From positions 558,001 through 622,000 of the forward strand of contig NW_025766936.1 in the NCBI RefSeq assembly GCF_003918875.1: 64,000 nucleotides of DNA, written 5' to 3'. The position numbers were made by a program, and so were the translations under genes. Position 1 is the stretch's first letter, and each line of letters starts with the position of its first letter. Positions 1 through 64,000 of this stretch are shown here, piece after piece. The notes below the pieces were generated by a model. That model did no database searches. It worked only from the letters and a program-made list of their open reading frames with translations, and had not been told where the DNA came from. The DNA is from Haliotis rubra (lineage: Eukaryota).

Positions 1-24
1 GCGGCGTTAAACAACAAACAAACC
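1..24 (+). mobile_element. 3' tail of a SINE, cut by the window edge
   Basis: gcggcgttaaacaacaaacaaacc resembles the 3' end (gcggcgtaaaac plus short-repeat tail) of the SINE copies at 28652 and 41570 read on their sense strand. Very short match. Confidence 0.35.
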
Positions 25-237
25 ATACAATTCTTCATGAAGGGCAGCTTCGTTGAGAGTGGTCGTTGTTGTTGACATGATTCTACATGCCAACATCAAC
101 CATGAAGTTCAAGAAAGCATTGAAATCCAAAGTGAGAAGCCAGCCACTAACCAAGACTAGGTCATATACCTTCCCAGTGTCTACTCCATTGTGCTATAAT
201 TATCGGCCTCATCTTACATTGTCTTACTGTTTATCTC

Positions 238-1154
238 ATTGGCTTCACCCTTACAGTGTCATGTTTCTACATCAATCCTATCTAATTGGCTTCACCCTTA
301 CAGTGTCATGTTTCTACATCAATCCTATCTAATTGGCTTCACCCTTACAGTGTCATGTTTCTACATCAATCCTATCTAATTGGCTTCACCCTTACAGTGT
401 CATGTTACTACATCAATCCTATCTAATTGGCTTCACCCTTACAGTGTCATGTTTCTACATCAATCCTATCTAATTGGCTTCACCCTTACAGTGTCATGTT
501 TCTACATCAATCCTATCTAATTGGCTTCACCTTTACAGTGTCATGTTACTACATCAATCCTATCTAATTGGCTTCACCCTTACAGTGTCATGTTTCTACA
601 TCAATCCTATCTAATTGGCTTCACCTACATCAATCCTACAGTGTCATGTTTCTACATCAATCCTATCTCATTGGCTTCACATCCTTACAGTGTCATGTTT
701 CTACATCAATCCTATCTAATTGGCTTCACCCTAACAGTGTCATGTTTCTACATCAATCCTATCTAATTGGCTTCACCCTTACAGTGTCATGTTTCTACAT
801 CAATCCTATCTAATTGGCTTCACCTTTACAGTGTCATGTTATTGACTACATCAATCCTATCTAATTGGCTTCACCCTTACAGTGTCATGTTTCTACATCA
901 ATCCTATCTAATTGGCTTCACCCTTACAGTGTCATGTTTCTACATCAATCCTATCTAATTGGCTTCACCCTTACAGTGTCATGTTACTACATCAATCCTA
1001 TCTCATTGGCTTCACACTAACAGTGTTATGTTTCCACATCAATCCTATCTAATTGGCTTCACCCTTACAGTGTTATGTTTCCACATCAATCCTATGTAAT
1101 TGGCTTCACCCTTACAGTGTCATGTTTCTACATCAATCCTATCTAATTGGCTTC
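238..1154. repeat. 47-bp tandem repeat (~19 copies)
   Basis: Unit aattggcttcacccttacagtgtcatgtttctacatcaatcctatct repeated with few variants. It explains the repetitive ORFs at 87-1238. Confidence 0.95.
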
Positions 1155-1239
1155 GTATTATATTGTTATCTTTTTACATTCTCCCACTTTGAGTTGTGTA
1201 ATCATGTTTTATCTATATATATTCACTCTGTGCACTAAC

Positions 1240-2950
1240 TCAACGTTAAAGTAGTAAAAAAGCTACACCAGCAGGCTTTTAACAAAGTTCAAACTTGGGC
1301 CGATAAATGGAACGCCGAAAAAACACTGGAGTAGTCTTCAAAAGTAATCATATGCGCCCAATTACGACATCAATTCAGCTTAAAATAGTTCCATCAATTT
1401 TTTACAAAGCAAACTGAATTTGTAGGCCTTATATTCGATCAGCACCTCATCCCGGATGCCCACATTACCAATCTAATAAGCAGGGGCACAAAAAACCTAA
1501 ACACCCTGGTTGGCTCTGACTGGGGGACCTGTGGGGACACCCTGTCAACATCATATACATCACTAATGACCTCAAAAATAGACTACATCTGCTACATCAC
1601 TCCAAACAAATAAATACTAAACTAAACTCAATACAATACAACGCCCTAAAAACAAGCACACAGCAAGGAACCTCACTTAACATAAGCACTACCAGGCGAA
1701 ATCCACTTAGAACTAAGACCATAACAATTAACCAATTTTCTGGGCATCAAACCAAACAAACCCCTCAATCAAACAACTGATACATAGCAAGATGTGCTCA
1801 AACCTCCAACAGCTTGTTCGCAAAACCAACTTCTAACCCCAGTTTTGCAACGCATTACAAACCTCATAACTGAAAACAACCTAAATAAGCTAAAACAAAA
1901 CACCACCCCATCCAGTGTCCTCGCACCTAAACTAAAAATTAATAAAATAAACACAAAACTCTCGTCCGAAATAAATTTTAAAAAAACTAACAAAACTAGC
2001 AAAAAAACAAAACACTAGCTTACATACACTGGTCAAACTGGTGCCACATTCACACAGACGGATCCTTTGACCCCTACAAAACATGTTTTGGCATCCACAC
2101 ATCACAACCCTCAAGACAAACTGAATGATTCACACTCTCAGACAGCCAATATATGTTTCACAGCAGAATTAATGGGCATGGTAACAGCACTCCATGACCC
2201 GCTCATCAAACAACACAATACAATTTTAATTCTAAGACTCACTCAGTAGGCTGGAAGCAATCAAAATCCAAACCACCAAAAATCAACCTAAACTAATAAA
2301 CGAGATACTGAAAACCAGTCAGGATCTACAGGCCTTAGGTAGAGTTCATATTGATCCCTGGCCATGTTGCTGTGTTTGACAATGAACATGCAGACCAAAC
2401 AACCAAAGTGGCACTTAAACTCCCAGAACTTAAATATACCCTAATATAACTTAAATGTACCTAAATATGCAAAAAAAACTATCAAAACAAGAAATCTACC
2501 TAAAGTGACAAAGTAAATACCAAAATTCAAATTTTAAACTAAAACATTTACTCCAAAAACTACTCCAAAAAACTAAAAAACTACCATGTCCATAAATACA
2601 AAACTATTGACAGGGCAATAATCAAATTACAAACAGGTCACAAAAAAAGTCCCATCTACATAATTTTTTTCAAAAATCACCTAACAGACAAATGCACACA
2701 CTGCAATGAACCAGAAACGCCCTACTACACTGCCAACACTGCCAACAACACAGGATGGTGCTCCAGAGTTCACTGGACACTAACACTACCAAATCCCACT
2801 AAATAGCACCCAAACCTTCAAAGCCCTGGACATATCACTTATCAAAACTGGTCTTTTAGGTGGCTTATAATCCCCCATAACCAACTAGTGCTAACATAAC
2901 AAAATTAATACAAAACAAAACATAAAACAAACAAAACAAATGTCAACCAA
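1240..2950 (+). mobile_element. Degraded non-LTR retrotransposon (I-group-like LINE with RNase H), 3' portion
   Basis: Frame-broken motifs in order: RT thumb VGLIFDQHL (~1422), GSDWG (~1512), RNase H HTDGS (~2052), FTAELMGM (~2157), IPGHVAVFDNEHADQ (~2354), CTHCNEPET zinc knuckle (~2693). Followed by an A-rich tail at ~2900-2950. Confidence 0.8.
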
Positions 2951-3559
2951 AACATCCCATAGTTCATCTATGCTTTAACCTTTAACTGTGTTAATCAAAC
3001 CATGGATAAGTCATAATATGTCACTATATTAAAGTTGTAGGGTTTATCAACAGTTTAGATTTAAACCACATCAACCAACAGGTATGGGTTGTCTGAAGAT
3101 ATGTCCTGCAACTCCTCCAGTGAGAGTGAATGCTATTTCTTGTTTAATGTCTTCTCAAAGTTGTCTGCAAGTGTAGCAGGCCACAAATGTTTCTTAATGG
3201 TTCATATATTATTGTCAGTGATATTCTGAAAGAAACACTTCTGGTAATGTAATGTTCAGATTCAACTGGTGTACAACAGTAAAGTCAAACACTGAGTTAA
3301 ACAGTTCACTGGAACCTACAACACAGTCCTCAAGACTTGCACCTCTGCTAACATGTAAATGCACCATGGGGGTCATCATGTTGATCTGCCATTAACAATG
3401 TGGCTGTCACAGCAGCAACAAAGATTATTATCTTTTTTTCACATAGTTGTTTGTCTCAAGAGTCCCTTGGAGCAGGTGGAATGTCAAAACTATCCATAAT
3501 ATCCAAGCCTCCTAGGTATTAAGATTTCAGTTGAGCTATAATATGTATGCTACTAATAT

Positions 3560-4300
3560 ATTTTATTGAGGGTGTACGATAATCTATGCGGGTAGGCAGG
3601 TACATGCTATGCGTTTTGAGAAACTGTTTCGTTTATGTATATGGGCCTGTTGCCTTCGTACATAATGAAGATTTGCTGATGATGACCTGTTCTGGCAATA
3701 AAATCGCCACAAGATGTTATGTGATGCGTTATAAGAGCACTTTAGTTCTAAAATAGCACATGTTCAACTGCCTTCTTTTCTCTGGCGTCACCCACAGAAG
3801 GAAAGCTATCGGGTGAATAGAAACAAACCTTAGTATGACATCTATCTCCAGACAAAATGAATTTGCATTTAATGTGAGACACATGCAGTCACTGTCGGCT
3901 GCACCGCCCACATTCCTTCAACCGGTTATGTTATATATATTGAACACCACCTCTTGTATTACAATCTCCCAAATTAAAAAGAATGATGTACATCCATTCT
4001 TTTCTCACAGTAATAAAACTTAACATCTGAAACCTGATAATTCAGTAACGTTATTATTTTATAGTTTAGATTCCAGGATCTAGTTTTTCCAAACGATATT
4101 AGCCGTAAAAATATCATAAAATTATCTTAGGGAATGCGTAGACTGTCGCAGCATATTTTAAAAACCACATTAGCAATAGCTTGTGGCATGATCTTCATTT
4201 AACTCCAAACAAATTCCATACCTGTTGTATACCTCTCAGTCATCCAAGATAGCTGCATACTTTATCGTATAAATGTTTTCAAGAAATATTCCATTTCCTG
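3560..4300 (-). pseudogene. Possible decayed exons including a degenerate CCCH zinc finger
   Basis: Minus-strand translation after a tttcag acceptor (~4027) gives ...ECGRCSRQ*LHVSHIKCKFILSGDRCHTKVCFYSP (C-x8-C-x4-C-x3-P, CCC one change from His CAC) with in-frame stops. An exon-like ag...gt segment lies at ~4224-4297. Confidence 0.2.
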
Positions 4301-7300
4301 TTGAAATATTAACAGTTCATGTATGTAAACTGTTGTCATTTAAATCGACCCTTCGAACAAACGAAGAACGCTCCACAGATTTCTCGTCAGAAATAATGTA
4401 TATGCCGATAACGAGTCCCATAACTACGTAGTCGATAGCCAAAATATGTATTTTCTATCGCAGTATATTCTGATAGAAAAGTGAAACAACTTACCTGTTG
4501 GATAATTTTAGAAGTACCAGCAGCGGATGGGGTCGTGTAGACTATAGTAGTGACCGTGACCTTTTTGATAATTCAGGGGCAGTTAATCAAATTTCACACT
4601 TCAGCTCAGAGTGATTTCCCTTTGTACGTGTGGCTTGTGACGAGCCCTTGCTCAAAGTTGTGGTCAATATAAAGCGCAAATTTAAGTTCCGCAAAGTTAT
4701 GTCATCTGTATTGCATTTATGCACTTATCTTCGTCGCATTTTATAAACGTAAAACATTCTACATCTGTGGCGAAGCGCAAAAGCATCATCGTTATTAGTA
4801 CATAACGTTTAGTTTCTGTGGTAGCAAATGTAACTGTTTTCGTTGTTTTTGCAATTAAACTAACATCTAGATCACGTAATCACTGTCCGTTGAACAATTC
4901 CTTTTTTTTAAATACAGGTAACTTCTGAGATTAACGCTATACATGTAGATATGTTATTCAATGTAATATTCAATATATTCAAATGTTGACAGCAAACTAA
5001 GGAACTTTTGCACAAATGAAAACAATAGAATTGTCAACTAACATAAACATGGTGATTTCGTAAGTGCAATATAATGGGGGGTTTTCAACTCACTGGGGTT
5101 TTACCGTTTAAAATGCCAGTAACATTTGACACTGTCCAAAATTCACTGTCCATGACCTTGAATGCTGAATTCGAATAACAATAGTGTGGTAACACTTCTG
5201 GTTTTGATTGTAACATTTCTCGCATTTCAAAACATGTCTTTGCATCAGCATCTGTTAGTATCACACTCCGGCGCAGTGATGACTTAGCATAACATCACTG
5301 CCACAGGCTAATTTGCATATCACGTGACCGGACATTTCTCTTGTTTGTAAACAAACGCGCATATTCATAATAAGAAGAGACTGGCCTTATGCAAGCTTTT
5401 CCGCGCGCTCTTCGCAATGTTTTACATTGCTACATATGTATTCTTCAATAACTGAGACAGTAAGGTTTATGACAGTACATACTTAGATATCGCACTGGCT
5501 GCATCGTTTGCTCTCAGCTTCGATGACAGCACGTGGAGCCGTACAAGCTATGTAAACAAAGGATCGCTACGCAAATCGAAAGAGTGTTACATGTTTTAGG
5601 ATATTTTCTCAGTGAAACTAAACCATTCTATCAAAGATGTTTAGTTAGATGTGTAGACTCGTCAAAAATAAAATGGTTAAGGAATATGTACATTATATTG
5701 AGTGGACGGTGCAAGATGTGACGAATCGTCACGTCTTTCTGGCCTGTGGCAGAGGTACTATGCTGGCTGGCCGCATGGACCTCTGGGTAGGAGAGCACTG
5801 TTAGTATACCCTTGTGTTAAGGTTGTTGGAATCCTTCTATTATAAGAAGCAAACGTCTATATGACGCATTTATGCAGGAGTGTGTGGAATGTCGAATAGA
5901 TGCGTGTAAAATTTGGCCAGACAATGTGGTCTTGAATTCAGTGATATTTCTCCCTAAAACAAGTTGTTTGCTGGCAGCTGCTTGGAAATTCCCGTGACGT
6001 CATTGTGAAACGCCCCGCTTGTTCAGTCTGAAACACAAAACAGTTCTCTGTCAGAGTTACGACAGCAGCTTTGTGCAACCTCCGCCAGGTTTGTGACAGA
6101 TGTCGTAACTCACACATGATGTTCCTGATGGGCTGGGTCGATTCTCGCACATATGGATCCGTGGAGTTACGAGTGCTTCATTCACTCGTGTTCAGCGCAC
6201 GAGCCCCAAACACACGGGGTGTGGGAGACGATATGACAGACGTAAGGAAGTATTCAGTAGTGAAAATCCGACTTCCCACACTCTTTCAAGGTGCAATATT
6301 AACTCATCAAATGATATAACCTCAAACTTTAGAACTACGAAACTAAATATATTAGATCAGAAGAGTGGAAGAGGTTGTATATACACAGGAGAGTAACGTT
6401 GTCCACTCACACGCGAAGACGACACAGCATCTGACTAAAAACACCGGCCATGTAGTTTTGTCCGTACAGGGGCAAATAATGGGAGCTAAATACCAGGGGC
6501 TAGATTTTCGAAACTCTTAGTAACGATTAATCTTTAGAAGTTATTTCAAAACCAGGATTTATGAAGTTTAAGAAAAGACACAGTCCACATGTGGCATGGA
6601 CGCTATTCTTGTGATGAAAATGTCATAACAACACAAACACAAAAGCATACGTCAAAACGTGTTTCAAGTGCAAGAAATGTTATAATCGATCGGTATAGCA
6701 CATTATTTCGATTTGATGACAATGAGCAAAAAGATATTTTGCATTTTGCCCTTCGTTTGAACACGCCCCTGACAAAGTCGAGGACGAAAGAAAGGCACGT
6801 TATTCAAGATGACAACGTACAAAGGTATTGAAAATACAAGTCTGGCCCATACTCTGTGAAGGTTCATACTCTAGCGAACTCACACAGAGTTGAAGCCTAT
6901 TTCCTAACTGGCTTAATAGTGATGGATTTACTAATGTCCACTCTGCGCTCTCCCAACAGTGATATGCGGCGTCAATTGTCAATTGTCTCACGGAGAACTT
7001 CTCGTATACTTCCCTGACAGTCATTCAAAGTGTTTTATTTTTACTTGGTCTTAGGGATACCGTGAATGAGGAGAATGTTTCGTACAAATTGATTTTCAAA
7101 TAATTTAATTTGTTTGAGAAATCTGAAGTGAGTTTTCTCTTATCAACTGAAATCTTTACCCTATCGATGTAGTCAGATGGTATATTTAATCGTCTTGAGA
7201 GGTCTTATTGGACGTTATCAACTTTGTTGTAATATGAAGCTGCTCCATCAGTTTCACCGTTAAATGGGGATATTCTATGTCTGCTTATTTCGACAGATTC

Positions 7301-7326
7301 GCCCGTGACTGGTATGAGCACAAAAT

Positions 7327-8396
7327 TAAACTAGCGTCCAAAAGAAACACCACCAAATATGTTTTCTGGTCTAAAGCAAAACAAAAGCAAGTTATGGTAA
7401 CATTAAATGTTTTATTGCAAAAAGCAATCATTCGGCAACAATATTTAATGGATAACAAGAACAAAATCGGCGCAGCTCGTGATCTAATGTCACATGAATG
7501 ACATTGGGGTGCACTGTCCAGTATTCGATCACCAATGCAGAATCGACTGTTAGCTTTTACAACTTTCTGGGCAGCACATATTGTTCAATACCCGTCCCAA
7601 AGGTGCTCAACTGGGAACAGATCGGGCGACCTCGTCCGTGAAACTTGAAGAGCTGGAACCTGCTTTCGTCACTATAGAGCACTCTTCGCCAGTTTGGCTG
7701 CTGCCAGTGTAGCACAGTCCTGGTCCATCTCAATATGGCACGTCGGTGTTGGCACGTCAACGTCATGCCCTTAAAAGGTCGACAGGCACGGAGATTATGA
7801 TGGCGGAGTCGTCTGGCTACAGTGTGTTTGCTGACTGAATGTCCAAGGCTGTTGGCGCTTGATGACGTCTCAGTGACGTATCGGTTCCTCAGGTGAAACA
7901 CCTGTAAATACTGGACTTCTTGTTGGGTAGTGACCTTCGGTCTAACACTCCTTGGCCTGTCTGCAATAACTGCCAGTCTGTCGTAGACATGTGACAAGTC
8001 TGGCGATGGTGGATTTGCAGCATCCCATTGCCCTAGCCACATGACATTGTGCTGCTCCCATTTGTAGCTTACCGACTGCTCTCTCCCTCTGCTCTGCTGT
8101 TAAACGAGGCATGTTCCTGGTTGTCAATCAATTAACATGATGAAAGAGAATAAACCTGGTGAGCTTTTATACCCTAATATCATACGGGTAACTATTTGTG
8201 CACACTTTCCAATTTACGCGTGTAAATTCGGGTGGTTTTCTTTCATTAAATACGAAATGCACGCGCAAGTGTTCACAGGGAATAGACATGTTGTGTTCGA
8301 GAGATGTGTTTTTAGCTATTTTCGAACAGATTGACAATTATTTTGAAAATTTACAATCATTTTTATTTGGTGACGTTTCTTTTGGACGCAGGTTTA
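7327..8396 (-). mobile_element. Tc1/mariner-family DNA transposon remnant, internally deleted, with TIRs
   Basis: TIRs taaactagcgtccaaaagaaacaccaccaaat (7327) and atttggtgacgtttcttttggacgcaggttta (ends 8396) with terminal TA. Frameshifted transposase: paired-like HTH MPRLTAEQRERAVGKLQMG..., GRPK-like SVRPKVTT, and first catalytic Asp in WRRVLYSDESRF. The rest of the DDE domain is missing. Confidence 0.9.
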
Positions 8397-10254
8397 TTCA
8401 TGTATTTGAAATTAGAGCGAAACTTGAGCTCAGACATCCACTTCCAGTGTAAACGTCAATGAAATGTTCACACGTGAAGGAGCAAAACGTGCCAAGAGTC
8501 CAAACCGTTGAAAGCAGAGTGAAACACAATAACATGCGGTACCCGTCATGGCATTCCACTCAGAGCGTGGGTCACACTCAAACTGTCACGGCCTGTTTCA
8601 CTCCACGTGGGGCCTCCAACGTTACAGGGGATCTCCTGTAGTTGGTTTCACTACCTCCATTTGTGTATTCACTTACATTTACCTGTATTTGTTCATGTTT
8701 GTCTACTCACTTTGAACAACGCACCTGTTATATAACTGTTCCCTTTTGTTCCAGCACTGGAAACAGTGAATGTTCGGGCCTGGTTGTACAAAGGCCTTAA
8801 CACGCAGTACGAAATATTTACCGAGACCGTGTATCACCGTGCTGCATCTCCAATGGAACAAATATGTAGGAAACTGATGCTGCATGCGTGCGTTTCAAGG
8901 TGGGTGGAATGGAATAGCTGCTTATACTTACACTATTCAACCACAATGTGCTGACCCCGAGCCAACAAGACATTGTGTCTTCCGCTCATGATGATTAACG
9001 CCAGCCAGGCTAACAACAAGTACTACGGTTTACCGTCTGAACATTTTAGACCAGCGTGCACACAGGATATTGAGTGACTATCGTGCACACACATTGTCTG
9101 GACGCCACCACAGGTCAATGTCATTCAAACACAGCACAATCAAAAATTAAAAGCGACATATCTTCCACTCGGTTTCTCCTGGACAACATTTAATGTCTTT
9201 CTAAATGTACTGCACCAGTCAGAATACATTTCCATGAACGATCATTATGTCCTAATTCCGTCAGACATCATCGATAACTTTTAATTGTCATATTGCTTCG
9301 ACAGGGGAAATACATTTCTTTTCATTTTCTTCTTACATCGCTCATGTGAAACATTATCATTTTGAGAAATACCGTATTTTTATAACGATGTAACTGTGAT
9401 TGATATTTCGGAAAATTTTATAATTTTACTTTTTACAGTTTGTGAAAAGAAACTACATTTCCACATGTATATTTGTCTAGTTTCCATTTCGTTTCGATAA
9501 ACAGCAAACAAACTAAGTAAGCCCTTCTCCTCTGACCAACTCAATCGATGCAGGAGGCTCTGACAGTTTATGTCTTGATCTGTCTATGTCACAGATCCAG
9601 TGATTACATTCAGTATCGTTTCACCGTTGTAATATGCTAAAAATGGTGGATAGATGAGGTGAGGATTCTAATCTATTTGGACTTTCTTCAAAACAACCAG
9701 GTCACGCTCATACCTGAATTTGTTTCATTATCTTTTACTTCACCAAAGTAGTTAAAATACCACGAGTTTCATGTTATCTTTGAGAGGGACATCGTTAGTG
9801 CCCATGGGGTATGATATTGCCAATCCAGTAACTCGTATATCAGGTATTTCTGAGTAAAGTTTCAATGGTAATGAAGCTAAATTTCCGAGCAAAATTCGTG
9901 GAAATACAACCCATATTACACAACAAGACAAAACCAAGTCACGCGGCCAAACAGCTCAGGAGCGAGAAGAAGCACAGTACTGTTGTTTCTGTTGCAATAA
10001 CTGAAATACAATGATGTATGTGTTCAAAATCCACTCACACCCAGTTCCAGGCAATCAAATTACATTGGCATATTAGTTCACAACACATGTAATGGCGCGA
10101 ATGCATTTCACAGATGAGTTGATGAGTCAGTTGTCAATAACATACAGCAGAGAGTGTTGTTGTGTGACACGATATAGATATCACATTAATCATACTTAAA
10201 ATTAAAATGTATTACATAACTTTATGGATTGTGACTCGCTTTATGACAATGTTA

Positions 10255-10683
10255 ACGATGTCAGATTCAGGTAAGATATGTATGTATGCCGGCAGTGAAA
10301 ACTCACAACGGCGGGATCTGCGCACGATGTCAGATTCAGTTAAGATATGAATGTGTGCCGGCAGTGAAAACTCACAACGGCGGGCATCTGCGCACGATGT
10401 CAGATTCAGTTAAGATATGTATGTGTGCCGGCAGTGAAAACTCACAACGGCGGGCGTCTGTGCACGATGTCAGATTCAGTTAAGATATGAATGTGTGCCG
10501 GCAGTGAAAACTCACAACGGCGGGCGTCTGCGCACGATGTCAGATTCAGTTAAGATATGTGTGTGTGCCGGCAGTGAAAACTCACAACGGCGGGCGTCTG
10601 TGCACGATGTCAGATTCAGTTAAGATATGTGTGTGTGCCGGCAGTGAAAACTCACAACGGCGGGCGTCTGCGCTCGATGTCAG
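10255..10683. repeat. 70-bp tandem repeat (6 copies)
   Basis: acgatgtcagattcag...gcgc recurs at 10255, 10324, 10394, 10464, 10534, 10604. Single copy in sister units (17232, 20433, 52264). Confidence 0.95.
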
Positions 10684-11444
10684 GTCACATTTCAGTTGAT
10701 CGAAGCCTACACAACAGGTCGTGATACATGCGCATGCACGTTCAACAAAGACAAGTAAAGGTTAAATTAAACCTGTGGACGTCCTGACAATGGATACGTC
10801 TGCACAACTGTTATTCTACCGAATCGAGAATCCCACGCAACCACTGGCACATGGATTCATCAATGTTCTTCTATCATTTGACGACCATAAACATAAAATA
10901 ACGTTTGACATATAACGTTTGTCAAACGGACACACATAACAATGAAAATGAAATAGAAGATATGTCACACACTCTGAACCAAACATCAGCAGACAAGTAT
11001 AATAACATTTATTCCTCAATACGTGGACAGAAATGTAACAGTGACAATGAAGACTGGACACACATAACCCTACCATACCTGTAATGTGATACATCAGTAG
11101 AAATAAGTACCCCATGCACACTTAAAACAAACCAAAATAATAACATTATGGCCGGATACGTGGACAGACATGCAACAATGACAGCTGGGCGACTGTATTT
11201 CACATCATAGGCAAACAATAGAACTGTCAATAACGTTACTGCATGATGTCAACAATATCCACATATAATGTAAACATGGGATTCTCCAGCCTGTGCAGCT
11301 GGGGCATGGCCGTAAATCCTCGTTAGTTGGTAGAGAATACTGACAACCAACCGTTAGTTAAATATCAGATCATCCTATTGTCTCTGTGTCCTTCGGTTAC
11401 CTGTCAAAATGTTTATATTTACAATAATCATGGTTTCCGTAATA

Positions 11445-12686
11445 TCAGAAATATGATATCTTCAGGAAAAAACCCACTGTTGTAATGATGAACAGCATGA
11501 AAAACAAAAAGAAGAAAATCCTGCTCATCATTCTGCTGACTCGCTTCCAGGTCATTGGTGGTGGATTCCATGATTCATTCGACTTCTTGTCCAGTGACAG
11601 GATCTCCGTACCAACAGCAGGAGTGCCAAAGATGCATCTCTCCCAGGACCTTGTCATACGTCCCATCCACGACGGAACAGGTCTGATGGCTGAGTCCCGA
11701 TGGAACACTTGCACAATCCAGATGGTCAGGAACACGTAGAGAGAGCTCATGATAAACAGGCCAACAAGAAAGATAGTAAACATAGGTAACGAGTCACCAT
11801 TCTGTGGCAGCATTCCAGTGACGAAGGACAGGGATACAGTGAAAGACAGCAACACTGTGATGGCAAAGGACACCTTCTCGCCAGACTCCACAGGAATGAG
11901 GAACACCACCACATTCACTAATCCAAGCACCAAGACAGGCAGGAGAGTTGTCAGTATCGCCAAAGATGGCTTTCTCTTCAGGCTCATTTTGTAGTATACC
12001 CAAGGAAAATATTTGCCACTGTTTCCAAAGACAACTCTTGATGCAGATGTGTTAGTGATATCCCACTGGCTGTTGGAGTTATACAAACTTAATCCTATAG
12101 AGTTATTTGTCGATCTTAAATCAACTTCTTTCAGACCATTTCTCCAATCAAACGTCTCATAAGTACATTCCTGTTCATCCAAAGGAAAGTTGGTAACATC
12201 CATTTGGCAGAAAGTCTTGAAGGTATCGCCAGGTGACCAAGTCACAATTCCTTCGGCGGTCACTTTCATAACCCCAAAGTCGAGACCCAGAGGCTCAGCA
12301 TCAACCACCTGGTTCCAAACTGTGATGTAAGGTCTCCAAACCTTCCCATAGTCAGGATTTATTTCACTGATTCCTCCATATTCACTGGCGTTCCAGGTTA
12401 GAAACTCATCTTTCCAGGAAACTAAGAAAAACCCGTTAGCTGTCACTGTCTGAGTAACGTCATCAAAATTAGATATGCTGAGAAGGTAAAGTTCCAATGA
12501 GACCGTGATAGAGTCACTGCTGTTCTTGACTGGTCTGACATTTGGGTTGTTGTTTCTGATGATGTCATTGTGTAGGCGAAGTACATGGTGGTCGTCCTGA
12601 CCTCTAGTTGCCCCCAGAAACAACAGTAGACACAGTCCACAGGTCACTCCCTTAAGGTGTCGCACCCCTAGCCCCAAAAAATACAT
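11445..12686 (-). CDS. Divergent nAChR-like Cys-loop ligand-gated ion channel subunit, copy 1 (413 aa, no intron in CDS)
   Basis: Signal peptide, NVRPV, WKDEFLTWN, VWRP, Cys-loop CQMDVTNFPLDEQEC (C-x13-C), pre-M1 KRKP, M1, GEK-M2 (VSFAITVLLSFTV), M3, short loop, M4. No loop C CC. 4-codon deletion in the signal peptide relative to paralogs. Confidence 0.95.
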   Translation of the reverse strand: MYFLGLGVRHLKGVTCGLCLLLFLGATRGQDDHHVLRLHNDIIRNNNPNVRPVKNSSDSITVSLELYLLSISNFDDVTQTVTANGFFLVSWKDEFLTWNASEYGGISEINPDYGKVWRPYITVWNQVVDAEPLGLDFGVMKVTAEGIVTWSPGDTFKTFCQMDVTNFPLDEQECTYETFDWRNGLKEVDLRSTNNSIGLSLYNSNSQWDITNTSASRVVFGNSGKYFPWVYYKMSLKRKPSLAILTTLLPVLVLGLVNVVVFLIPVESGEKVSFAITVLLSFTVSLSFVTGMLPQNGDSLPMFTIFLVGLFIMSSLYVFLTIWIVQVFHRDSAIRPVPSWMGRMTRSWERCIFGTPAVGTEILSLDKKSNESWNPPPMTWKRVSRMMSRIFFFLFFMLFIITTVGFFLKISYF

Positions 12687-13614
12687 CCTCTGCCTTGTAC
12701 TTCAACAGCAATGTGCGTATTCCGATATGCTTTGAGGCAGTAGTGCGCAGTTAACCAAGCACCACCTCACGGTGACGACACAATTAAGGTCTATATCGTT
12801 TTTAGTGTACTGATCATATTGCGAAATGTGATTCATTAACACATACAAAGAATAGCAAACAGAAACCTTTCAGTGATACATTAATGCATTCATGCCTGCA
12901 GGCTATATAGTAATTGAAACGGACAAAAACCGTTTAGAAAATGTAAACGTTACAATAAAAGCATTATTTATTGACGACAATCAATGTAATTGTACCCGTG
13001 AGCTCTCCTGCCTACATCTCTCCACAATAGTCTGTATAATGTCACTTTTTAGAGTTAGAGTTGTCTGACATAACAATACAATATAGGCAGCAAAACACTT
13101 TCCATAATCATAAACCATTCCTGTTAAAAGAAACATTTGTACTATGCCGACCCACCAATGATTCGATCACGATTCCAATAAAAGGTATTTCAAACTGTTC
13201 CCTTCTTCTCAAGAATCCTTACTTCACTGCTTCCGTTTTCTTATGGGTAAATAGTTCTTAATTTCTCGCTTTCTCGACTCTGTCACCATGGGGTAGCATG
13301 TTGACCTATGATGGCAATAGTGAAATGTTCTTAATTACTGATTTATTTGTTTTAAAAATGTACGCTTATGAGCTTTCAATGTAATTTCCAAAATCAACTT
13401 GATCAAAAGGAGTTATAAAAAAATGTTTGCAATAATTTTTCATAAAGGATTCCATTCCTTTTGTCCAAAGATTAATAATGCTCACAGAAGTCTAATATGT
13501 AACTTTAAAGTGATTAAATCTGACGGTATTTTAGGGAGCGTGTGTATGTGTAACGTTTGTCTGCATGATATACATAATTTCCAACGCTCACACATTTAGC
13601 CTAAAAATAGAATG

Positions 13615-16560
13615 GTAGTCACGCCACACTGTCAACCAAGTCATCAAGTAAGACCACGCCACGCTGTCAACCAAGTCATCAAGTATCTCCACGAAACAGT
13701 TATCAAACATGACCACGTCAAATTATCAAAATATTAAGAGGTAAAACAACGCCGTATCGTCAGCGAAAATATAAAGCAAAAACACTATCAACCTAGTCAT
13801 TACGCATGACCATGCCACACTATCAGCAAAGCCATCAATCCTGACCACCACCACGTCATCAAGCATGACCACATGGCACTGTCAACTATGTCATACAGAA
13901 TGACCACACAACACTATAAACACTATAAAGTCATCAAACATAACCACATTATACTTTCAACCAAGTTAGCAAGCCTGGCCAAGCCACACTATCAACCATG
14001 TCACAGAGAATGACCATCAAACAAATCAGCAAGCATGACGATGCCACACTATGAACCAAGTCATCAAGCATGACCACACATCAACAACGCTATCAAACAT
14101 TATCAACCATATCATCTAGCATGGCCATGCTAAAGTATCGTAACACGTAACACGATCAATTAACTTATCAAGCATGACCACATCACACTATCAACGAGGT
14201 CATCAAGCATGACCACACTATGAACCAAGTTCTCTAGCGTGACCACACCACACTATCAAAGAGGTCATCAAGCATGACCACACTATCAACCAAGTTATCT
14301 AGCGTGACCACACTACACTATCAACGAGGTCATCAAGCATGACCACACTATCAACCAAGTTATCTAGCGTGACCACACCACACTATCAACGAGGTCATCA
14401 AGCATGACCACACTATCAACCAAGTTATCTAGCGTGACCACACCACACTATCAACGAGGTCATCAAGCATGACCACACTATCAACCAAGTTATCTAGCGT
14501 GACCACACCACACTATCAACGAGGTCATCAAGAATGACCATAATATCAACCACGTTATCTAACGTGACCACACAACACTATCAACGAGGTCATCAAGCAT
14601 GACCACACTATCAACCAAGTTATCTAACGTGACCACACCACACTATCAACGAGGTCATCAAGCATGACAACACTATCAACCAAGTTATCTAACGTGACCA
14701 CACCACACTATCAACGAGGTCATCAAGCATGACCACACTATCAACCAAGTTATCTAGCGTGACCACACCACACTATCAACGAGGTCATCAAGCATGACCA
14801 CACTATCAACCAAGTTATCTAGCGTGACCACACCACACTATCAACCAAGTTATCTAACGTGACCACACCACACTATCAACGAGGTCATCAAGCATGACCA
14901 CACTATCAACCAAGTTATCTAGCGTGACCACACCACACTATCAACGAGGTCATCAAGCATGACCACACTATCAACCAAGTTATCTAACGTGACCACACCA
15001 CACTATCAACGAGGTCATTAAGCATGACTACAATATCAACCAAGTAATCTAGCGTGACCACACTACACTATCAACGAGGTCATCAAGCATGACCACACTA
15101 TCAACCAAGTCATCTAGCGTGACCACACTACACTATCAACGAGGTCATCAAGCATGACCACACTATCAACCAAGTTATCTAGCGTGACCACACCACACTA
15201 TCAACGAGGTTATCAAGCATGACTGCACTATCAACCAAGTTATCTAGCGTGACCACACCACACTATCAACGAGGTCATCAAGCATGACCACACTATCAAC
15301 CAAGTTATCTAACGTGACCACACCACACTATCAACGAGGTCATCAAGCATGACTACAATATCAACCAAGTTATCTAGCGTGACCACACTACACTATCAAC
15401 GAGGTCATCAAGCATGACCACACTATCAACCAAAGCATTATCTATCTAGCGTGACCACACCACACTATCAACGAGGTCATCAAGCATGACCACACTATCA
15501 ACCAAGTTATCTGGCGTGACCACACCACACTATCAACGAGGTCATCAAGCATAACCACACTATCAACCAAGTTATCTAACGTGACCACACCACACTATCA
15601 ACGAGGTCATCAAGCATGACCACACTATCAACCAAGTTATCTAGCGTGACCACACAACACTATCAACGAGGTCATCAAGCATGACCACACTATCAACCAA
15701 GTTATCTAGCGTGACCACACCACACTATCAACGAGGTCATCAAGCATAACCACACTATCAACCAAGTTATCTAACGTGACCACACAACACTATCAACGAG
15801 GTCATCAAGAATGACCACACTATCAACCAAGTTATCTAACGTGACCACACCACACTATCAACGAGGTCATCAAGCATGACCACACTATCAACCAAGTTAT
15901 CTAGCGTGACCACACTACACTATTAACGAGGTCATCAAGCATGACCACACTATCAACCAAGTTATCTAACGTGACCACACCACACTATCAACGAGGTCAT
16001 CAAGCATGACCACACTATCAACCAAGTTATCTAGCGTGACCACACCACACTATCAACGAGGTCATCAAGCATGACCACACTATCAACCAAGTTATCTAGC
16101 GTGACCACACCACACTATCAACGAAGTCATCAAGCATGACCACACTATCAACCAAGTTATCTAGCGTGACCACACCACACTATCAACGAGGTCATCAAGC
16201 ATGACCACACTATCAACCAAGTTATCTAGCGTGACCACACCACACTATCAACGAGGTCATCAAGCATAACCACACTATCAACCAAGTTATCTAGCGTGAC
16301 CACACCACACTATCAACGAGGTCATCAAGCATGACCACACTATCAACCAAGTTATCTAGCGTGACCACACCACACTATCAACGAGGTCATCAAGCATGAC
16401 TACACCGCGCTATCAAGCATGACCATGAAACACTATCAATCAAGTTATCAAGCATGACCACGCCATATTGTCAACGAAGTCATCAAGCATGACCACGCCA
16501 TATTGTCAACGAAGTCATCAAGCATGACAACGCCACACGTCAACCAATCATTCAAGCAGG
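13615..16560. repeat. 35-bp satellite array upstream of copy 1; core (~14165-16400) is a 65-bp dimer (35+30 bp), ~34 copies
   Basis: Unit gaggtcatcaagcatgaccacactatcaac-caagttatctagcgtgaccacaccacactatcaac, with degenerate 35-mers at both edges. Confidence 0.95.
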
Positions 16561-17857
16561 ACCACCCGATCCTTGAAGTAAGTGCCAGTCAGTGAGGAGA
16601 TGTGAAACCAAAAGGTCGAGGTATGGGAACTAATCTCTGAAGCCGATGTTATGTCGCTCTCCATGAAGTGTAAAAAGACGTTTTAAAAATTCTCTCCATT
16701 GATCCAGAGATGACATTCAATATCGATAATAATATTCTTTCACCTCTGTGTGAGCATGTTTTGTTTTTGTTTTCACATCTGGTGGATAAATGAGGTGAGA
16801 ATCCTAACTTATCTTGACGTTGTTCAAAACAACCAGGACATCTTCAGACCTGAATCTGTCTTGGCAACGCTTCATATCGTTTGGTCAACCAAAATAGTTA
16901 AATGCCCATGAAAACATATCATATCACCAAACCTGACTAAGATGTTGCCAGTAAACTCGTATATCAGGCATTTCTAAGAATGGTTTCAGCTTTATCAAAA
17001 CCAACATCCATACACAATTGTAAGAAAGTCAGATTTTAGACTAAAATTCTTGGAAACAAAACCCGAATTCCACAACTAAGTGAAACCCAGTCAGTTGATG
17101 TCAATGACCTAATACTGAGACTGTTGTGGCGCGCCACTAGTACTTACAATATAAAATGCAAGCAATCACAATTAAAATTTAAACTAATTGCAAGATTTTA
17201 TGGATTATGACTTGCTTCATGATGATTGTAGCGATGTCAGATTCAGTGGAGATATGTATGCGCGGCGACAGTGACGACTCACGACGGCGGGCATCCGTGC
17301 ACTATGTCATCACACACAACAGGTGATCGTAGCCTACAAACAGGCCGCCATACATACACGTGCACATTTCAATAAAGAGGATTTATTGTGTAATGAATAC
17401 ATTAAACTGGTGTACGTTCTGACCATGGATACGTCTGTACAACTGTTTCTCTACCGAATCGAGACTCCCATACCACGACAGGCACAGGGATTCGTACATA
17501 GACGTGTTTTTTTCTGTTACTGAACCACTATCAACATATGATAACATTTGCCAAAAGGACACATATGACCATGTCATAATTGTAATGTGATCCTACTTCC
17601 GTAGTAAGAACTACGTCACCCACACTTAAAACTAACATCTATAAACAAACATAATAACATTTCTGGCTGAATACGTGGACAGACATACCACCGTCACAAT
17701 GAGAACTAGGCGACTGTATTTCACATCATAGGCAAACAATAGAACTGTCAATAAAGTCATTGAATGATGTTAACAATATCCACATACAATGTAAACATGG
17801 GATTCTCCAGCCTGTATAGAATGTGGGCATCACCGTATCGAATGCAAATAATTCCCT

Positions 17858-18150
17858 GTTAGTTGGTAGAGAATACTGACAACCAACCGTTAGTTAAATA
17901 TCAGATCATACTATTGTCTCTGTGTCCTTCCTTAGTTGGTAGAGAATACTGACAACCAACCGTTAGTTAAATATCAGATCATACTATTGTCTCTGTGTCC
18001 TTCCTTAGTTGGTAGAGAATACTGACAACCAACCGTTAGCTAAATATCAGATCATACTATTGTCTCTGTGTCCTTCCTTAGTTGGTAGAGAATACTGACA
18101 ACCAACCGTTAGAAAAATATCAGATCATACTATTGTCTCTGTGTCCTTCC
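17858..18150. repeat. 73-bp tandem repeat (4 copies) in the presumptive 3' UTR of copy 2
   Basis: agttggtagagaatactgacaaccaacc... at 17861, 17934, 18007, 18080. Single copy at ~11325 downstream of copy 1. Confidence 0.95.
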
Positions 18151-18195
18151 TATGTCAGACAGATTATATTTACAATAATCATGGTTTCCGTAATA

Positions 18196-19452
18196 TCAGA
18201 AATATGATATCTTCAGGAAAAACACCACTGTTGTAATGATGAACAGCATGAAAAACAAAAAGAAGAAAATCCTGCTCATCATTCTGCTGACTCGCTTCCA
18301 GGTCATTGGTGGTGGATTCCATGATTCATTCGACTTCTTGTCCAGTGACAGGATCTCCGTACTTCCAACAGCAGGAGTGCCAAAGATGCATCTCTCCCAG
18401 GACCTTGTCATACGTCCCATCCACGACGGAACAGGTTTGATGGCTGCGTCCCGATGGAACACTTGAACGGTCCAGATGGTCAGGAACACGTAGAGAGAGC
18501 TCATGATAAACAGGCCAACAAGAAAGATAGTAAACACAGGTATACTGTCAGCGTTCTGTGGCAGCAGTCCAGTGACGAAGGATAGGGATACAGTGAAAGA
18601 TAGCAACACCGTGATGGCAAAGGACACCTTCTCTCCAGACTCCACAGGAATGAGGAACACCACCACATTCACTAATCCCAGCACCAGGATAGGCAGGAGA
18701 GTTGTCAGTATCGCCAAAGATGGCTTTCTCTTCAGGCTCATTTTGTAGTGTACCCAAGGATAATAGCTGCCACTGTGTCCAAGGACAAGTCTTGATGCAG
18801 ATGTGTTGGTGATATCCCATTGGCTGTTGGAGTCAAACAAATTTAATCCTATAGAGTTATTAGTCGGTCTTAAATCAACTTCTTTCAGACTAGTTCTCCA
18901 ATCAAACGTCTTATAGGTACACTCCTGTTCATCCAAAGGAAAGTTGGTAACATCCATTTGGCAGAAAGTCTTGAAGGTATCGCCAGGTGACCAAGTCACA
19001 ATTCCTTCGGCGGTCACTTTAATGACACCAAAGTCGAGTCCCAGAGGTTCAGCGTCAACCACCTGGTTTCGAATTGCAATATAAGGTCTCCAAACCTTCC
19101 CATAGTCAGGATTTATTTCATTGATACCTCCATACTCGCTGACGTTCCAGGTTAGAAACTCATCTTTCCAGGAAACTAAGAAAAACCCATTGGCTGTCAC
19201 TGTCTGAGTAACTTCATCAAAATCAGATATGCTGAGAAGGTGAAGTTCCAATGAGACCGTGATAGAGTCACTGCTGTTCTTGACTGGTCTGACATTTGGG
19301 TTGTTGTTTCTGATGATGTCATTGTGTAGTCGAAGTACATGGTGGTCGTCCTGACCTCTAGATGTCCCCAGGAACAACAGTAGACACAGTCCACATGTCA
19401 CTCCCTTGAGGTGACCCACCCCTCGCTCTGTGAACAGCCCCAACACGTACAT
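18196..19452 (-). CDS. Divergent nAChR-like Cys-loop receptor subunit, copy 2 (418 aa)
   Basis: Full-length paralog of copy 1 with the same Cys-loop, GEK-M2 and 4 TM. Loop C RLVLGHSGSYYPW. One-codon insertion (GSTE) in the M3-M4 loop. Confidence 0.95.
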   Translation of the reverse strand: MYVLGLFTERGVGHLKGVTCGLCLLLFLGTSRGQDDHHVLRLHNDIIRNNNPNVRPVKNSSDSITVSLELHLLSISDFDEVTQTVTANGFFLVSWKDEFLTWNVSEYGGINEINPDYGKVWRPYIAIRNQVVDAEPLGLDFGVIKVTAEGIVTWSPGDTFKTFCQMDVTNFPLDEQECTYKTFDWRTSLKEVDLRPTNNSIGLNLFDSNSQWDITNTSASRLVLGHSGSYYPWVHYKMSLKRKPSLAILTTLLPILVLGLVNVVVFLIPVESGEKVSFAITVLLSFTVSLSFVTGLLPQNADSIPVFTIFLVGLFIMSSLYVFLTIWTVQVFHRDAAIKPVPSWMGRMTRSWERCIFGTPAVGSTEILSLDKKSNESWNPPPMTWKRVSRMMSRIFFFLFFMLFIITTVVFFLKISYF

Positions 19453-20810
19453 CCTCTGCCTTGTACTTCAACAGCAATGGGCGTATCCCGTTAGGCTATG
19501 AGGCAGTAGTGCGCATTTAACCAAACACCAACTCGGGGTGACGGCACAATTAACGGCAAAATCGTTTTTAGTGTACTGATCGTATTGCCAAATTGTGATT
19601 GATTATGGATTACAAAGAATAGCAAACAGAAACCTTTCAGTGATGCATTAATGCATTGACGCCTGCAGGCTATACAGTAATTGACACAGACAAAAACCGT
19701 TCACAAAATGTTGAAAATGTGACCGTTACTATAAAAACTCATTAATGAAAACAAAGAGTTTTAGATCAATAATCTGTCTCTTTCTCTCTAGTTCTAGTAC
19801 ATATCCCACACGCCGTTTACAATATTTATTAAGCATGCACAGTGCAATTCCACCCGGGATGTGAGCTCTCCTGCCTACATCTCTACACAATAATTTGTAT
19901 AATGTCACCTTTTAGAGTGAGAGTTGTCTGACATGACAATAAAATATAGGCAGCAAAACACTTCCATGATCATAAAACATCGCTATTAAAAGAAACATTT
20001 GTTCTATGCCGTCCCACGAATGATTCGATGCCGATTCCTAAGAAAGGTTTTTCAAACTGTTCCCTTCTTCTCAAGCACCCTTACTTCACTGCTTCCGTTC
20101 TCTTATGGGTCAGTTGGTCTTACTTTCTCGCGTTCTCGTCTTTTGTTATGTCTCAGTCACCATGGGGTCGCATGTAGACCTACGATGTAAATGATGAAAT
20201 GTTCTTACCATTCGCTCAAATATATTACTATCAAAAACCAACTTTATTTCTTTTCTAAATGTACTCTTATTAGCTTTAAATTGAATTTCAAAATACAGAG
20301 CTGCTATCATAGTGTTTTCGTTGTTGATAAGTTTTGTGCCACTATTAATGGCAATATAAAATGCATGCAATCACGATTAAGATTTAAACTAACAAGTTTT
20401 ATGGATTATGACTTATTTTATTATGATTGTAGCGATGTCAGATTCAGTGGGGATATGTATGTGGAGCGACAGTGACGACTCACGACGGCGTGCATCTGTG
20501 CACGATGTCATCACGCACAACAAGTGAACGTAGCCTACAAAACAGGCCGTCATACATACACGTGCTCGTCTCAATAAAGAGGATTTATTGTGTAATGAAT
20601 ACATTAAACTGATGTACGTCCTGACCATGGATACGTCTGTACAACTGTTTCTCTACCGGATCGAGACTCCAATACTACTATTGTACTCCCATAATCGTAT
20701 TGTTTTTCTATTACAAAACGACTATCAGCACATTGTAAGGTTGTCACAGGGACACATATAACCATGCCATACTTGTAATGAGGGGGGTGGGTACTACTTC
20801 AGAAGTAAAA

Positions 20811-20970
20811 GGACCGGTGGAGTAGCCTGCTGGGTAAAGCGTTCGCTCGTCACGCCAAAAACACGGGTTGGATTCCCCACATTAGTACAATGTGTGAAGC
20901 CCATTTCTGGTGTCCCGAGTCGTGATATTGCTGAAACAGTGCTAAAACCAGCGTAAACCATACTCACTCA
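20811..20970 (+). mobile_element. tRNA-derived SINE
   Basis: A-box-like ggagtagcctgctgg, B-box-like ggttggattcc, (actc)n tail. Flanked by a probable TSD ttcagaa(g/a)taa. Absent from the equivalent position of sister units (e.g. ~17595, ~52620). Confidence 0.8.
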
Positions 20971-21357
20971 TTCAGAAATAAGAACTACGTCACGCACACT
21001 TAAAACAAACACCAACAAACAAATATAATAACATTTATGCCTGATTCCGTGGACAGAAACATAACAATGAAGATGAGAACTGGACGACTGACACATCAAT
21101 AGGCAAACAATAGAACTGTTAATAGCGTCATTGAATGATGTCTGCAATATTCACAGATGTAATTCTCCAGCTCTACCAATTTGGGCATCATCCTATGCGG
21201 TAGGGGTGGAGTTGGGGATAGGGGCCAGGATGCCAGTAACCTGTATATTTACAGTTAATTGGTGGAGTAAGTATAATATTATCCTTTTGTCTTCATCTCG
21301 TTTGGTTACCGATGTCAAACAGTTACATTTAGAGTAATCATCGATTACATCGTTATG

Positions 21358-22310
21358 TCAGAGATTTGATATCTTCAGAAATCCACACACTGTTGCAATG
21401 ATGAACAGCATGAAAACCAAAAAGAAAAATATCCTGCTCATCATTCTGCTGACTCGCTTCCAGGTCATTGGTGGTGGATTGCACGATTCATTCGACTTCT
21501 TGTCCAGTGACAGGATCTCCGTACCAACAGCAGGAGTGCCAAAGATGCATCTCTCCCAGGACCTTGTCAAACGTCCCATCCACGACAGAACAGATCTGAT
21601 GGTTTCGTCCCGATGGAACACTTGCACGATCCAGATGGTCAGGAACACGTAGAGAGAGCTCATGATAAACAGGCCAACAAGAAAGATAGTAAACACAGGT
21701 ATACTGTCACCGTTCTGTGGCAGCAGTCCAGTGACGAAGGATAGGGATACAGTGAAAGACAGCAACACCGTGATGGCAAAGGACACCTTCTCACCAGAAT
21801 CCACAGGAATGAGGAACACCACCACATTCACTAACCCCAGCATCAGGACAGGCAGGAGAGTTGTCAGTATCGCTAAAGATGGCTTTCTCTTCAGGCTCAG
21901 CTCGTAGTATACAAAAGGAATATATATGCCACTGGTTTCAAAGACAACCCTTGACGCAGATGTTTTGATGATATCCCATTGGCTGTTGGCGTTGAACAAA
22001 TTTAATCCTATAGAGTTATTAGTCGGCCTTAAATCAACTTCTTTCAGACCATTTCTCCAGTCAAACGTCTTATATATACACTCCTGTTCATCAAGAAAGG
22101 AAAGTTGGTAACATCCATTTGGCAGAAAATCTTGAAGGTATCGCCAGGTGCCCATGTTACAATTCCTTCGGCGGTCACTTTAATGACCCCAAAGTCGAGA
22201 CCCAGAGGCTCAGCATCAACCACCTGGTTCCGGATTGTGATGTAAGGTCTCCAAACATTCCCATAGTCAGGATGTATTTCACTGATTCCTCCATATTCAC
22301 TGGCGTTCCA
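21358..22310 (-). pseudogene. nAChR-like copy 3, pseudogene (5' third deleted, frameshift in the Cys-loop)
   Basis: Homology to paralogs stops at the codons for WNASEY (22310); signal peptide and N-terminus are absent. A +2 insertion at ~22093 (catcaagaaagg vs catccaaagg) shifts the frame, so the ORF-track N-terminus MGTWRYLQ... is out of frame. Confidence 0.92.
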
Positions 22311-22463
22311 ACTTTTTTAATTTTAGGACATAAATTCTGCAAACAAATTACAGAGTTGGTCTGACGTCTTGATTATGATCAGTGTTTCATTGAGTATTTT
22401 ATGTTTATTAGTTTTCGAGTTAGATTCCAATTCATCAGTCCGCTTTTTAGCCAAACGGACTAT
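22309..22463. mobile_element. Right arm only of the TA-MITE seen complete at 31574-31956
   Basis: ttttaggacataaattctgcaaacaaattacagagttgg...agccaaacggactata matches 31811-31956 and is fused directly to the truncated copy 3. Confidence 0.85.
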
Positions 22464-22779
22464 AATAATATTTTATAAAGGTTTCCATTCCTATTGACCA
22501 AGGATGTTTGACGCTCTCGGAAATATACAATCATAATAATCATTATCAATGTCATTCCTAAATCGGACAAGCGCGAAGAAACATACTCCATCAAATTCAT
22601 GTCAGACTTGTCATTAAAGGGAAACATCACCCCAACTTTCAAGGTATTGAATAATGGAAAGGGCTTATAGTCTATATTCTGGATTAACTTGTATTTGACT
22701 TGCTTTCGTTGCGCTGCTACAATCGGAGAACGGAAGAAAGAATAACCGGGTAACATGACAAATTAAAAAGAAAATCGTC

Positions 22780-24115
22780 AGGAATGACCACGCCACACGG
22801 TAAACCAAGTCATCAATCATGACCATGCCGAAAGATATACCAAGTCATCAATCATGACCACGCAACGCTATCAACCAAGTCATCAATCATGACCACGCAA
22901 CGCTATCAACCAAGTCATCAAGCCTGACCATGCCACACTATCAACCAAGTCATCAACCCTGATCACGCCAAGTCATCCAAGTCATCAAGCCTGACCATGC
23001 CACACTATCAACCAAGTCATCAAGCCTGACCATGCCACACTATCAACCAAGTCATCAAGACTGACCATGCCACACTATCAACCAAGTCATCAAGCCTGAC
23101 CATGCCACACAATCGATCAAGTCATATAGCCTGACCATGCCACACAATCGATCAAGCCATCAAGCCTGACCATGCCACACTATCGACCAAGTCATATAGC
23201 ATGACCATGCCACACTATCAGTCAAGTCATCAAGCCTGACCATGCCACACTATCGACCAAGTCATATAGCATGACCACGCCACACTATCAACCAAGTCAT
23301 CAAGCCTGACCATGCCACACTATCAACCAAGTCATCAAGCCTGACCATGCCACACTATCGACCAAGTCATATAGCATGACCATGCCACACTATCGACCAA
23401 GTCATATAGCATGACCATGCCACACTATCAACCAAGTCATCAAGCCTGACCATGCCACACTATCAACCAAGTCATATAGCATGACCATGCCACACTATCA
23501 ACCAAGTCATATAGCATGACCATGCCACACTATCAACCAAGTCATATAGCATGACCATGCCACACTATCAACCAAGTCATATAGCATGACAATGCCACAC
23601 TATCGACCAAGTCATCAAGCCTGACCATGCCACACTATCAACCAAGTCATATAGCATGACCTTGCCACACTATCAACCAAGTCATATAGCATTACAATGC
23701 CACACTATCAACTAAGTCATCAAGCCTGACCATGCCACGCTATCGACCAAGTCATATAGCATGACAATGCCACACTATCGATCAAGTCATCAAGCCTGAC
23801 CATGCCACGCCATCAACCAACTCATATAGCATGACAATGCCACACTATCGACCAAGTCATCAAGCCTGACCATGCCACGCTATCAACCAAGTCATATAGC
23901 ATGACCATGCCACACTATCGACCAAGTCATATAGCATGACAATGCCACACTATCGACAAGTCATCAAGCCTGACCACGCCACACTATTTACCAAGTCATA
24001 TAGCATGACCATGCCACACTATCAACCAAGTCATCAAGCCTGACCACACCACACTATCGACCAAGTCATCAAGCCTGACCATGCCACACTATCGACCAAT
24101 CATTCAAGCAGGACC
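22780..24115. repeat. 35-bp satellite array upstream of copy 3 (~38 copies)
   Basis: Unit caagtcat(caagcc/atagca)tgaccatgccacactatc(a/g)ac. Confidence 0.95.
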
Positions 24116-24363
24116 ACCAGATCCCTGCAGTAAGTGCCAGTCAGTGAGGACATGTGCAACCAAAAGGTCAGTGTACGGGAACGTATCGTCTTGTCATCTT
24201 GACATGCTGACAGTGATGTGTATTCGGCTTATTTTTCTGTCTACAATAAAATCAATGGAATGACTAAACCTGACCTTTGTTGTTGAAACAGTGATTGAAA
24301 ATCTTTGATGAAAGCAAATTATTTTTGTCCAATGAAATTTGAACAATATGGACGTGCTCTTAG

Positions 24364-26063
24364 AATAGAATAGAATAATACTTTAATGCCTTTTCAGGAA
24401 TTCGTATTACATCAGCAGAGCTACTGACACATTAGAGAGATACCAAACATATTTACATAAATTCTTTGATTTAGGTATCTTCACTTTTGTTTAAGAGAGA
24501 TATGGTACTTGCAATAAAGGATGTACGGGCTCTCATAGTTTTCACAATTGGAACTTTGTAGCGGCGGCCTGAAGGGAGGAGGTTGTATTCCGAATTTAAG
24601 TAGTGAGTACGGTCAGATATGATTTTGACATCTTGATTCACGATTTTCCGCTCATATATTGATGATAAACATTCAAATCTGACTCCAGCCATTTTACTTG
24701 CAGTGTTTTGTCTATTTTAGATTTGAGATGAACTGAGAGAGACCCGTACCAACAATGGAAGGAAAATGTTAAAATACTCTGAATAAATCCTACATAAAAA
24801 GATGACATCACAGATGGGTTAACATAAAAAGATCTCACTTTACGCATGAGATGAAGACGTTGTTGACACCTTTTGTGTAGGGATTCAGTGTTAGAGTTCC
24901 AGTTCAGCTTAGAGTCAATGAAGGTTCCCAGATACTTATACTCCGACACTGTCTCAAAACATTCACTGTTGATTATCACTGGAAGCATTTCTGTGGGTTT
25001 ACTCCGAAAGTCAATTATCAGTTCCCTTTTTTGGTGACATTTAAGATTAAGTGGTTTTCTGCACACCAAGTCGTAAAATGATTAATGTCCTCTTTTTCCA
25101 GTTTTTCAGAATCAGTGTCGTTCAGTTTGCCGACAATTGCTGCATCATCTGCGAACTTTACAGTTGAACAGATTGAATTCGAGCTTGCACAATCATTAGT
25201 GTAGAGGGTGAAAAGAACAGGAGATATTACACAGCCTTGTGGTGCACCAGTGTTGGTGGTCCGTTTACTCGATACAGCCCCGTTAACTGTCACGTACTGC
25301 TGTCTGTCCACAAGAAAGTTTTCGATCCACTTGATGAGGTATGAGTTAACGCCCATGTCTAACAGTTTCTGTATCATGATATGTGGCTGGATAGTGTTGA
25401 ACGCAGATGAAAAGTCAACGAAGAGGATCCGGATGTATGACTTAGGTGTTTCTAGATGTTTATAGACATTATTAAGGAGTGACAGTGTGGCATCAACAAC
25501 TCCTCTCCTTGACCTGTAGGCGAACTGAAGCGGGTCCAGTATGTCGGCAACTTCCTGACGGAGATGTCTCAACAAGATGCGTTCCAGCGACTTCATTGCT
25601 ATAGATGTGAGAGCAACTGGCCTGTAGTCGTTGAGTTCTTTAGATTGTGTCTTTTTAGGAACTGGTACAATTTCTGATGTTTTCCAGACCGAAGGAATAA
25701 CGTGTGTAGTCACTGAGAATTGATACAATCTAGTGAAAACTGTACACAGTTGAAGTCTGCACTCCTTCAACACAATGCCGTCAAGGTTGTCAGGTCCTTT
25801 TGCTTTTCTGATGTTAATTCTGGAGAAGCTTTGAATGACGTCAGCTTCTGATATATGGATACGACTTTCACTATCCTGTACGGCTTCACTAACTTGAGCT
25901 CTCTCATTGGTAAAGTCGTGACAATCAAAGCGGCTGTAGAAAGTGTTAAGGTCCTCAGCAAAGGTTTTATTATCCCCGGCGTTGGTTGTCTGTCGTCGCC
26001 TGCTCTTGCCAATCATCGTGTTCACGCCTTGCCAGGCTTGTTGCAGATTGCTTTGCTGAAACT
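24364..26063 (-). mobile_element. 5'-truncated Rex1/Babar-like (CR1-group) LINE with reverse transcriptase
   Basis: ORFs 25018-26025, 24638-25069 and 24471-24692 join by frameshifts: KAKGPD, DYRPVALTS, LFVDFSSAFNTI, GAPQGCVISPVLF, KFADD, YKYLG, C-terminal QQRLHLMRK...SILTFSFHCWYG, LPSGRRY. (ctatt)n 3' tail. Empty site gacgtgctcttagtacccaac at 37160. Confidence 0.92.
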
Positions 26064-26949
26064 GTACCCAACTAATCTTAAGAAGATGTTATTTCGCTCC
26101 ACGTAAATTTGGAAAGGTGTTCTTAAATATTTCTGCATAGATCCAGGGACAACATTTAATATGGTTTTTAACTGGCTTTGTTGAAAACAACGAGATCAAC
26201 ATTTCATATCTTTGATTTAACCAAAGGAGTTAAAATACCCAGGGAAACATATCATATCACCAAACCTGACAAAGATATTGCCAATAAACTGGTATATCAA
26301 GTATTTCTAAGAATAGTTTCAGCTATATCAAAACCAACATCCATTCACAGTCGTACATGTAGTACAATTACTATCATAGTACTAGTACTATAGTTCTAGT
26401 ACCAGGTCATCTTCACACCTGATTCTGACTCAATATTTTTTATTTAACCCAAATGGCGAAAATACCAATGGTATCCTATCATCTTTGACGGGGACACAGG
26501 TAGTGCCCTTGGGGTATCCACTACTTTTATTATATTTATGAGTTTTTAGAAAAGTGACATTTTACAGCTGTGAACCTTCTTCTTGGCTCAACAAAACAGC
26601 ATCTTGTGACACAGTTCAATAAATGGCAGTGAACACAGTTGGTAAGAACGCCAGGGCATCGGATGACCAAGCTCCAGTGACGGAAACTGGTACCGATTAG
26701 CTGATCGTGGAGTCAATAGTTCACACGCACTGTGCAAGTGCGACTGTGAGTGACTGACCCGCACGCCTCGCGTTTATCTAAGTTGAAAATCCAGGATTCT
26801 ATCTACAAGTGACTATATTCCACTCGAAAGGCATCGGTCATTATCTGTACTTATATTTATTGACAGAGTAAATTGGTGATATGTTGTATCTGTCATTTTC
26901 ACAAGTGGTGCCACATTCATCAAATCACATGAACAAAATAATAATAATA

Positions 26950-27740
26950 GTTGAACAGAATAGCAACCCAACCGACTCCTTCGACCAGTCGATGAAGTCG
27001 GCTAATCTTAACAAATATGCAAAAGGCTCCCTTTTAGCTGCCCAGGACCAGTCACTTCCCACTCGCGGTCGCCAAAATGTCTTTCTTAAATAGAATACAT
27101 TAAATGTCAATCGTGCCATGAATTCACAAAGACTGTCCAACACCTTGTCAATGGGTGCACCTCCTTGGCACAAACAGCATATGTTATACGACATGATGGA
27201 AGGGCCCGTTGCTTCTATTAACGTCTTCGCCATGCCTGGGGCTTTGACTCCATCAATAGTACGACCCTGAACATGTACAGGGCGTCAGAGATAATGATGT
27301 TTTAAACTTCTTTGGAAAAGGCTCATATACAACCTGAGAAACATTCGTGCCAGCAAACCTGTTCCTGTCCTTTTTGATGAAGCTAATGAACATATTTATG
27401 TTATTGAATTTTCTGACCCTTTTGACAGCAATTGGATTAACAAGATTCAGAAAATGCATGCTAACTATCCGGCCTCGCCTTTGAAATGTCTCGCTTGCAT
27501 CCCAAGTACTCTGTCGTCAGATTCTCCATTGTTCTTGGTTTTGTACCTCCCGATCTCTTGGTGCAGATCAGGAGAGTGCTCGGGTACTCCCTTCCTGGCA
27601 CAAGTCTGTCTGTCGCTGTCTGAGCTGAGTGAAGAGGAGGCAAGGGTACATGTGCTGATGATGAGCCTTACCAGCCTGACTGTGCCTAAACCACCTGACC
27701 TCTCGCTGCTATATTAAAGTTGTAATCATTAAAACATAAG
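26950..27740 (+). mobile_element. R4/Dong-like non-LTR retrotransposon 3' remnant (CCHC plus restriction-like endonuclease)
   Basis: Frame-broken GSLLAAQDQSLPTR, CHEFTKTVQHLVNGCTSLAQTAYVIRHD, LLWKRLIYNLRNIRASKPVPVLFDEANEHIYVIEFSDPFDSN. This is the motif order of RLE-type LINEs (AAQDQ, CxxC-H-C, RHD/N, PD...D/E). Confidence 0.75.
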
Positions 27741-28651
27741 CAGCATTATTTATTTATATAGCGCCAGTTTCCAGTCCATGAAAGTTTGCTTATAGGCGTG
27801 GCTGGATGAAAATTTAAAAAATATCATCTTATCTTATCTCTCACCAAACCTGACAATGATATTGACAGTCACGAAAAACAGAAACTCGCAAAGGTGGTAT
27901 TTCTGAGAATGCTTTTAGCTTTAACAAAGCCAACATCCGGACACAAACGTAATGAAGAATTTCCGAGCAAAATTCTTTGAAAAAAAACCCCATTTATACA
28001 TTAGTGTGAAAAGGGGCGTTTTCTCGGGGCCAAACAGCATAGAAGACGAAAAGGAAGCACAAAATTATTAAATTCTTGTAATACTTTATTTATGTTATAC
28101 AGGTTCAAATACCACTGACCAACCAATCAACCTAGCCAATGAAATTAATTTCACAGGCATATTAGTTCACAACACATGTTATGACACCAATGCATTTCAC
28201 AGATGTGTTGATGTTGATGTCAATAAGATACAGCAGAGAGTGTTGTTGTGTGACACTATCATTAACAATATAACAAACAAGCACTCGCACTTAAAATTCA
28301 ACTTTATTGCATAATATATGGGTAATGACATTCTTTATTACAATTGCAGTGATGTCAGATTCAGTTTAGAAATGTATGTGCGGCGACAGTGACGACTCAC
28401 GATGGCGGGCATCCGCTTATCACACACAATATGTGATCGTAGCCTACACATCAGGTCGTGATATTTACACGTGCACGTGTCAACAATAGATTAAACTTGT
28501 ACGTCCCGAAACGGATACGTTAAACTGATGTATTCTACCGTCATTAACCATGTACGTCCCGACCACGGATACGTCTGTACAGCTGTTATTCTACCGAATC
28601 GAGACCACTGCCACATGGATTCATCATGTTCTTTTAGTATTGAACGACCAA

Positions 28652-28901
28652 ATGAGTGAGTGAGTGAGTTTAGTTTTACGCCGCACTCAGCAAAATTCCA
28701 GCTATATGGCGGCGGTCTGTAAATAGACGAGTCTGGACCAGATAATCCAGTGATCAACAGCATGAGCATCGATCTGTGCAATTGGGATACGATGACATGT
28801 GTCAACCCAATCACCGAACCTGACCACCCGATCCCGTTAGTCGCCTCTCTCGACAAGCATGGGTTACTGAAGATCAATTCTAACCCGGACCTTCACGGGT
28901 C
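28652..28901 (-). mobile_element. SINE (Nin/Deu-domain-like, Haliotis-type), 5' head absent
   Basis: (gagt)n tail, then ttttacgccgcactcagc...ttagtcgcctct..cgacaagcatggg...cttcacgggtc. Duplicated at 41570; missing from the equivalent site in units 1, 2, 3 and 6. Family name is from memory. Confidence 0.75.
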
Positions 28902-29291
28902 CCATCAACATATGATAACGTTTGTCAAAGGGACATACATAACCATGCCATACTTGTAATGTTATACCACAGTAGAAATACCTATCTCATGCACACTTAA
29001 AACTATCATCAACAAACACATATAATAACATAATGACTGACAGGTCAATAGGTAAACAACAGAACTGTCAACAGTCATTGAATGTTGTCAGCAACACATA
29101 CTGACATTGTACAAATATTATTCTCCTATCTGTACAACTGTGGGCATCGCCGTATCTGGTGCGAGTCACCTATATATTCCCCGCTAAGTGCCATTCAAAT
29201 CATTAAGTATTATACTAGAGTATTCTCTCTGTGTCCTTAGGTTGCTAATGTCAGACAGATTATATTTACAGAAATCATCGTTTTCGTTACA

Positions 29292-30545
29292 TTAGAAATG
29301 TGACATCTTCAGAAACACACACACTGTTGCTATGATGAACAGCATGAAAAACAAAAAGAAAAATATCCTGCTCATCATTCTGCTGACTCGCTTCCAGGTC
29401 ACTGGTGGTGGATTGCATGATTCATTCGACTTCTTGTCCAGTGACAGGATCTCCGTACCAACAGCAGGAGTGCCAAGGATGCATCTCTCCCAGGACCTTG
29501 TCATACGTCCAATCCACGACGGAACAGGTTTGATGGCTGCGTCCCGATGGAACACTTGCACGATCCAGATGGTCAGGAACACGTAGAGAGAGCTCATAAT
29601 AAACATGCCAACAAGAAAGATAGTAAACATAGGTAACGAGTCACCATTCTGTGGCAGCAGTCCAGTGACGAAGGACAGGGATACAGTGAAAGACAGCAAC
29701 ACCGTGATGGCAAAGGACAGCTTCTCGCCAGACTCCACAGGAATGAGGAACACCACCACATTCACTAATCCCAGCACCAGGACAGGCAGGAGGGTTGTCA
29801 GAATCGCCAAAGATGGCTTTCTCTTCAGGCTCATTTTGTAGTATACAAAAGGAATATATCTGCCACTGGTTTCAAAGACAACCCTTGACGCAGATGTGTT
29901 GATGATATCCCACTGACCGTTAGAATTAAATAAATCTAATCCTATTGAGTTATTAGTCGGTCTTAAATCAACTTCTTTCAGACCATTTCTCCAGTCAAAC
30001 GTCTTATATATACACTCCTGTTCATCCAAAGGAAAGTTGGTAACATCCATTTGGCAGAAAGTCTTGAAGGTATCGCCAGGTGCCCATGTTACAATTCCTT
30101 CGGCGGTAACTTTAATGACCCCAAAGTCGAGTCCCAGGGGCTCAACGTCAACCACCTGGTTCCGGATTGTGATGTAAGGTCTCCAAACCTTCCCATAGTC
30201 AGGATTTATTTCACTGATTCCTCCATACTCACTGGCGTTCCAGGTTAGAAACTCATCTTTCCAGGAAACTAAGAAAAACCCGTTAGCTGTCACTGTTTGA
30301 GTAACTTCATCAAAATCAGACATGCTGAGAAGGTAAAATTCTAAAGAGACCGTGATAGAGTCACTGCTGTTCTTGACTGGTCTGACATTTTGGTTGTTGT
30401 TTGTGATGATGTCATTGTGTAGTCGAAGTACATGGTGGTCGTCCTGACCTCTAGATGCCCCCAGGAACAACAGCAGACACAGTCCACATGTCACTACCTT
30501 GAGATGACGCAGCCCTAGCTCTGTGAACAGCCCCAACACGTACAT
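29292..30545 (-). CDS. Divergent nAChR-like Cys-loop receptor subunit, copy 4 (417 aa)
   Basis: Full-length paralog. Loop C RVVFETSGRYIPF; GEKL. Confidence 0.95.
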   Translation of the reverse strand: MYVLGLFTELGLRHLKVVTCGLCLLLFLGASRGQDDHHVLRLHNDIITNNNQNVRPVKNSSDSITVSLEFYLLSMSDFDEVTQTVTANGFFLVSWKDEFLTWNASEYGGISEINPDYGKVWRPYITIRNQVVDVEPLGLDFGVIKVTAEGIVTWAPGDTFKTFCQMDVTNFPLDEQECIYKTFDWRNGLKEVDLRPTNNSIGLDLFNSNGQWDIINTSASRVVFETSGRYIPFVYYKMSLKRKPSLAILTTLLPVLVLGLVNVVVFLIPVESGEKLSFAITVLLSFTVSLSFVTGLLPQNGDSLPMFTIFLVGMFIMSSLYVFLTIWIVQVFHRDAAIKPVPSWIGRMTRSWERCILGTPAVGTEILSLDKKSNESCNPPPVTWKRVSRMMSRIFFFLFFMLFIIATVCVFLKMSHF

Positions 30546-31573
30546 CCTCTACCTTGTACTTCAGCAGCAATGTGGGTATCCTGTTAGGCTGTAAGGCAGT
30601 AGTGCCGAGTCACGGCGTAAATCAAATAAAGAGGGTTTTCTGATTTGTCGTCGACTATAGCTTTTACCTCTACATTGTTGGAATTGGGCTTTGAGTCAGT
30701 GCTTCTATTAGAGTTAATCTATCACCAACTATCATAAAATACTTTGTGATGGAGGTGCCTACCAAAGCACTAACTCAGCTCAATTAAGGGCTAAATCGTT
30801 TTCCGTGTATCAGCCATACTGCTAAATGTGATTCATTAATACCTGCAAAGAATAGCAAACAGAAACTATGCAGTGTTACATTGATTCATTGATGCCTGAA
30901 GGATATATAGTAACTGACACAGACAAACACGGTTTACAAAATGTTGACAATGGGACCGTTATGACAAAAGCTGATTAATTACAGCAAGTTTAGATGAATA
31001 ATCTTCCTCTTTCTCTATAGCTGTAGTGCATTGACCGCACACTGTTTACATTATTTATGAAGCAGGAACAACACAGGTCCACTTATGAGCTATCCCGTGT
31101 ACATCTCTGCACAATAGTCTGTAAAATATCAGATTTCAGAGTGAGAGGTTTCAGACATGACAATAAAATACAGGCTGCTAAACCCTTTCCATTATCATAA
31201 ACATCGCTGTTAAAAGAACCATTTGCACGATGCCGACCCACCATTGATTCCAGGGAAACGTATTTCTAACTGTTCCCTTGTGCTCACGCTCCATTACTTC
31301 TCTGTTTCAGTTCTCCTATGGCTTCATCGGTTTTGATTTCTCGTCTTGTTTTATCACTGTATCGCCGTAAGTCTTAACCTCCCTCTTGGCCTTTATGGGG
31401 TCACATGTAGGCCTGTGAAAGCAATGGTCAAATGTTTAAATATTCACTTAAATATATTCGTAATATATAGTAGTTTTAGATGCGGTTGTATTTGTTTAAA
31501 AACTAAGGCTATAAGCATTGAATTTAATATCGAAAATCCGTGTGATTGAAAGGAATCATAAATGATTAGCATA

Positions 31574-31956
31574 TATAGTCCGTTTGGCTCAAAAGCGGAC
31601 TGATGAATTGCAATCTAACTCGAAAACTAATAAACACAAAATACTCAATAAAACACTGATCACATTCAAAACATCAGACCAACTCTGTGATTTGTTTGTA
31701 AAATTTATGTCCTAAAATTAATAAAGTTGTTTAACAAACTATCATTAAAATTTTGACACAGTTCACTATTTGTCACGAGGGAGGTGTGCAGAGAAAGGGA
31801 CAGCCAGGTATTTTTAGGACATAAATTCTGCAAACAAATTACAGAGTTGGTCTGACGTTTTGATTATGATCAGTGTTTCATTGAGTATTTTTATGTTTAT
31901 TAGTTTCAGAGTTAGATTGCAATTCATCAGTCCGCTTTTTAGCCAAACGGACTATA
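31574..31956. mobile_element. MITE with ~145-bp inverted arms inserted at TA
   Basis: tatagtccgtttggctcaaaagcggactgatgaattgcaatctaact... and ...agttagattgcaattcatcagtccgctttttagccaaacggactata. Empty site (atatataatagtattttata) at 46921 in unit 5. Confidence 0.9.
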
Positions 31957-32289
31957 ATAATATTTTATAAAGATTTCCATTCCTATTGACCAAGGGTTAT
32001 TGACGCTCTCGGAAATATACAATCATAATAATCATTATCAATGTCATTCCTAAATCGGACAAGCGCGTATTCTTAACTAGCCCAAGATGAAGAAACATAC
32101 TCCAACAAATTCATGTCAGACTTGTCATTACAGGGAAACATCTCCCCAACTTTCAAGGTATTGAATAATGGAAAGGGCTTATAGTCTATATTCTGGATTA
32201 ACTTGTATTTGACGTTGCTTTCGTTGCGCAGCTACAATCGGAGAACGGAAAAAAGAATAACCGGATAACATGACAAATTAAAAAGCAAG

Positions 32290-35200
32290 TCGTCAAGAAT
32301 GACCACGCCACACTATCAACCAAGTCATCAAGCATGACCACCCCAAACGATATACCAAGTCATCAAACATGACCATGCCACACTATCAACCAAGTCATCA
32401 AACATGACAATACAACACTATCAACCAAGTCATCAAGCATGACAATACTACACTATCAACCAAGTCATCAAGCATGACAATACAACACTATCAACCAAGT
32501 CATCAAGCATGACAATACAACACTATCAACCAAGTCATCAAGCATGACAATACAACACTATCAACCAAGTCATCAAGAATGACAATACAACACTATCAAC
32601 CAAGTCATCAAACATGACAATACAACACTATCAACCAAGTCATCAAACATGACAATACCACACTATCAACCAAGTCATCAAGCATGACAATACAACACTA
32701 TCAACCAAGTCATCAAGCATGACAATACTACACTATCAACCAAGTCATCAAGCATGACAATACAACTCTATCAACCAAGTCATCAAGCATGACAATACTA
32801 CACTATCAACCAAGTCATCAAGCATGACAATACTACACTATCAACCAAGTCATCAAACATGACAATACTACACTATCAACCAAGTCATCAAACACGACAA
32901 TACCACACTATCAACCAAGTCATCAAGCATGACAATACAACACTATCAACCAAGTCATCAAGCATGACAATACAACACTATCAACCAAGTCATCAAGCAT
33001 GACAATACTACACTATCAACCAAGTCATCAAACATGACAATACAACACTATCAACCAAGTCATCAAGCATGACAATACTACACTATCAACCAAGTCATCA
33101 AGCATGACAATTCAACACTATCAACCAAGTCATCAAGCATGACAATACCACACTATCAACCAAGTCATCAAGCATGACAATACAACACTATCAACCAAGT
33201 CATCAAGCATGACAATACTACACTATCAACCAAGTCATCAAACATGACAATACAACACTATCAACCAAGTCATCAAACATGACAATACCACACTATCAAC
33301 CAAGTCATCAAACATGACAATACAACACTATCAACCAAGTCATCAAGCATGACAATACTACACTATCAACCAAGTCATCAAGCATGACAATACCACACTA
33401 TCAACCAAGTCATCAAGCATGACAATACCACACTATCAACCAAGTCATCAAGCATGACAATACAACACTATCAACCAAGTCATCAAGTATGACAATACTA
33501 CACTATTAACCAAGTCATCAAGCATGACAATACTACACTATCAACCAAGTCATCAAACATGACAATACTACACTATCAACCAAGTCATCAAACACGACAA
33601 TACCACACTATCAACCAAGTCATCAAGCATGACAATACAACACTATCAACCAAGTCATCAAGCATGACAATACAACACTATCAACCAAGTCATCAAGCAT
33701 GACAATACTACACTATCAACCAAGTCATCAAACATGACAATACAACACTATCAACCAAGTCATCAAGCATGACAATACTACACTATCAACCAAGTCATCA
33801 AGCATGACAATTCAACACTATCAACCAAGCCATCAAGCATGACAATACCACACTATCAACCAAGTCATCAAGCATGACAATACAACACTATCAACCAAGT
33901 CATCAAGCATGACAATACTACACTATCAACCAAGTCATCAAACATGACAATACAACACTATCAACCAAGTCATCAAACATGACAATACCACACTATCAAC
34001 CAAGTCATCAAACATGACAATACAACACTATCAACCAAGTCATCAAGCATGACAATACTACACTATCAACCAAGTCATCAAGCATAATAATACAACACTA
34101 TCAACCAAGTCATCAAGCATGACAATACCACACTATCAACCAAGTCATCAAGCATGACAATACAACACTATCAACCAAGTCATCAAGCATGACAATACAA
34201 CACTATCAACCAAGTCATCAAACATGACAATACAACACTATCAACCAAGTCATCAAACATGACAATACCACACTATCAACCAAGTCATCAAGCATGACAA
34301 TACAACACTATCAACCAAGTCATCAAGCATGACAATACTACACTATCAACCAAGTCATCAAGCATGACAATACAACTCTATCAACCAAGTCATCAAGCAT
34401 GACAATACTACACTATCAACCAAGTCATCAAGCATGACAATACTACACTATCAACCAAGTCATCAAACATGACAATACTACACTATCAACCAAGTCATCA
34501 AACACGACAATACTACACTATCAACCAAGTCATCAAGCATGACAATACAACACTATCAACCAAGTCATCAAGCATGACAATACAACACTATCAACCAAGT
34601 CATCAAGCATGACAATACTACACTATCAACCAAGTCATCAAACATGACAATACTACACTATCAACCAAGTCATCAAACATGACAATACCACACTATCAAC
34701 CAAGTCATCAAACATGACAATACCACACTATCAACCAAGTCATCAAACATGACAATACTACACTATCAACCAAGTCATCAAGCATGACAATACAACACTA
34801 TCAACCAAGTCATCAAGCATGACAATACCACACTATCAACCAACTTAACAAGCATGACAATACCACACTATCAACCAACTTAACAAGCATTACCATGCCA
34901 CACTATCAACCAAGTCATCAAGCATGACAATACCACACTATCAACCAAGTCAACAAGCATGACAATACCACACTATCAACCAAGTCAACAAGCATGACAA
35001 TGCCACACTATCAACCAACTTAACAAGCATGACAATACCACACTATCAACCAAGTCATCAAGCATGACAATGCCACACTATCAACCAACTTAACAAGCAT
35101 TACCATGCCACACTATCAACCAAGTCATCAAGCATGACAATACAACACTATCAACCAAGTCATCAAGCATGACAATACCACACTATCAACCAAGTCAACA

Positions 35201-36925
35201 AACATGACAATGCCACACTATCAACCAAGTCATCAAGCATGACAATACTACACTATCAACCAACTTAACAAGCATGACAATACCACACTATCAACCAAGT
35301 CAACAAGCATGACAATACCACACTATCAACCAAGTCAACAAGCATGACAATACCACACTATCAACCAAGTCAACAAGCATGACAATGCCACACTATCAAC
35401 CAAGTCAACAAGCATGACAATACCACACTATCAACCAAGTCAACAAGCAAGACAATGCCACCCTATCAACCAAGTCAACAAGCCTGACCATGCCACACTA
35501 TCGACCAAGTCATCAATCATAACCACGCCGAAAGATATACCAGGTCATCAATCATGACCACGCCGAACGATATACCAAGTCATCAAGCATTACCACGCCA
35601 CACTATCAACCAAGTCATCAAAAATGACAATGCAACACTATCAACCAAGTCATCAAACATGACAATTCCACACTATCAACCAAGTCATCAAGCATGACAC
35701 TACCACACTATCGACCAAGTCATCAAGCCTGACAATACTACACTATCAACCAAGTCATCAAGCATGACAATACCACACTATCCACCTAGTCATCAAGAAT
35801 GACAATACCACACTATCAACCAAGTCATCAAACATGACAATACCACACTATCAACCAAGCCATCAAACATGACAATGCGACACTATCAACCAAGTCATCA
35901 AACATGACAATGCAACACTATCAACCAAGTCATCAAGCATGACAATACCACACTATCGACCAAGTCATCAAGCATGACAATACTACACTATCAACCAATT
36001 CATCAAGCCTGACCATGCCACACTATCGATCAAGTCATCAACCCTGACCATGCCACACTATCGATCAAGTCATCAAGCCTGACCATGCCACACTATCAAC
36101 CAAGTCATCAAGCCTGACCATGCCACACTATCAACCAAGTCATCAAGCCTGACAATGCCACACTATCGACAAAGTCATATAGCATGACAATGCCACACTA
36201 TCGATCAAGTCATCAAGCCTGACCACGCCACACTATCGACCTAGTCATCAAGCCTGACCATGCCACACTATCGACCAAGTCATCAAGCATGACCATGCCA
36301 CACTATCGATCAAGTCATCAAGCCTGACCATGCCACACTATCGATCAAATCATATAGCATGACCATGCCACACTATCGATCAAATCATATAGCCTGACCA
36401 TGCCACACTATCGACCAAGTCATCAAGCATGACCATGCCACACTATCGATCAAGTCATCAAGCATGACCATGCCACACTATCAACCAAGTCATCAAGCAT
36501 GACCATGCCACACTATCGACCTAGTCATCAAGCCTGACCATGCCACACTATCAACCAAGTCATCAAGCCTGACCACGCCACACTATCAACCAAGTCATCA
36601 AGCATGACCATGCCACACTATCGACAAAGTCATATAGCATGACCGTGCCACACTATCGACCAAGTCATCAAGCATGACCATGCCACACTATCGATCAAGT
36701 CATCAAGCCTGACCATGCCACACTGTCGATCAAATCATATAGCATGACCATGCCACACTATCGACCAAGTCATCAAGCCTGACCATGCCACACTATCAAC
36801 CAAGTCATCAAGCCTGACCATGCCACTCTATCAACTAGGTCATCAAGCCTGACCATGCTACACTATCAACCAACTCATCAAGCCTGACCATGCCACACTA
36901 TCGACCAATCATTCAAGCAGGACCA
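32290..36925. repeat. 35-bp satellite array upstream of copy 4 (~130 copies)
   Basis: Unit caagtcatcaagcatgacaatac(a/t/c)acactatcaac. The distal part (~36000-36900) switches to the unit-3 type (catgccacac). Confidence 0.95.
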
Positions 36926-38039
36926 CCAGATCCCTGAATTAAGTGCCGGTCAGTGAGGACATGTGAAACCAAAAGGTCAGTGTACGGGAACGTATCGTGT
37001 TGTCATCTTGACATGCTGACAGTGATGTGTATTCGCCTTATTTTTCTGTCTACAATAAAATCAATGGAATGACTAAACCTGACCTTTGTTGTTAAAACAG
37101 TGATTGAAAATCTTTGATGAGAGCAAATTATTTTTGTCCAATTAAATTTGAACAATATGGACGTGCTCTTAGTACCCAACTTATCTTAAGAAGATGTTAT
37201 ATCGCTCCACGTACATTTGGAAAGGTGTTCTTAAATATTTCTGCATAGGTCCAGGGACAACATTTAATATGGATTTTAACTGGCTTTGTTGAAAACAACG
37301 AGATCAACATTTCATATCTTTGATTTAACCAAGGGAGTTAAAATACCCAGGGAAACATATCATATCACCAAACCTGACAAAGATATTGCCAATAAACTGG
37401 TATATCAAGTGTTTCTAAGCATAGTTTCAGCTTTATCAAAACCAACATCCATTCGCAGTTGTCAATGTAGTACAATTACTATCATAGTACTAGTACTATA
37501 GTTCTAGTACCAGGTCATCTTCAGACCTGATTCTGACTCAATATTTTTGATTTAACCCAAATGGCAAAATAGCAACGGTATCATCTTTGACGGGGACACA
37601 GGTAGTGCCCTTGGGGTATCCACTACTTTTATTATATTTATGAGTTTTTAGAAAAGTGACATTTTACAGCTGTGAAACTACTTCTTGGCTCAACAAAACA
37701 GCATCTTGTGACACAGTTCAATAAATGGCAGTGAACACATTTGGTAAGAACGCCAGGGCATCGGCTGACCAAGCTCCAGTAACGGAAACTCGCACCGATC
37801 AGCTGATCGTGGAGTCAATAGTTCACCCGCACTGTGCAAGTGCGACTGTGAGTGACTGTCCCGCACGCCTCGCGTTAATCTAAGTTGAAAATCCATCTAC
37901 AAGTGACTATATTCCACTCGAATGGCATCGGTCATTATCTGTACTTATATTTATTGACAGAGTAAACAGGTGATATGTTGTATCTGTCATTTTCACGAGT
38001 GGTGCCACATTCATCAATTCACATGAACAAAATAATAAT

Positions 38040-39070
38040 AATAGTTGAACAGAATAGCATCCCAACCGACTCCTTCGACCAGTCGATGAAGTCGGCTAAT
38101 CTTAACAAATATGCAAAAGGCTCCCTTTTTGCTGCCCAGGACCAGTCACTTCCCACTCGCGGTCGCCAAAATGTCTTTCTTAAATAGAATACATTAAATG
38201 TCAATCGTGCCATGAATTCACAAAGACTGTCCAACACCTTGTCAATGGGTGCACCTCCTTGGCACAAACAGCATATGTTATACGACATGATGGAAGGGCT
38301 CGTTGCTTCTATTAACGTCTTCGCCATGCCTGGGGCTTTGACTCCATCCATAGTCCGACCCTAAACATGTACACGGCGTCAGAGATGCCTGGGGCTGACT
38401 CCACCTATAGTCCGACCCTGAACATGTACAAGACGTCAGAGATGCCTGGGGCTTTTGACTCCATCCATAGTCCGACCCTGAACATGTACAAGACGTCAGA
38501 GATGCCTGGGGCTTTTGACTCCATCCATAGTACGGCCCTGAACATGTACAGGACGTCAGAGATGCCTGGGGCTTGACTTCACCCGTAGTACGGCCCTGAA
38601 CATGTACACGGCGTCAGAGATAATTATGTGTTTAAACTGCTTTGGAAAAGGCTCATATACAACTTGAGAACAATTCCTGCCAGCAAACCTGTTCCTGTCC
38701 TTTTTTATGAAGCCAATGAACGTATTTATGTTATTGAATTTTCTGAACCTTTTGACAGCAATGGGATTACCAAGATTCAGAAAATGCATGCTAACTATCC
38801 GTCCCTCGCCTTTGACATGTCTCGCTTGCATCCCAAGTACTCTGTCGTCAGATTCTCCATTGTTCTTGGTTTTGTACCTCCCGATCTCTTGGTGCAGATC
38901 AGGAGAGTGCTCGGGTACTCCCTTCCTGGCACAAGTCTGTCTGTCGCTGTCTGAGCTGAGTGAAGAGGAGGCAAGGGTACCTGTGCTGATGATGAGCCTT
39001 ACCAGCCTGACTGTGCCTAAACCACCTGACCTCTCGCTGCTATATTAAAGTTGTAATCATTAAAACATAA
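38040..39070 (+). mobile_element. Second, duplicated copy of the R4/Dong-like remnant
   Basis: Near-identical to 26950-27740. ORF 38628-38954 KLLWKRLIYNLRTIPASKPVPVLF...IYVIEFSEPFDSN...YPSLAFDMSRLHPKYSVVRFSIVLG is RLE endonuclease-like. Confidence 0.75.
38325..38622. repeat. ~58-60-bp tandem repeat (5 copies) inside the R4-like remnant
   Basis: atgcctggggct(tt)tgactccatccatagtccgaccctgaacatgtacaagacgtcagag repeated. Single copy at ~27232. Confidence 0.9.
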
Positions 39071-39663
39071 GCAGCATTATTTATTTATATAGCGCCAGTT
39101 TCCAGTCCATGAAAGTCTGCTTATAGGAGCTGCCTGGATGAAAATTTCAAAAATATCATCTAATCTTATCTCTCACCAAACCCGAGACAGTCACGAAAAA
39201 CAGAAACTCGCAAAGGTGGTATTTCTGAGAATACTTTCAGCTTTAACAAAGCCAACATCCGGACACAAACGTAATGAAGAATTTCCGAGCAAAATTCTTT
39301 GAAATAAATCCCCATTTATACATTAGTGCGAAAAGAGGTGTTTTTCTCGGGGCCAAACAGCATAGAAGACGAAAAGGAAGCACAAAATTATTATATTTCT
39401 TGTAATACTTTATTTATGTTATACAGGTTCAAATACCACTGACCAACCAATCAACCTAGCCAATGAAATTAATTTCACAGGCATATTAGTTCACAACACA
39501 TGTTATGACACCAATGCATTTCACAGCAGACAGTGTTGTTATGTGACACTAGCATTAACACTATAACAAACAAGCACTCACACTTAAAATTCAACTTTAT
39601 TGCATAATATATGGGTAATGACTTTCTTTATTACAATTGCAGTGATGTCAGATTCAGTTTAGA

Positions 39664-39816
39664 GTGATTGAGTGAGTTAAAATTTAAAGTCACATCGGCA
39701 ATATTTCAGCCATATCGTGACTAAAACTAGTTCTAAATTTATAATACATACAGATAATATATAAAACCCTGTCAACGAAGGACAGTAAAACCACTAGAGT
39801 ATAACAAAATGAGTTA
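39664..39816 (-). mobile_element. Short retroposed 3' fragment with a 14-bp TSD
   Basis: agattcagtttaga duplicated at 39650-39663 and 39817-39830. Empty site at ~28357. (gagt)-type tail similar to that of the SINEs. Confidence 0.85.
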
Positions 39817-39965
39817 AGATTCAGTTTAGAAATGTATGTGCGGCGACAGTGACGACTCACGACGGCGGACATCCGCTTATCACACACAACATGTGATCGT
39901 AGCCTACACTTCAGGTCGTGATATTTACAAGTGCATGTGTCAACAAAGAGGATTTGTTGAGGACA

Positions 39966-41525
39966 AAATACATTATACTGATCTACGTCCTGACCACGAG
40001 ATACGTCTGTACAGCTGTTATTCTACCGAATACATTAAAGTGAACTAAGTCCTGACCACGGATACGTCTGTACAGCTGTTATTCTACCGAATACATTAAA
40101 CTGATGTTCGTCCTGACCACGAGATACGTCTGTACAGCTGTTATTCTACCGAATACATTAAACTGATGTACGTCCTGACCACGGATACGTCTGTACAGCT
40201 GTTATTCTACCGAATACATTAAACTGATGTACGTCCTGACCACGGATACGTCTGTACAGATGTTATTCTACCAAATACATTAAACTGATCTACGTCCTGA
40301 CCACGGATACGTTTGTACAGATGTTATTCTACCGAATACATTAAACTGATGTACGTCGTGACCACGGATACGTCTGTACAGCTGTTATTCTACCAAATAC
40401 ATTAAACTGATGTACGTCGTGACCACGAATACGTCTGTACAGCTGTTATTCTACCGAATACATTAAACTGATGTACGTCGTGACCACGGATACGTCTGTA
40501 CAGCTGTTATTCTACCGAATACATTAAACTGATGTACGTCCTGACCACGGATACGTCTGTACAGATGTTATTCTACCGAATACATTAAACTGATGTACGT
40601 CGTGACCATGGATACGTCTGTACAGCTGTTATTCTACCGAATACATTAAACTGATGTACGTCGTGACCACGGATACGTCTGTACAGCTGTTATTCTACCG
40701 AATACATTAAACTGATGTACGTCGTCACCACGGATACGGATGTACAGCTGTAATTCTACCGAATACATTAAACTGATGTACGTCGTGACCACGGATACGT
40801 CTGTACAGCTGTTATTCTACCGAATACATTAAACTGATGTACGTCGTGACCACGGATACGGATGTACAGCTGTAATTCTACCGAATACATTAAACTGATG
40901 TACGTCGTGACCACGGATACGTCTGTACAGATGTTATTCTACCGAATACATTAAACTGATGTACGTCGTGACCACGGATACGTCTGTACAGATGTTATTC
41001 TACCGAATACATTAAACTGATGTACGTCCTGACCACGGATACGTCTGTACAGATGTTATTCTACCGAATACATTAAACTGATGTACGTCCTGACCACGGA
41101 TACGTCTGTACAGCTGTTATTCTACCGAATACATTAAACTGATGTACGTCCTGACCACGGATACGTCTGTACAGATGTTATTCTACCGAATACATTAAAC
41201 TGATGTACGTCCTGACCACGGATACGTCTGTACAGCTGTTATTCTACCGAATACATTAAACTGATGTACGTCGTGACCACGGATACGTCTGTACAGCTGT
41301 TATTCTACCAAATACATTAAACTGATGTACGTCGTGACCACGGATACGGATGTACAGATGTTATTCTACCAAATACATTAAACTGATGTACGTCCTGACC
41401 ACGGATACGTCTGTACAGCTGTTATTCTACCGAATACATTAAACTGATGTACGTCCTGACCACGAGATACGACTGTACAGATGTTATTCTACCGAATACA
41501 TTAAATTAATCTACGTCGTGACCAC
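39966..41525. repeat. 61-bp tandem repeat (~25 copies)
   Basis: aatacattaaactgatgtacgtcctgaccacggatacgtctgtacagctgttattctaccg. Single copy at ~17396, ~20598 and ~52426. Confidence 0.95.
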
Positions 41526-41569
41526 TGCCACATGGACTCATCATGTTCTTTTAGTATTGAACGACCAAA

Positions 41570-41817
41570 TGAGTGAGTGAGTGAGTTTAGTTTTACGCGC
41601 ACTCAGCAAAATTCCAGCTATATGGCGGCGGTCTGTAAATAGACGAGTCTGGACCAGATAATCCAGTGATCAACAGCATGAGCATCGATCTGTGCAATTG
41701 GGATACGATGACATGTGTCAACCCAGTCACCGAACCTGACCACCCGGTCCCGTTAGTCGCCTCTCACGACAAGCATGGGTTACTGAAGATCAATTCTAAC
41801 CCGGACCTTCACGGGTC
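41570..41817 (-). mobile_element. SINE, duplicate of 28652-28901
   Basis: Near-identical sequence with identical flanks, so it was copied with the segmental duplication. Confidence 0.75.
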
Positions 41818-42114
41818 CCATCAACATATGATAACGTTTGTCAAAGGGACATACATAACCAAGCCATACCTGTAATGTTATACCACAGTAGAAATACCTA
41901 TCTCATACACACTTAAGACTATCATCAACAAACACATATAATAACATAACGGCTGACAGGTAAACAACAGAACTGTCAACAGTCATTGAATGTTGTCAGC
42001 AACACATATTGACATTGTACAAATATTATTCTCTTATCTGTAAAACTGTGGGCATCGCCGTATCTGGTGCGAGTCACCTATATATTCCCCGCTAAGTGCC
42101 ATTCAAATCATTAA

Positions 42115-44616
42115 AGGTCACATAAACCCTAGGGGGTACAAATACATAAATCACTAACTGGCATCGTTATAAATGAAACCCCGTCATTAAAACTACTCAT
42201 TTCGACCTTTAATTGACTTAAATCGACCTTTTTGACAACAGTGCACAATTCTCACCCGCGAACGAAATTTCAACCAATCAGAGCGGCGCGCCTCTGTGAC
42301 GTCATATGAGGAATAGCTTTGAGGGCCGATGCAGAATTCATCTACATTTTAGGGGTTAAATTATCTTGTTTACAGGCTTGTATAAACCTGAAATCCTGAC
42401 AATTGTTGTGGAAAATGAAAGCTATATGTTCTCACAATCTACTGTCATTTAATTTTGTCTCCTGCTTTGCCTAGTTTCCGAGTTACAACTTGTTTTCATA
42501 AACGATTCTGTCAAAATCGATTGGTGTCGTTAGGCCCTATTTTTATAATGACTGATCCAAATTGATCCCATTTCTGTGTTTTTTTTTACCTCGATATTTA
42601 GTCATGTCATGTAAAAATCTGTTTGTATTCTCAAAACAGTGTCGGCCCATAAGTTTTCACATGCAATACAGCAATTAATACTCCCTTGTTGTAACCCGTG
42701 TTAGGTGGTATAAACCTACACGTTATTTGTCATCATTCACTTGATGGTCAGTTAATGAATTTATAACAGGTATAATTAGTGGTAACACACTTAGATTACC
42801 CGACAAAGGTTCCCATTTGGCATTTCTTGTGTCTGGAGTAAATATTCAACATTATAAACATCGATCAAAGGATTAACCGATAACACGCTGATTGATTAAT
42901 TACTTTTATCTTACACAGCGGAATTGTCAAAAGGTAGTGTTTATGTATGTAGATTTACTAATCTATACTGAATACACTCTGTCGTGTCGGTGTCTGTGTA
43001 AAAACAACATCCTTCTTTCAAAGGATTAACCAGCAATACATTGATTGATTGCCCATTATTGGCTAACTAAATTACTGTTTTTAAAGAAAGGCGGACATTA
43101 TGCAATTAGTTGCCAGGTGTGCTATCTTGGGTGACCAATGAGACTATACACCGATACCTGAAAAGATTTATCACTTTTTCGTATATTAAACTGTTAAAAG
43201 ACACATCATTTGGAACAGTTTTGTGGATATTGATGGATACATTCCTCGAACAAGGTAATGGCCTGATATTGTTCCTATAACTTTAATCTGTTTTAATTTT
43301 AATATTTGCATTTTGTTTTTATTTAATTGTCGTAGCATTCAACAGAATCATTGTTTTCGCCGTGAAGTGTAATGAGACAGACAACATGCACTAGGGGTGT
43401 GTGTGCGAATTATGATTCACATTGGAAAACTATAAAATTTCTAGATATAACAGTTCTGTTATAAATTCACTATAAGTATCAGCAGATGCATACAAGTATG
43501 ATAATAAACTAATTAGGATTATAAGACCAAATATAAAGACGCACATTGACTAGTATCTACATACTGGTGAGTGGACATTAACCATGTGAATGTAGCAAGA
43601 AATTTATCGCGCAGTATTGTGACTTCGACCCCCACCTCGCTTCCGTGGAAGAAATCGTTATGTTATAAGTTGTGTCATGCAAAATCCGTTTGGTTATGAT
43701 TCCAATACATATTTAACTACGAGTAGAAAGTAGTTTTGATTTTCTAACTTGATGAAAACAAACTATAATCTCATTAATTCTAACAGATTTTTTTATTTTT
43801 AAAAATGGCGGCGCCCTGTCGGGAACATCCGCCAGTCTATGGATAAATGGTATTTAGGTTTGTTTTCACCGAGTTACAAAATCCAAACTACTTTCTACTG
43901 GTAGTAAAATATGTATTCTATTGATGGCCAATAGGATTTTGCCTGACATAGCGTATAACATAACAAATTCTCTCCTGGCAGTGAGGTGGGTGTCAATATA
44001 ATACTACTTACAATATTATTGTTACTTCGACCACAACCTCGCTTCCGAGGAAGAAATCGTTATGTTACAAGTTGTGTCATGGAAAATCTTTATGGTCATC
44101 AATCATATACATATTTTACTACAACTAGTAAGTAGTTTGGATTCTTTAACTTCCGTGAAGCGATCTGAACACAAGTAAGATATCGTTTCAGGCTTCCACA
44201 ACGCTCGCTTCGCACTCACAAACATAACCGATTTAGCAAGAACTGCGGGGTCCTGTGGAAATCTGTGCATTGGACACCATCGCCCGACCCCTAGGAGCAA
44301 TTGACGACAAAGCAACGATTCGGCATGTCGTCGTTGATGTCGAGAAATCATCAAAATGATGAGCGTGCTACACACTTTCTATACAACTAACTGAAAATCG
44401 TTCCTCATATGACGTCACTGCAGTGCTCTGGCGACAGAGTTACGTAACCTGTCTGTGGTTTCGTTGGCGGGCGAGAGGGAAGCAGGCGACTTTTTGGCCA
44501 CTTTTAATCGCTCGGTATTAATTAACCACAAGTTTTTAAAGAATAAATTTGGTGTTCCGCATAAGACTAACCACAAATCTTTCATATGTAATAGTTAAAA
44601 GAGTAACAAAAAACAT
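42115..44616. mobile_element. ~2.5-kb non-autonomous DNA transposon, Kolobok-like, right terminus lost
   Basis: Begins TTAA|AGGtcacata. Empty site cattaagtattatac at ~29201. Subterminal inverted 18-mer gtgacgtcatatgaggaa (42296) / ttcctcatatgacgtcac (44401). No matching right TIR seen. Confidence 0.6.
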
Positions 44617-44703
44617 AGTTATTATACGATAGTATTCTCTCTGTGTCCTTAGGTTGCTAATGTCAGACAGATTATATTTACAGGAATCATCGTTTTCGTT
44701 ACA

Positions 44704-45957
44704 TTAGAAACATGATATCTTCAGGAAAACACACACTGTTGCTATGATGAACAGCATGAAAAACAAAAAGAAAAAAATCCTGCTCATCATTCTGCTGACT
44801 CGCTTCCAGGTCATTGGTGGTGGATTCCATGATTCATTCGACTTCTTGTCCAGTGACAGGATCTCCGTACCAACAGCAGGAGTGCCAAAGATGCATCTCT
44901 CCCAGGACCTTGCCATACGTCCCATCCACGACGGAACAGGTCTGATGGCTGCGTCTCGATGGAACACTTGCACGATCCAGATGGTCAGGAACACGTACAG
45001 AGAGCTCATGCTAAACAGGCCAACAAGAAAGATAGTAAACACAGGTATACTGTCAGCGTTCTGTGGCAGCAGTCCAGTGACGAAGGATAGGGAAACAGTG
45101 AAAGACAGCAACACTGTGATGGCAAAGGACAGCTTCTCGCCAGACTCCACAGGAATGAGGAACACCACCACATTCACTAATCCCAGCACCAGGACAGGCA
45201 GGAGGGTTGTCAGTATCACTAAAGATGGCTTTCTCTTCAGGCTCATTTTGTAGTATACCCAAGGAAAATATATGCCACTGTTTCCAAGGACAAGTCTTGA
45301 AGCACATGTGTTTGTGATATCCCATTGGCTGTTGGCGTTGAACAAATCTATTCCTATAGAGTTATTGATCGGTCTTAAATCAACTTCTTTCAGATCACTT
45401 CCCCAAGCAAACGTCTCATAAGTACATTCCTGTTCATCCAAAGGAAAGTTGGTAACATCCATTTGGCAGAAAGTCTTGAAGGTATCGCCAGGTGACCAAG
45501 TCACAATTCCTTGGGCGGTCACTTTCATAACCCCAAAGTCGAGACCCAGAGGCTCAGCATCAACCACCTGATTCCAAATTGTGATGTAAGGTCTCCAAAC
45601 CTTCCCATAGTCAGGACCTATTTCACTGATATCCCCATACTCGCTGGCGTTCCAGGTTAGAAATTCATCTTTCCAGGAAACTAAGAAAAACCCGTTAGCT
45701 GTCACTGTCTGAGTAACTTCATCAAAATTGGACATGCTGAGAAGGTGAAATTCTAAAGAGACCGTGATTGTGTCACTGCTGTTCTTGACTGGTCTGACAT
45801 TTGGGTTGTTGTTTCTGATGAAGTCATTGTGTAGTCGAAGGACATGGTGGTCATCCTGACCTCTAGATGTCCCCAGGAACAACAGTAGACACAGCCCACA
45901 TGTCACTACCTTGAAGTGATGCATCCCTCGCTCTATGAACAGCCCCAACAAATACAT
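44704..45957 (-). CDS. Divergent nAChR-like Cys-loop receptor subunit, copy 5 (417 aa)
   Basis: Full-length paralog. Loop B YETFAWGSD; loop C CASRLVLGNSGIYFPW; GEKL. Confidence 0.95.
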   Translation of the reverse strand: MYLLGLFIERGMHHFKVVTCGLCLLLFLGTSRGQDDHHVLRLHNDFIRNNNPNVRPVKNSSDTITVSLEFHLLSMSNFDEVTQTVTANGFFLVSWKDEFLTWNASEYGDISEIGPDYGKVWRPYITIWNQVVDAEPLGLDFGVMKVTAQGIVTWSPGDTFKTFCQMDVTNFPLDEQECTYETFAWGSDLKEVDLRPINNSIGIDLFNANSQWDITNTCASRLVLGNSGIYFPWVYYKMSLKRKPSLVILTTLLPVLVLGLVNVVVFLIPVESGEKLSFAITVLLSFTVSLSFVTGLLPQNADSIPVFTIFLVGLFSMSSLYVFLTIWIVQVFHRDAAIRPVPSWMGRMARSWERCIFGTPAVGTEILSLDKKSNESWNPPPMTWKRVSRMMSRIFFFLFFMLFIIATVCVFLKISCF

Positions 45958-47344
45958 CCTCTACCTTGTACTCCAGCAGCAATGTCCGTATCCCGTTAGG
46001 CTGTAGGACAGTAGTTGCGAGTCATAGAGTAAATCAGATAAAGAGGGCTTTCTGATTAGTCGTCGACTATAGCTTTTACCTCTCCATTGTAAGAAATGCG
46101 CTTTGCGTCAGTGCTTCTATTAGAGTTAATCTATCGCCAACCATCATAAAATCCTCTGTGATGGAGGTGCCTACAAAAGCACTAACTCAGGTTGACGGCA
46201 CAATTTAGGGTTGAACAGTTTGTAGTGTATTGATTATAATGCGAAATGTGATTCATCAATACCTACAAAGAATAGCAAACAGAAACTTTTCCGTGATACA
46301 TTAATGAGTTGGTACCTGAAGGATATACAGTAACTCACATAGACGAATAAAAAAACGTAAAATGTTGTAATTAAAGCTCATTAATTGAAACAAGCAATGA
46401 TAGATCAATAATCTGTCTCTTTCTCTATAGTTCTAGTGCATAGCCCACACACTGGCTACATTATCTATCAAGCATGAACAATGTAATTCCACCCGCGTTG
46501 AGAGCTATCCTGGCTAAATCTCAACACAATATAGTCCGTATAATACCACATTTTAGCGTTGTCTTACATGAGAATAAAATACAAGCAGCTAAACCCTAAT
46601 CATAAACCGTTCCTGTTAAACAAACATTGTACGATGCCGACCCACCATTGATTCCAATGAAAGGTATTTCAAACCCCCCTTTGTGCACAAAACACCATTT
46701 CCTGCTGTTTCCGTTCTGTTATAGGTTCATATGTCTTGCTTTCTCGTCTTGTGTTAACACTCTATCGCCGTTGACCTGTGAAAGCAATGTTGAAATGATT
46801 AAATATTCGCTTAAATATAGTACTATTTAGATGCGGTTCATTTGTTTAAAATATATAGGCTTATGGGCATTGAAATTCATTTCCAAAATCTGTTTGATCG
46901 AATGCAATCATAAATAATTAATATATAATAGTATTTTATAAACGATTTCATTCCTATTGTCCACAGATTTCTGAAGCTCTTAGAAGTATTATGTGTAACT
47001 TTAACGTGACCAAATTTTGCTGCATTTTTAGACGAAGGTAGCAGTGTGAATCTGTAACATTTGTCTGCATAAAATGCATTCATCACACTTATTATCAATG
47101 CCATTCCTGAATCAGACAAGCACATATTCTTAACTAGCCCAAGATGAAGAAACATACTCCAACGAATTCATGTCAGACTTGTCATTACAGGGAAACATCA
47201 CCCAAACTTTCAAGGTATTGAATAATGAAAAGGGCTTATAGTCTATATTCTGGATTAACTTGTACTCGACGCTGTTCTCGTTGCGCTGCTTCAATCGGAG
47301 TATGGACGAAAGAATAAACCGGATAACATGACAAATTAAAAAAC

Positions 47345-50300
47345 AAGTCATCAAGCATTACCAGTCAAACTATCAAACAAGTCATCAAGCATGACTACGC
47401 CGCCCTGTCAACTAAGTCATCAAGCGTGACCACACCGCCCTGTCAACTAAGTCATCAAGCGTGACCACACCGCCCTGTCAACTAAGTCATCAAGCGTGAC
47501 CACACCGCCCTGTCAACTAAGTCATCAAACGTGACCACACCGCCCTGTCAACTAAGTCATCAAGCGTGACCACACCGCCCTGTCAACTAAGTCATCAAGC
47601 GTGACCACACCGCGCTGTCAACTAAGTCATCAAGCAGGGCCACACCGCACTGTCAACTAAGTCATCAAGCAAGGCCACACCGCGCTGTCAACTAAGTCAT
47701 CAAGCAAGACCACACCGCGCTGTCGACTAAGTCATCAAGCGTGACCACACCTCGCTATCAACTAAGTCATCAAGCAAGACCACACCGCACTGTCAACTAA
47801 GTCATCAAGCAGGGCCACACCGCACTGTCAACTAAGTCATCAAGCAAGACCACATCGCACTGTCAACTAAGTCATCAACAGGACCACACCGCACTGTCAA
47901 CTTAGTCATCAAGCGTGACCACACCTCGCTATCAACTAAGTCATCAAGCAAGACCACACAGCGCTGTCAACTAAGTCATCAAGTGTGACCACACCTCGCT
48001 ATCAACTAAGTCATCCAGCAGGACCACACCTCGCTGTCAACTAAGTCATCAAGCAAGACCACACTTTGCTGTCAACTAAGTCATCCAGCAGGACCACACC
48101 TCGCTGTCAACTAAGTCATCAAGCAAGACCACACTTTGCTGTCAACTAAGTCATCCAGCAGGACCACACCGCGCTGTCAACTAAGTCATCAAGCAAGACC
48201 ACACCGCGCTGTCAACTAAGTCATCAAGTAAGAGACCACACTTTGCTGTCAACTAAGCCATCCAGCAGGACCACACCGCGCTGTCAACTAAGTCATCAAG
48301 CGTGACCACACCGCACTGTCAACTGAGTCATCAAGCAAGACCACACCGCGCTGTCAACTGAGTCATCAACCAAGACCACACCGCACTGTCAACTGAGTCA
48401 TCAAGCAAGACCACACCTCGTTGTCAACTGAGTCATCAAGCAAGACCACACCGCGCTGTCAACTGAGTCATCAAGCAAGACCACACCGCACTGTCAACTG
48501 AGTCATCAAGCAGGACCACACCGCACTGTCAACTAAGTCATCAAGCGTGACCACACCTCGCTATCAACTAAGTCATCAAGCGTGACCACACCTCGCTGTC
48601 AACTAAGTCATCAAGCAGGACCACACTTTGCTGTCAACTAAGTCATCAAGCAGGACCACACAGCGCTGTCAACTAAGTCATCACGGAAGACCACACTTTG
48701 CTGTCAACTTAGTCATCCAGCAGGACCACACTTTGCTGTCAACTAAGTCATCCAGCAGGACCACATTTCGCTGTCAACTAAGTCATCAAGCAAGACCACA
48801 TTTTGCTGTCATCTAAGTCATCCAGCAGGACCACACCTCGCTGTCAACTAAGTCATCAAGCAAGACCACACTTTGCTGTCAACTGAGTCATCCAGCAGGA
48901 CCACACCTCGCTGTCAACTAAGTCATCAAGCAAGACCACACTTTGCTGTCAACTAAGTCATCCAGCAGGACCACACCGCGCTGTCAACTAAGTCATCAAG
49001 TAAGAGACCACACTTTGTTGTCAACTAAGTCATCCAGCAGGACCACACCGCGCTGTCAACTAAGTCATCAAGCGTGACCACACCGCACTGTCAACTGAGT
49101 CATCAAGCAAGACCACACCGCACTGTCAACTAAGTCATCCAGCAGGACCACACCGCGCTGTCAACTAAGTCATCAAGCGTGACCACACCGCACTGTCAAC
49201 TGAGTCATCAAGCAAGACCACACCGCGCTGTCAACTGAGTCATCAAGCAAGACCACACCGCACTGTCAACTGAGTCATCAAGCAAGGCCACACCGCGCTG
49301 TCAACTGAGTCATCAAGCAAGACCACACCGCACTGTCAACTGAGTCATCAAGCAAGACCACACCACACTGTCAACTAAGTCATCAAGCAGGACCACACCG
49401 CACTGTCAACTGAGTCATCAGGCAAGACCACACCGCACTGTCAACTGAGTCATCAAGCAAGACCACACCGCACTGTCAACTGAGTCATCAAGCAAGAACA
49501 CACCGCGCTGTCAACTGAGTCATCAAGCAAGACCACACCGCACTGTCAACTGAGTCATCAAGCAAGACCACACTTTGCTGTCAACTAAGTCATCAAGGAA
49601 GGCCACACTTTGCTGTCAACTTAGTCATCCAGCAGGACCACACTTTGCTGTCAACTAAGTCATCCAGCAAGACCACATTTTGCTGTCAACTAAGTCATCC
49701 AGCAGGACCACACCTCGCTGTCAACTAAGTCATCAAGCAAGACCACACTTTGCTGTCAACTAAGTCATCCAGCAGGACCACACCTCGCTGTCAACTAAGT
49801 CATCAAGCAAGACCACACTTTGCTGTCAACTAAGTCATCCAGCAGGACCACACCGCCCTGTCAACTAAGTCATCAACCAAGACCACACCGCGCTATCAAC
49901 TAAGTCATCAAGTAAGAGACCACACTTTGTTGTCAACTAAGTCATACAGCAGGACCACACCGTGCTGTCAACTAAGTCATCAAGCGTGACCACACCGCAC
50001 TGTCAACTGAGTCATCAAGCAAGACCACACCGCGCTGTCAACTGAGTCATCAAGCAAGACCACACCACACTGTCAACTGAGTCATCAAGCAAGACCACAC
50101 CGCGCTGTCAACTGAGTCATCAAGCAAGACCACACCTCGCTGTCAACTGAGTCATCAAGCAAGACCACACCTCGCTGTCAACTGAGTCATCAAGCAGGAC
50201 CACACCGCACTGTCAACTGAGTCATCAGGCAAGACCACACCGCACTGTCAACTGAGTCATCAAGCAAGACCACACCGCGCTGTCAACTGAGTCATCAAGC

Positions 50301-50595
50301 AAGACCACACCGCGCTGTCAACTGAGTCATCAAGCAAGACCACACCACACTGTCAACCGAGTCATCAACCAAGACCACACCGCACTGTCAACTGAGTCAT
50401 CAAGCGTGTCCACACCTCGCTATCAACTTTGTCATCAAGCAAGACCACACCGCACTGTCAACTAAGTCATCAAGCGTTACCACACCTCGCTATCAACTAA
50501 GTCATCAAGCAGAACCACACCACGCTGTCAACTATGTCATCAAGCAGGACCACACCTCGCTGTCAACTATGTATAAGTCATTTAGCAGGACCACC
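47345..50595. repeat. 35-bp satellite array upstream of copy 5 (~90 copies)
   Basis: Variant unit ct(a/g)agtcatcaagca(a/g)gaccacaccgc(a/g)ctgtcaa, with the same terminal sequence as the other arrays. Confidence 0.95.
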
Positions 50596-50691
50596 CGACC
50601 CCTGAAGTAAGTGCCAGTCTGTGAGGACAGGTGAAACCAAGAGGTAAATGTACGGGAACGTATAGCGTTGTCATCTTCTGTACTTTTTGTT

Positions 50692-50779
50692 GGGCACAAT
50701 GTGTGAAGCCCATTTCTGGTGTCCCCCGCCGTGATGTTGCTGGAATAGGCGTAAAACCAAACTCAGTCAGTCAGTCAGT
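50692..50779 (+). mobile_element. 5'-truncated copy of the tRNA-derived SINE
   Basis: caatgtgtgaagcccatttctggtgtccc...gcgtaaaaccaaactc plus (agtc)n tail matches 20888-20970. Confidence 0.7.
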
Positions 50780-52979
50780 ATTTTTTGTCTACAATGGAAT
50801 CACTGGACTGACTAAACGTGACTTCGTCGTTGAAACATTGATGGATAAACATTGATGTAATTTCTCTTCATGACATTTGATATATGGACATGGTATTCTG
50901 AAAGAAATGTTATATCGCTCCACGTGAGGGGGGGTGGGGGGGGGTGGGGGTGTGTCCACATAGATCCAGAGACAACATTTACTATGTTTCTAATTGGCAA
51001 CATTTCATATTATTTATTCTACCATAGTAGTGAACATACCAAGGGGATCTTATCTTATCATCTTTGACCGGGACACAGGTAGTGAAACTACTTCTTGGCT
51101 CAACAAAACAGTATCTTGTGACACAGTTCAATAAATGGCAGTGAAAACATTTGATAAGAACGCCTGGGCATCGGATGACCAAGCTCCAGTGACGGAAACT
51201 GGTGCCGATCAGCTGATCGGGGAGTCAATAGTTCACACGCACTGTGCAAGTGCGACTGTGAGTGACTGTGCCGCACGCCTCGCGTTTATCTAAGTTGAAA
51301 ATCCAGGATTCTATCTACAAGTGACTAAATTCCACTCGAATGGCATCGGTCATTCTGTACTTATATTTATTGACAGATTAAACACGTGATTTCCCCCTCT
51401 CTTCCCTTTCTTTCCGTCTGTTTGTTTGTGGTTCTTATGTATTTGTGCCCTAGAACTGAGTTTTTGAGCTGGGATCAACAGTATCATGTGATAGATATTA
51501 ATATAAGTACTGATCTTATTCAAGCAAAGCTTATAAATAAAAAACCAACTGATACAATTGTGTGTTGATTATATTTTATTTTCGAATACTGAACTACGTA
51601 TTATCTGTGTCTGAGGACACAATTTACAGTTAAAAGATTAGAAGCTTATTAATATTTCTAGTGAAATATGTTGTATCTGACAATGAGCGACGTGAAAAAC
51701 GTCATATTTTCACGAGTGGTGTCACATGTAACAAGTTACATGAACAACATGATAATAACAATAGAAGAGAAAAGCAATCCACCCATTCCTTCGACAAACA
51801 GGGGGCTCTCTTTTTTGCAATTGTGGTATTCATGAGACACTTTCAACCTTATCAAAATCGTACAGATATGTGATGATAAGGACAGGAATAAGGACAAGGG
51901 CAAGGATGGCAAAGGGAAGAATGAAAAAAACTCGCAGCTACCAACACGACGTTTGAAATGAAACCCCATTTACACATCAAAGTGTAAAATGGTCTATTTT
52001 CTCGCGGCCAAGCAACAGGGAAGATAAAATGAAAGCACATATTTGTTATTTTTGTTGTAATACTTTATTCATGTGCGGGTTGAAATACCAACCAGTCACC
52101 CAAGCCAATCCATACACAGATTACAGGCATATTAGTTGCCAACACCAATGAGTTGATGAGTCAGATGATATCAGTAACATAATACAAGCAAAATGCAAGC
52201 AATAACACTTGAAATTCAAACTTATTACATAACTTACGGATTGTGACTTTATTACAATTGTAGCGATGTCAGATCCAGTGGAGACATGTATGTGCAGCGA
52301 CAGTGACGACTCACGGCGGGTATTCGTGCACGATGTCAGTACCCATTTTAGGTGATCGTAGCCTACAAAGCAGGTGGTGATACTTACACGTGAACGTTTC
52401 AATAAAGAGGCTTTATTGTGTAATGAATACATTAAACTGATGTATGTCCTGAACATGGATACGCCACTCCAACTGTTATTCTACCGAACCGAGACCCCCG
52501 TACTCCCACTGACACATATATTCATCAACAGCAGAGCTTCTTCTATTATTGAACTACCATAAACATATAATAACGTTTGGCAAAAGGACACACATACCCT
52601 TGCCATACGTGTGATACTTCAGAAGAAATAACGTTTGAAACAACCATCAACAAACAAATATAATAACATCTATGCCTTAATACTAGGACAGAAATATAAG
52701 AATGATAGTATGAACTGGACGACTGCCAGGTCAATAGGTAAACAGCAGAACTGTTAATAGAGTCATTGAATGTTGTCAGCAACACACACTGATATTGTAC
52801 AAATATTCTTCTCCTGTCTGTACAACTGTGGGCATCACCGTATCTGGTGCGAGTCACCTGTATATTCCCCACTAATTGGCATTCAAATCATTAAATGTTA
52901 CACTATAGTATTCTCTCTGTGTCCTTAGGTTGCTATGGTCAGACAGTTAATATTTACAGGAATCGTCGTTTTCGTTACA

Positions 52980-54233
52980 TCAGAAATAAGATATCTTCAG
53001 AAAACCACACACTGTCGCTATGATGAACAGCATGAAAAACAAAAAGAAGAAAATCCTGCTCATCATTGTGCTGACTCGCTTCCAGGTCATTGGTGGTGGA
53101 TTCCATGATTCATTCGACTTCTTGTCCAGTGACAGGATCACCGTACCAACAGCAGGAGTGCCAAAGATGCATCTCTCCCAGGACCTTGTCATACGTCCCA
53201 TCCACGATGGAACAGGTCTGATGGCTTCGTCTCGATGGAACACTTGCACAATCCAGATGGTCAGGAACACGTAGAGAGAGCTCATAATAAACAGGCCAAC
53301 AAGAAAGATAGTAAACATAGGTAACGAGTCACCATTCTGTGGCAGCAGTCCAGTGACGAAGGATAGGGATACAGTGAAAGATAGCAACACTGTGATGGCA
53401 AAGGACACCTTCTCGCCAGACTCCACAGGAATGAGGAACACCACCACATTCACTAATCCCAGCACCAGGACAGGCAGGAGAGTTGTCAGAATCGCCAAAG
53501 ATGGCTTTCTCTTCAGGCTCATTTTGTAGTATACAAACGGAATACATCTGCCACTGTTTTCAAGGACAATTCTTGAAGCAGATGTGTTAGTGATATCCCA
53601 CTGGCCGTTAGAGTTAAATAAATCTAATCCTATAGAGTTATTAATCGGTCTTAAATCAACTTCTTTCAGACCATTTTTCCAATCAGACGTCATATATATA
53701 CACTCTTGTTCATCCAAAGGAAAGTTGGTAACATCCATTTGGCAGAAAGTCTTGAAGGTATCGCCAGGTGCCCAAGTCACAGTTCCTTGGGCGGTAACTT
53801 TAATGACACCAAAGTCGAGTCCTAAAGGTTTAACATTAACCACTTGGTTGCGAATTGTGATGTAAGGTCTCCAAACCTTCCCATAGTCAGGATTTATTTC
53901 ACTGACTCCTCCATACTCGCTGGCGTTCCAGGTTAGAAATTCATCTTTCCAGGAAACTAAGAAAAACCCGTTAGCTGTCACTGTTTGAGTAACTTCATCA
54001 AAGTCGGACATGCTGAGAAGGTGAAGTTCTAAAGAGATCGTGATAGTGTCACTGCTGTTCTTGACTGGTCTGACATTTGGGTTGTTGTTTCTGATGAGGT
54101 CATTGTGTAGTCGAAGTACATGGTGGTCGTCCTGACCTCTACTTGCCCCCAGGAACAACAGTAGACACAGTCCACATGTCACTACCTTGAGTTTACGCAC
54201 CCCTCGCTCTATGAACAGCCCCAACACATACAT
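52980..54233 (-). CDS. Divergent nAChR-like Cys-loop receptor subunit, copy 6 (417 aa)
   Basis: Full-length paralog. Loop B YMTSDWKNG; loop C RIVLENSGRCIPF. Confidence 0.95.
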   Translation of the reverse strand: MYVLGLFIERGVRKLKVVTCGLCLLLFLGASRGQDDHHVLRLHNDLIRNNNPNVRPVKNSSDTITISLELHLLSMSDFDEVTQTVTANGFFLVSWKDEFLTWNASEYGGVSEINPDYGKVWRPYITIRNQVVNVKPLGLDFGVIKVTAQGTVTWAPGDTFKTFCQMDVTNFPLDEQECIYMTSDWKNGLKEVDLRPINNSIGLDLFNSNGQWDITNTSASRIVLENSGRCIPFVYYKMSLKRKPSLAILTTLLPVLVLGLVNVVVFLIPVESGEKVSFAITVLLSFTVSLSFVTGLLPQNGDSLPMFTIFLVGLFIMSSLYVFLTIWIVQVFHRDEAIRPVPSWMGRMTRSWERCIFGTPAVGTVILSLDKKSNESWNPPPMTWKRVSTMMSRIFFFLFFMLFIIATVCGFLKISYF

Positions 54234-56588
54234 TCTCTGCCTTGTACTTCAGCAGCAATGTATGTATCCCGTTAGGCTGTGAGGCAGTAGTGCCATGAGT
54301 CATGGAGCAAATCCGATAAAGTGGGTTGCTTTCTGATTTGTCGTTGACTATAGCTTTTACCTGTACATTGCATAAATTGTGAACGCAATTTACCATACTG
54401 AGTCTGTTAGAGTTAATCTATCATCATCCATAATAAAATACTGTGTAATGGAGATACCGACCCAAGCAGCAACTCCAGTTGACAGCACAAAATGTTTTAG
54501 TGTACTGATCATATTGCGAAATGCGACTCATTAATAACTACAAAGAATAGCAAACAGATTTTGTTCAGTGATACATTAACGCATTGATGTCAGAATGTGT
54601 AGTATCTGACACAGCACTAACCCTTTACAAAATGTTTAAAAAATAACTGTAATTGAAAGAAGCAATTATAGATCAATAATCTGCCGCTTTCTCTTTAGTT
54701 CTAGTTCAGAGCCCACACACTGTTCGAATATTCATAAACCATGAACAATGTAATTCCACCCCCGTGTGGAGTATATCCCTGCATAACAGTCTGTTTTATG
54801 CCAGCTCTTAGAGTTTAAGTTTTCTGATCAGATAGCCTTACATGAAAATGTAATATTTGCTGCAAAATCCTTTCTAATCATAACACATCTCTGTTGAAAG
54901 AAACATTTGTTCGATGCCGACCCACCATTGATTCCAATGAAAGGTATTCCAAAATGTTGCCTTGTGCGCAAGCACTAGTACTTTACTGATGCAGTATTCT
55001 TACATAGGTCGTGATTTGTCGCTTTCACGTCTTGTGTTATCGCCTTAAGTCTTCACCTCCCTCTCGGCCACTATGGGGTCGCATATAGACCTGTGAAAGC
55101 AATGGTAAAATGTTCTCCATTCGCGTATTTAGATGCTGCTGTATATGTTTATAATTCCAAGCTTACAAGCATTGAATTCCATTATTAATTCATTTGTAAT
55201 ATTTTACAAAGGATTCCATTCCTATTGTCCAAAGAATTCTGGAGCTCTCAGAAATCTTACATGTAACTTTAAAGTGAGGAAATTCATCAAATCTTGCTGT
55301 ATTTTTAGTGTGCATCTGTGAATTTCATTATCAATATCATTCCTAAATCTACATTAAGTCCCTGCTGAAAATTCAGACAAACGAACAGGCGATAACAAAC
55401 TTGCGGTTGATTTGCGGTCATTTATAGTCATTCTCAAGTGGCCATTTATAATTTACTTTTAACTCAGCTGTTCTGCCATAGGACTCCAGGCAAAATAGAT
55501 CATACAGGGACATTGTAAGCAGGAAGATTGTAAGATGTTTTAGTCATTTTTGGTTGATGGAATTGGGCCCATTCTACCAATCGTCTATGTGAAGTCATTG
55601 TTCAACTGAATAAATTTGGGAACATATCAAAATAGTAAATTCCGTCAGACAAATTTTTTGTCACTGATGCGTCAAATTTCAAAATGTCTTTTACGTATCC
55701 TCCAAGAGAATTTTCCATAATAGCGACATTCATAGAAGAAATGTGCATACAAACAACAATATGCGGAAGAAACTCCCGGAAACTCCCTTCAAGACTTTCA
55801 GTACATTCCTAAATGCTAGACTAACCACTATCAGCCAAACATCGCTTATCAAACTATCTCTGGGTGTCTAGACAAACCCACCATAACCAACCCAGACACC
55901 AAATCTGTCATGAAATTTACAAAATGGAGGTGTGTAGTAGGAACTTACCCGCCAAAATACCTTCGGAGTTAGCTGATAGCTCGTCATCAAGTGGCAACAG
56001 AGTCTGAAGGGCTTCAGTATCCCCCAGAACGGTAACGTGCCAGACACAGGAACCGTCTCCTTTATCTGATCACCACATCTTTACTAACGAAAGGTACACA
56101 ACAGCAGACTTTGATAGCGAGTCTACAAACCGAAACAGGGTTATAATTTGACATTCCTAAAACATCAAAATGATCCTTAGGAGTAGAACTTTTTATCAAC
56201 AAACACAGAGTCTGACTTAACTGTTGGAACGATGATGTGTGAAGCACAATTATTTCCTGATGGATCATCCTGTGAATTCCTGCCCAACCAAACCTTAAGA
56301 GTGAGTGAGCAATCATCAGTCGAAGAAACTGATAGTGTAACTGATCCACTTTCTACCCATCAACATCTGTTCCAATGTTTCCATCTCTCCGTAGCAAATT
56401 CTGCAGAAGCAGAACTGTCCATCAGCAGAACTAAACCTTCATCTGTGTCAGTATGTGTCCACATGGGAACCAGCTCTGACATAAGACACAGCACTTCCAA
56501 ACTTCCATGTGATACAAATGAACAGAAACATCAGTCAGCGGATTTTGAGGTGATCGGAGTTCCAGCTTCATCTCAGGGCGGCCGACAG

Positions 56589-57331
56589 TCACATCCTATT
56601 GTGGTCTTCCTTCCACGAGCAGGACTGCCTGACAGTATAGATGTAAACACTCACATCCTATTGTGGTCTTCCTTCCACGAGCAGGACTGCCTGACAGTAT
56701 AGATGTAAACACTCACACCCTATTGTGGTCTTCCTTCCACGAGCAGGACTGCCTGACAGTATAGATGTAAACACTCACATCCTATTGTGGTCTTCCTTCC
56801 ACGAGCAGGACTGCCTGACAGTATAGATGTAAACACTCACATCCTATTGTGGTCTTCCTTCCACGAGCAGGACTGCCTGACAGTATAGATGTAAACACTC
56901 ACATCCTATTGTGGTCTTCCTTCCGAGAGCAGGACTGCCTGACAGTATTGATGTAAACACTCACACCCTATTGTGGTCTTCCTTCCACGAGCAGGACTGC
57001 CTGACAGTATTGATGTAAACACTCACACCCTATTGTGGTCTTCCTTCCACGAGCAGGACTGCCTGACAGTATAGATGTAAACACTCACATCCTATTGTGG
57101 TCTTCCTTCCACGAGCAGGACTGCCTGACAGTATAGATGTAAACACTCACATCCTATTGTGGTCTTCCTTCCACGAGCAGGACTGCCTGACAGTATAGAT
57201 GTAAACACTCACACCCTATTGTGGTCTTCCTTCCACGAGCAGGACTGCCTGACAGTATAGATGTAAACACTCACATCCTATTGTGGTCTTCCTTCCACGA
57301 GCAGGACTGCCTGACAGTATAGATGTAAACT
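56589..57331. repeat. 62-bp tandem repeat (12 copies)
   Basis: cacatcctattgtggtcttccttccacgagcaggactgcctgacagtatagatgtaaacact. Confidence 0.95.
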
Positions 57332-58013
57332 TATATAGAGTTTAAGACAGCAATGGGCTGACGAGGAGACATAATGACGCTACCTTGGAATTATTGACGT
57401 GACGGCAAACACGGCCAAGGGGATGGCCAAATAAGGTTTTGATAGTCATACACAATAATTAACGAAAGTGACAGAGTGGCACATGTGGGAAAACAAGTCA
57501 GTGTACAATGCGGTCGTGGCTACATAGTGTTATTGCCTGTGGCACTAGGACACCAGTAAGCGTCTAGAAGCCTTAACACCACAGCCTGAACAACCTAATA
57601 ATCAGAACTGCCATCAACAGGCAAGACAGAATAAACTTCTTAAGCTTCACCCCTATAATAACTATATACTCTACAACAATATGATATAATAACCCTCAGA
57701 CCATTCTAAACAGTAAGCAACCCTTTCAGAAAGTAAGAAAAACGTTCCTTCTTAAACCAAAACGTCAGTTTCAATCACATCCAAAGCATCATCATCTAAC
57801 ATTTCATCTTCAACCAGATGAATTAGCATTTTATCTTGACAGCGTAATTTCTCTTAACTGTCGAGGTCTGAATTAAAAAAGAAGGAAAATCAAGGAATCT
57901 GTGCTCAAATGAATCCAATATGAAACCAACAAACAACACATTTTACAAAAAATAACTGAATTTAGAAATTTATTTGTTTTAAATTCAATACTAATTACTA
58001 CACAGTAATGCCA

Positions 58014-61000
58014 GTGCACATTAGAGTGGAAGTACAATCACAAGGACAGTGTTATATATAACAGCTACAGGAACAGCATAAAGACGGTGATATTCACCCA
58101 ACAGACACAGTGGTCAAGACTCAGGTGTATAAGGTGCACATTAGAGTGGAAGTACAATCACAAGGACAGTGTTATATAAAACAGCTACAGGAACAGCATA
58201 AAGACGGTGATATTCACCCAACAGACACAGTGGTCAGTGCTGTATTAGGTGCACATTAGAGTGGAAGTACAATCACGAGGACAGTGTTATATAAAACAGC
58301 TTCAGTAACAGCATAAAGACGGTGATATTCACCCAACAGACACAGTGGTCAGTGGAGTATAATGTGCATATTATAGCGGAAGTACAATCACAAGGACAGT
58401 GTTATATATAACAGCTACAGTAACAGCATAAAGACAGTGATATTCACCCAACAGACACAGTGGTCAAGACTCAGGTGTATAAGGTGCATATTAGAGTGGA
58501 AGTACAATCACAAGGACAGTGTTATATATAACAGCTACAGTAACAGCATAAAGACGGTGATATTCACCCAACAGACACAGTGGTCAAGACTTAGGTGTAT
58601 AAGGTGCACATTATAGCGGAAGTACAATCACAAGGACAGTGTTATATATAACAGCTACAGCAACAGCATAAAGACGGTGATATTCACCCAACAGACACAG
58701 TGGTCAAGACTCAGGTGTATAAGGTGCACATTATAGCGGAAGTACAATCACAACGACAGTGTTATATATAACAGCTACAGGAACAGCATAAAGACGGTGA
58801 TATTAACCCAACAGACACAGTGGTCAGTGGTGTATAAGGTGCACATTATAGCGGAAGTACAATCACAAGGACAGTGTTATATAAAACAGCTACAGTAACA
58901 GCATAAAGACGGTGATATTCACCCAACAGACACAGTGGTCAAGACTCAGGTGTATAAGGTGCACATTAGAGTGGAAGTACAATCACAAGGACAGTGTTAT
59001 ATATAACAGCTTCAGTAACAGCATAAAGACATTGATATTCACCCAACAGACACAGTGGTCAGTGGTGTATAATGTGTATATTAGAGTGGAAGTACAATCA
59101 CAAGGACAGTGTTAGATAAAACAGATACAGTAACAGCATAAAGACAGTGATATTCACCCAACAGACACAGTGGTCAGTGGTGTATCAGGTGCATATTATA
59201 GCGGAAGTACAATCACAAGGACAGTGTTATATATAACAGCTACAGTAACAGCATAAAGACGGTGATATTCACCCAACAGACACAGTGGTCAAGACTCAGG
59301 TGTATAAGGTGCACATTAGAGTGGAAGTACAATCACAAGGACAGTGTTATATATAACAGCTACAGTAACAGCATAAAGACGGTGATATTCACCCAACAGA
59401 CACAGTGGTCAAGACTCAGGTGTATAAGGTGCACATTATAGCGGAAGTACAATCACAAGGACAGTGTTATATATAACAGCTACAGTAACAGCATAAAGAC
59501 GGTGATATTCACCCAACAGACACAGTGGTCAAGACTCAGGGTGTATAAGGTGCACATTATAGCGGAAGTACAATCACAAGGACAGTGTTATATATAACAG
59601 CTACAGTAACAGCATAAAGACAGTGATATTCACCCAACAGACACAGTGGTCAAGACTGGTGTATAAGGTGCACATTAGAGTGGAAGTACAATCACAAGGA
59701 CAGTGTTATATATAACAGCTACAGTAACAGCATAAAGACAGTGATATTCACCCAACAGACACAGTGGTCAAGACTCAGGTGTATAAGGTGCACATTAGAG
59801 TGGAAGTACAATCACAAGGACAGTGTTATATATAACAGCTACAGTAACAGCATAAAGACAGTGATATTCACCCAACAGACACAGTGGTCAAGACTCAGGT
59901 GTATAAGGTGCACATTAGAGTGGAAGTACAATCACAAGGACAGTGTTATATATAACAGCTACAGTAACAGCATAAAGACAGTGATATTCACCCAACAGAC
60001 ACAGTGGTCAGTGGTGTATCAGGTGCATATTATAGCGGAAGTACAATCACAAGGACAGTGTTATATATAACAGCTACAGTAACAGCATAAAGACGGTGAT
60101 ATTCACCCAGCAGACACAGTGGTCAAGACTCAGGTGTATAAGGTGCACATTAGAGTGGAAGTACAATCACAAGGACAGTGTTATATATAACAGCTACAGT
60201 AACAGCATAAAGACAGTGATATTCACCCAACAGACACAGTGGTGGTCAGTGGTGTATAAGGTGCACATTAGAGTGGAAGTACAATCACAAGGACAGTGTT
60301 ATATATAACAGCTACAGTAACAGCATAAAGACAGTGATATTCACCCAACAGACACAGTGGTCAAGACTCAGGTGTATAAGGTGCACATTAGAGTGGAAGT
60401 ACAATCACAAGGACAGTGTTATATATAACAGCTACAGTAACAGCATAAAGACAGTGATATTCACCCAACAGACACAGTGGTCAGTGGTGTATAAGGTGCA
60501 CATTAGAGTGGAAGTACAATCACAAGGACAGTGTTATATATAACAGCTACAGTAACAGCATAAAGACAGTGATATTCACCCAACAGACACAGTGGTCAGT
60601 GGTGTATAAGGTGCACATTAGAGTGGAAGTACAATCACAAGGACAGTGTTATATATAACAGCTACAGTAACAGCATAAAGACAGTGATATTCACCCAACA
60701 GACACAGTGGTCAAGACTCAGGTGTATAAGGTGCACATTAGAGTGGAAGTACAATCACAAGGACAGTGTTATATATAACAGCTACAGTAACAGCATAAAG
60801 ACAGTGATATTCACCCAACAGACACAGTGGTCAGTGGTGTATAAGGTGCACATTAGAGTGGAAGTACAATCACAAGGACAGTGTTATATAAAACAGCTAC
60901 AGTAACAGCATAAAGACAGTGATATTCACCCAACAGACACAGTGGTCAAGACTCAGGTGTATAAGGTGCACATTAGAGTGGAAGTACAATCACAAGGACA

Positions 61001-62254
61001 GTGTTATATATAACAGCTACAGTAACAGCATAAAGACAGTGATATTCACCCAACAGACACAGTGGTCAGTGGTGTATAAGGTGCACATTAGAGTGGAAGT
61101 ACAATCACAAGGACAGTGTTATATATAACAGCTACAGTAACAGCATAAAGACAGGTGATATTCACCCAACAGACACAGTGGTCAAGACTCAGGTGTATAA
61201 GGTGCACATTAGAGTGGAAGTACAATCACAAGGACAGTGTTATATATAACAGCTACAGTAACAGCATAAAGACAGTGATATTCACCCAACAGACACAGTG
61301 GTCAGTGGTGTATAAGGTGCACATTAGAGTGGAAGTACAATCACAAGGACAGTGTTATATATAACAGCTACAGTAACAGCATAAAGACAGTGATATTCAC
61401 CCAACAGACACAGTGGTCAAGACTCAGGTGTATAAGGTGCACATTATAGCGGAAGTACAATCACAAGGACAGTGTTATATATAACAGCTACAGTAACAGC
61501 ATAAAGACAGTGATATTCACCCAGCAGACACAGTGGTCAAGACTCGGGTGTATAAGGTTCACATTATAGTGGAAATACAATCACAAGGACAGTGTTATAT
61601 ATAACAGCTACAGTAACAGCATAAAGACAGTGATATTCACCCAGCAGACACAGTGGTCAGTGGTGTATAAGGTGCACATTAGAGTGGAAGTACAATCACA
61701 AGGACAGTGTTATATATAACAGCTACAGTAACAGCATAAAGACGGTGATATTCACCCAGCAGACACAGTGGTCAAGACTCAGGTGTATAAGGTGCACATT
61801 ATAGTGGAAGTACAATCACAAGGACAGTGTTATATATAACAGCTACAGTAACAGCATAAAGACAGTGATATTCACCCAACAGACACAGTGGTCAAGTGGT
61901 GTATAAGGTGCACATTAGAGTGGAAGTACAATCACAAGGACAGTGTTATATATAACAGCTACAGTAACAGCATAAAGACAGTGATATTCACCCAACAGAC
62001 ACAGTGGTCAGTGGTGTATAAGGTGCACATTAGAGTGAAAGTACAATCACAAGGACAGTGTTATATATAACAGCTACAGTAACAGCATAAAGACAGTGAT
62101 ATTCACCCAACAGACACAGTGGTCAGTGGTGTATAAGGTGCACATTAGAGTGGAAGTACAATCACAAGGACAGTGTTATATATAAGAGCTACAGTAACAG
62201 CATAAAGACGGTGATATTCACCCAACAGACACAGTGGTCAGTGGTGTATAAGGT
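58014..62254. repeat. 115/120-bp satellite (~36 copies)
   Basis: gtgcacattagagtggaagtacaatcacaaggacagtgttatatataacagc...acacagtggtca[agactca|gt]ggtgtataag, with two length variants interspersed. Confidence 0.95.
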
Positions 62255-63878
62255 AAGTATATCCAGGGCAGAACAATAACTAGCGTCCTCCCTTGTATAG
62301 TTCCTGAAACTTCCTGAGTAAACTTGATTCCAAGGCATCAAACTATAGTAACTTCTACACCCGTGCTTACTTTAGATAGCTATACATTCCTGACGAAAAA
62401 GAGTTGTTGAAACAATGTTACAAGAAAGCGGACAAGAAAACATCATAATGCCTTTATTACAATTTCAAACAAATTAAAAGTAGATTAAGACAGTTTTCCT
62501 TTAATATTTGAGTTCATATGAACAATGCTGGTTTCAGTTCATTCCCCATTTTACACCATTCCCAATTTTACTACTATGTCTATATATCATGTACACGGAA
62601 AGTGTAAACAGTCCATCAGGCCACATTGTCTCCAAGATCATGCATGCAACGAACTGAGAAGTAGGCACCTTACATGATTGCAGTAATCCGTCTGACTAAA
62701 GGCAGGCATGTCAGTTTTATAAAAGCGGACAAGTAAGGTCTTATCGATAATTTGAACATAAAGAAAACCAAATATGACATGTTGCAGACAATAGCTTAAA
62801 ACGAATACAGAAATGTCCTTACTTTGTACTTCATTTGCTCGTAGAATTTCAGAAAGCTTTTACAGAATGGTATTGTTAATTATAAATTGAATTTTATCAA
62901 AAATACAACAATTGCAAATTGTCATTGAGAATGTTATATGAACACAGACACATTCACAAGGAACAATATTTTGCTGGCTGAAATCAGCTGTTGCAGGCAA
63001 GGCGCAAGTCATTCAGCATTCCACCACACGGACTGTTTCCTTGTCTCCCTCTGAATGTTGTGAAAAATTCTCTATCACGTTTTTGACTTTAGGAATTATA
63101 TTAAAAACGCTTAATAATTTCCTATACAATTAAACCCTCATATATGAATCCAGACGTTTCAAAGAAGCATCAGGTAAAGAACTCATACTGAATATTTATA
63201 GAAACAATGCAATACAGTGACAATATTATTTAACAGTTCTTACATTTCCGCATAACAAACGGTATTTTATAGTTAACTTTCACACTTTGATGATATAGAA
63301 CATCCTTGTGTTGGGATAGTTTAACCTGTATCCTCGTAGGGTTCCATACCGACGTTCACTGAATGGAATGTTCATCCAGAAATTTGTTTTGGCCAAGATC
63401 ACTCATACAATGTACACATAACGACAATACAAAATGATTTTATAGAACTCTCGAGGTGTATTCAGGACGATCCGGTACAGTGGTTTCCATCACCACTACC
63501 AGTAAAGCACACACATTACTTTACACTGTGTATATTGTACAGCACTGATACTGTTTAGCCAACTTGACGATAAATTCAAATATGTCAACATCAGCGCCAC
63601 ATGGGATCCGTGATATTATTGATCAGTGCGCTGACGTTGTTAATTGCGCAGAGTACTAGTGTGGGCAAACATTTTGTTAAATGTATTTCACAATGTGTTT
63701 TATCATGTGGAGCTAAACCAAAGGTATAGAATGACGCACATGATCATTTCCATTATGCCATCAGGGTACCTGGTTATAAACTGTTATGGTGTAGCGGTAA
63801 GCAGTTTCACCGTATCACTCTGCACTGTCGTGATTCCTATTGGTGGATGCATATTTCTGTTGAAGTACAAGACAGAGA

Positions 63879-64000
63879 ATGTATGTGCTGAGGCTGTTCA
63901 CAGAGCGAGGGGTGCGCCACCTCAATGTAGTGACATGTGGACTGTGTCTACTGTTGTTTCTGAAGGCGAGCAGAGGTCAGGACGATCACCATGTACTTCG
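63879..64000 (+). CDS. nAChR-like copy 7, N-terminus (inverted orientation, runs off the window)
   Basis: ATG at 63879 translates MYVLRLFTERGVRHLNVVTCGLCLLLFLKASRGQDDHHVL(R), matching the paralog signal peptides. Same leader tgttgaagtacaag.cagag.ATG. Intactness cannot be seen. Confidence 0.85.
   Translation, partial: MYVLRLFTERGVRHLNVVTCGLCLLLFLKASRGQDDHHVL

What the first reader, a model, noticed from the sequence alone, without database searches (positions are those of the whole stretch)
11445..64000. Tandem array of intronless, acetylcholine-site-degenerate Cys-loop channels: candidate gastropod chemosensory (chemotactile-like) receptor system
Seen: at least 7 closely related paralogs in 53 kb. 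The five intact copies are single ORFs with signal peptide, Cys-loop, 4 TM and a very short M3-M4 loop, and all six visible loop C regions lack the vicinal CC. Established: canonical nAChR genes are intron-rich and their alpha subunits carry the CC and an aromatic cage. Octopus and squid chemotactile receptors are intronless, tandemly arrayed nAChR derivatives that lost ACh sensing, and intronless nAChR-like expansions are reported in bivalves. Inference: this is a young, actively birth-and-death evolving receptor family in what looks like abalone. It may be a contact chemoreceptor set (tentacle or epipodium, foot, larval settlement cues) that evolved in parallel with cephalopod CRs. The expansion phenomenon is known in molluscs; this family's ligand and function are, as far as I know, not.
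Basis: partly seen in the sequence, partly recalled or inferred. Interest (0 to 1): 0.9.

Follow-up and report, generated by a model that had tools for sequence, protein, structure and literature searches.

The report
Abalone tandem array of CC-less nicotinic-like channels
This is part of a 117-kb cluster of about 13 near-identical single-exon genes in blacklip abalone for nicotinic-receptor-like cation channels that have lost the acetylcholine-binding residues; this kind of gene expansion is already known in molluscs, and a chemosensory role remains an untested idea.

Summary
The window (Haliotis rubra QXJH01000284.1:558001-622000) carries five intact minus-strand single-ORF Cys-loop channel genes of 413-418 aa. 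It also carries one pseudogene (codons 1-101 missing, 2-bp insertion in the Cys-loop) and the start of a seventh, plus-strand copy that is intact beyond the window.

The array spans about 117 kb with at least 12 open genes. All copies lack the loop C Cys-Cys. Only the loop B Trp of the aromatic box survives, while the cation-pore signature (-1' Glu, 9' Leu) is kept.

Overall dN/dS is 0.3-0.4. Replacements pile up in loops B and C (Fisher p 3e-9). Formal positive selection is only suggestive: ECD-only LRT p 0.04, with a recombination signal.

This fits the known molluscan intronless tandem nAChR expansion (Jiao 2019). A 2026 preprint already raises the ionotropic chemosensor idea for gastropods.

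The family is no closer to cephalopod chemotactile receptors (20-26% identity) than to human alpha7 (28%). Its nearest relatives are gastropod genes. RNA support is minimal and the tissue is unknown.

The scan's first readers noted similar arrays elsewhere in this genome.

Verdict: a real, functional-looking, lineage-specific receptor family and a new member of a known kind. The chemotactile reading is plausible but untested, and a beta-like accessory-subunit reading fits equally well.

The parts
11445..12686 (-). copy c1, intact 413-aa pLGIC subunit gene (pocket type Trp128/Glu181)
18196..19452 (-). copy c2, intact 418-aa gene (Arg/Lys pocket type)
21364..22313 (-). pseudogene f1: codons 1-101 and about 1.2 kb of upstream DNA deleted; 2-bp insertion in the Cys-loop near 22095; 93% DNA identity to c3
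29292..30545 (-). copy c3, intact 417-aa gene (Arg/Lys); reference copy for residue numbering, structure model and searches
44704..45957 (-). copy c4, intact 417-aa gene (Trp/Glu)
52980..54233 (-). copy c5, intact 417-aa gene (Arg/Met)
63879..64000 (+). first 40 codons of a seventh copy (P0009, 413 aa, complete in the contig), head-to-head with c5; belongs to the older subclade B
30546..30610 (-). about 65 nt directly upstream of the ATG, conserved in all five intact copies (5' UTR, core promoter or possible splice acceptor); the equivalent stretch precedes each copy
29205..29291 (-). about 90 nt after the stop codon, conserved in all five copies (3' UTR start)
13620..16565 (.). 65-nt (2 x about 35) minisatellite upstream of c1, related to the three arrays listed below; likely substrate for unequal crossing-over
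22785..24116 (.). 35-nt minisatellite upstream of f1
32286..36923 (.). 35-nt minisatellite (132 units) upstream of c3
47379..50569 (.). 35-nt minisatellite (91 units) upstream of c4

Best explanation
The window holds 7 of at least 13 copies of a Haliotis-specific tandem family of genes. Each copy has a single coding exon and encodes a roughly 415-aa pentameric ligand-gated channel subunit of alpha7-like nicotinic ancestry.

Shown here. The proteins keep what a cation channel needs: a hydrophobic N-terminal leader read as a signal peptide, the Cys-loop, four TM helices, -1' Glu and 9' Leu. They are non-alpha. The loop C Cys-Cys is gone, and the aromatic box is reduced to the loop B Trp (Y93 to Arg or Trp, Y188 to Phe or Leu, Y195 to Ile, Phe, Tyr or Leu, W55 to Phe).

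The family grew by tandem duplication, with gene conversion or unequal crossing-over between minisatellite-rich spacers. Scaffold and pore are under purifying selection: omega is about 0.09 at two thirds of sites. Amino-acid replacements concentrate in loops B and C, with single sites in loop F and M4.

Inferred. The genes encode functional cation-channel subunits that do not use acetylcholine as alpha-type subunits do. They assemble as homomers or intra-family heteromers, and the varied orthosteric loops give each paralogue a different ligand preference. The likely setting is an environment-facing, non-synaptic tissue; the very short intracellular loop argues against synaptic anchoring.

My odds. 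What it is: about 0.95. Non-cholinergic, ligand-diversified channels: about 0.55. Specifically peripheral chemosensory receptors: about 0.3.
For: - Domain architecture and fold.
- Pocket and pore residues from the alpha7 alignment and a 184-sequence alignment.
- Array extent and orientation.
- The family is a 100/99-supported Haliotis clade, with 1:1 H. rubra-H. asinina orthologues in subclade B and partly species-specific duplicates in subclade A.
- Pairwise dN/dS is 0.27-0.40 and dS is 0.14-0.19.
- By region, dN/dS is 1.30 in loop B, 1.76 in loop C, 0.22 in M1-M3 and 0 in the Cys-loop.
- Tree-based counts give N:S of 72:16 in loops B and C against 316:327 elsewhere, Fisher p 3e-9.
- M2a vs M1a gives LRT 20.9, p 3e-5, omega2 2.9. 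High-posterior sites are 181 (loop B), 204 (loop F), 222 and 229 (loop C) and 409 (M4).
- The M3-M4 segment is short, about 50 aa.
- Known precedent for intronless tandem nAChR expansions with diverse ligand-binding domains in molluscs.
Against: - There is no ligand, current or tissue evidence.
- RNA support is a 187-203-nt contig at depth about 3 in two small runs, and none for c1-c2.
- Positive selection weakens when the ECD is analysed on its own tree (LRT 6.5, p 0.04).
- A recombination signal is present (p 0.004), and recombination inflates such tests.
- The codon models are my own implementation, not PAML or HyPhy.
- Loop D is frozen (omega 0.08) while the principal-face loops vary. That is also the pattern expected of a beta-like subunit whose principal face binds nothing.
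Confidence: 0.55

Rival explanations
1. One reading: a contact chemoreceptor set (tentacles, epipodium, foot, larval settlement) that evolved in parallel with cephalopod chemotactile receptors. This is a narrower case of the best explanation, not exclusive of it.
For: The family shares gross features with CRs as described. The coding body is single-exon and nAChR-derived, the ACh residues are lost, the cation pore is kept, and the binding loops are variable. Copy number changes in a tandem birth-and-death pattern typical of chemoreceptor families. The intracellular loop is short.
Against: No sensory-tissue expression is shown, and RNA evidence is nearly nil. Most copies put Arg, Lys or Glu in the pocket, unlike the hydrophobic CR pocket. 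The family has no phylogenetic affinity to CRs. In bivalves the expanded nAChR genes are mostly linked to gill, embryonic stages, stress and infection, not sense organs.
Confidence: 0.3
2. Beta-like accessory subunits. They contribute only the complementary face (loops D, E, F) and the pore to cholinergic heteromers built around canonical Cys-Cys alpha subunits. Their unused principal-face loops B and C drift.
For: Variability sits on the principal face (loop B dN/dS 1.30, loop C 1.76). Loop D is nearly frozen (0.08) and loop E is constrained (0.29). An aromatic residue (Phe) is invariant at the W55 position. Omega above 1 is only marginal once recombination is partly controlled. Canonical CC-bearing subunits exist in Haliotis, for example P0044.
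Against: W55 is replaced by Phe and L109 by Lys on the complementary face. Twelve near-identical accessory genes kept open with 1:1 orthologues across species is unusual for synaptic subunits. The roughly 50-aa M3-M4 loop lacks the long cytoplasmic domain of synaptic subunits. Loop F site 204 is among the fastest sites.
Confidence: 0.25
3. Non-neuronal stress, immune or developmental channels, as proposed for the bivalve expansions (gill, embryo, infection-responsive), responding to an endogenous ligand.
For: Jiao 2019 reports gill-dominant, stress- and infection-responsive and pre-neural embryonic expression of expanded intron-poor nAChR genes. The very low signal in the available abalone RNA runs fits conditional or stage-restricted expression.
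Against: No abalone expression data are available here. Paralogue-specific diversification of the binding loops is not obviously needed for one endogenous ligand.
Confidence: 0.15
4. Functionless, decaying duplicates of a retrogene.
For: There is one clear pseudogene. P0019 has a C-terminal frameshift. Some H. asinina copies have lost the canonical ATG. Transcription evidence is near zero. Jiao 2019 finds more silent genes among intron-poor nAChRs.
Against: At least 11 full-length open ORFs exist. Omega is about 0.09 at two thirds of sites, and the Cys-loop and M2 are invariant. Orthologues are conserved between H. rubra and H. asinina.
Confidence: 0.05

Closest known systems
Intronless, tandemly arrayed nAChR expansions of molluscs (Jiao et al. 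2019, BMC Genomics 20:937, PMC6896357)
   Same: Single-exon coding bodies, tandem arrays of up to 12 genes, lineage-specific clustering of paralogues, alpha7-like ancestry, most members without the Cys-Cys pair or with incomplete ACh-binding residues, and occasional pseudogenes.
   Different: That study centred on bivalves and contains no Haliotis (the word occurs 0 times). This vetigastropod family, its roughly 117-kb array, the two pocket types and the loop B/C hypervariability were not described there.
Cephalopod chemotactile receptors (octopus CRT1, squid CRB1; van Giesen 2020, Allard 2023, Kang 2023, as summarised in PMC11526382 and bioRxiv 2025.03.03.641191)
   Same: nAChR-derived, intronless, no ACh site, cation channels, multi-copy, and binding-pocket residues evolve fastest.
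   Different: The origins are independent. c3 is 26% identical to CRT1 and 20% to CRB1, against 28% to human alpha7, and its nearest relatives are gastropod genes. Most copies carry charged pocket residues rather than the hydrophobic CR pocket. Sensory expression and ligands are unknown here.
Divergent and 'CR-like' nAChR clades of the MolluscaGenes survey (bioRxiv 2026.05.05.723003, PMC13174522)
   Same: Divergent molluscan nAChR clades, gastropod ones included, with substituted ligand-binding residues. The authors explicitly suggest a possible ionotropic chemosensory role.
   Different: That survey is transcriptome-based. I could not tell which of its 15 clades holds this family. It gives no genomic array structure or selection analysis for Haliotis.
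Human alpha7 nAChR (best solved-structure match)
   Same: Same fold over the ECD and M1-M4 (Z 32, TM about 0.8). Shared features are the loop B Trp, the Cys-loop, the GEK motif and 9' Leu.
   Different: No loop C Cys-Cys. Y93, Y188, Y195 and W55 are all substituted. The 20' Glu is replaced by Gly. The M3-M4 loop is about 50 aa instead of about 150.
Alvinella pompejana Alpo4 orphan Cys-loop receptor (eLife 2023, PMC10338036)
   Same: A lophotrochozoan nAChR-like receptor that does not behave as a classical ACh receptor; it is a structural match at Z 26.5 and 23% identity.
   Different: It is an annelid protein, and I did not read that paper beyond its title and abstract.

Membership tests
Cys-loop pentameric ligand-gated ion channels, nicotinic branch | Neur_chan_LBD plus Neur_chan_memb domains, and a 13-residue Cys-loop | tested here: met
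   Pfam E 3e-40 and 1e-14; C164-QMDVTNFPLDEQE-C178, invariant in all copies.
Cys-loop pentameric ligand-gated ion channels, nicotinic branch | Beta-sandwich ECD plus four TM helices, with nAChR subunits as best matches | tested here: met
   AF2 model pLDDT 83.8. Foldseek TM about 0.8 to muscle, alpha4beta2 and alpha7 nAChRs. VIA Z 32.1 to alpha7. phmmer E 1e-49 to alpha7.
Cys-loop pentameric ligand-gated ion channels, nicotinic branch | Cation-selective pore signature (-1' Glu in GEK, 9' Leu; no PAR motif) | tested here: met
   ESGEK and 9' Leu are invariant in the family and present in 179 and 181 of 184 relatives. Selectivity itself was not measured.
Alpha-type, ACh-binding nAChR subunits | Vicinal Cys-Cys at the tip of loop C | tested here: not met
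   Alpha7 FYECCKEPYPD aligns to VFETSGRYIPF. No CC in any copy, nor in 177 of 184 relatives.
Alpha-type, ACh-binding nAChR subunits | Aromatic box Y93, W149, Y188, Y195 (plus W55 on the complementary face) | tested here: not met
   Only W149 (c3 W185) is kept. Y93 is Arg or Trp, Y188 is Phe or Leu, Y195 is Ile, Phe, Tyr or Leu, and W55 is Phe.
Molluscan intronless tandem nAChR expansion (Jiao 2019) | Coding sequence without introns | tested here: met
   Uninterrupted ORFs of 1242-1257 nt cover signal peptide to M4. A 5' non-receptor exon is possible.
Molluscan intronless tandem nAChR expansion (Jiao 2019) | Tandem array with lineage-specific clustering of paralogues | tested here: met
   At least 12 open genes in about 117 kb, 11 of them on one strand. 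The Haliotis-only clade has 100/99 support.
Molluscan intronless tandem nAChR expansion (Jiao 2019) | Origin by retroposition of an intron-rich parent | not tested
   No parent gene, poly(A) remnant or target-site duplication was sought. The event would predate the Haliotis family.
Cephalopod chemotactile receptors (CR) | Membership of the cephalopod CR clade | tested here: inconclusive
   No CR sequences could be brought into a tree. Indirectly: 26% and 20% identity to CRT1 and CRB1 against 28% to alpha7; CRs are absent from the top 60 phmmer and top 50 Foldseek PDB hits; and the ten nearest non-family clusters I looked up are all gastropod. This points to non-membership.
Cephalopod chemotactile receptors (CR) | Hydrophobic orthosteric pocket that binds poorly soluble ligands | tested here: inconclusive
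   By alignment, pocket positions hold Arg or Trp (128), Lys, Glu, Met or Ile (181), Lys (145), and Phe and Trp. The pocket is mixed and charged, not clearly hydrophobic. No pentamer model or ligand test was done.
Cephalopod chemotactile receptors (CR) | Diversifying selection on pocket residues | tested here: inconclusive
   Whole-gene M2a vs M1a p 3e-5 with sites in loops B, F and C. ECD alone gives p 0.04, and there is a recombination signal at p 0.004.
Cephalopod chemotactile receptors (CR) | Enriched expression in peripheral sensory cells, and activation by environmental chemicals rather than ACh | not testable with these tools
   Only trace contigs in coded RNA runs.
Acetylcholine-binding proteins (AChBP) | Soluble ECD-only protein without a transmembrane domain | tested here: not met
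   Four TM helices are present. AChBPs match the ECD only, at Z 20-22.

The most novel reading that the evidence does not exclude
A vetigastropod recruited nAChR-derived channels as ionotropic receptors for environmental chemicals, independently of cephalopods. The family would have two pocket chemotypes: Arg128 with Lys, Met or Ile at 181, and Trp128 with Glu181. These would be tuned to different ligand classes, for example anionic or amino-acid-like cues versus cationic or hydrophobic cues. The receptors would sit in tentacle, epipodial or foot epithelium or in settling larvae. If so, nAChR-to-chemoreceptor conversion would be a recurrent molluscan route rather than a cephalopod peculiarity.
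Probability: 0.25. Interest if true: 0.8.

Novelty: new member of a known kind. Interest (0 to 1): 0.4.

Why it matters
If these channels prove to be gated by environmental chemicals, abalone would offer a second, independent case of nicotinic receptors turned into sensory receptors. Abalone is farmed and has a well-studied larval settlement behaviour, so the question is directly testable. The genes are single-exon, about 1.25 kb, and easy to clone and express. As it stands, the locus is a clean, well-bounded example of a phenomenon already described for molluscs. It gives a short list of paralogues and residues (128, 181, 204, 222, 229) for functional work. The genes are already in RefSeq as 'alpha-7-like', a name that is misleading for function.

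Tried and rejected
- **Tree with cephalopod CRs.** No CR sequence could be obtained as a tool reference. CRs were not among the word-index hits, the named nearest clusters, the top 60 PDB phmmer hits or the top 50 Foldseek hits. I used structural-alignment identities instead.
- **Expression.** Two run searches and one read-laying run gave only trace contigs. Sample identities are coded, so no tissue can be named.
- **Allard 2023 (PMC10228259).** The paper is not held. CR features were taken from a review and a later preprint.
- **Abalone literature.** A search linking abalone nAChR-like genes to settlement found nothing relevant.
- **Positive selection as a firm claim.** Rejected after the ECD-only refit and the recombination test.
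- **CC loss as a feature of this array.** Rejected, because it is clade-wide.
- **AChBP-like decoy.** Rejected, because a TMD is present.
- **Protein Atlas search.** It added nothing beyond nAChR-like clusters.
- **Representative search.** Its top hits are 700-1100-aa multi-stretch proteins, probably fused models of tandem genes. I left them out of the alignments.
Full report
**What is there**

The window has five intact minus-strand ORFs of 413-418 aa: 11445-12686, 18196-19452, 29292-30545, 44704-45957 and 52980-54233.

tblastn with copy c3 finds two more pieces:
- a broken copy at 21364-22313;
- the first 40 codons of a plus-strand copy at 63879-63998.

Each intact ORF carries Pfam Neur_chan_LBD and Neur_chan_memb. 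The five proteins are 89-92% identical.

The broken copy lacks codons 1-101. It also has a 2-bp insertion inside the Cys-loop near 22095, and is otherwise 93% identical in DNA to c3.

**Where it is and how big it is**

Homologues identify the organism as Haliotis. The same proteins are RefSeq models named 'neuronal acetylcholine receptor subunit alpha-7-like' in H. rubra.

Fetching neighbouring loci places the window at QXJH01000284.1:558001-622000. The array continues on both sides:
- two more same-strand copies lie below the window;
- the edge copy (P0009, 413 aa) is complete in the contig;
- four more genes lie beyond the window end, namely P0011, P0019, P0017 and a 410-aa gene only 44% identical to c3. 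P0019 has a C-terminal frameshift.

The far end is bounded by an SRCR/LDLa/trypsin/CUB gene. In all there are at least 12 open genes plus one pseudogene in about 117 kb.

The unit conserved in every copy is little more than the gene: about 65 nt before the ATG and about 90 nt after the stop. Related 35/65-nt minisatellites of 1.3-4.6 kb lie upstream of four copies. They are plausible substrates for unequal exchange.

**What the protein is**

The best solved-structure match is human alpha7 nAChR (E 1e-49).

An AlphaFold model (pLDDT 83.8) shows the ECD beta-sandwich, M1-M3, a roughly 50-residue M3-M4 segment and M4. It superposes on nAChR subunits at TM about 0.8 and Z up to 32.

Reading the alpha7 alignment and a 184-sequence alignment gives these pocket substitutions:

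| alpha7 residue | In this family |
|---|---|
| C190-C191 (loop C) | Thr/Asn/His and Ser/Gly |
| Y93 | Arg (c2, c3, c5) or Trp (c1, c4) |
| K145 | Lys, Glu or Met |
| W149 | retained, invariant |
| Y188 | Phe or Leu |
| Y195 | Ile, Phe or Tyr |
| W55 | Phe, invariant |

The pore keeps ESGEK (-1' Glu) and 9' Leu. These are therefore non-alpha subunits with a degenerate ACh site and a cation-type pore.

The CC loss is not special to this array. Only 7 of the 184 nearest relatives keep it.

**Evolution**

A maximum-likelihood tree puts all Haliotis members at or above 70% identity in one clade (100/99 support). Its sister is a 44-46% Haliotis group, followed by Gigantopelta and Patella.

- The window's five copies, the two copies below the window and four H. 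asinina genes form a young subclade with partly species-specific duplicates.
- The distal genes have 1:1 H. asinina orthologues.

Pairwise dS is 0.14-0.19 and dN/dS is 0.27-0.40, so the genes are constrained.

Constraint is very uneven:

| Region | dN/dS |
|---|---|
| Cys-loop | 0 |
| Loop D | 0.08 |
| M1-M3 | 0.22 |
| Loop B | 1.30 |
| Loop C | 1.76 |

Parsimony counts on a 10-gene tree give N:S of 72:16 in loops B and C against 316:327 elsewhere (Fisher p 3e-9).

My own ML implementation of M1a and M2a on 13 genes prefers M2a:
- LRT 20.9, p 3e-5;
- 3.9% of sites at omega 2.9;
- high-posterior sites 181, 204, 222, 229 and 409.

A PHI-like test shows recombination (p 0.004). With the ECD on its own tree the LRT falls to 6.5 (p 0.04).

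I therefore treat hypervariability of the binding loops as shown, and positive selection as suggestive only.

**Relation to cephalopod chemotactile receptors**

I could not obtain CR sequences for a tree. Structural alignment gives:

| Target | Z | Identity |
|---|---|---|
| Octopus CRT1 | 23.1 | 26% |
| Squid CRB1 | 24.0 | 20% |
| Human alpha7 | 32.1 | 28% |

The ten nearest non-family clusters I looked up are all gastropod: Littorina, Gigantopelta, Nucella, Batillaria, Patella and other Haliotis clusters.

The family is therefore a parallel derivative of the nicotinic stock, not a CR relative.

It shares several features with CRs as described: a single-exon body, loss of ACh residues, a cation pore and fast-evolving pocket loops. 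Its pocket positions, however, include Arg, Lys and Glu rather than a plainly hydrophobic set.

**Expression**

Only two small RNA runs held 5-6% of c3's sampled words.

Laid on c3, they give one 187-nt and one 203-nt contig at about 98% identity and depth about 3. A third run gives a paralogous 167-nt contig. The unique flanks are empty.

No RNA run held c1-c2. Sample identities are coded.

This is at most trace transcription in unknown tissues. It neither supports nor excludes a sensory role.

**What is already known**

Jiao et al. 2019 described intronless, tandemly arrayed, lineage-specific nAChR expansions across molluscs. They reported that most oyster members lack the Cys-Cys pair or complete ACh sites, and proposed diverse ligands and environmental roles. 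That paper contains no Haliotis.

The 2026 MolluscaGenes preprint reports divergent and 'CR-like' nAChR clades in gastropods. It explicitly raises an ionotropic chemosensory role.

First-reader notes of this scan list similar arrays on other contigs of the same genome.

**Interpretation**

The most likely reading is a set of functional, non-cholinergic or at least non-alpha cation-channel subunits whose orthosteric loops diversify between paralogues.

The chemotactile-like reading is a reasonable analogy at roughly 0.3.

The main rival is a beta-like accessory subunit. The principal-face loops vary while loop D is frozen, which is the pattern such a subunit would show.

A bivalve-type stress, immune or developmental role is also open. 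Decay is disfavoured by the strong constraint on scaffold and pore.

**Verdict**

This is a real and tidy locus, and a new member of a known kind. It is of moderate interest, mainly as an easily testable candidate for a second nAChR-to-sensory-receptor transition.

Noticed in passing
window 24638-26025 (-): Two overlapping ORFs lie between pseudogene f1 and copy c3. The 335-aa ORF hits reverse transcriptase RVT_1 (E 2e-32). This is a retrotransposon remnant inside the array.
   Followed up: partly
window 7557-8042 (-): A 161-aa ORF hits the Tc3-type transposase HTH domain (PF01498, E 3e-9). It is a Tc1/mariner fragment just below copy c1.
   Followed up: partly
window 26925-28370 and 38019-39663: A duplicated segment of about 1.1-1.4 kb at 92% identity. 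Each copy holds a near-identical 102/110-aa ORF beginning MAKTLIEAT... with no assigned function. It is probably a dispersed repeat.
   Followed up: no
window 28700-28901 and 31528-31700: Very high word depth in both the DNA run and the RNA runs, about 2e7 in the DNA run, with A-rich loose ends just past 28900. These look like high-copy SINE-like repeats flanking copy c3.
   Followed up: no
window 58014-62254; 39967-41525; 56585-57330; 232-1154: Large unrelated satellites with units of 120/235, 61, 62 and 47 nt. The 120-nt array fills most of the head-to-head spacer between c5 and the plus-strand copy.
   Followed up: no
c3 residues 128 and 181 in all copies (for example window 12140-12310 in c1): Trp128 always co-occurs with Glu181 (c1, c4, H. 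asinina P0006). Arg128 goes with Lys, Met, Ile, Asp or Ser. These two positions are equivalent to alpha7 Y93 and K145. This may reflect coupled pocket residues or a gene-conversion tract.
   Followed up: partly
L005:13432-14751 and L006:10001-15132 (H. asinina CM074530.1, about 1.31-1.38 Mb): Two H. asinina paralogues have lost the canonical ATG (Ile or Leu at codon 1). Their RefSeq models start further upstream, one through a 19-aa exon 3.8 kb away. This hints at a 5' exon or at incipient decay.
   Followed up: partly
L004:10001-11255 (contig 646.8-648.1 kb): P0019 (392 aa) has residues 353-417 in another reading frame. The C-terminal frameshift removes M4 from the annotated product.
   Followed up: partly
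c3 residues 409, 410, 416 (window 29295-29320 region): The extreme C-terminal end of M4 contains sites with the highest omega posteriors in the TMD partition (0.99, 0.79, 0.93). No reason for this was established.
   Followed up: no

Follow-up and report, generated by a model that had tools for sequence, protein, structure and literature searches.

Mosaic divergence of binding loops and chassis in a tandem array of nicotinic-receptor-like genes of the abalone Haliotis rubra

Introduction

Among mollusc genes related to nicotinic acetylcholine receptors (nAChRs), within-species clustering has been taken as expansion after speciation (Jiao et al. 2019, PMC6896357), and 'Cys-less' and other divergent nAChR-like clades have been described in the MolluscaGenes preprint (PMC13174522). 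The main text of PMC6896357 mentions neither gene conversion, nor selection tests, nor Haliotis. The chemotactile receptors of cephalopods (van Giesen 2020; Allard 2023; Kang 2023) are presented in the accounts given by PMC11526382 and PMC13174522 as nAChR-derived, intron-free and clustered. In the vertebrate receptor genes TLR1/TLR6 and TLR2A/B, conversion homogenises the signalling and structural parts, and the ligand-binding part stays divergent (PMC3125219).

The tandem array of the abalone Haliotis rubra described here resembles the mollusc genes of PMC6896357 and PMC13174522 in its intron-free tandem organisation and nAChR-like fold, in the substitution of agonist-binding residues and in the grouping of paralogues by species. 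It was studied in a window of 64,000 nucleotides, the whole stretch of DNA analysed (contig QXJH01000284.1, positions 558001-622000), and two species were compared, H. rubra and H. asinina. A first-pass annotation had proposed that divergence among the paralogues is concentrated in the ligand-binding loops A, B, C and F, with a nearly invariant pore and scaffold, and that this contrast reflects diversifying selection on ligand specificity. We consider it probable that the contrast between loops and chassis instead reflects old paralogue lineages whose chassis was homogenised by gene conversion while islands at the binding loops persisted, in combination with purifying selection.

Results

Gene copies and channel architecture

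Six members of the array lie inside the window, and the tandem array totals at least 12 intron-free genes, each intact copy consisting of one unbroken ORF. Five of the six window copies retain a full ORF with undamaged pore and Cys-loop, all of them on the minus strand: c1 (11445-12686, 413 aa), an intact, intron-free nAChR-like subunit gene characterised through its ORF, Pfam, PDB match, AF2 and Foldseek; and c2 (18196-19452, 418 aa), c4 (29292-30545, 417 aa), c5 (44704-45957, 417 aa) and c6 (52980-54233, 417 aa), which were recognised by their ORFs and loop strings. The remaining copy, c3 (21358-22313, minus strand), is a pseudogene according to tblastn pieces, three-frame reading and nucleotide alignment; it is without the first ~96 codons, and its frameshift is a 2-nt insertion at 22095-22096, within the Cys-loop. 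The start of c7, located by tblastn at 63879-64000, lies on the opposite (plus) strand, and the gene extends past the window edge; c7 is a more remote family member with 76% identity to c1 and corresponds to P0009 at L005:10001-11242, with P0014 as its H. asinina orthologue. An antisense ORF of 169 codons at 44744-45253 was set aside as a chance occurrence, since its extent differs among the copies.

The array genes encode nicotinic-receptor-like, probably cation-selective Cys-loop channel subunits. The c1 protein matches Neur_chan_LBD (E 6.9e-40) and Neur_chan_memb (E 2.4e-15) in Pfam, both past the curated cut-offs, and its best PDB sequence match is human alpha7 (E 1e-49). The AF2 model of c1 (pLDDT 87.4, pTM 0.75) contains the strands and the helices M1-M4, and its best 50 Foldseek matches are all nAChR chains (TM 0.74-0.82, E ~1e-34). 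The Cys-loop motif C-QMDVTNFPLDEQE-C occurs in all five intact copies, with 13 residues between the cysteines and an FPxD motif inside. The M2 segment is of the cation type, its -1' Glu (SGEK motif) and 9' Leu aligning to alpha7 M2, and these features are constant in the 18 aligned family genes except for one Ser in the SGEK of one H. asinina gene; judged from these M2 residues, the channels would be selective for cations.

Human alpha7, the closest solved structure by sequence, shares ~25-27% identity with the copies over the ECD and M1-M3, including the 13-residue Cys-loop, the Trp149 equivalent, SGEK with its -1' Glu and the 9' Leu. In the copies, by contrast, the position of alpha7 Tyr93 carries Trp or Arg, that of Tyr188 Phe or Leu, that of Tyr195 Phe, Tyr or Ile and that of Trp55 Phe; Cys190/Cys191 are replaced by Asn/Ser and similar pairs (Asn, His or Thr, then Ser), these pocket assignments coming from a HMMER alignment to alpha7 with textbook contact residues and being uncertain by 1-2 residues in loop C. 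The intracellular loop has only ~47 residues, unlike that of alpha7, and the alpha7 20' Glu is replaced by Gly. The vicinal cysteines of an ACh-binding alpha-type subunit are absent, with no Cys-Cys anywhere in loop C, and the aromatic box is mostly lost, the Trp149 equivalent alone being kept.

Distribution of variation along the genes

All 18 strings quoted by the first-pass annotation for loops C, B and F of copies 1-6 were found exactly in the six minus-strand copies, and the span that it had flagged, 11990-12345, corresponds to c1 residues ~114-232, from loop A through loop C. Its picture of divergence concentrated in the loops holds overall, as 29 of 78 amino-acid columns vary in loops A-F vs 46 of 307 elsewhere (five intact copies; Fisher P=4e-5), and these loops hold 40 of the 94.5 minimum nonsynonymous changes (P=1e-6); loop A, however, is just modestly variable. 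Positions homologous to the agonist contacts of alpha7 are variable in 9 of 14 cases vs 75 of 390 overall (P=2e-4). The near invariance described for the chassis is likewise borne out, with the Cys-loop identical among the five intact copies (0/15 columns vary), 2/26 columns varying in M1 and 2/29 in M2 with its linker; loop D is also constant (0/7). Variation was observed outside the loops too, in the signal peptide (11/33 columns), the ICD (8/49) and M4 (6/34).

Along c1, with all coordinates on the minus strand, loop A (12306-12338, residues 117-127) varies in 3/11 columns with a dS of 0.53 and an omega of 0.11, and its Trp124, equivalent to alpha7 Tyr93 in the alignment to alpha7, is Trp or Arg across the copies. 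Loop E (12225-12281, residues 136-154) varies in 4/19 columns with an omega of 0.24-0.26. The Cys-loop (12165-12209, Cys160-Cys174) follows, and next to it loop B (12132-12158, residues 177-185) varies in 6/9 columns (10 nonsynonymous, N, to 1 synonymous, S, changes), Trp181, the alpha7 Trp149 equivalent, being constant and its flanking residues variable. Loop F (12063-12113, residues 192-208) varies in 8/17 columns with a dS of 0.61 and an omega of 0.18-0.24, and loop C (11997-12041, residues 216-230) in 8/15 columns (14 N : 2 S), with Asn222 and Ser223 at the vicinal-cysteine positions, the tip of the AF2 hairpin at residues 223-224 and 11/15 sites in the omega>=1 class. The M1-M3 pore module (11694-11966) varies in 10/91 columns with an omega of 0.26-0.28. 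Different loop types were observed among the copies: type I in c1 (Trp124, Glu177, loop C end ..FPW); type II in c2 (Arg at c1 position 124, Lys at 177, loop C end ..YPW); type III in c4 (Arg at 124, Lys at 177, loop C end ..IPF); and a type III variant in c6 (Arg at 124, Met at 177).

Mosaic history and synonymous divergence

The genes have a mosaic history. The four-gamete test is failed by 53% of informative site pairs, PHI is significant (P<0.0005; third positions only, P=0.005), and five segment trees beat one tree by 414 lnL units. Trees of the sequence outside the loop segment unite the H. asinina genes in one clade (99/97; third positions 100/99), and AU tests there reject the orthologue pairs defined by the loops (P=0.010 and 0.0018). 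In the loop segment itself, AU tests reject this species clade (P=5e-7; P=0.02 at third positions), and the cross-species pairs c0+Hasi_b (93/85) and cm1+Hasi_a (82/92) are recovered, with c2 pairing with gene c of H. asinina. At synonymous sites beyond the loop segment, paralogues of H. rubra are closer (dS 0.157) than orthologues (0.335; the bootstrap CI for this difference runs from -0.256 to -0.107). Since H. rubra is represented by a draft assembly, polishing errors among near-identical paralogues could inflate this homogenisation, a caveat tempered because the species clade also appears for the chromosome-level H. asinina genes. Over the whole loop-bearing segment, the corresponding values are 0.214 and 0.259, the difference being non-significant, and the H. 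asinina paralogue dS is 0.380. Both marks of partial concerted evolution are present in the array, namely segment-tree conflict and a paralogue dS below the orthologue dS outside the loops only.

By segment, the paralogue dS of H. rubra is 0.10-0.17 in the N-terminal ECD, the TMD and ICD-M4, 0.33 in loop A-E and 0.22 in the local segment around loops B/C. Sliding windows delimit islands in which the paralogue distance equals or exceeds the orthologue distance at c1 residues 102-149 (A/E), 162-197 (B; ratio 2.07 for loop B) and 198-245 (F/C), with an extra weak island (ratio 1.08) at N-terminal residues 30-53, outside every loop; the Cys-loop between the islands is homogenised (paralogue/orthologue ratio 0.44), and the ratio in the M1-M3 pore module is 0.19-0.75. 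The paralogue dS of the loop segment as a whole does not rise significantly above the orthologue dS; the islands are therefore small and the contrast depends in part on few synonymous sites, which weighs against the conversion reading. Sawyer-type runs identified a c4-c0 tract over M2-M3 (P=0.0005), the sole one to survive correction, while the runs that link c5 with c1 over loop A/E (P=0.02) and with c0 over loop B (P=0.14) are no more than suggestive. The loop A/E cassette of c5 is common to c1 and its loop B (AWGSD) is similar to the c0 type; its flanks instead group with c4 and c6.

Synonymous divergence reaches 2-4 times that of the rest in loops A, E and F, where amino-acid divergence is raised as well, with 0.63 synonymous changes per synonymous site vs 0.26 outside the loops (P=9e-4); loops B and C depart from this rise (dS 0.08). 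A joint increase of dS and dN around loops A, E and F would also be expected if the copies were younger than the species split and their loop-coding stretches mutated faster, gene conversion playing no part. This account is highly improbable, as the loop segment pairs specific genes across species and rejects species monophyly at third positions as well, and as the non-coding flanks (K ~0.3) are more diverged than the coding synonymous sites (dS 0.13-0.19). Orthologue dS is moreover 0.31 in the loops and 0.29 elsewhere, and this equality rules out a mutation hotspot as the source of the high loop dS.

Tests for positive selection

The first-pass annotation had read the loop contrast as diversifying selection, and a dN/dS above 1 was found in part of the loops only. 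Over loops A-F the omega is 0.44, with 0.11-0.26 in A, E and F, and the excess of amino-acid change is confined to loops B and C, where 24 N : 3 S changes give an omega of 2.2 that does not significantly exceed 1 (P=0.13), at a dN of 0.21-0.22. The N:S ratio of B and C is nevertheless 8.7-fold that of the rest (24:3 vs ~70:76; Fisher P=9e-5). Between orthologues of H. rubra and H. asinina (n=6 pairs), the loops are under constraint, the omega being 0.21 in the loops, 0.19 in the rest and 0.23 in loop B.

Site models on a single whole-gene tree give a highly significant result (M1a/M2a 2dlnL 22.9), and the loop segment run on the whole-gene tree is strongly significant for both M1a/M2a and M8a/M8. 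A strong site-model signal on a single tree is an expected product of recombination, and the whole-gene-tree significance was discarded as evidence of selection, recombination having been demonstrated in these genes. With segment partitions, gene-wide tests are non-significant (M1a/M2a P=0.48; M7/M8 P=0.09; M8a/M8 P=0.55), although the partition trees were built on 39-97 codons and may absorb homoplasy, lowering the power of these tests; the M0 likelihood of the implementation matches the IQ-TREE value exactly (-6194.665). When the B-F-C segment was tested post hoc on a tree of its own, 13 sequences gave a borderline result (M1a/M2a P=0.036; M8a/M8 P=0.02), but the signal failed to recur with 18 sequences (2dlnL 0.65 and 0.57) or in the branch-site test that took the window copies as foreground (2dlnL ~0). 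The best-supported site, Lys225 in the loop C tip, has a posterior of 0.6-0.7, and no site reaches 0.95. Positive selection on the loops is not demonstrated.

Recurrent diversifying selection on ligand specificity as the driver of change in loops A, B, C and F, with pore and scaffold merely conserved, is an unlikely account of these data. The variable pocket positions, the N:S excess of B and C and the borderline B-F-C result speak for it, as does the report that pocket sites of octopus chemotactile receptors are so selected (PMC11526382, Fig. 4d legend). Its weight is reduced by the raised dS of loops A, E and F, by the partitioned tests and by the purifying selection on orthologue loops. Raised synonymous divergence in the loop segments and a loop dN/dS that does not exceed 1 had both been listed by the first-pass annotation as grounds against its own reading, and both are seen here, the first in loops A, E and F and the second over loops A-F taken together.

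Relaxed constraint, in which the least constrained parts of partly redundant young H. rubra copies (loops B, C and F, the ICD and the signal peptide) would drift nearly neutrally toward birth-and-death turnover without selection for any functional change, is likewise regarded as improbable. In its favour, the omega = 1 class takes ~35% of codons over the whole gene and 45% of those in the B-F-C segment, the dN of loops B and C is close to the dS of their local segment, changes in the ICD are 9 N : 1 S, and c3 is now a pseudogene. Against it stand the orthologue constraint on loop B and on loops A-F as a whole, the multi-residue loop motifs common to both species, and the full ORFs with intact Cys-loop and pore in most copies.

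Discussion

Under partial homogenisation by conversion, which we favour, purifying selection would preserve the Cys-loop, loop D and M1-M3 (omega ~0.15-0.3), and gene conversion among paralogues, in short tracts, would homogenise most of the coding sequence within each species. Small islands at loops A/E, B and F/C would escape or resist conversion and retain older, lineage-specific sequence, and the high synonymous divergence of loops A, E and F would arise because these islands kept that older sequence. The loop cassettes would mark at least four paralogue lineages older than the split of H. rubra and H. asinina; since the split they would have been held by purifying selection, with only B and C in the young H. 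rubra copies changing nearly neutrally. Loops B and C are the part that conversion accommodates least well, since their low dS and high dN differ from the prediction for retained old sequence, and recent adaptive or relaxed change fits them better. The islands may be maintained by selection against converted binding loops, and a shared chassis may keep gating, and possibly co-assembly, compatible among the copies. The divergence at pocket-homologous positions together with the high N:S ratio of B and C makes it very probable that the loop differences have altered ligand specificity.

The 'sensory repertoire' proposed by the first-pass annotation is a label by analogy. In the expression search, no run recorded as RNA contained the window genes; in two possible RNA runs, contigs cover 79-203 nt of the conserved TMD/ICD at a depth of ~3, the copy not being assignable. 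No cephalopod protein occurs among the 87 best matches, in which the nearest non-Haliotis proteins are those of heterobranch gastropods at <=39% identity; the array therefore looks like a vetigastropod expansion independent of the cephalopod receptors, as far as these matches indicate. Chemotactile receptor chains are likewise absent from the best 60 sequence matches in the PDB and from the best 50 in Foldseek. A further step, possible though doubtful, is that the array constitutes a chemoreceptor repertoire independent of the cephalopod receptors, in which conversion would actively maintain a common, co-assembling gating and pore chassis and protected, occasionally shuffled cassettes (as in c5, with c1-type A/E and c0-type B) would yield combinatorial interface pockets. 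If the channels are sensory, molluscs would have recruited nicotinic receptors to chemosensation a second time, independently.

For the analysis of such loci, a PAML-type test on one tree would have 'confirmed' positive selection here, through a signal that disappears when recombination is taken into account. Every tandem receptor array in a mollusc genome is open to the same trap, which also bears on papers that interpret within-species clustering as recent expansion. The loop islands (c1 residues ~102-149, 162-197 and 198-245) define paralogue lineages across species and offer natural chimera cassettes for de-orphanising the receptors.

Unlike the reading of Jiao et al., species clustering in the abalone array is limited to the sequence outside the binding loops, and conversion is its best explanation. 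With the cephalopod chemotactile receptors, as they are summarised in PMC11526382 and PMC13174522, the array shares its nAChR-derived, intron-free and clustered genes and the loss of the ACh site; as in the abalone, ACh-binding residues of those receptors are swapped, mostly for hydrophobic or aromatic ones, and the pocket varies on a constant channel architecture. Diversifying selection is reported for the octopus pockets in PMC11526382, which differs from the outcome for the abalone array. The vertebrate TLR1/TLR6 and TLR2A/B genes share with the array conflicting phylogenies along the gene and a likeness between paralogues that exceeds that between orthologues outside the binding region. 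The abalone genes differ from them in belonging to a pentameric ion channel family with many copies, where the TLR cases involve two, and in retaining several unconverted islands of ~30-50 codons amid a homogenised Cys-loop, where the TLRs retain one large domain.

Organization of the receptor gene array

The window covers positions 558001–622000 of contig QXJH01000284.1 from the blacklip abalone, Haliotis rubra. It contains six tandem copies of one intron-free gene, all on the minus strand: c1 (11445–12686), c2 (18196–19452), c3 (21358–22313), c4 (29292–30545), c5 (44704–45957) and c6 (52980–54233). Copy c3 is a pseudogene, a dead copy in which homology begins only at codon ~97 (the first ~96 codons are absent) and the frame is broken inside the Cys-loop by a 2-nt insertion (22095–22096); its 3′ half still holds a single 265-codon ORF despite the frameshift. 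A more distant plus-strand member, c7 (76% identical to c1; L005:10001–11242), starts at 63879 and lies in the window to 64000, and the orientation of the array switches there, c7 being directed away from c6. The array extends past both window edges, with copies c0 and cm1 on the left, and c8, P0017 and one more gene on the right, followed by a multidomain SRCR/LDLa/CUB/trypsin gene of very large size. A gene of this kind also adjoins the end of the syntenic array of H. asinina (L007:1–3598 and L008:1–6193 for the two species' loci), indicating that the whole cluster is syntenic between the two species.

Large minisatellite arrays of a related 35-bp unit or 65-bp double unit (14150–16405, 22785–24116, 32286–36923 and 47379–50569; up to 132 copies, 87–95% matches) sit ~0.5–2 kb upstream of c1, c3, c4 and c5; they belong to the duplicated unit and might favour unequal exchange or conversion. 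Other, unrelated tandem repeats occupy much of the intergenic space, with units of 47 bp (232–1154), 70 bp (10255–10683), 61 bp (39967–41525), 62 bp (56585–57330) and 120/235 bp (58014–62254). The interval from c3 to c4 contains a reverse-transcriptase ORF (25018–26025; RVT_1, E 2e-32), and the remains of a Tc1/mariner-type transposase (7557–8042; HTH_Tnp_Tc3_2) lie to the left of c1. A 169-codon plus-strand ORF that overlaps the 3′ half of c5 in antisense (44744–45253) is most likely due to chance, as antisense open stretches vary in position and length among 18 family genes.

Features of the encoded proteins

The products, of 413–418 aa, contain both Pfam domains of Cys-loop receptors, and their best match among solved structures is the human alpha7 nAChR (E 1e-49); the AlphaFold2 model (pLDDT 87.4) matched nAChR chains at TM ~0.8. 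These proteins retain a 13-residue Cys-loop, the tryptophan of loop B, the SGEK motif (-1′ Glu) and the 9′ leucine, and they have neither the cysteine pair of loop C nor most of the aromatic box, which together argue for orphan, non-cholinergic and probably cation-selective subunits. Residues 124 and 177 (c1 numbering), which align to alpha7 Tyr93 and Lys145, vary as a pair: Trp124 is coupled with Glu177 in c1 (12315–12317 and 12156–12158), c5 and H. asinina gene d, and the remaining close copies combine Arg124 with Lys177, Met177 or Ile177, a pairing common to both species.

Distribution of differences among the copies

The first-pass annotation had placed paralogue divergence in ligand-binding loops A, B, C and F (11990–12345, c1 residues ~114–232, loop A through loop C), and all of its quoted loop strings were found in the copies. 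With loop boundaries set beforehand from the alpha7 alignment, the five intact copies differ at 29 of the 78 loop columns, versus 46/307 elsewhere (P=4e-5), and the loops hold 40 of the 94.5 nonsynonymous changes by a tree-free minimum count (P=1e-6). Positions homologous to alpha7 contact residues are likewise enriched (9/14 variable versus 75/390 overall, P=2e-4), the Cys-loop and loop D show zero variation, and variation in M1 and in M2 is limited to two columns apiece. The described concentration in binding loops over a near-invariant pore and Cys-loop thus holds, with the caveats of only modest variability in loop A and of additional variation in the signal peptide, ICD and M4. In the public DNA runs X3 and X6, contigs over 11300–12800 were fragmented to 70–200-nt pieces, with word depths of 1000–1900 on conserved parts versus 140–550 over loops C, F and B, as expected if many genomic paralogues have in common the sequence of the chassis (the gating and pore part) and not that of the loops. 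The search for evidence of expression found none.

The binding loops fall into two classes by nonsynonymous (N) and synonymous (S) change. Loops A, E, F and D have 16 N and 22 S changes (omega, or dN/dS, 0.20), with 0.63 S changes per S site versus 0.26 outside the loops (P=9e-4), where 54.5 N and 54.5 S changes give an omega of 0.29; the amino-acid differences of these four loops therefore accompany old synonymous divergence. Loops B and C have 24 N and 3 S changes (0.19 S changes per S site), an N:S far higher than elsewhere in the gene (Fisher P=9e-5), and their omega of 2.2 does not exceed the neutral value significantly (P=0.13). Across all loops omega is 0.44 (Fisher N:S P=0.16 against the rest). 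Synonymous divergence along the gene ranges from ~0 in the ICD core to 0.7–0.8 changes per site in the vicinity of loops A/E and F. The ICD core (c1 ~11560–11690 and equivalents) is the most homogenised stretch, with 97.6% nucleotide identity among window copies, dS ~0.01, and 1 synonymous versus 9 nonsynonymous changes, several private to one copy; it looks as if conversion swept it recently and nearly neutral change came after, with RNA-level constraint as a possible alternative.

Gene conversion and conflicting histories

Informative sites of the six copies define 22 distinct, mutually incompatible splits, the four-gamete test is failed by 53% of informative site pairs, PHI is significant (P<0.0005 for the window copies; P=0.005 for third positions of seven H. 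rubra copies), and five segment trees gain 414 log-likelihood units over one tree. The loop-bearing segment and the rest of the gene record conflicting histories. Outside the loop segment, the four H. asinina genes come out as monophyletic (support 99/97, and 100/99 from third positions alone), and AU tests reject the orthologue pairings that the loops suggest (P=0.010 and 0.0018). Within it, AU tests reject that species clade (P=5e-7, and P=0.02 at third positions); the tree joins c0 and Hasi_b as a pair (93/85), likewise cm1 and Hasi_a (82/92), and places c2 with Hasi_c, and c1 and c5 with Hasi_d. Outside the loop segment dS is 0.157 between H. rubra paralogues and 0.335 between orthologues (difference bootstrap CI -0.256 to -0.107); in the loop segment the values are 0.214 and 0.259, a difference that is not significant, and H. 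asinina paralogues reach 0.380. Non-coding flanks (K ~0.3) exceed the coding synonymous divergence of 0.13–0.19 and unite c1 and c2 in one group and c4, c5 and c6 in another, unlike the loop groupings.

In sliding windows, paralogue distance equals or exceeds orthologue distance at residues 102–149 (loops A/E), 162–197 (loop B) and 198–245 (loops F/C), with a weak fourth island (ratio 1.08) at N-terminal residues 30–53, outside any loop. The Cys-loop between the islands, all of M1–M4 and the ICD are homogenised, with paralogue/orthologue ratios of 0.19–0.75. The pattern is one of partial concerted evolution, with short conversion tracts from which binding-loop islands escape.

A mutation hotspot in the loops was excluded, as synonymous divergence in the six H. 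rubra/H. asinina orthologue pairs is alike for loop sites (0.31) and the remaining sites (0.29). Omega in these pairs is 0.21 for loops A–F and 0.19 for the rest of the protein (loop B 0.23, loop C 0.46). Multi-residue loop motifs are common to both species, such as in c0/Hasi_b, cm1/Hasi_a, c7/P0014 and P0017/P0018, indicating that the pocket of each lineage is maintained once established. Between c7 and its well-conserved H. asinina orthologue P0014, one difference flanks loop B (Thr to Ser beside a Cys) and four lie in loop C.

Tests of positive selection

Site models were fitted with a self-written GY94-F3x4 likelihood, whose M0 value (-6194.665) is exactly that of IQ-TREE. For 13 sequences on five segment trees, none of the comparisons was significant (M1a/M2a, 2ΔlnL 1.47, P=0.48; M7/M8, 4.77, P=0.09; M8a/M8, 0.36, P=0.55), with the caveat that short-segment trees can absorb real multiple hits and lower the power of the test. 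On one whole-gene tree, M1a/M2a rose to 22.9 (P~1e-5), and to 15.5 (P=0.00044) for the loop segment alone, an inflation that is the expected effect of recombination; the array offers a useful methodological lesson. The segment with loops B, F and C on its own tree gave 6.66 (M1a/M2a, P=0.036) and 5.34 (M8a/M8, P=0.02) with 13 sequences, and 0.65 (P=0.72) and 0.57 (P=0.45) with 18 sequences including orthologue pairs. The branch-site test with the window copies as foreground was not significant (2ΔlnL ~0). Sites of the omega≥1 class make up 11/15 of loop C, 5/9 of loop B, 0/15 of the Cys-loop and 7/91 of M1–M3, in agreement with the originally described location of change. No site reached a posterior of 0.95 for omega >1, the highest being Lys225 at the loop C tip (0.6–0.7).

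Origin of the contrast between loops and chassis

Mosaic concerted evolution together with purifying selection is the better supported dominant cause of the contrast. At least four paralogue lineages, defined by their binding loops, would be older than the species split, and the uniform gating and pore chassis (Cys-loop, loop D, M1–M3 and ICD) would result from purifying selection and gene conversion between paralogues. The loop islands may persist through selection against converted binding sites or because their own divergence blocks conversion, with occasional cassette transfer possible, as c5 has loop A/E as in c1 and flanks as in c4 and c6. The first-pass annotation had read the divergence as diversifying selection on ligand specificity, which is partly supported by the N:S excess of loops B and C and is unproven on present data. 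These two loops appear to evolve at about the neutral rate in the young H. rubra copies, for which weak positive selection and relaxed constraint are inseparable on these data. From homology to alpha7 contact residues, the loop differences may alter ligand specificity.

Tandem expansions of intron-free nAChR genes are an established feature of molluscs (PMC6896357), a recent catalogue lists divergent 'Cys-less' and CR-like clades (PMC13174522), and the abalone array belongs to this already known kind of expansion. In TLR1-family genes, conversion is said to restrict how far critical regions diverge as the binding domain becomes more diverse (PMC3125219). The functional precedent for an nAChR derivative with a diversified pocket and a conserved chassis is the octopus chemotactile receptors (PMC11526382).

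What the first reader, a model, noticed from the sequence alone, without database searches (positions are those of the whole stretch)
18740..19095. Two pocket chemotypes: Trp/Glu versus Arg/Lys at positions equivalent to nAChR Tyr93 and Lys145
By manual alignment to nAChR alpha motifs (WxPDIxLYN; CxxKFGSW; YxCCxxxYPD), the loop A Tyr is W in copies 1 and 5 but R in copies 2, 3, 4 and 6. This co-varies with E (1, 5) vs K (2, 3, 4) or M (6) at the Lys145-equivalent and with GVMK vs GVIK in loop E. TrpB is kept, loop D Trp is F, TyrC1 is F/L, TyrC2 is F/Y/I, the conserved loop A Asp is Y, and the Asp after loop C is W/F. Inference: an Arg in the aromatic box should disfavour quaternary ammonium and may suit anionic or carboxylate ligands, while W/E copies may bind cationic or hydrophobic ligands. 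Heteropentamers could give combinatorial coding.
Basis: inference. Interest (0 to 1): 0.7.

Follow-up and report, generated by a model that had tools for sequence, protein, structure and literature searches.

The report
Abalone orphan nicotinic-like channel pocket variants
A row of abalone genes for nicotinic-receptor-like ion channels really does differ at the predicted ligand pocket (Trp/Glu versus Arg/Lys), but this is one inherited sequence block within a wider, many-state pocket series of a known kind of mollusc gene expansion, and what the channels bind is still unknown.

Summary
The window (Haliotis rubra) carries six minus-strand, single-exon nAChR-like genes, five intact and one broken. 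The residue aligned to alpha7 Tyr93 is Trp in copies 1 and 5 and Arg in copies 2, 3, 4 and 6. The Lys145-equivalent is Glu (1, 5), Lys (2, 3, 4) or Met (6).

- Arg, not Trp, is the default in the core abalone clade (17 of 20 aligned proteins plus one further flanking copy). Trp is one derived lineage, one transition away from the CGG Arg codon.
- The 145-equivalent takes seven states in that clade (K, E, M, I, S, D, N), so there are at least five pocket classes, not two.
- The loop E Ile/Met is predicted to face the core, and it does not co-vary outside the window.
- The window's co-variation is one shared ~160-nt block in copies 1 and 5, which includes three synonymous sites. It sits in a strongly recombinant array.
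- Trp/Glu recurs in a H. asinina copy, and a single origin is not rejected.

Four of the five aromatic-box residues are lost and the vicinal Cys pair is absent, while the GEK pore motif and gating elements are kept. These are probably cation-selective orphan channels that are not gated by acetylcholine. The ligand-charge claims are untested. An earlier follow-up on this same window reached a concordant mosaic-divergence conclusion.

The parts
11445..12686 (-). Copy 1: intact single-exon nAChR-like pLGIC gene, 413 aa. Pocket class Trp/Glu: W124 at 12315-12317, M140 at 12267-12269, E177 at 12156-12158.
   Evidence: ORF; Pfam LBD E 7e-40 plus TM domain; codon coordinates
18196..19452 (-). Copy 2: intact gene, 418 aa. 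Pocket class Arg/Lys: R128 at 19069-19071, I144 at 19021-19023, K181 at 18910-18912, TrpB W185 at 18898-18900.
   Evidence: AF2 model pLDDT 84.5
18740..19095 (-). The finding's own range: codons 120-238 of copy 2, covering loops A, E, B, F and C of the extracellular domain.
   Evidence: coordinate arithmetic; loop spans
21358..22313 (-). Copy 3: pseudogene. It is 5'-truncated (starts at about codon 101) and has a frameshift near 22095-22100. Arg (22230-22232) and Lys (22069-22071) are retained.
29292..30545 (-). Copy 4: intact gene, 417 aa. Class Arg/Lys: R128 CGG at 30162-30164, K181 at 30003-30005.
44704..45957 (-). Copy 5: intact gene, 417 aa. Class Trp/Glu: W128 at 45574-45576, M144 at 45526-45528, E181 at 45415-45417.
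52980..54233 (-). Copy 6: intact gene, 417 aa. Class Arg/Met: R128 CGC at 53850-53852, M181 at 53691-53693.
63879..64000 (+). Start of a seventh family member on the opposite strand, running off the window. Its first 40 residues equal the N-terminus of P0010 (class Arg/Asp).
   Evidence: tblastn; translation; alignment

Best explanation
The window holds part of an array restricted to abalone. At least nine genes lie in or next to the window. They are single-exon, tandemly duplicated genes for nicotinic-receptor-like pentameric ligand-gated channel subunits. They keep the Cys-loop, the four TM helices, the GEK (-1' Glu) cation-selectivity motif, the 9' Leu gate and the coupling elements. They have lost the vicinal Cys pair and four of the five aromatic-box residues; only TrpB remains. 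They are therefore most likely functional, cation-selective orphan channels that acetylcholine does not gate. Their amino-acid differences are concentrated in principal-face loops B and C. The Trp/Glu versus Arg/Lys contrast is one branch of a multi-state pocket series: Arg/Lys, Arg/Met, Arg/Ile (with Glu at the K143-equivalent), Arg/Ser, Arg/Asp and Trp/Glu. Arg at the loop A position is the ancestral state of the clade. Trp arose in one lineage that probably predates the H. rubra / H. asinina split. It is one C-to-T transition from the CGG Arg codon at a CpG (inferred route). In this window Trp travels with Glu, and with a core-facing Met, because copies 1 and 5 share one ~160-nt block in a heavily gene-converted array. 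Positions 93 and 145 are spatial neighbours in nAChRs, so the Trp-Glu pairing may reflect local packing or electrostatics as much as ligand choice. What is shown: the gene structure, the residue equivalences, the state distribution, the block linkage, the recombination and the purifying selection on the scaffold. What is inferred: that the channels are non-cholinergic, that they are cation-selective, and that pocket diversity tunes unknown ligands.
For: Pfam LBD and TM domains at E~1e-40 and 1e-15 in all intact copies. Alpha7 is the best solved relative at E 2e-50, with unambiguous alignment around loops A and B. The AF2 model has pLDDT 84.5 and matches Torpedo alpha at Z 35.1, rmsd 1.8 A. Homologues at 69% identity or more occur only in Haliotis species; the next relatives are at 47% or less. 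In the alignment of 20 core-clade proteins, 17 have Arg and 3 have Trp at the Y93-equivalent; the one flanking copy not in that alignment (cm1) also has Arg. None of 37 more distant relatives has Arg or Trp there, and 21 of them have Tyr. The 145-equivalent takes seven states, and codons 179 and 181 have the highest non-synonymous diversity in the mature protein. pN/pS is 1.34 in loop B and 1.47 in loop C, against 0.19 in TM1-3 and 0.26 in the ECD framework. For the c1+c5 block, 6 of 7 supporting sites lie within nt 382-541, including synonymous codons 138, 143 and 177, with p=0.0007. Hudson-Kaplan Rmin is 29, and 1230 of 2211 site pairs fail the four-gamete test. H. asinina P0005 is Trp/Glu and sits next to Arg/Met P0004 in a syntenic array. 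A single Trp/Glu clade is not rejected, p-AU 0.29. Across the two species, 111 sites share the same two states among paralogues and only 5 are fixed differences. Literature context: intronless tandem nAChR expansions in molluscs (PMC6896357); divergent clades with binding-residue substitutions (PMC13174522); the K145 triad and the Y93-K145 contact (PMC2266616, PMC11655062).
Against: No expression or functional data are available, so function is inferred only from intact ORFs and purifying selection. pN/pS in loops B and C has bootstrap intervals that include 1 (0.68-3.8 and 0.82-3.3), so relaxed constraint on the pocket cannot be separated from diversifying selection. The MK-like contrast of shared versus private variation is not significant (p=0.26). 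H. asinina P0005 shares no synonymous state exclusively with c1 and c5 near the two sites, so convergent origin of Trp/Glu in the two species is not excluded. The model is a monomer, and I could not read its coordinates, so side-chain orientation is inferred from hairpin register and homology rather than measured.
Confidence: 0.7

Rival explanations
1. One reading: there are two functional pocket chemotypes. Arg/Lys copies bind anionic or carboxylate ligands, Trp/Glu copies bind cationic or hydrophobic ligands, and mixing them in heteropentamers gives combinatorial coding.
For: The sites are genuine orthosteric or peri-orthosteric equivalents. Arg/Lys copies also carry Lys at the pocket-facing L109-equivalent, giving formal pocket charge of about +2, against -1 to 0 in the Trp/Glu copies (residue table). 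Trp/Glu is kept in a second species. Heteromeric tuning has a precedent in cephalopod chemotactile receptors (cited in PMC10338036 and PMC13174522).
Against: There are at least five classes, not two, and Arg pairs with K, M, I, S and D. In anion-binding pLGICs such as GABA-A and GluCl, the carboxylate-binding Arg residues sit on the complementary face rather than loop A (textbook knowledge, not tested here). The co-variation is one linked block and at most one evolutionary event. No ligand data exist.
Confidence: 0.12
2. Neutral drift: the orthosteric pocket is no longer used. These subunits would be accessory or structural, or gated elsewhere. W/R and E/K/M would then be single-nucleotide changes under relaxed constraint, carried along by gene conversion.
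For: pN/pS in loops B and C is about 1.3-1.5 with intervals that include 1. R to W is a single CpG transition, and E/K/M/I are one-step neighbours. Synonymous variation is shared across species as abundantly as non-synonymous variation (50 versus 61 sites). The K145-equivalent is variable even among relatives that keep a full aromatic box.
Against: TrpB is invariant in all 23 Haliotis sequences. Loop A (pN/pS 0.25), loop D (0.10) and loop F (0.29) remain constrained. Class-defining residue sets recur in both species: W128+E181, and E179+I181+A155.
Confidence: 0.2
3. Arg as a built-in cation: the guanidinium at the loop A position stacks on TrpB and occupies the box. Arg-class principal faces would then be self-liganded (primed or closed to agonist), and only Trp-class faces would bind a diffusible ligand.
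For: Apo Alpo4 shows a self-liganded TrpB (PMC10338036). Tethered quaternary ammonium at alpha93 activates nAChRs (my recollection of the tethered-agonist literature; not checked here). TrpB is the only box residue kept.
Against: This is purely structural speculation; no coordinates were examined. Arg is the state in about 85% of the clade, which would leave most subunits without a usable principal face.
Confidence: 0.05

Closest known systems
Expanded intronless, tandemly arrayed nAChR-like genes of molluscs (Jiao et al. 2019, PMC6896357; clades with altered binding residues in the MolluscaGenes preprint, PMC13174522)
   Same: Single-exon coding regions, tandem arrays with pseudogene members, lineage-specific expansion, a GEK-type cation motif, and divergence at canonical ligand-binding residues.
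   Different: Neither paper mentions Haliotis (no occurrences). This abalone-restricted clade, its Arg at the loop A Tyr position and its multi-state 145-equivalent are not mentioned in the passages I searched.
Vertebrate alpha7 / muscle alpha1 nAChR subunits
   Same: Best sequence relative (E 2e-50, about 27-29% identity) and best structural match (Z 31-35). The Cys-loop with its FPxD motif, TrpB, the pre-M1 Arg, the -1' Glu and the 9' Leu are all conserved.
   Different: There is no vicinal Cys pair. Y93, Y190, Y198, W55 and D89 are replaced, and the K145-D200 salt-bridge partners are lost. The intracellular loop is short (about 50 aa). The NCBI name 'alpha-7-like' overstates the relationship.
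Cephalopod chemotactile receptors (CRs)
   Same: nAChR-derived, intronless, tandemly expanded, with loss of ACh-coordinating residues and variation concentrated in the pocket.
   Different: Not the same clade: no cephalopod protein appears among the 58 hits, and the nearest non-Haliotis relatives are at 36% identity or less. The CR pocket is described as exceptionally hydrophobic (PMC13174522), whereas this one is lined with Arg and Lys. Expression in sensory tissue is unknown here.
Alpo4, orphan nAChR-like receptor of Alvinella pompejana (PMC10338036; PDB 8bx5 family)
   Same: A lophotrochozoan orphan without the loop C CC tip. It is found as a solved relative (E 1.4e-37) and did not respond to ACh or serotonin.
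   Different: Alpo4 keeps the aromatic residues of loops A, B, C and D (F103, W159, Y199, Y205, W65). The abalone proteins keep only TrpB.

Membership tests
Cys-loop / pentameric ligand-gated ion channel superfamily | Neur_chan_LBD plus Neur_chan_memb domains | tested here: met
   Pfam E 5e-38 to 5e-41 (LBD) and about 1e-14 (TM) in all five intact copies
Cys-loop / pentameric ligand-gated ion channel superfamily | Two Cys residues separated by 13 residues (the Cys-loop), and four TM helices | tested here: met
   C164-x13-C178 is read directly from the sequence. The AF2 model has helices at 244-267, 274-296, 306-332 and 385-417.
nAChR alpha-type (agonist-binding) subunit | Vicinal Cys pair at the tip of loop C (YxCC) | tested here: not met
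   No CC in loop C of any copy. The loop is 2-3 residues shorter than in relatives that contain CC.
nAChR alpha-type (agonist-binding) subunit | Aromatic box: TyrA (Y93), TrpB (W149), TyrC1, TyrC2, and TrpD on the partner face | tested here: not met
   Only TrpB is kept. TyrA is R/W, TyrC1 is H/N/T (or F/L by register), TyrC2 is Y/F/I, and TrpD is F.
Cation-selective nAChR/5-HT3 branch | -1' Glu (GEK motif) without the Pro-Ala-Arg anion signature, and a 9' Leu gate | tested here: met
   The motif PVESGEK...TVLLSFTV is read in all copies and aligned to the alpha7 M2. Selectivity itself was not measured.
Cephalopod chemotactile receptor (CR) clade | Phylogenetic placement within the CR or CR-like clade | tested here: inconclusive
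   No cephalopod protein is among the 58 homologues found. No CR sequence was available for a joint tree.
Cephalopod chemotactile receptor (CR) clade | Hydrophobic ligand pocket, and expression in a contact-chemosensory epithelium | not testable with these tools
   The pocket positions here are rich in Arg and Lys, which argues against a CR-like hydrophobic pocket. No expression data were available.

The most novel reading that the evidence does not exclude
The abalone array is a chemosensory-type receptor panel. In this reading, discrete pocket classes (Trp/Glu, Arg/Lys, Arg/Met, Arg/Ile+Glu, Arg/Asp) have been held by selection across species against continual gene conversion. The Arg/Lys-lined pockets would detect anionic or zwitterionic waterborne cues. 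Conceivably these include the GABA-like and amino-acid settlement cues long known to act on abalone larvae, whose receptor has, to my knowledge, not been identified. This would be an independent parallel to cephalopod chemotactile receptors.
Probability: 0.06. Interest if true: 0.75.

Novelty: new member of a known kind. Interest (0 to 1): 0.35.

Why it matters
Mollusc genomes hold hundreds of nicotinic-like channel genes with no known ligand. So far only the cephalopod chemotactile receptors have been shown to be repurposed as chemosensors. This abalone clade is compact and experimentally tractable. The scaffold and pore are nearly invariant, and a handful of one-nucleotide pocket changes (R/W at the TyrA site; K/E/M/I/D at the neighbouring 145 site) define classes that recur in two species. 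That makes it a convenient natural mutant series for asking how an aromatic cation-binding box is converted to other chemistries. As it stands, though, it is a descriptive refinement of a known kind of gene expansion, not a demonstrated new function.

Tried and rejected
1. The first AF2 run used a shallow 25-sequence alignment. It gave pLDDT 61, with loops A and E below 50, and was discarded. It was rerun with 57 sequences.

2. I asked whether Trp/Glu arose independently in the two species. The protein tree leaves the nine-member subclade unresolved, and a single clade is not rejected (p-AU 0.29), so convergence could be neither shown nor excluded.

3. An MK-style contrast of trans-species shared versus private variation was not significant (p=0.26). 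The shared-versus-fixed contrast (p=0.02) rests on only 5 fixed sites and I do not rely on it.

4. I looked for positive selection with pairwise NG86 counts. Loops B and C exceed 1, but the intervals include 1. Tree-based site models were not attempted, because pervasive recombination (Rmin 29) would invalidate them.

5. The pseudogene or decay explanation for the whole array was rejected. Seven intact ORFs lie in or beside the window, whole-gene dN/dS is 0.27-0.40, and pN/pS is 0.19 in TM1-3.

6. I looked for octopus CRT1 among structural neighbours. It is not in the top 50 rows of either Foldseek or VIA-align, so no direct comparison was made.

7. The large representative-protein search was not used, because the family assignment was never in doubt.

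8. Literature searches found no paper on this abalone clade.

Full report
**What is there.** The window is from the blacklip abalone, Haliotis rubra. The closest database proteins are named H. rubra and sit on one 1,284,789-bp contig. A fetched locus of contig QXJH01000284.1 overlaps the left end of the window exactly.

ORF listing and tblastn show six copies of one gene on the minus strand.
- Five are intact single-exon ORFs of 413-418 aa: c1 11445-12686, c2 18196-19452, c4 29292-30545, c5 44704-45957, c6 52980-54233.
- c3 (21358-22313) is a pseudogene. It lacks the first ~100 codons and has a frameshift near 22095-22100.
- A seventh member begins on the plus strand at 63879 and runs off the window. 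Its 40 residues equal the N-terminus of P0010.
- Two further minus-strand copies, c0 (=P0006) and cm1, lie just left of the window.

All intact copies hit Pfam Neur_chan_LBD (E about 1e-40) and Neur_chan_memb.

**Checking the residue equivalences.** phmmer against all PDB sequences puts human alpha7 first, at E 2e-50. There is no gap between the N-terminal helix and loop A, and only one 1-residue insertion before loop B, so the mapping is secure:
- c2 F90 = W55
- L92 = Q57
- Y124 = D89
- R128 = Y93
- K145 = L109
- T153 = Q117
- S155 = L119
- K181 = K145
- W185 = W149
- Y231 = Y195
- W233 = D197

The codons were read directly.
- Loop A: TGG (Trp) in c1 and c5; CGA, CGG, CGG and CGC (Arg) in c2, c3, c4 and c6.
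- K145-equivalent: GAG (Glu) in c1 and c5; AAG (Lys) in c2, c3 and c4; ATG (Met) in c6.
- Loop E: GVMK in c1 and c5; GVIK in the rest.

The one exception is TyrC1. Both HMMER and a MAFFT alignment that includes relatives with the YxCC motif place it on H/N/T (c2 H226), not on the F/L two residues upstream. Loop C is 2-3 residues shorter here, so that position stays ambiguous.

An AlphaFold2 model built on a 57-sequence alignment has mean pLDDT 84.5 and pTM 0.71. It superposes on Torpedo alpha at Z 35.1, rmsd 1.8 A over 363 residues, with other muscle, alpha4beta2 and alpha7 subunits close behind. A first model from a shallow alignment was poor and was discarded.

**Are these pocket positions?** Y93 is an aromatic-box residue. 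[quoted passage not shown] 2005, PMC2266616). In recent simulations it makes an apparent contact with Y93 (PMC11655062).

The loop E Ile/Met is different. In the model, residues 144-147 and 151-154 form a hairpin around the invariant Gly150. By register, K145, T153 and S/A155 correspond to the pocket-facing L109, Q117 and L119. Residue 144 alternates to the other side. This is inferred from secondary structure and homology, because I could not read the model's coordinates.

**Wider family.** Proteins at 69% identity or more occur only in Haliotis (H. rubra, H. asinina, H. rufescens, H. cracherodii). The next relatives, also Haliotis, are at 44-47%, and everything else is at 36% or less.
- In the alignment of the 20-member core clade, the TyrA position is Arg in 17 and Trp in 3: c1, c5 and H. 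asinina P0005. The flanking copy cm1, which is not in that alignment, is also Arg.
- The sister Haliotis group has Gln at that position.
- None of 37 more distant relatives has Arg or Trp there; 21 have Tyr.
- The 145-equivalent is K, E, M, I, S or D in the core clade and N in the sister group.
- The pocket-facing loop E position is K, T, R or Q, and loop C is hypervariable.
- Met at residue 144 occurs with Arg in nine sequences, and Ile occurs with Trp in P0005, so the GVMK/GVIK co-variation fails outside the window.
- Trp always occurs with Glu (3 of 3), and Glu never occurs with Arg.

The picture is therefore Arg as the default, with at least five classes defined by the neighbouring residue, plus one Trp/Glu lineage. 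It is not two chemotypes.

**Why the sites co-vary in the window.**
- Among the five intact copies, every one of the ten possible 2-versus-3 splits is supported by some informative sites. Of 2211 site pairs, 1230 fail the four-gamete test, and the Hudson-Kaplan Rmin is 29. The array is a gene-conversion and recombination mosaic.
- The c1+c5 split is carried by 7 sites, of which 6 lie within nt 382-541 (codons 128-181). These include synonymous changes at codons 138, 143 and 177. Permutation over the informative sites gives p=0.0007.
- W128, M144 and E181 are thus physically linked in one ~160-nt block that c1 and c5 share by descent or by conversion.
- The H. asinina array on CM074530.1 (P0007, P0008, P0005, P0004, within about 50 kb) has a Trp/Glu gene next to an Arg/Met gene, plus two Arg/Ile genes with Glu at the K143-equivalent. 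These match the H. rubra classes c1/c5, c6 and c0/cm1.
- Synonymous divergence is 0.13-0.22 within H. rubra, 0.30-0.38 between species, and 0.27-0.42 within H. asinina.
- Across the two species, 111 sites carry the same two states among paralogues (61 non-synonymous, 50 synonymous), and only 5 sites are fixed differences.
- This pattern fits old paralogue lineages that have been partly homogenised within H. rubra.
- The protein tree leaves the nine-member subclade unresolved, and a single Trp/Glu clade is not rejected (p-AU 0.29).
- The co-variation therefore counts as at most one evolutionary event. Arg(CGG)-to-Trp(TGG) is a single CpG transition, and E, K, M and I are one-step neighbours.

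**Selection.** For the five window copies, whole-gene dN/dS is 0.27-0.40. For eleven coding sequences, pooled pN/pS by region is:

| Region | pN/pS | Bootstrap interval |
|---|---|---|
| TM1-3 | 0.19 | 0.12-0.28 |
| ECD framework | 0.26 | 0.17-0.38 |
| Loop A | 0.25 | 0.09-0.43 |
| Loop D | 0.10 | 0.00-0.38 |
| Loop F | 0.29 | 0.14-0.52 |
| Loop E | 0.40 | 0.15-0.89 |
| Loop B | 1.34 | 0.68-3.8 |
| Loop C | 1.47 | 0.82-3.3 |

- Codons 179 and 181 have the highest non-synonymous diversity in the mature protein.
- The scaffold is under purifying selection, so these are not decaying retrocopies.
- Loops B and C evolve at or above the neutral rate. Diversifying selection is possible but not shown.
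- An earlier follow-up on another finding in this same window (s1-329492) reached the same verdict. I reproduced it independently.

**Mechanism.**
- The pore keeps the GEK motif with the -1' Glu, the 9' Leu and the 13' Val.
- The Cys-loop keeps its FPxD motif, and the pre-M1 Arg and the M2-M3 Pro are present.
- By the established determinants of this family, these features predict a gateable, cation-selective channel.
- The vicinal Cys pair, D89, Y93, Y190, Y198, W55 and D200 are all replaced, so acetylcholine is an unlikely agonist.
- The NCBI label 'alpha-7-like' should not be read functionally.
- In Arg/Lys copies, the pocket carries R128 and K181 on the principal face and K145 on the complementary face, partly offset by D184. 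In Trp/Glu copies the formal charge is about -1 to 0.
An anionic ligand remains pure inference.
- Alternatives: the 128/181 pair tunes local packing or gating rather than ligand choice; the pocket is unused; or Arg occupies the box itself.

**Comparison and novelty.**
- Intronless, tandemly arrayed, sequence-diverse nAChR-like genes are a documented feature of molluscs (Jiao et al. 2019, PMC6896357).
- A 2026 preprint reports divergent molluscan clades with substitutions at canonical binding residues and suggests a gastropod chemosensory role (PMC13174522).
- Orphan lophotrochozoan receptors such as Alpo4 lack the CC tip but keep the aromatic residues (PMC10338036).
- Cephalopod chemotactile receptors are the functional precedent, but they form a different clade and are described as having a hydrophobic pocket.
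- I found no paper on this abalone clade.
- My verdict is a new member of a known kind. The specifics are tidy but modest: Arg as the ancestral TyrA replacement, a multi-state neighbour position, and classes shared between two species.

Noticed in passing
window 13957-16565, 22785-24116, 32286-36923, 47379-50569: A 35-bp minisatellite (up to 132 units) lies 1.3-1.7 kb upstream of the start codons of copies c1, c4 and c5, and about 0.5 kb upstream of where the truncated copy c3 begins. It is strongly strand-asymmetric and accounts for the GC-skew troughs. It looks like part of the duplication unit and could mediate unequal exchange.
   Followed up: partly
window 63879-64000 (+) and 58014-62254: A seventh receptor gene (equal to P0010, pocket class Arg/Asp) starts head-to-head with copy 6 at the right edge of the window. 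A 4.2-kb satellite with a 120/235-bp unit separates the two.
   Followed up: partly
L004:10001-11254 and L004:16894-18147 (same H. rubra contig, just left of the window): Two more intact minus-strand copies, both Arg/Ile with Glu at the K143-equivalent. They match H. asinina P0007 and P0008, so the array and its pocket classes extend beyond the window.
   Followed up: yes
window 25018-26025 (-) and 7557-8042 (-): Transposable-element debris lies between the receptor genes: a reverse-transcriptase ORF fragment (RVT_1, E 2e-32) and a Tc3-type transposase HTH fragment (E 3e-9).
   Followed up: partly
window 17859-18151; also 39967-41525: A 73-bp x4 tandem repeat sits immediately 3' of copy 2's stop codon. 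A 61-bp x25 array lies between copies 4 and 5, and a translated stretch resembling its unit (NEYIKL.YVLTMDTSVQLFLYRIETP) recurs in short ORFs at 17323-17523 and 20588-20761, flanking copy 2 and 3' of copy 3.
   Followed up: no
L001:10064, L002:13876, L003:13867 (H. asinina): Three of the four H. asinina orthologues have ATA or CTA where the H. rubra copies have the initiator ATG. The NCBI models add an upstream exon for P0007 and P0008 (gene spans of about 5.1 kb) and start P0005 at an in-frame ATG 63 nt upstream, so the 5' gene structure differs between species or the models are uncertain.
   Followed up: no
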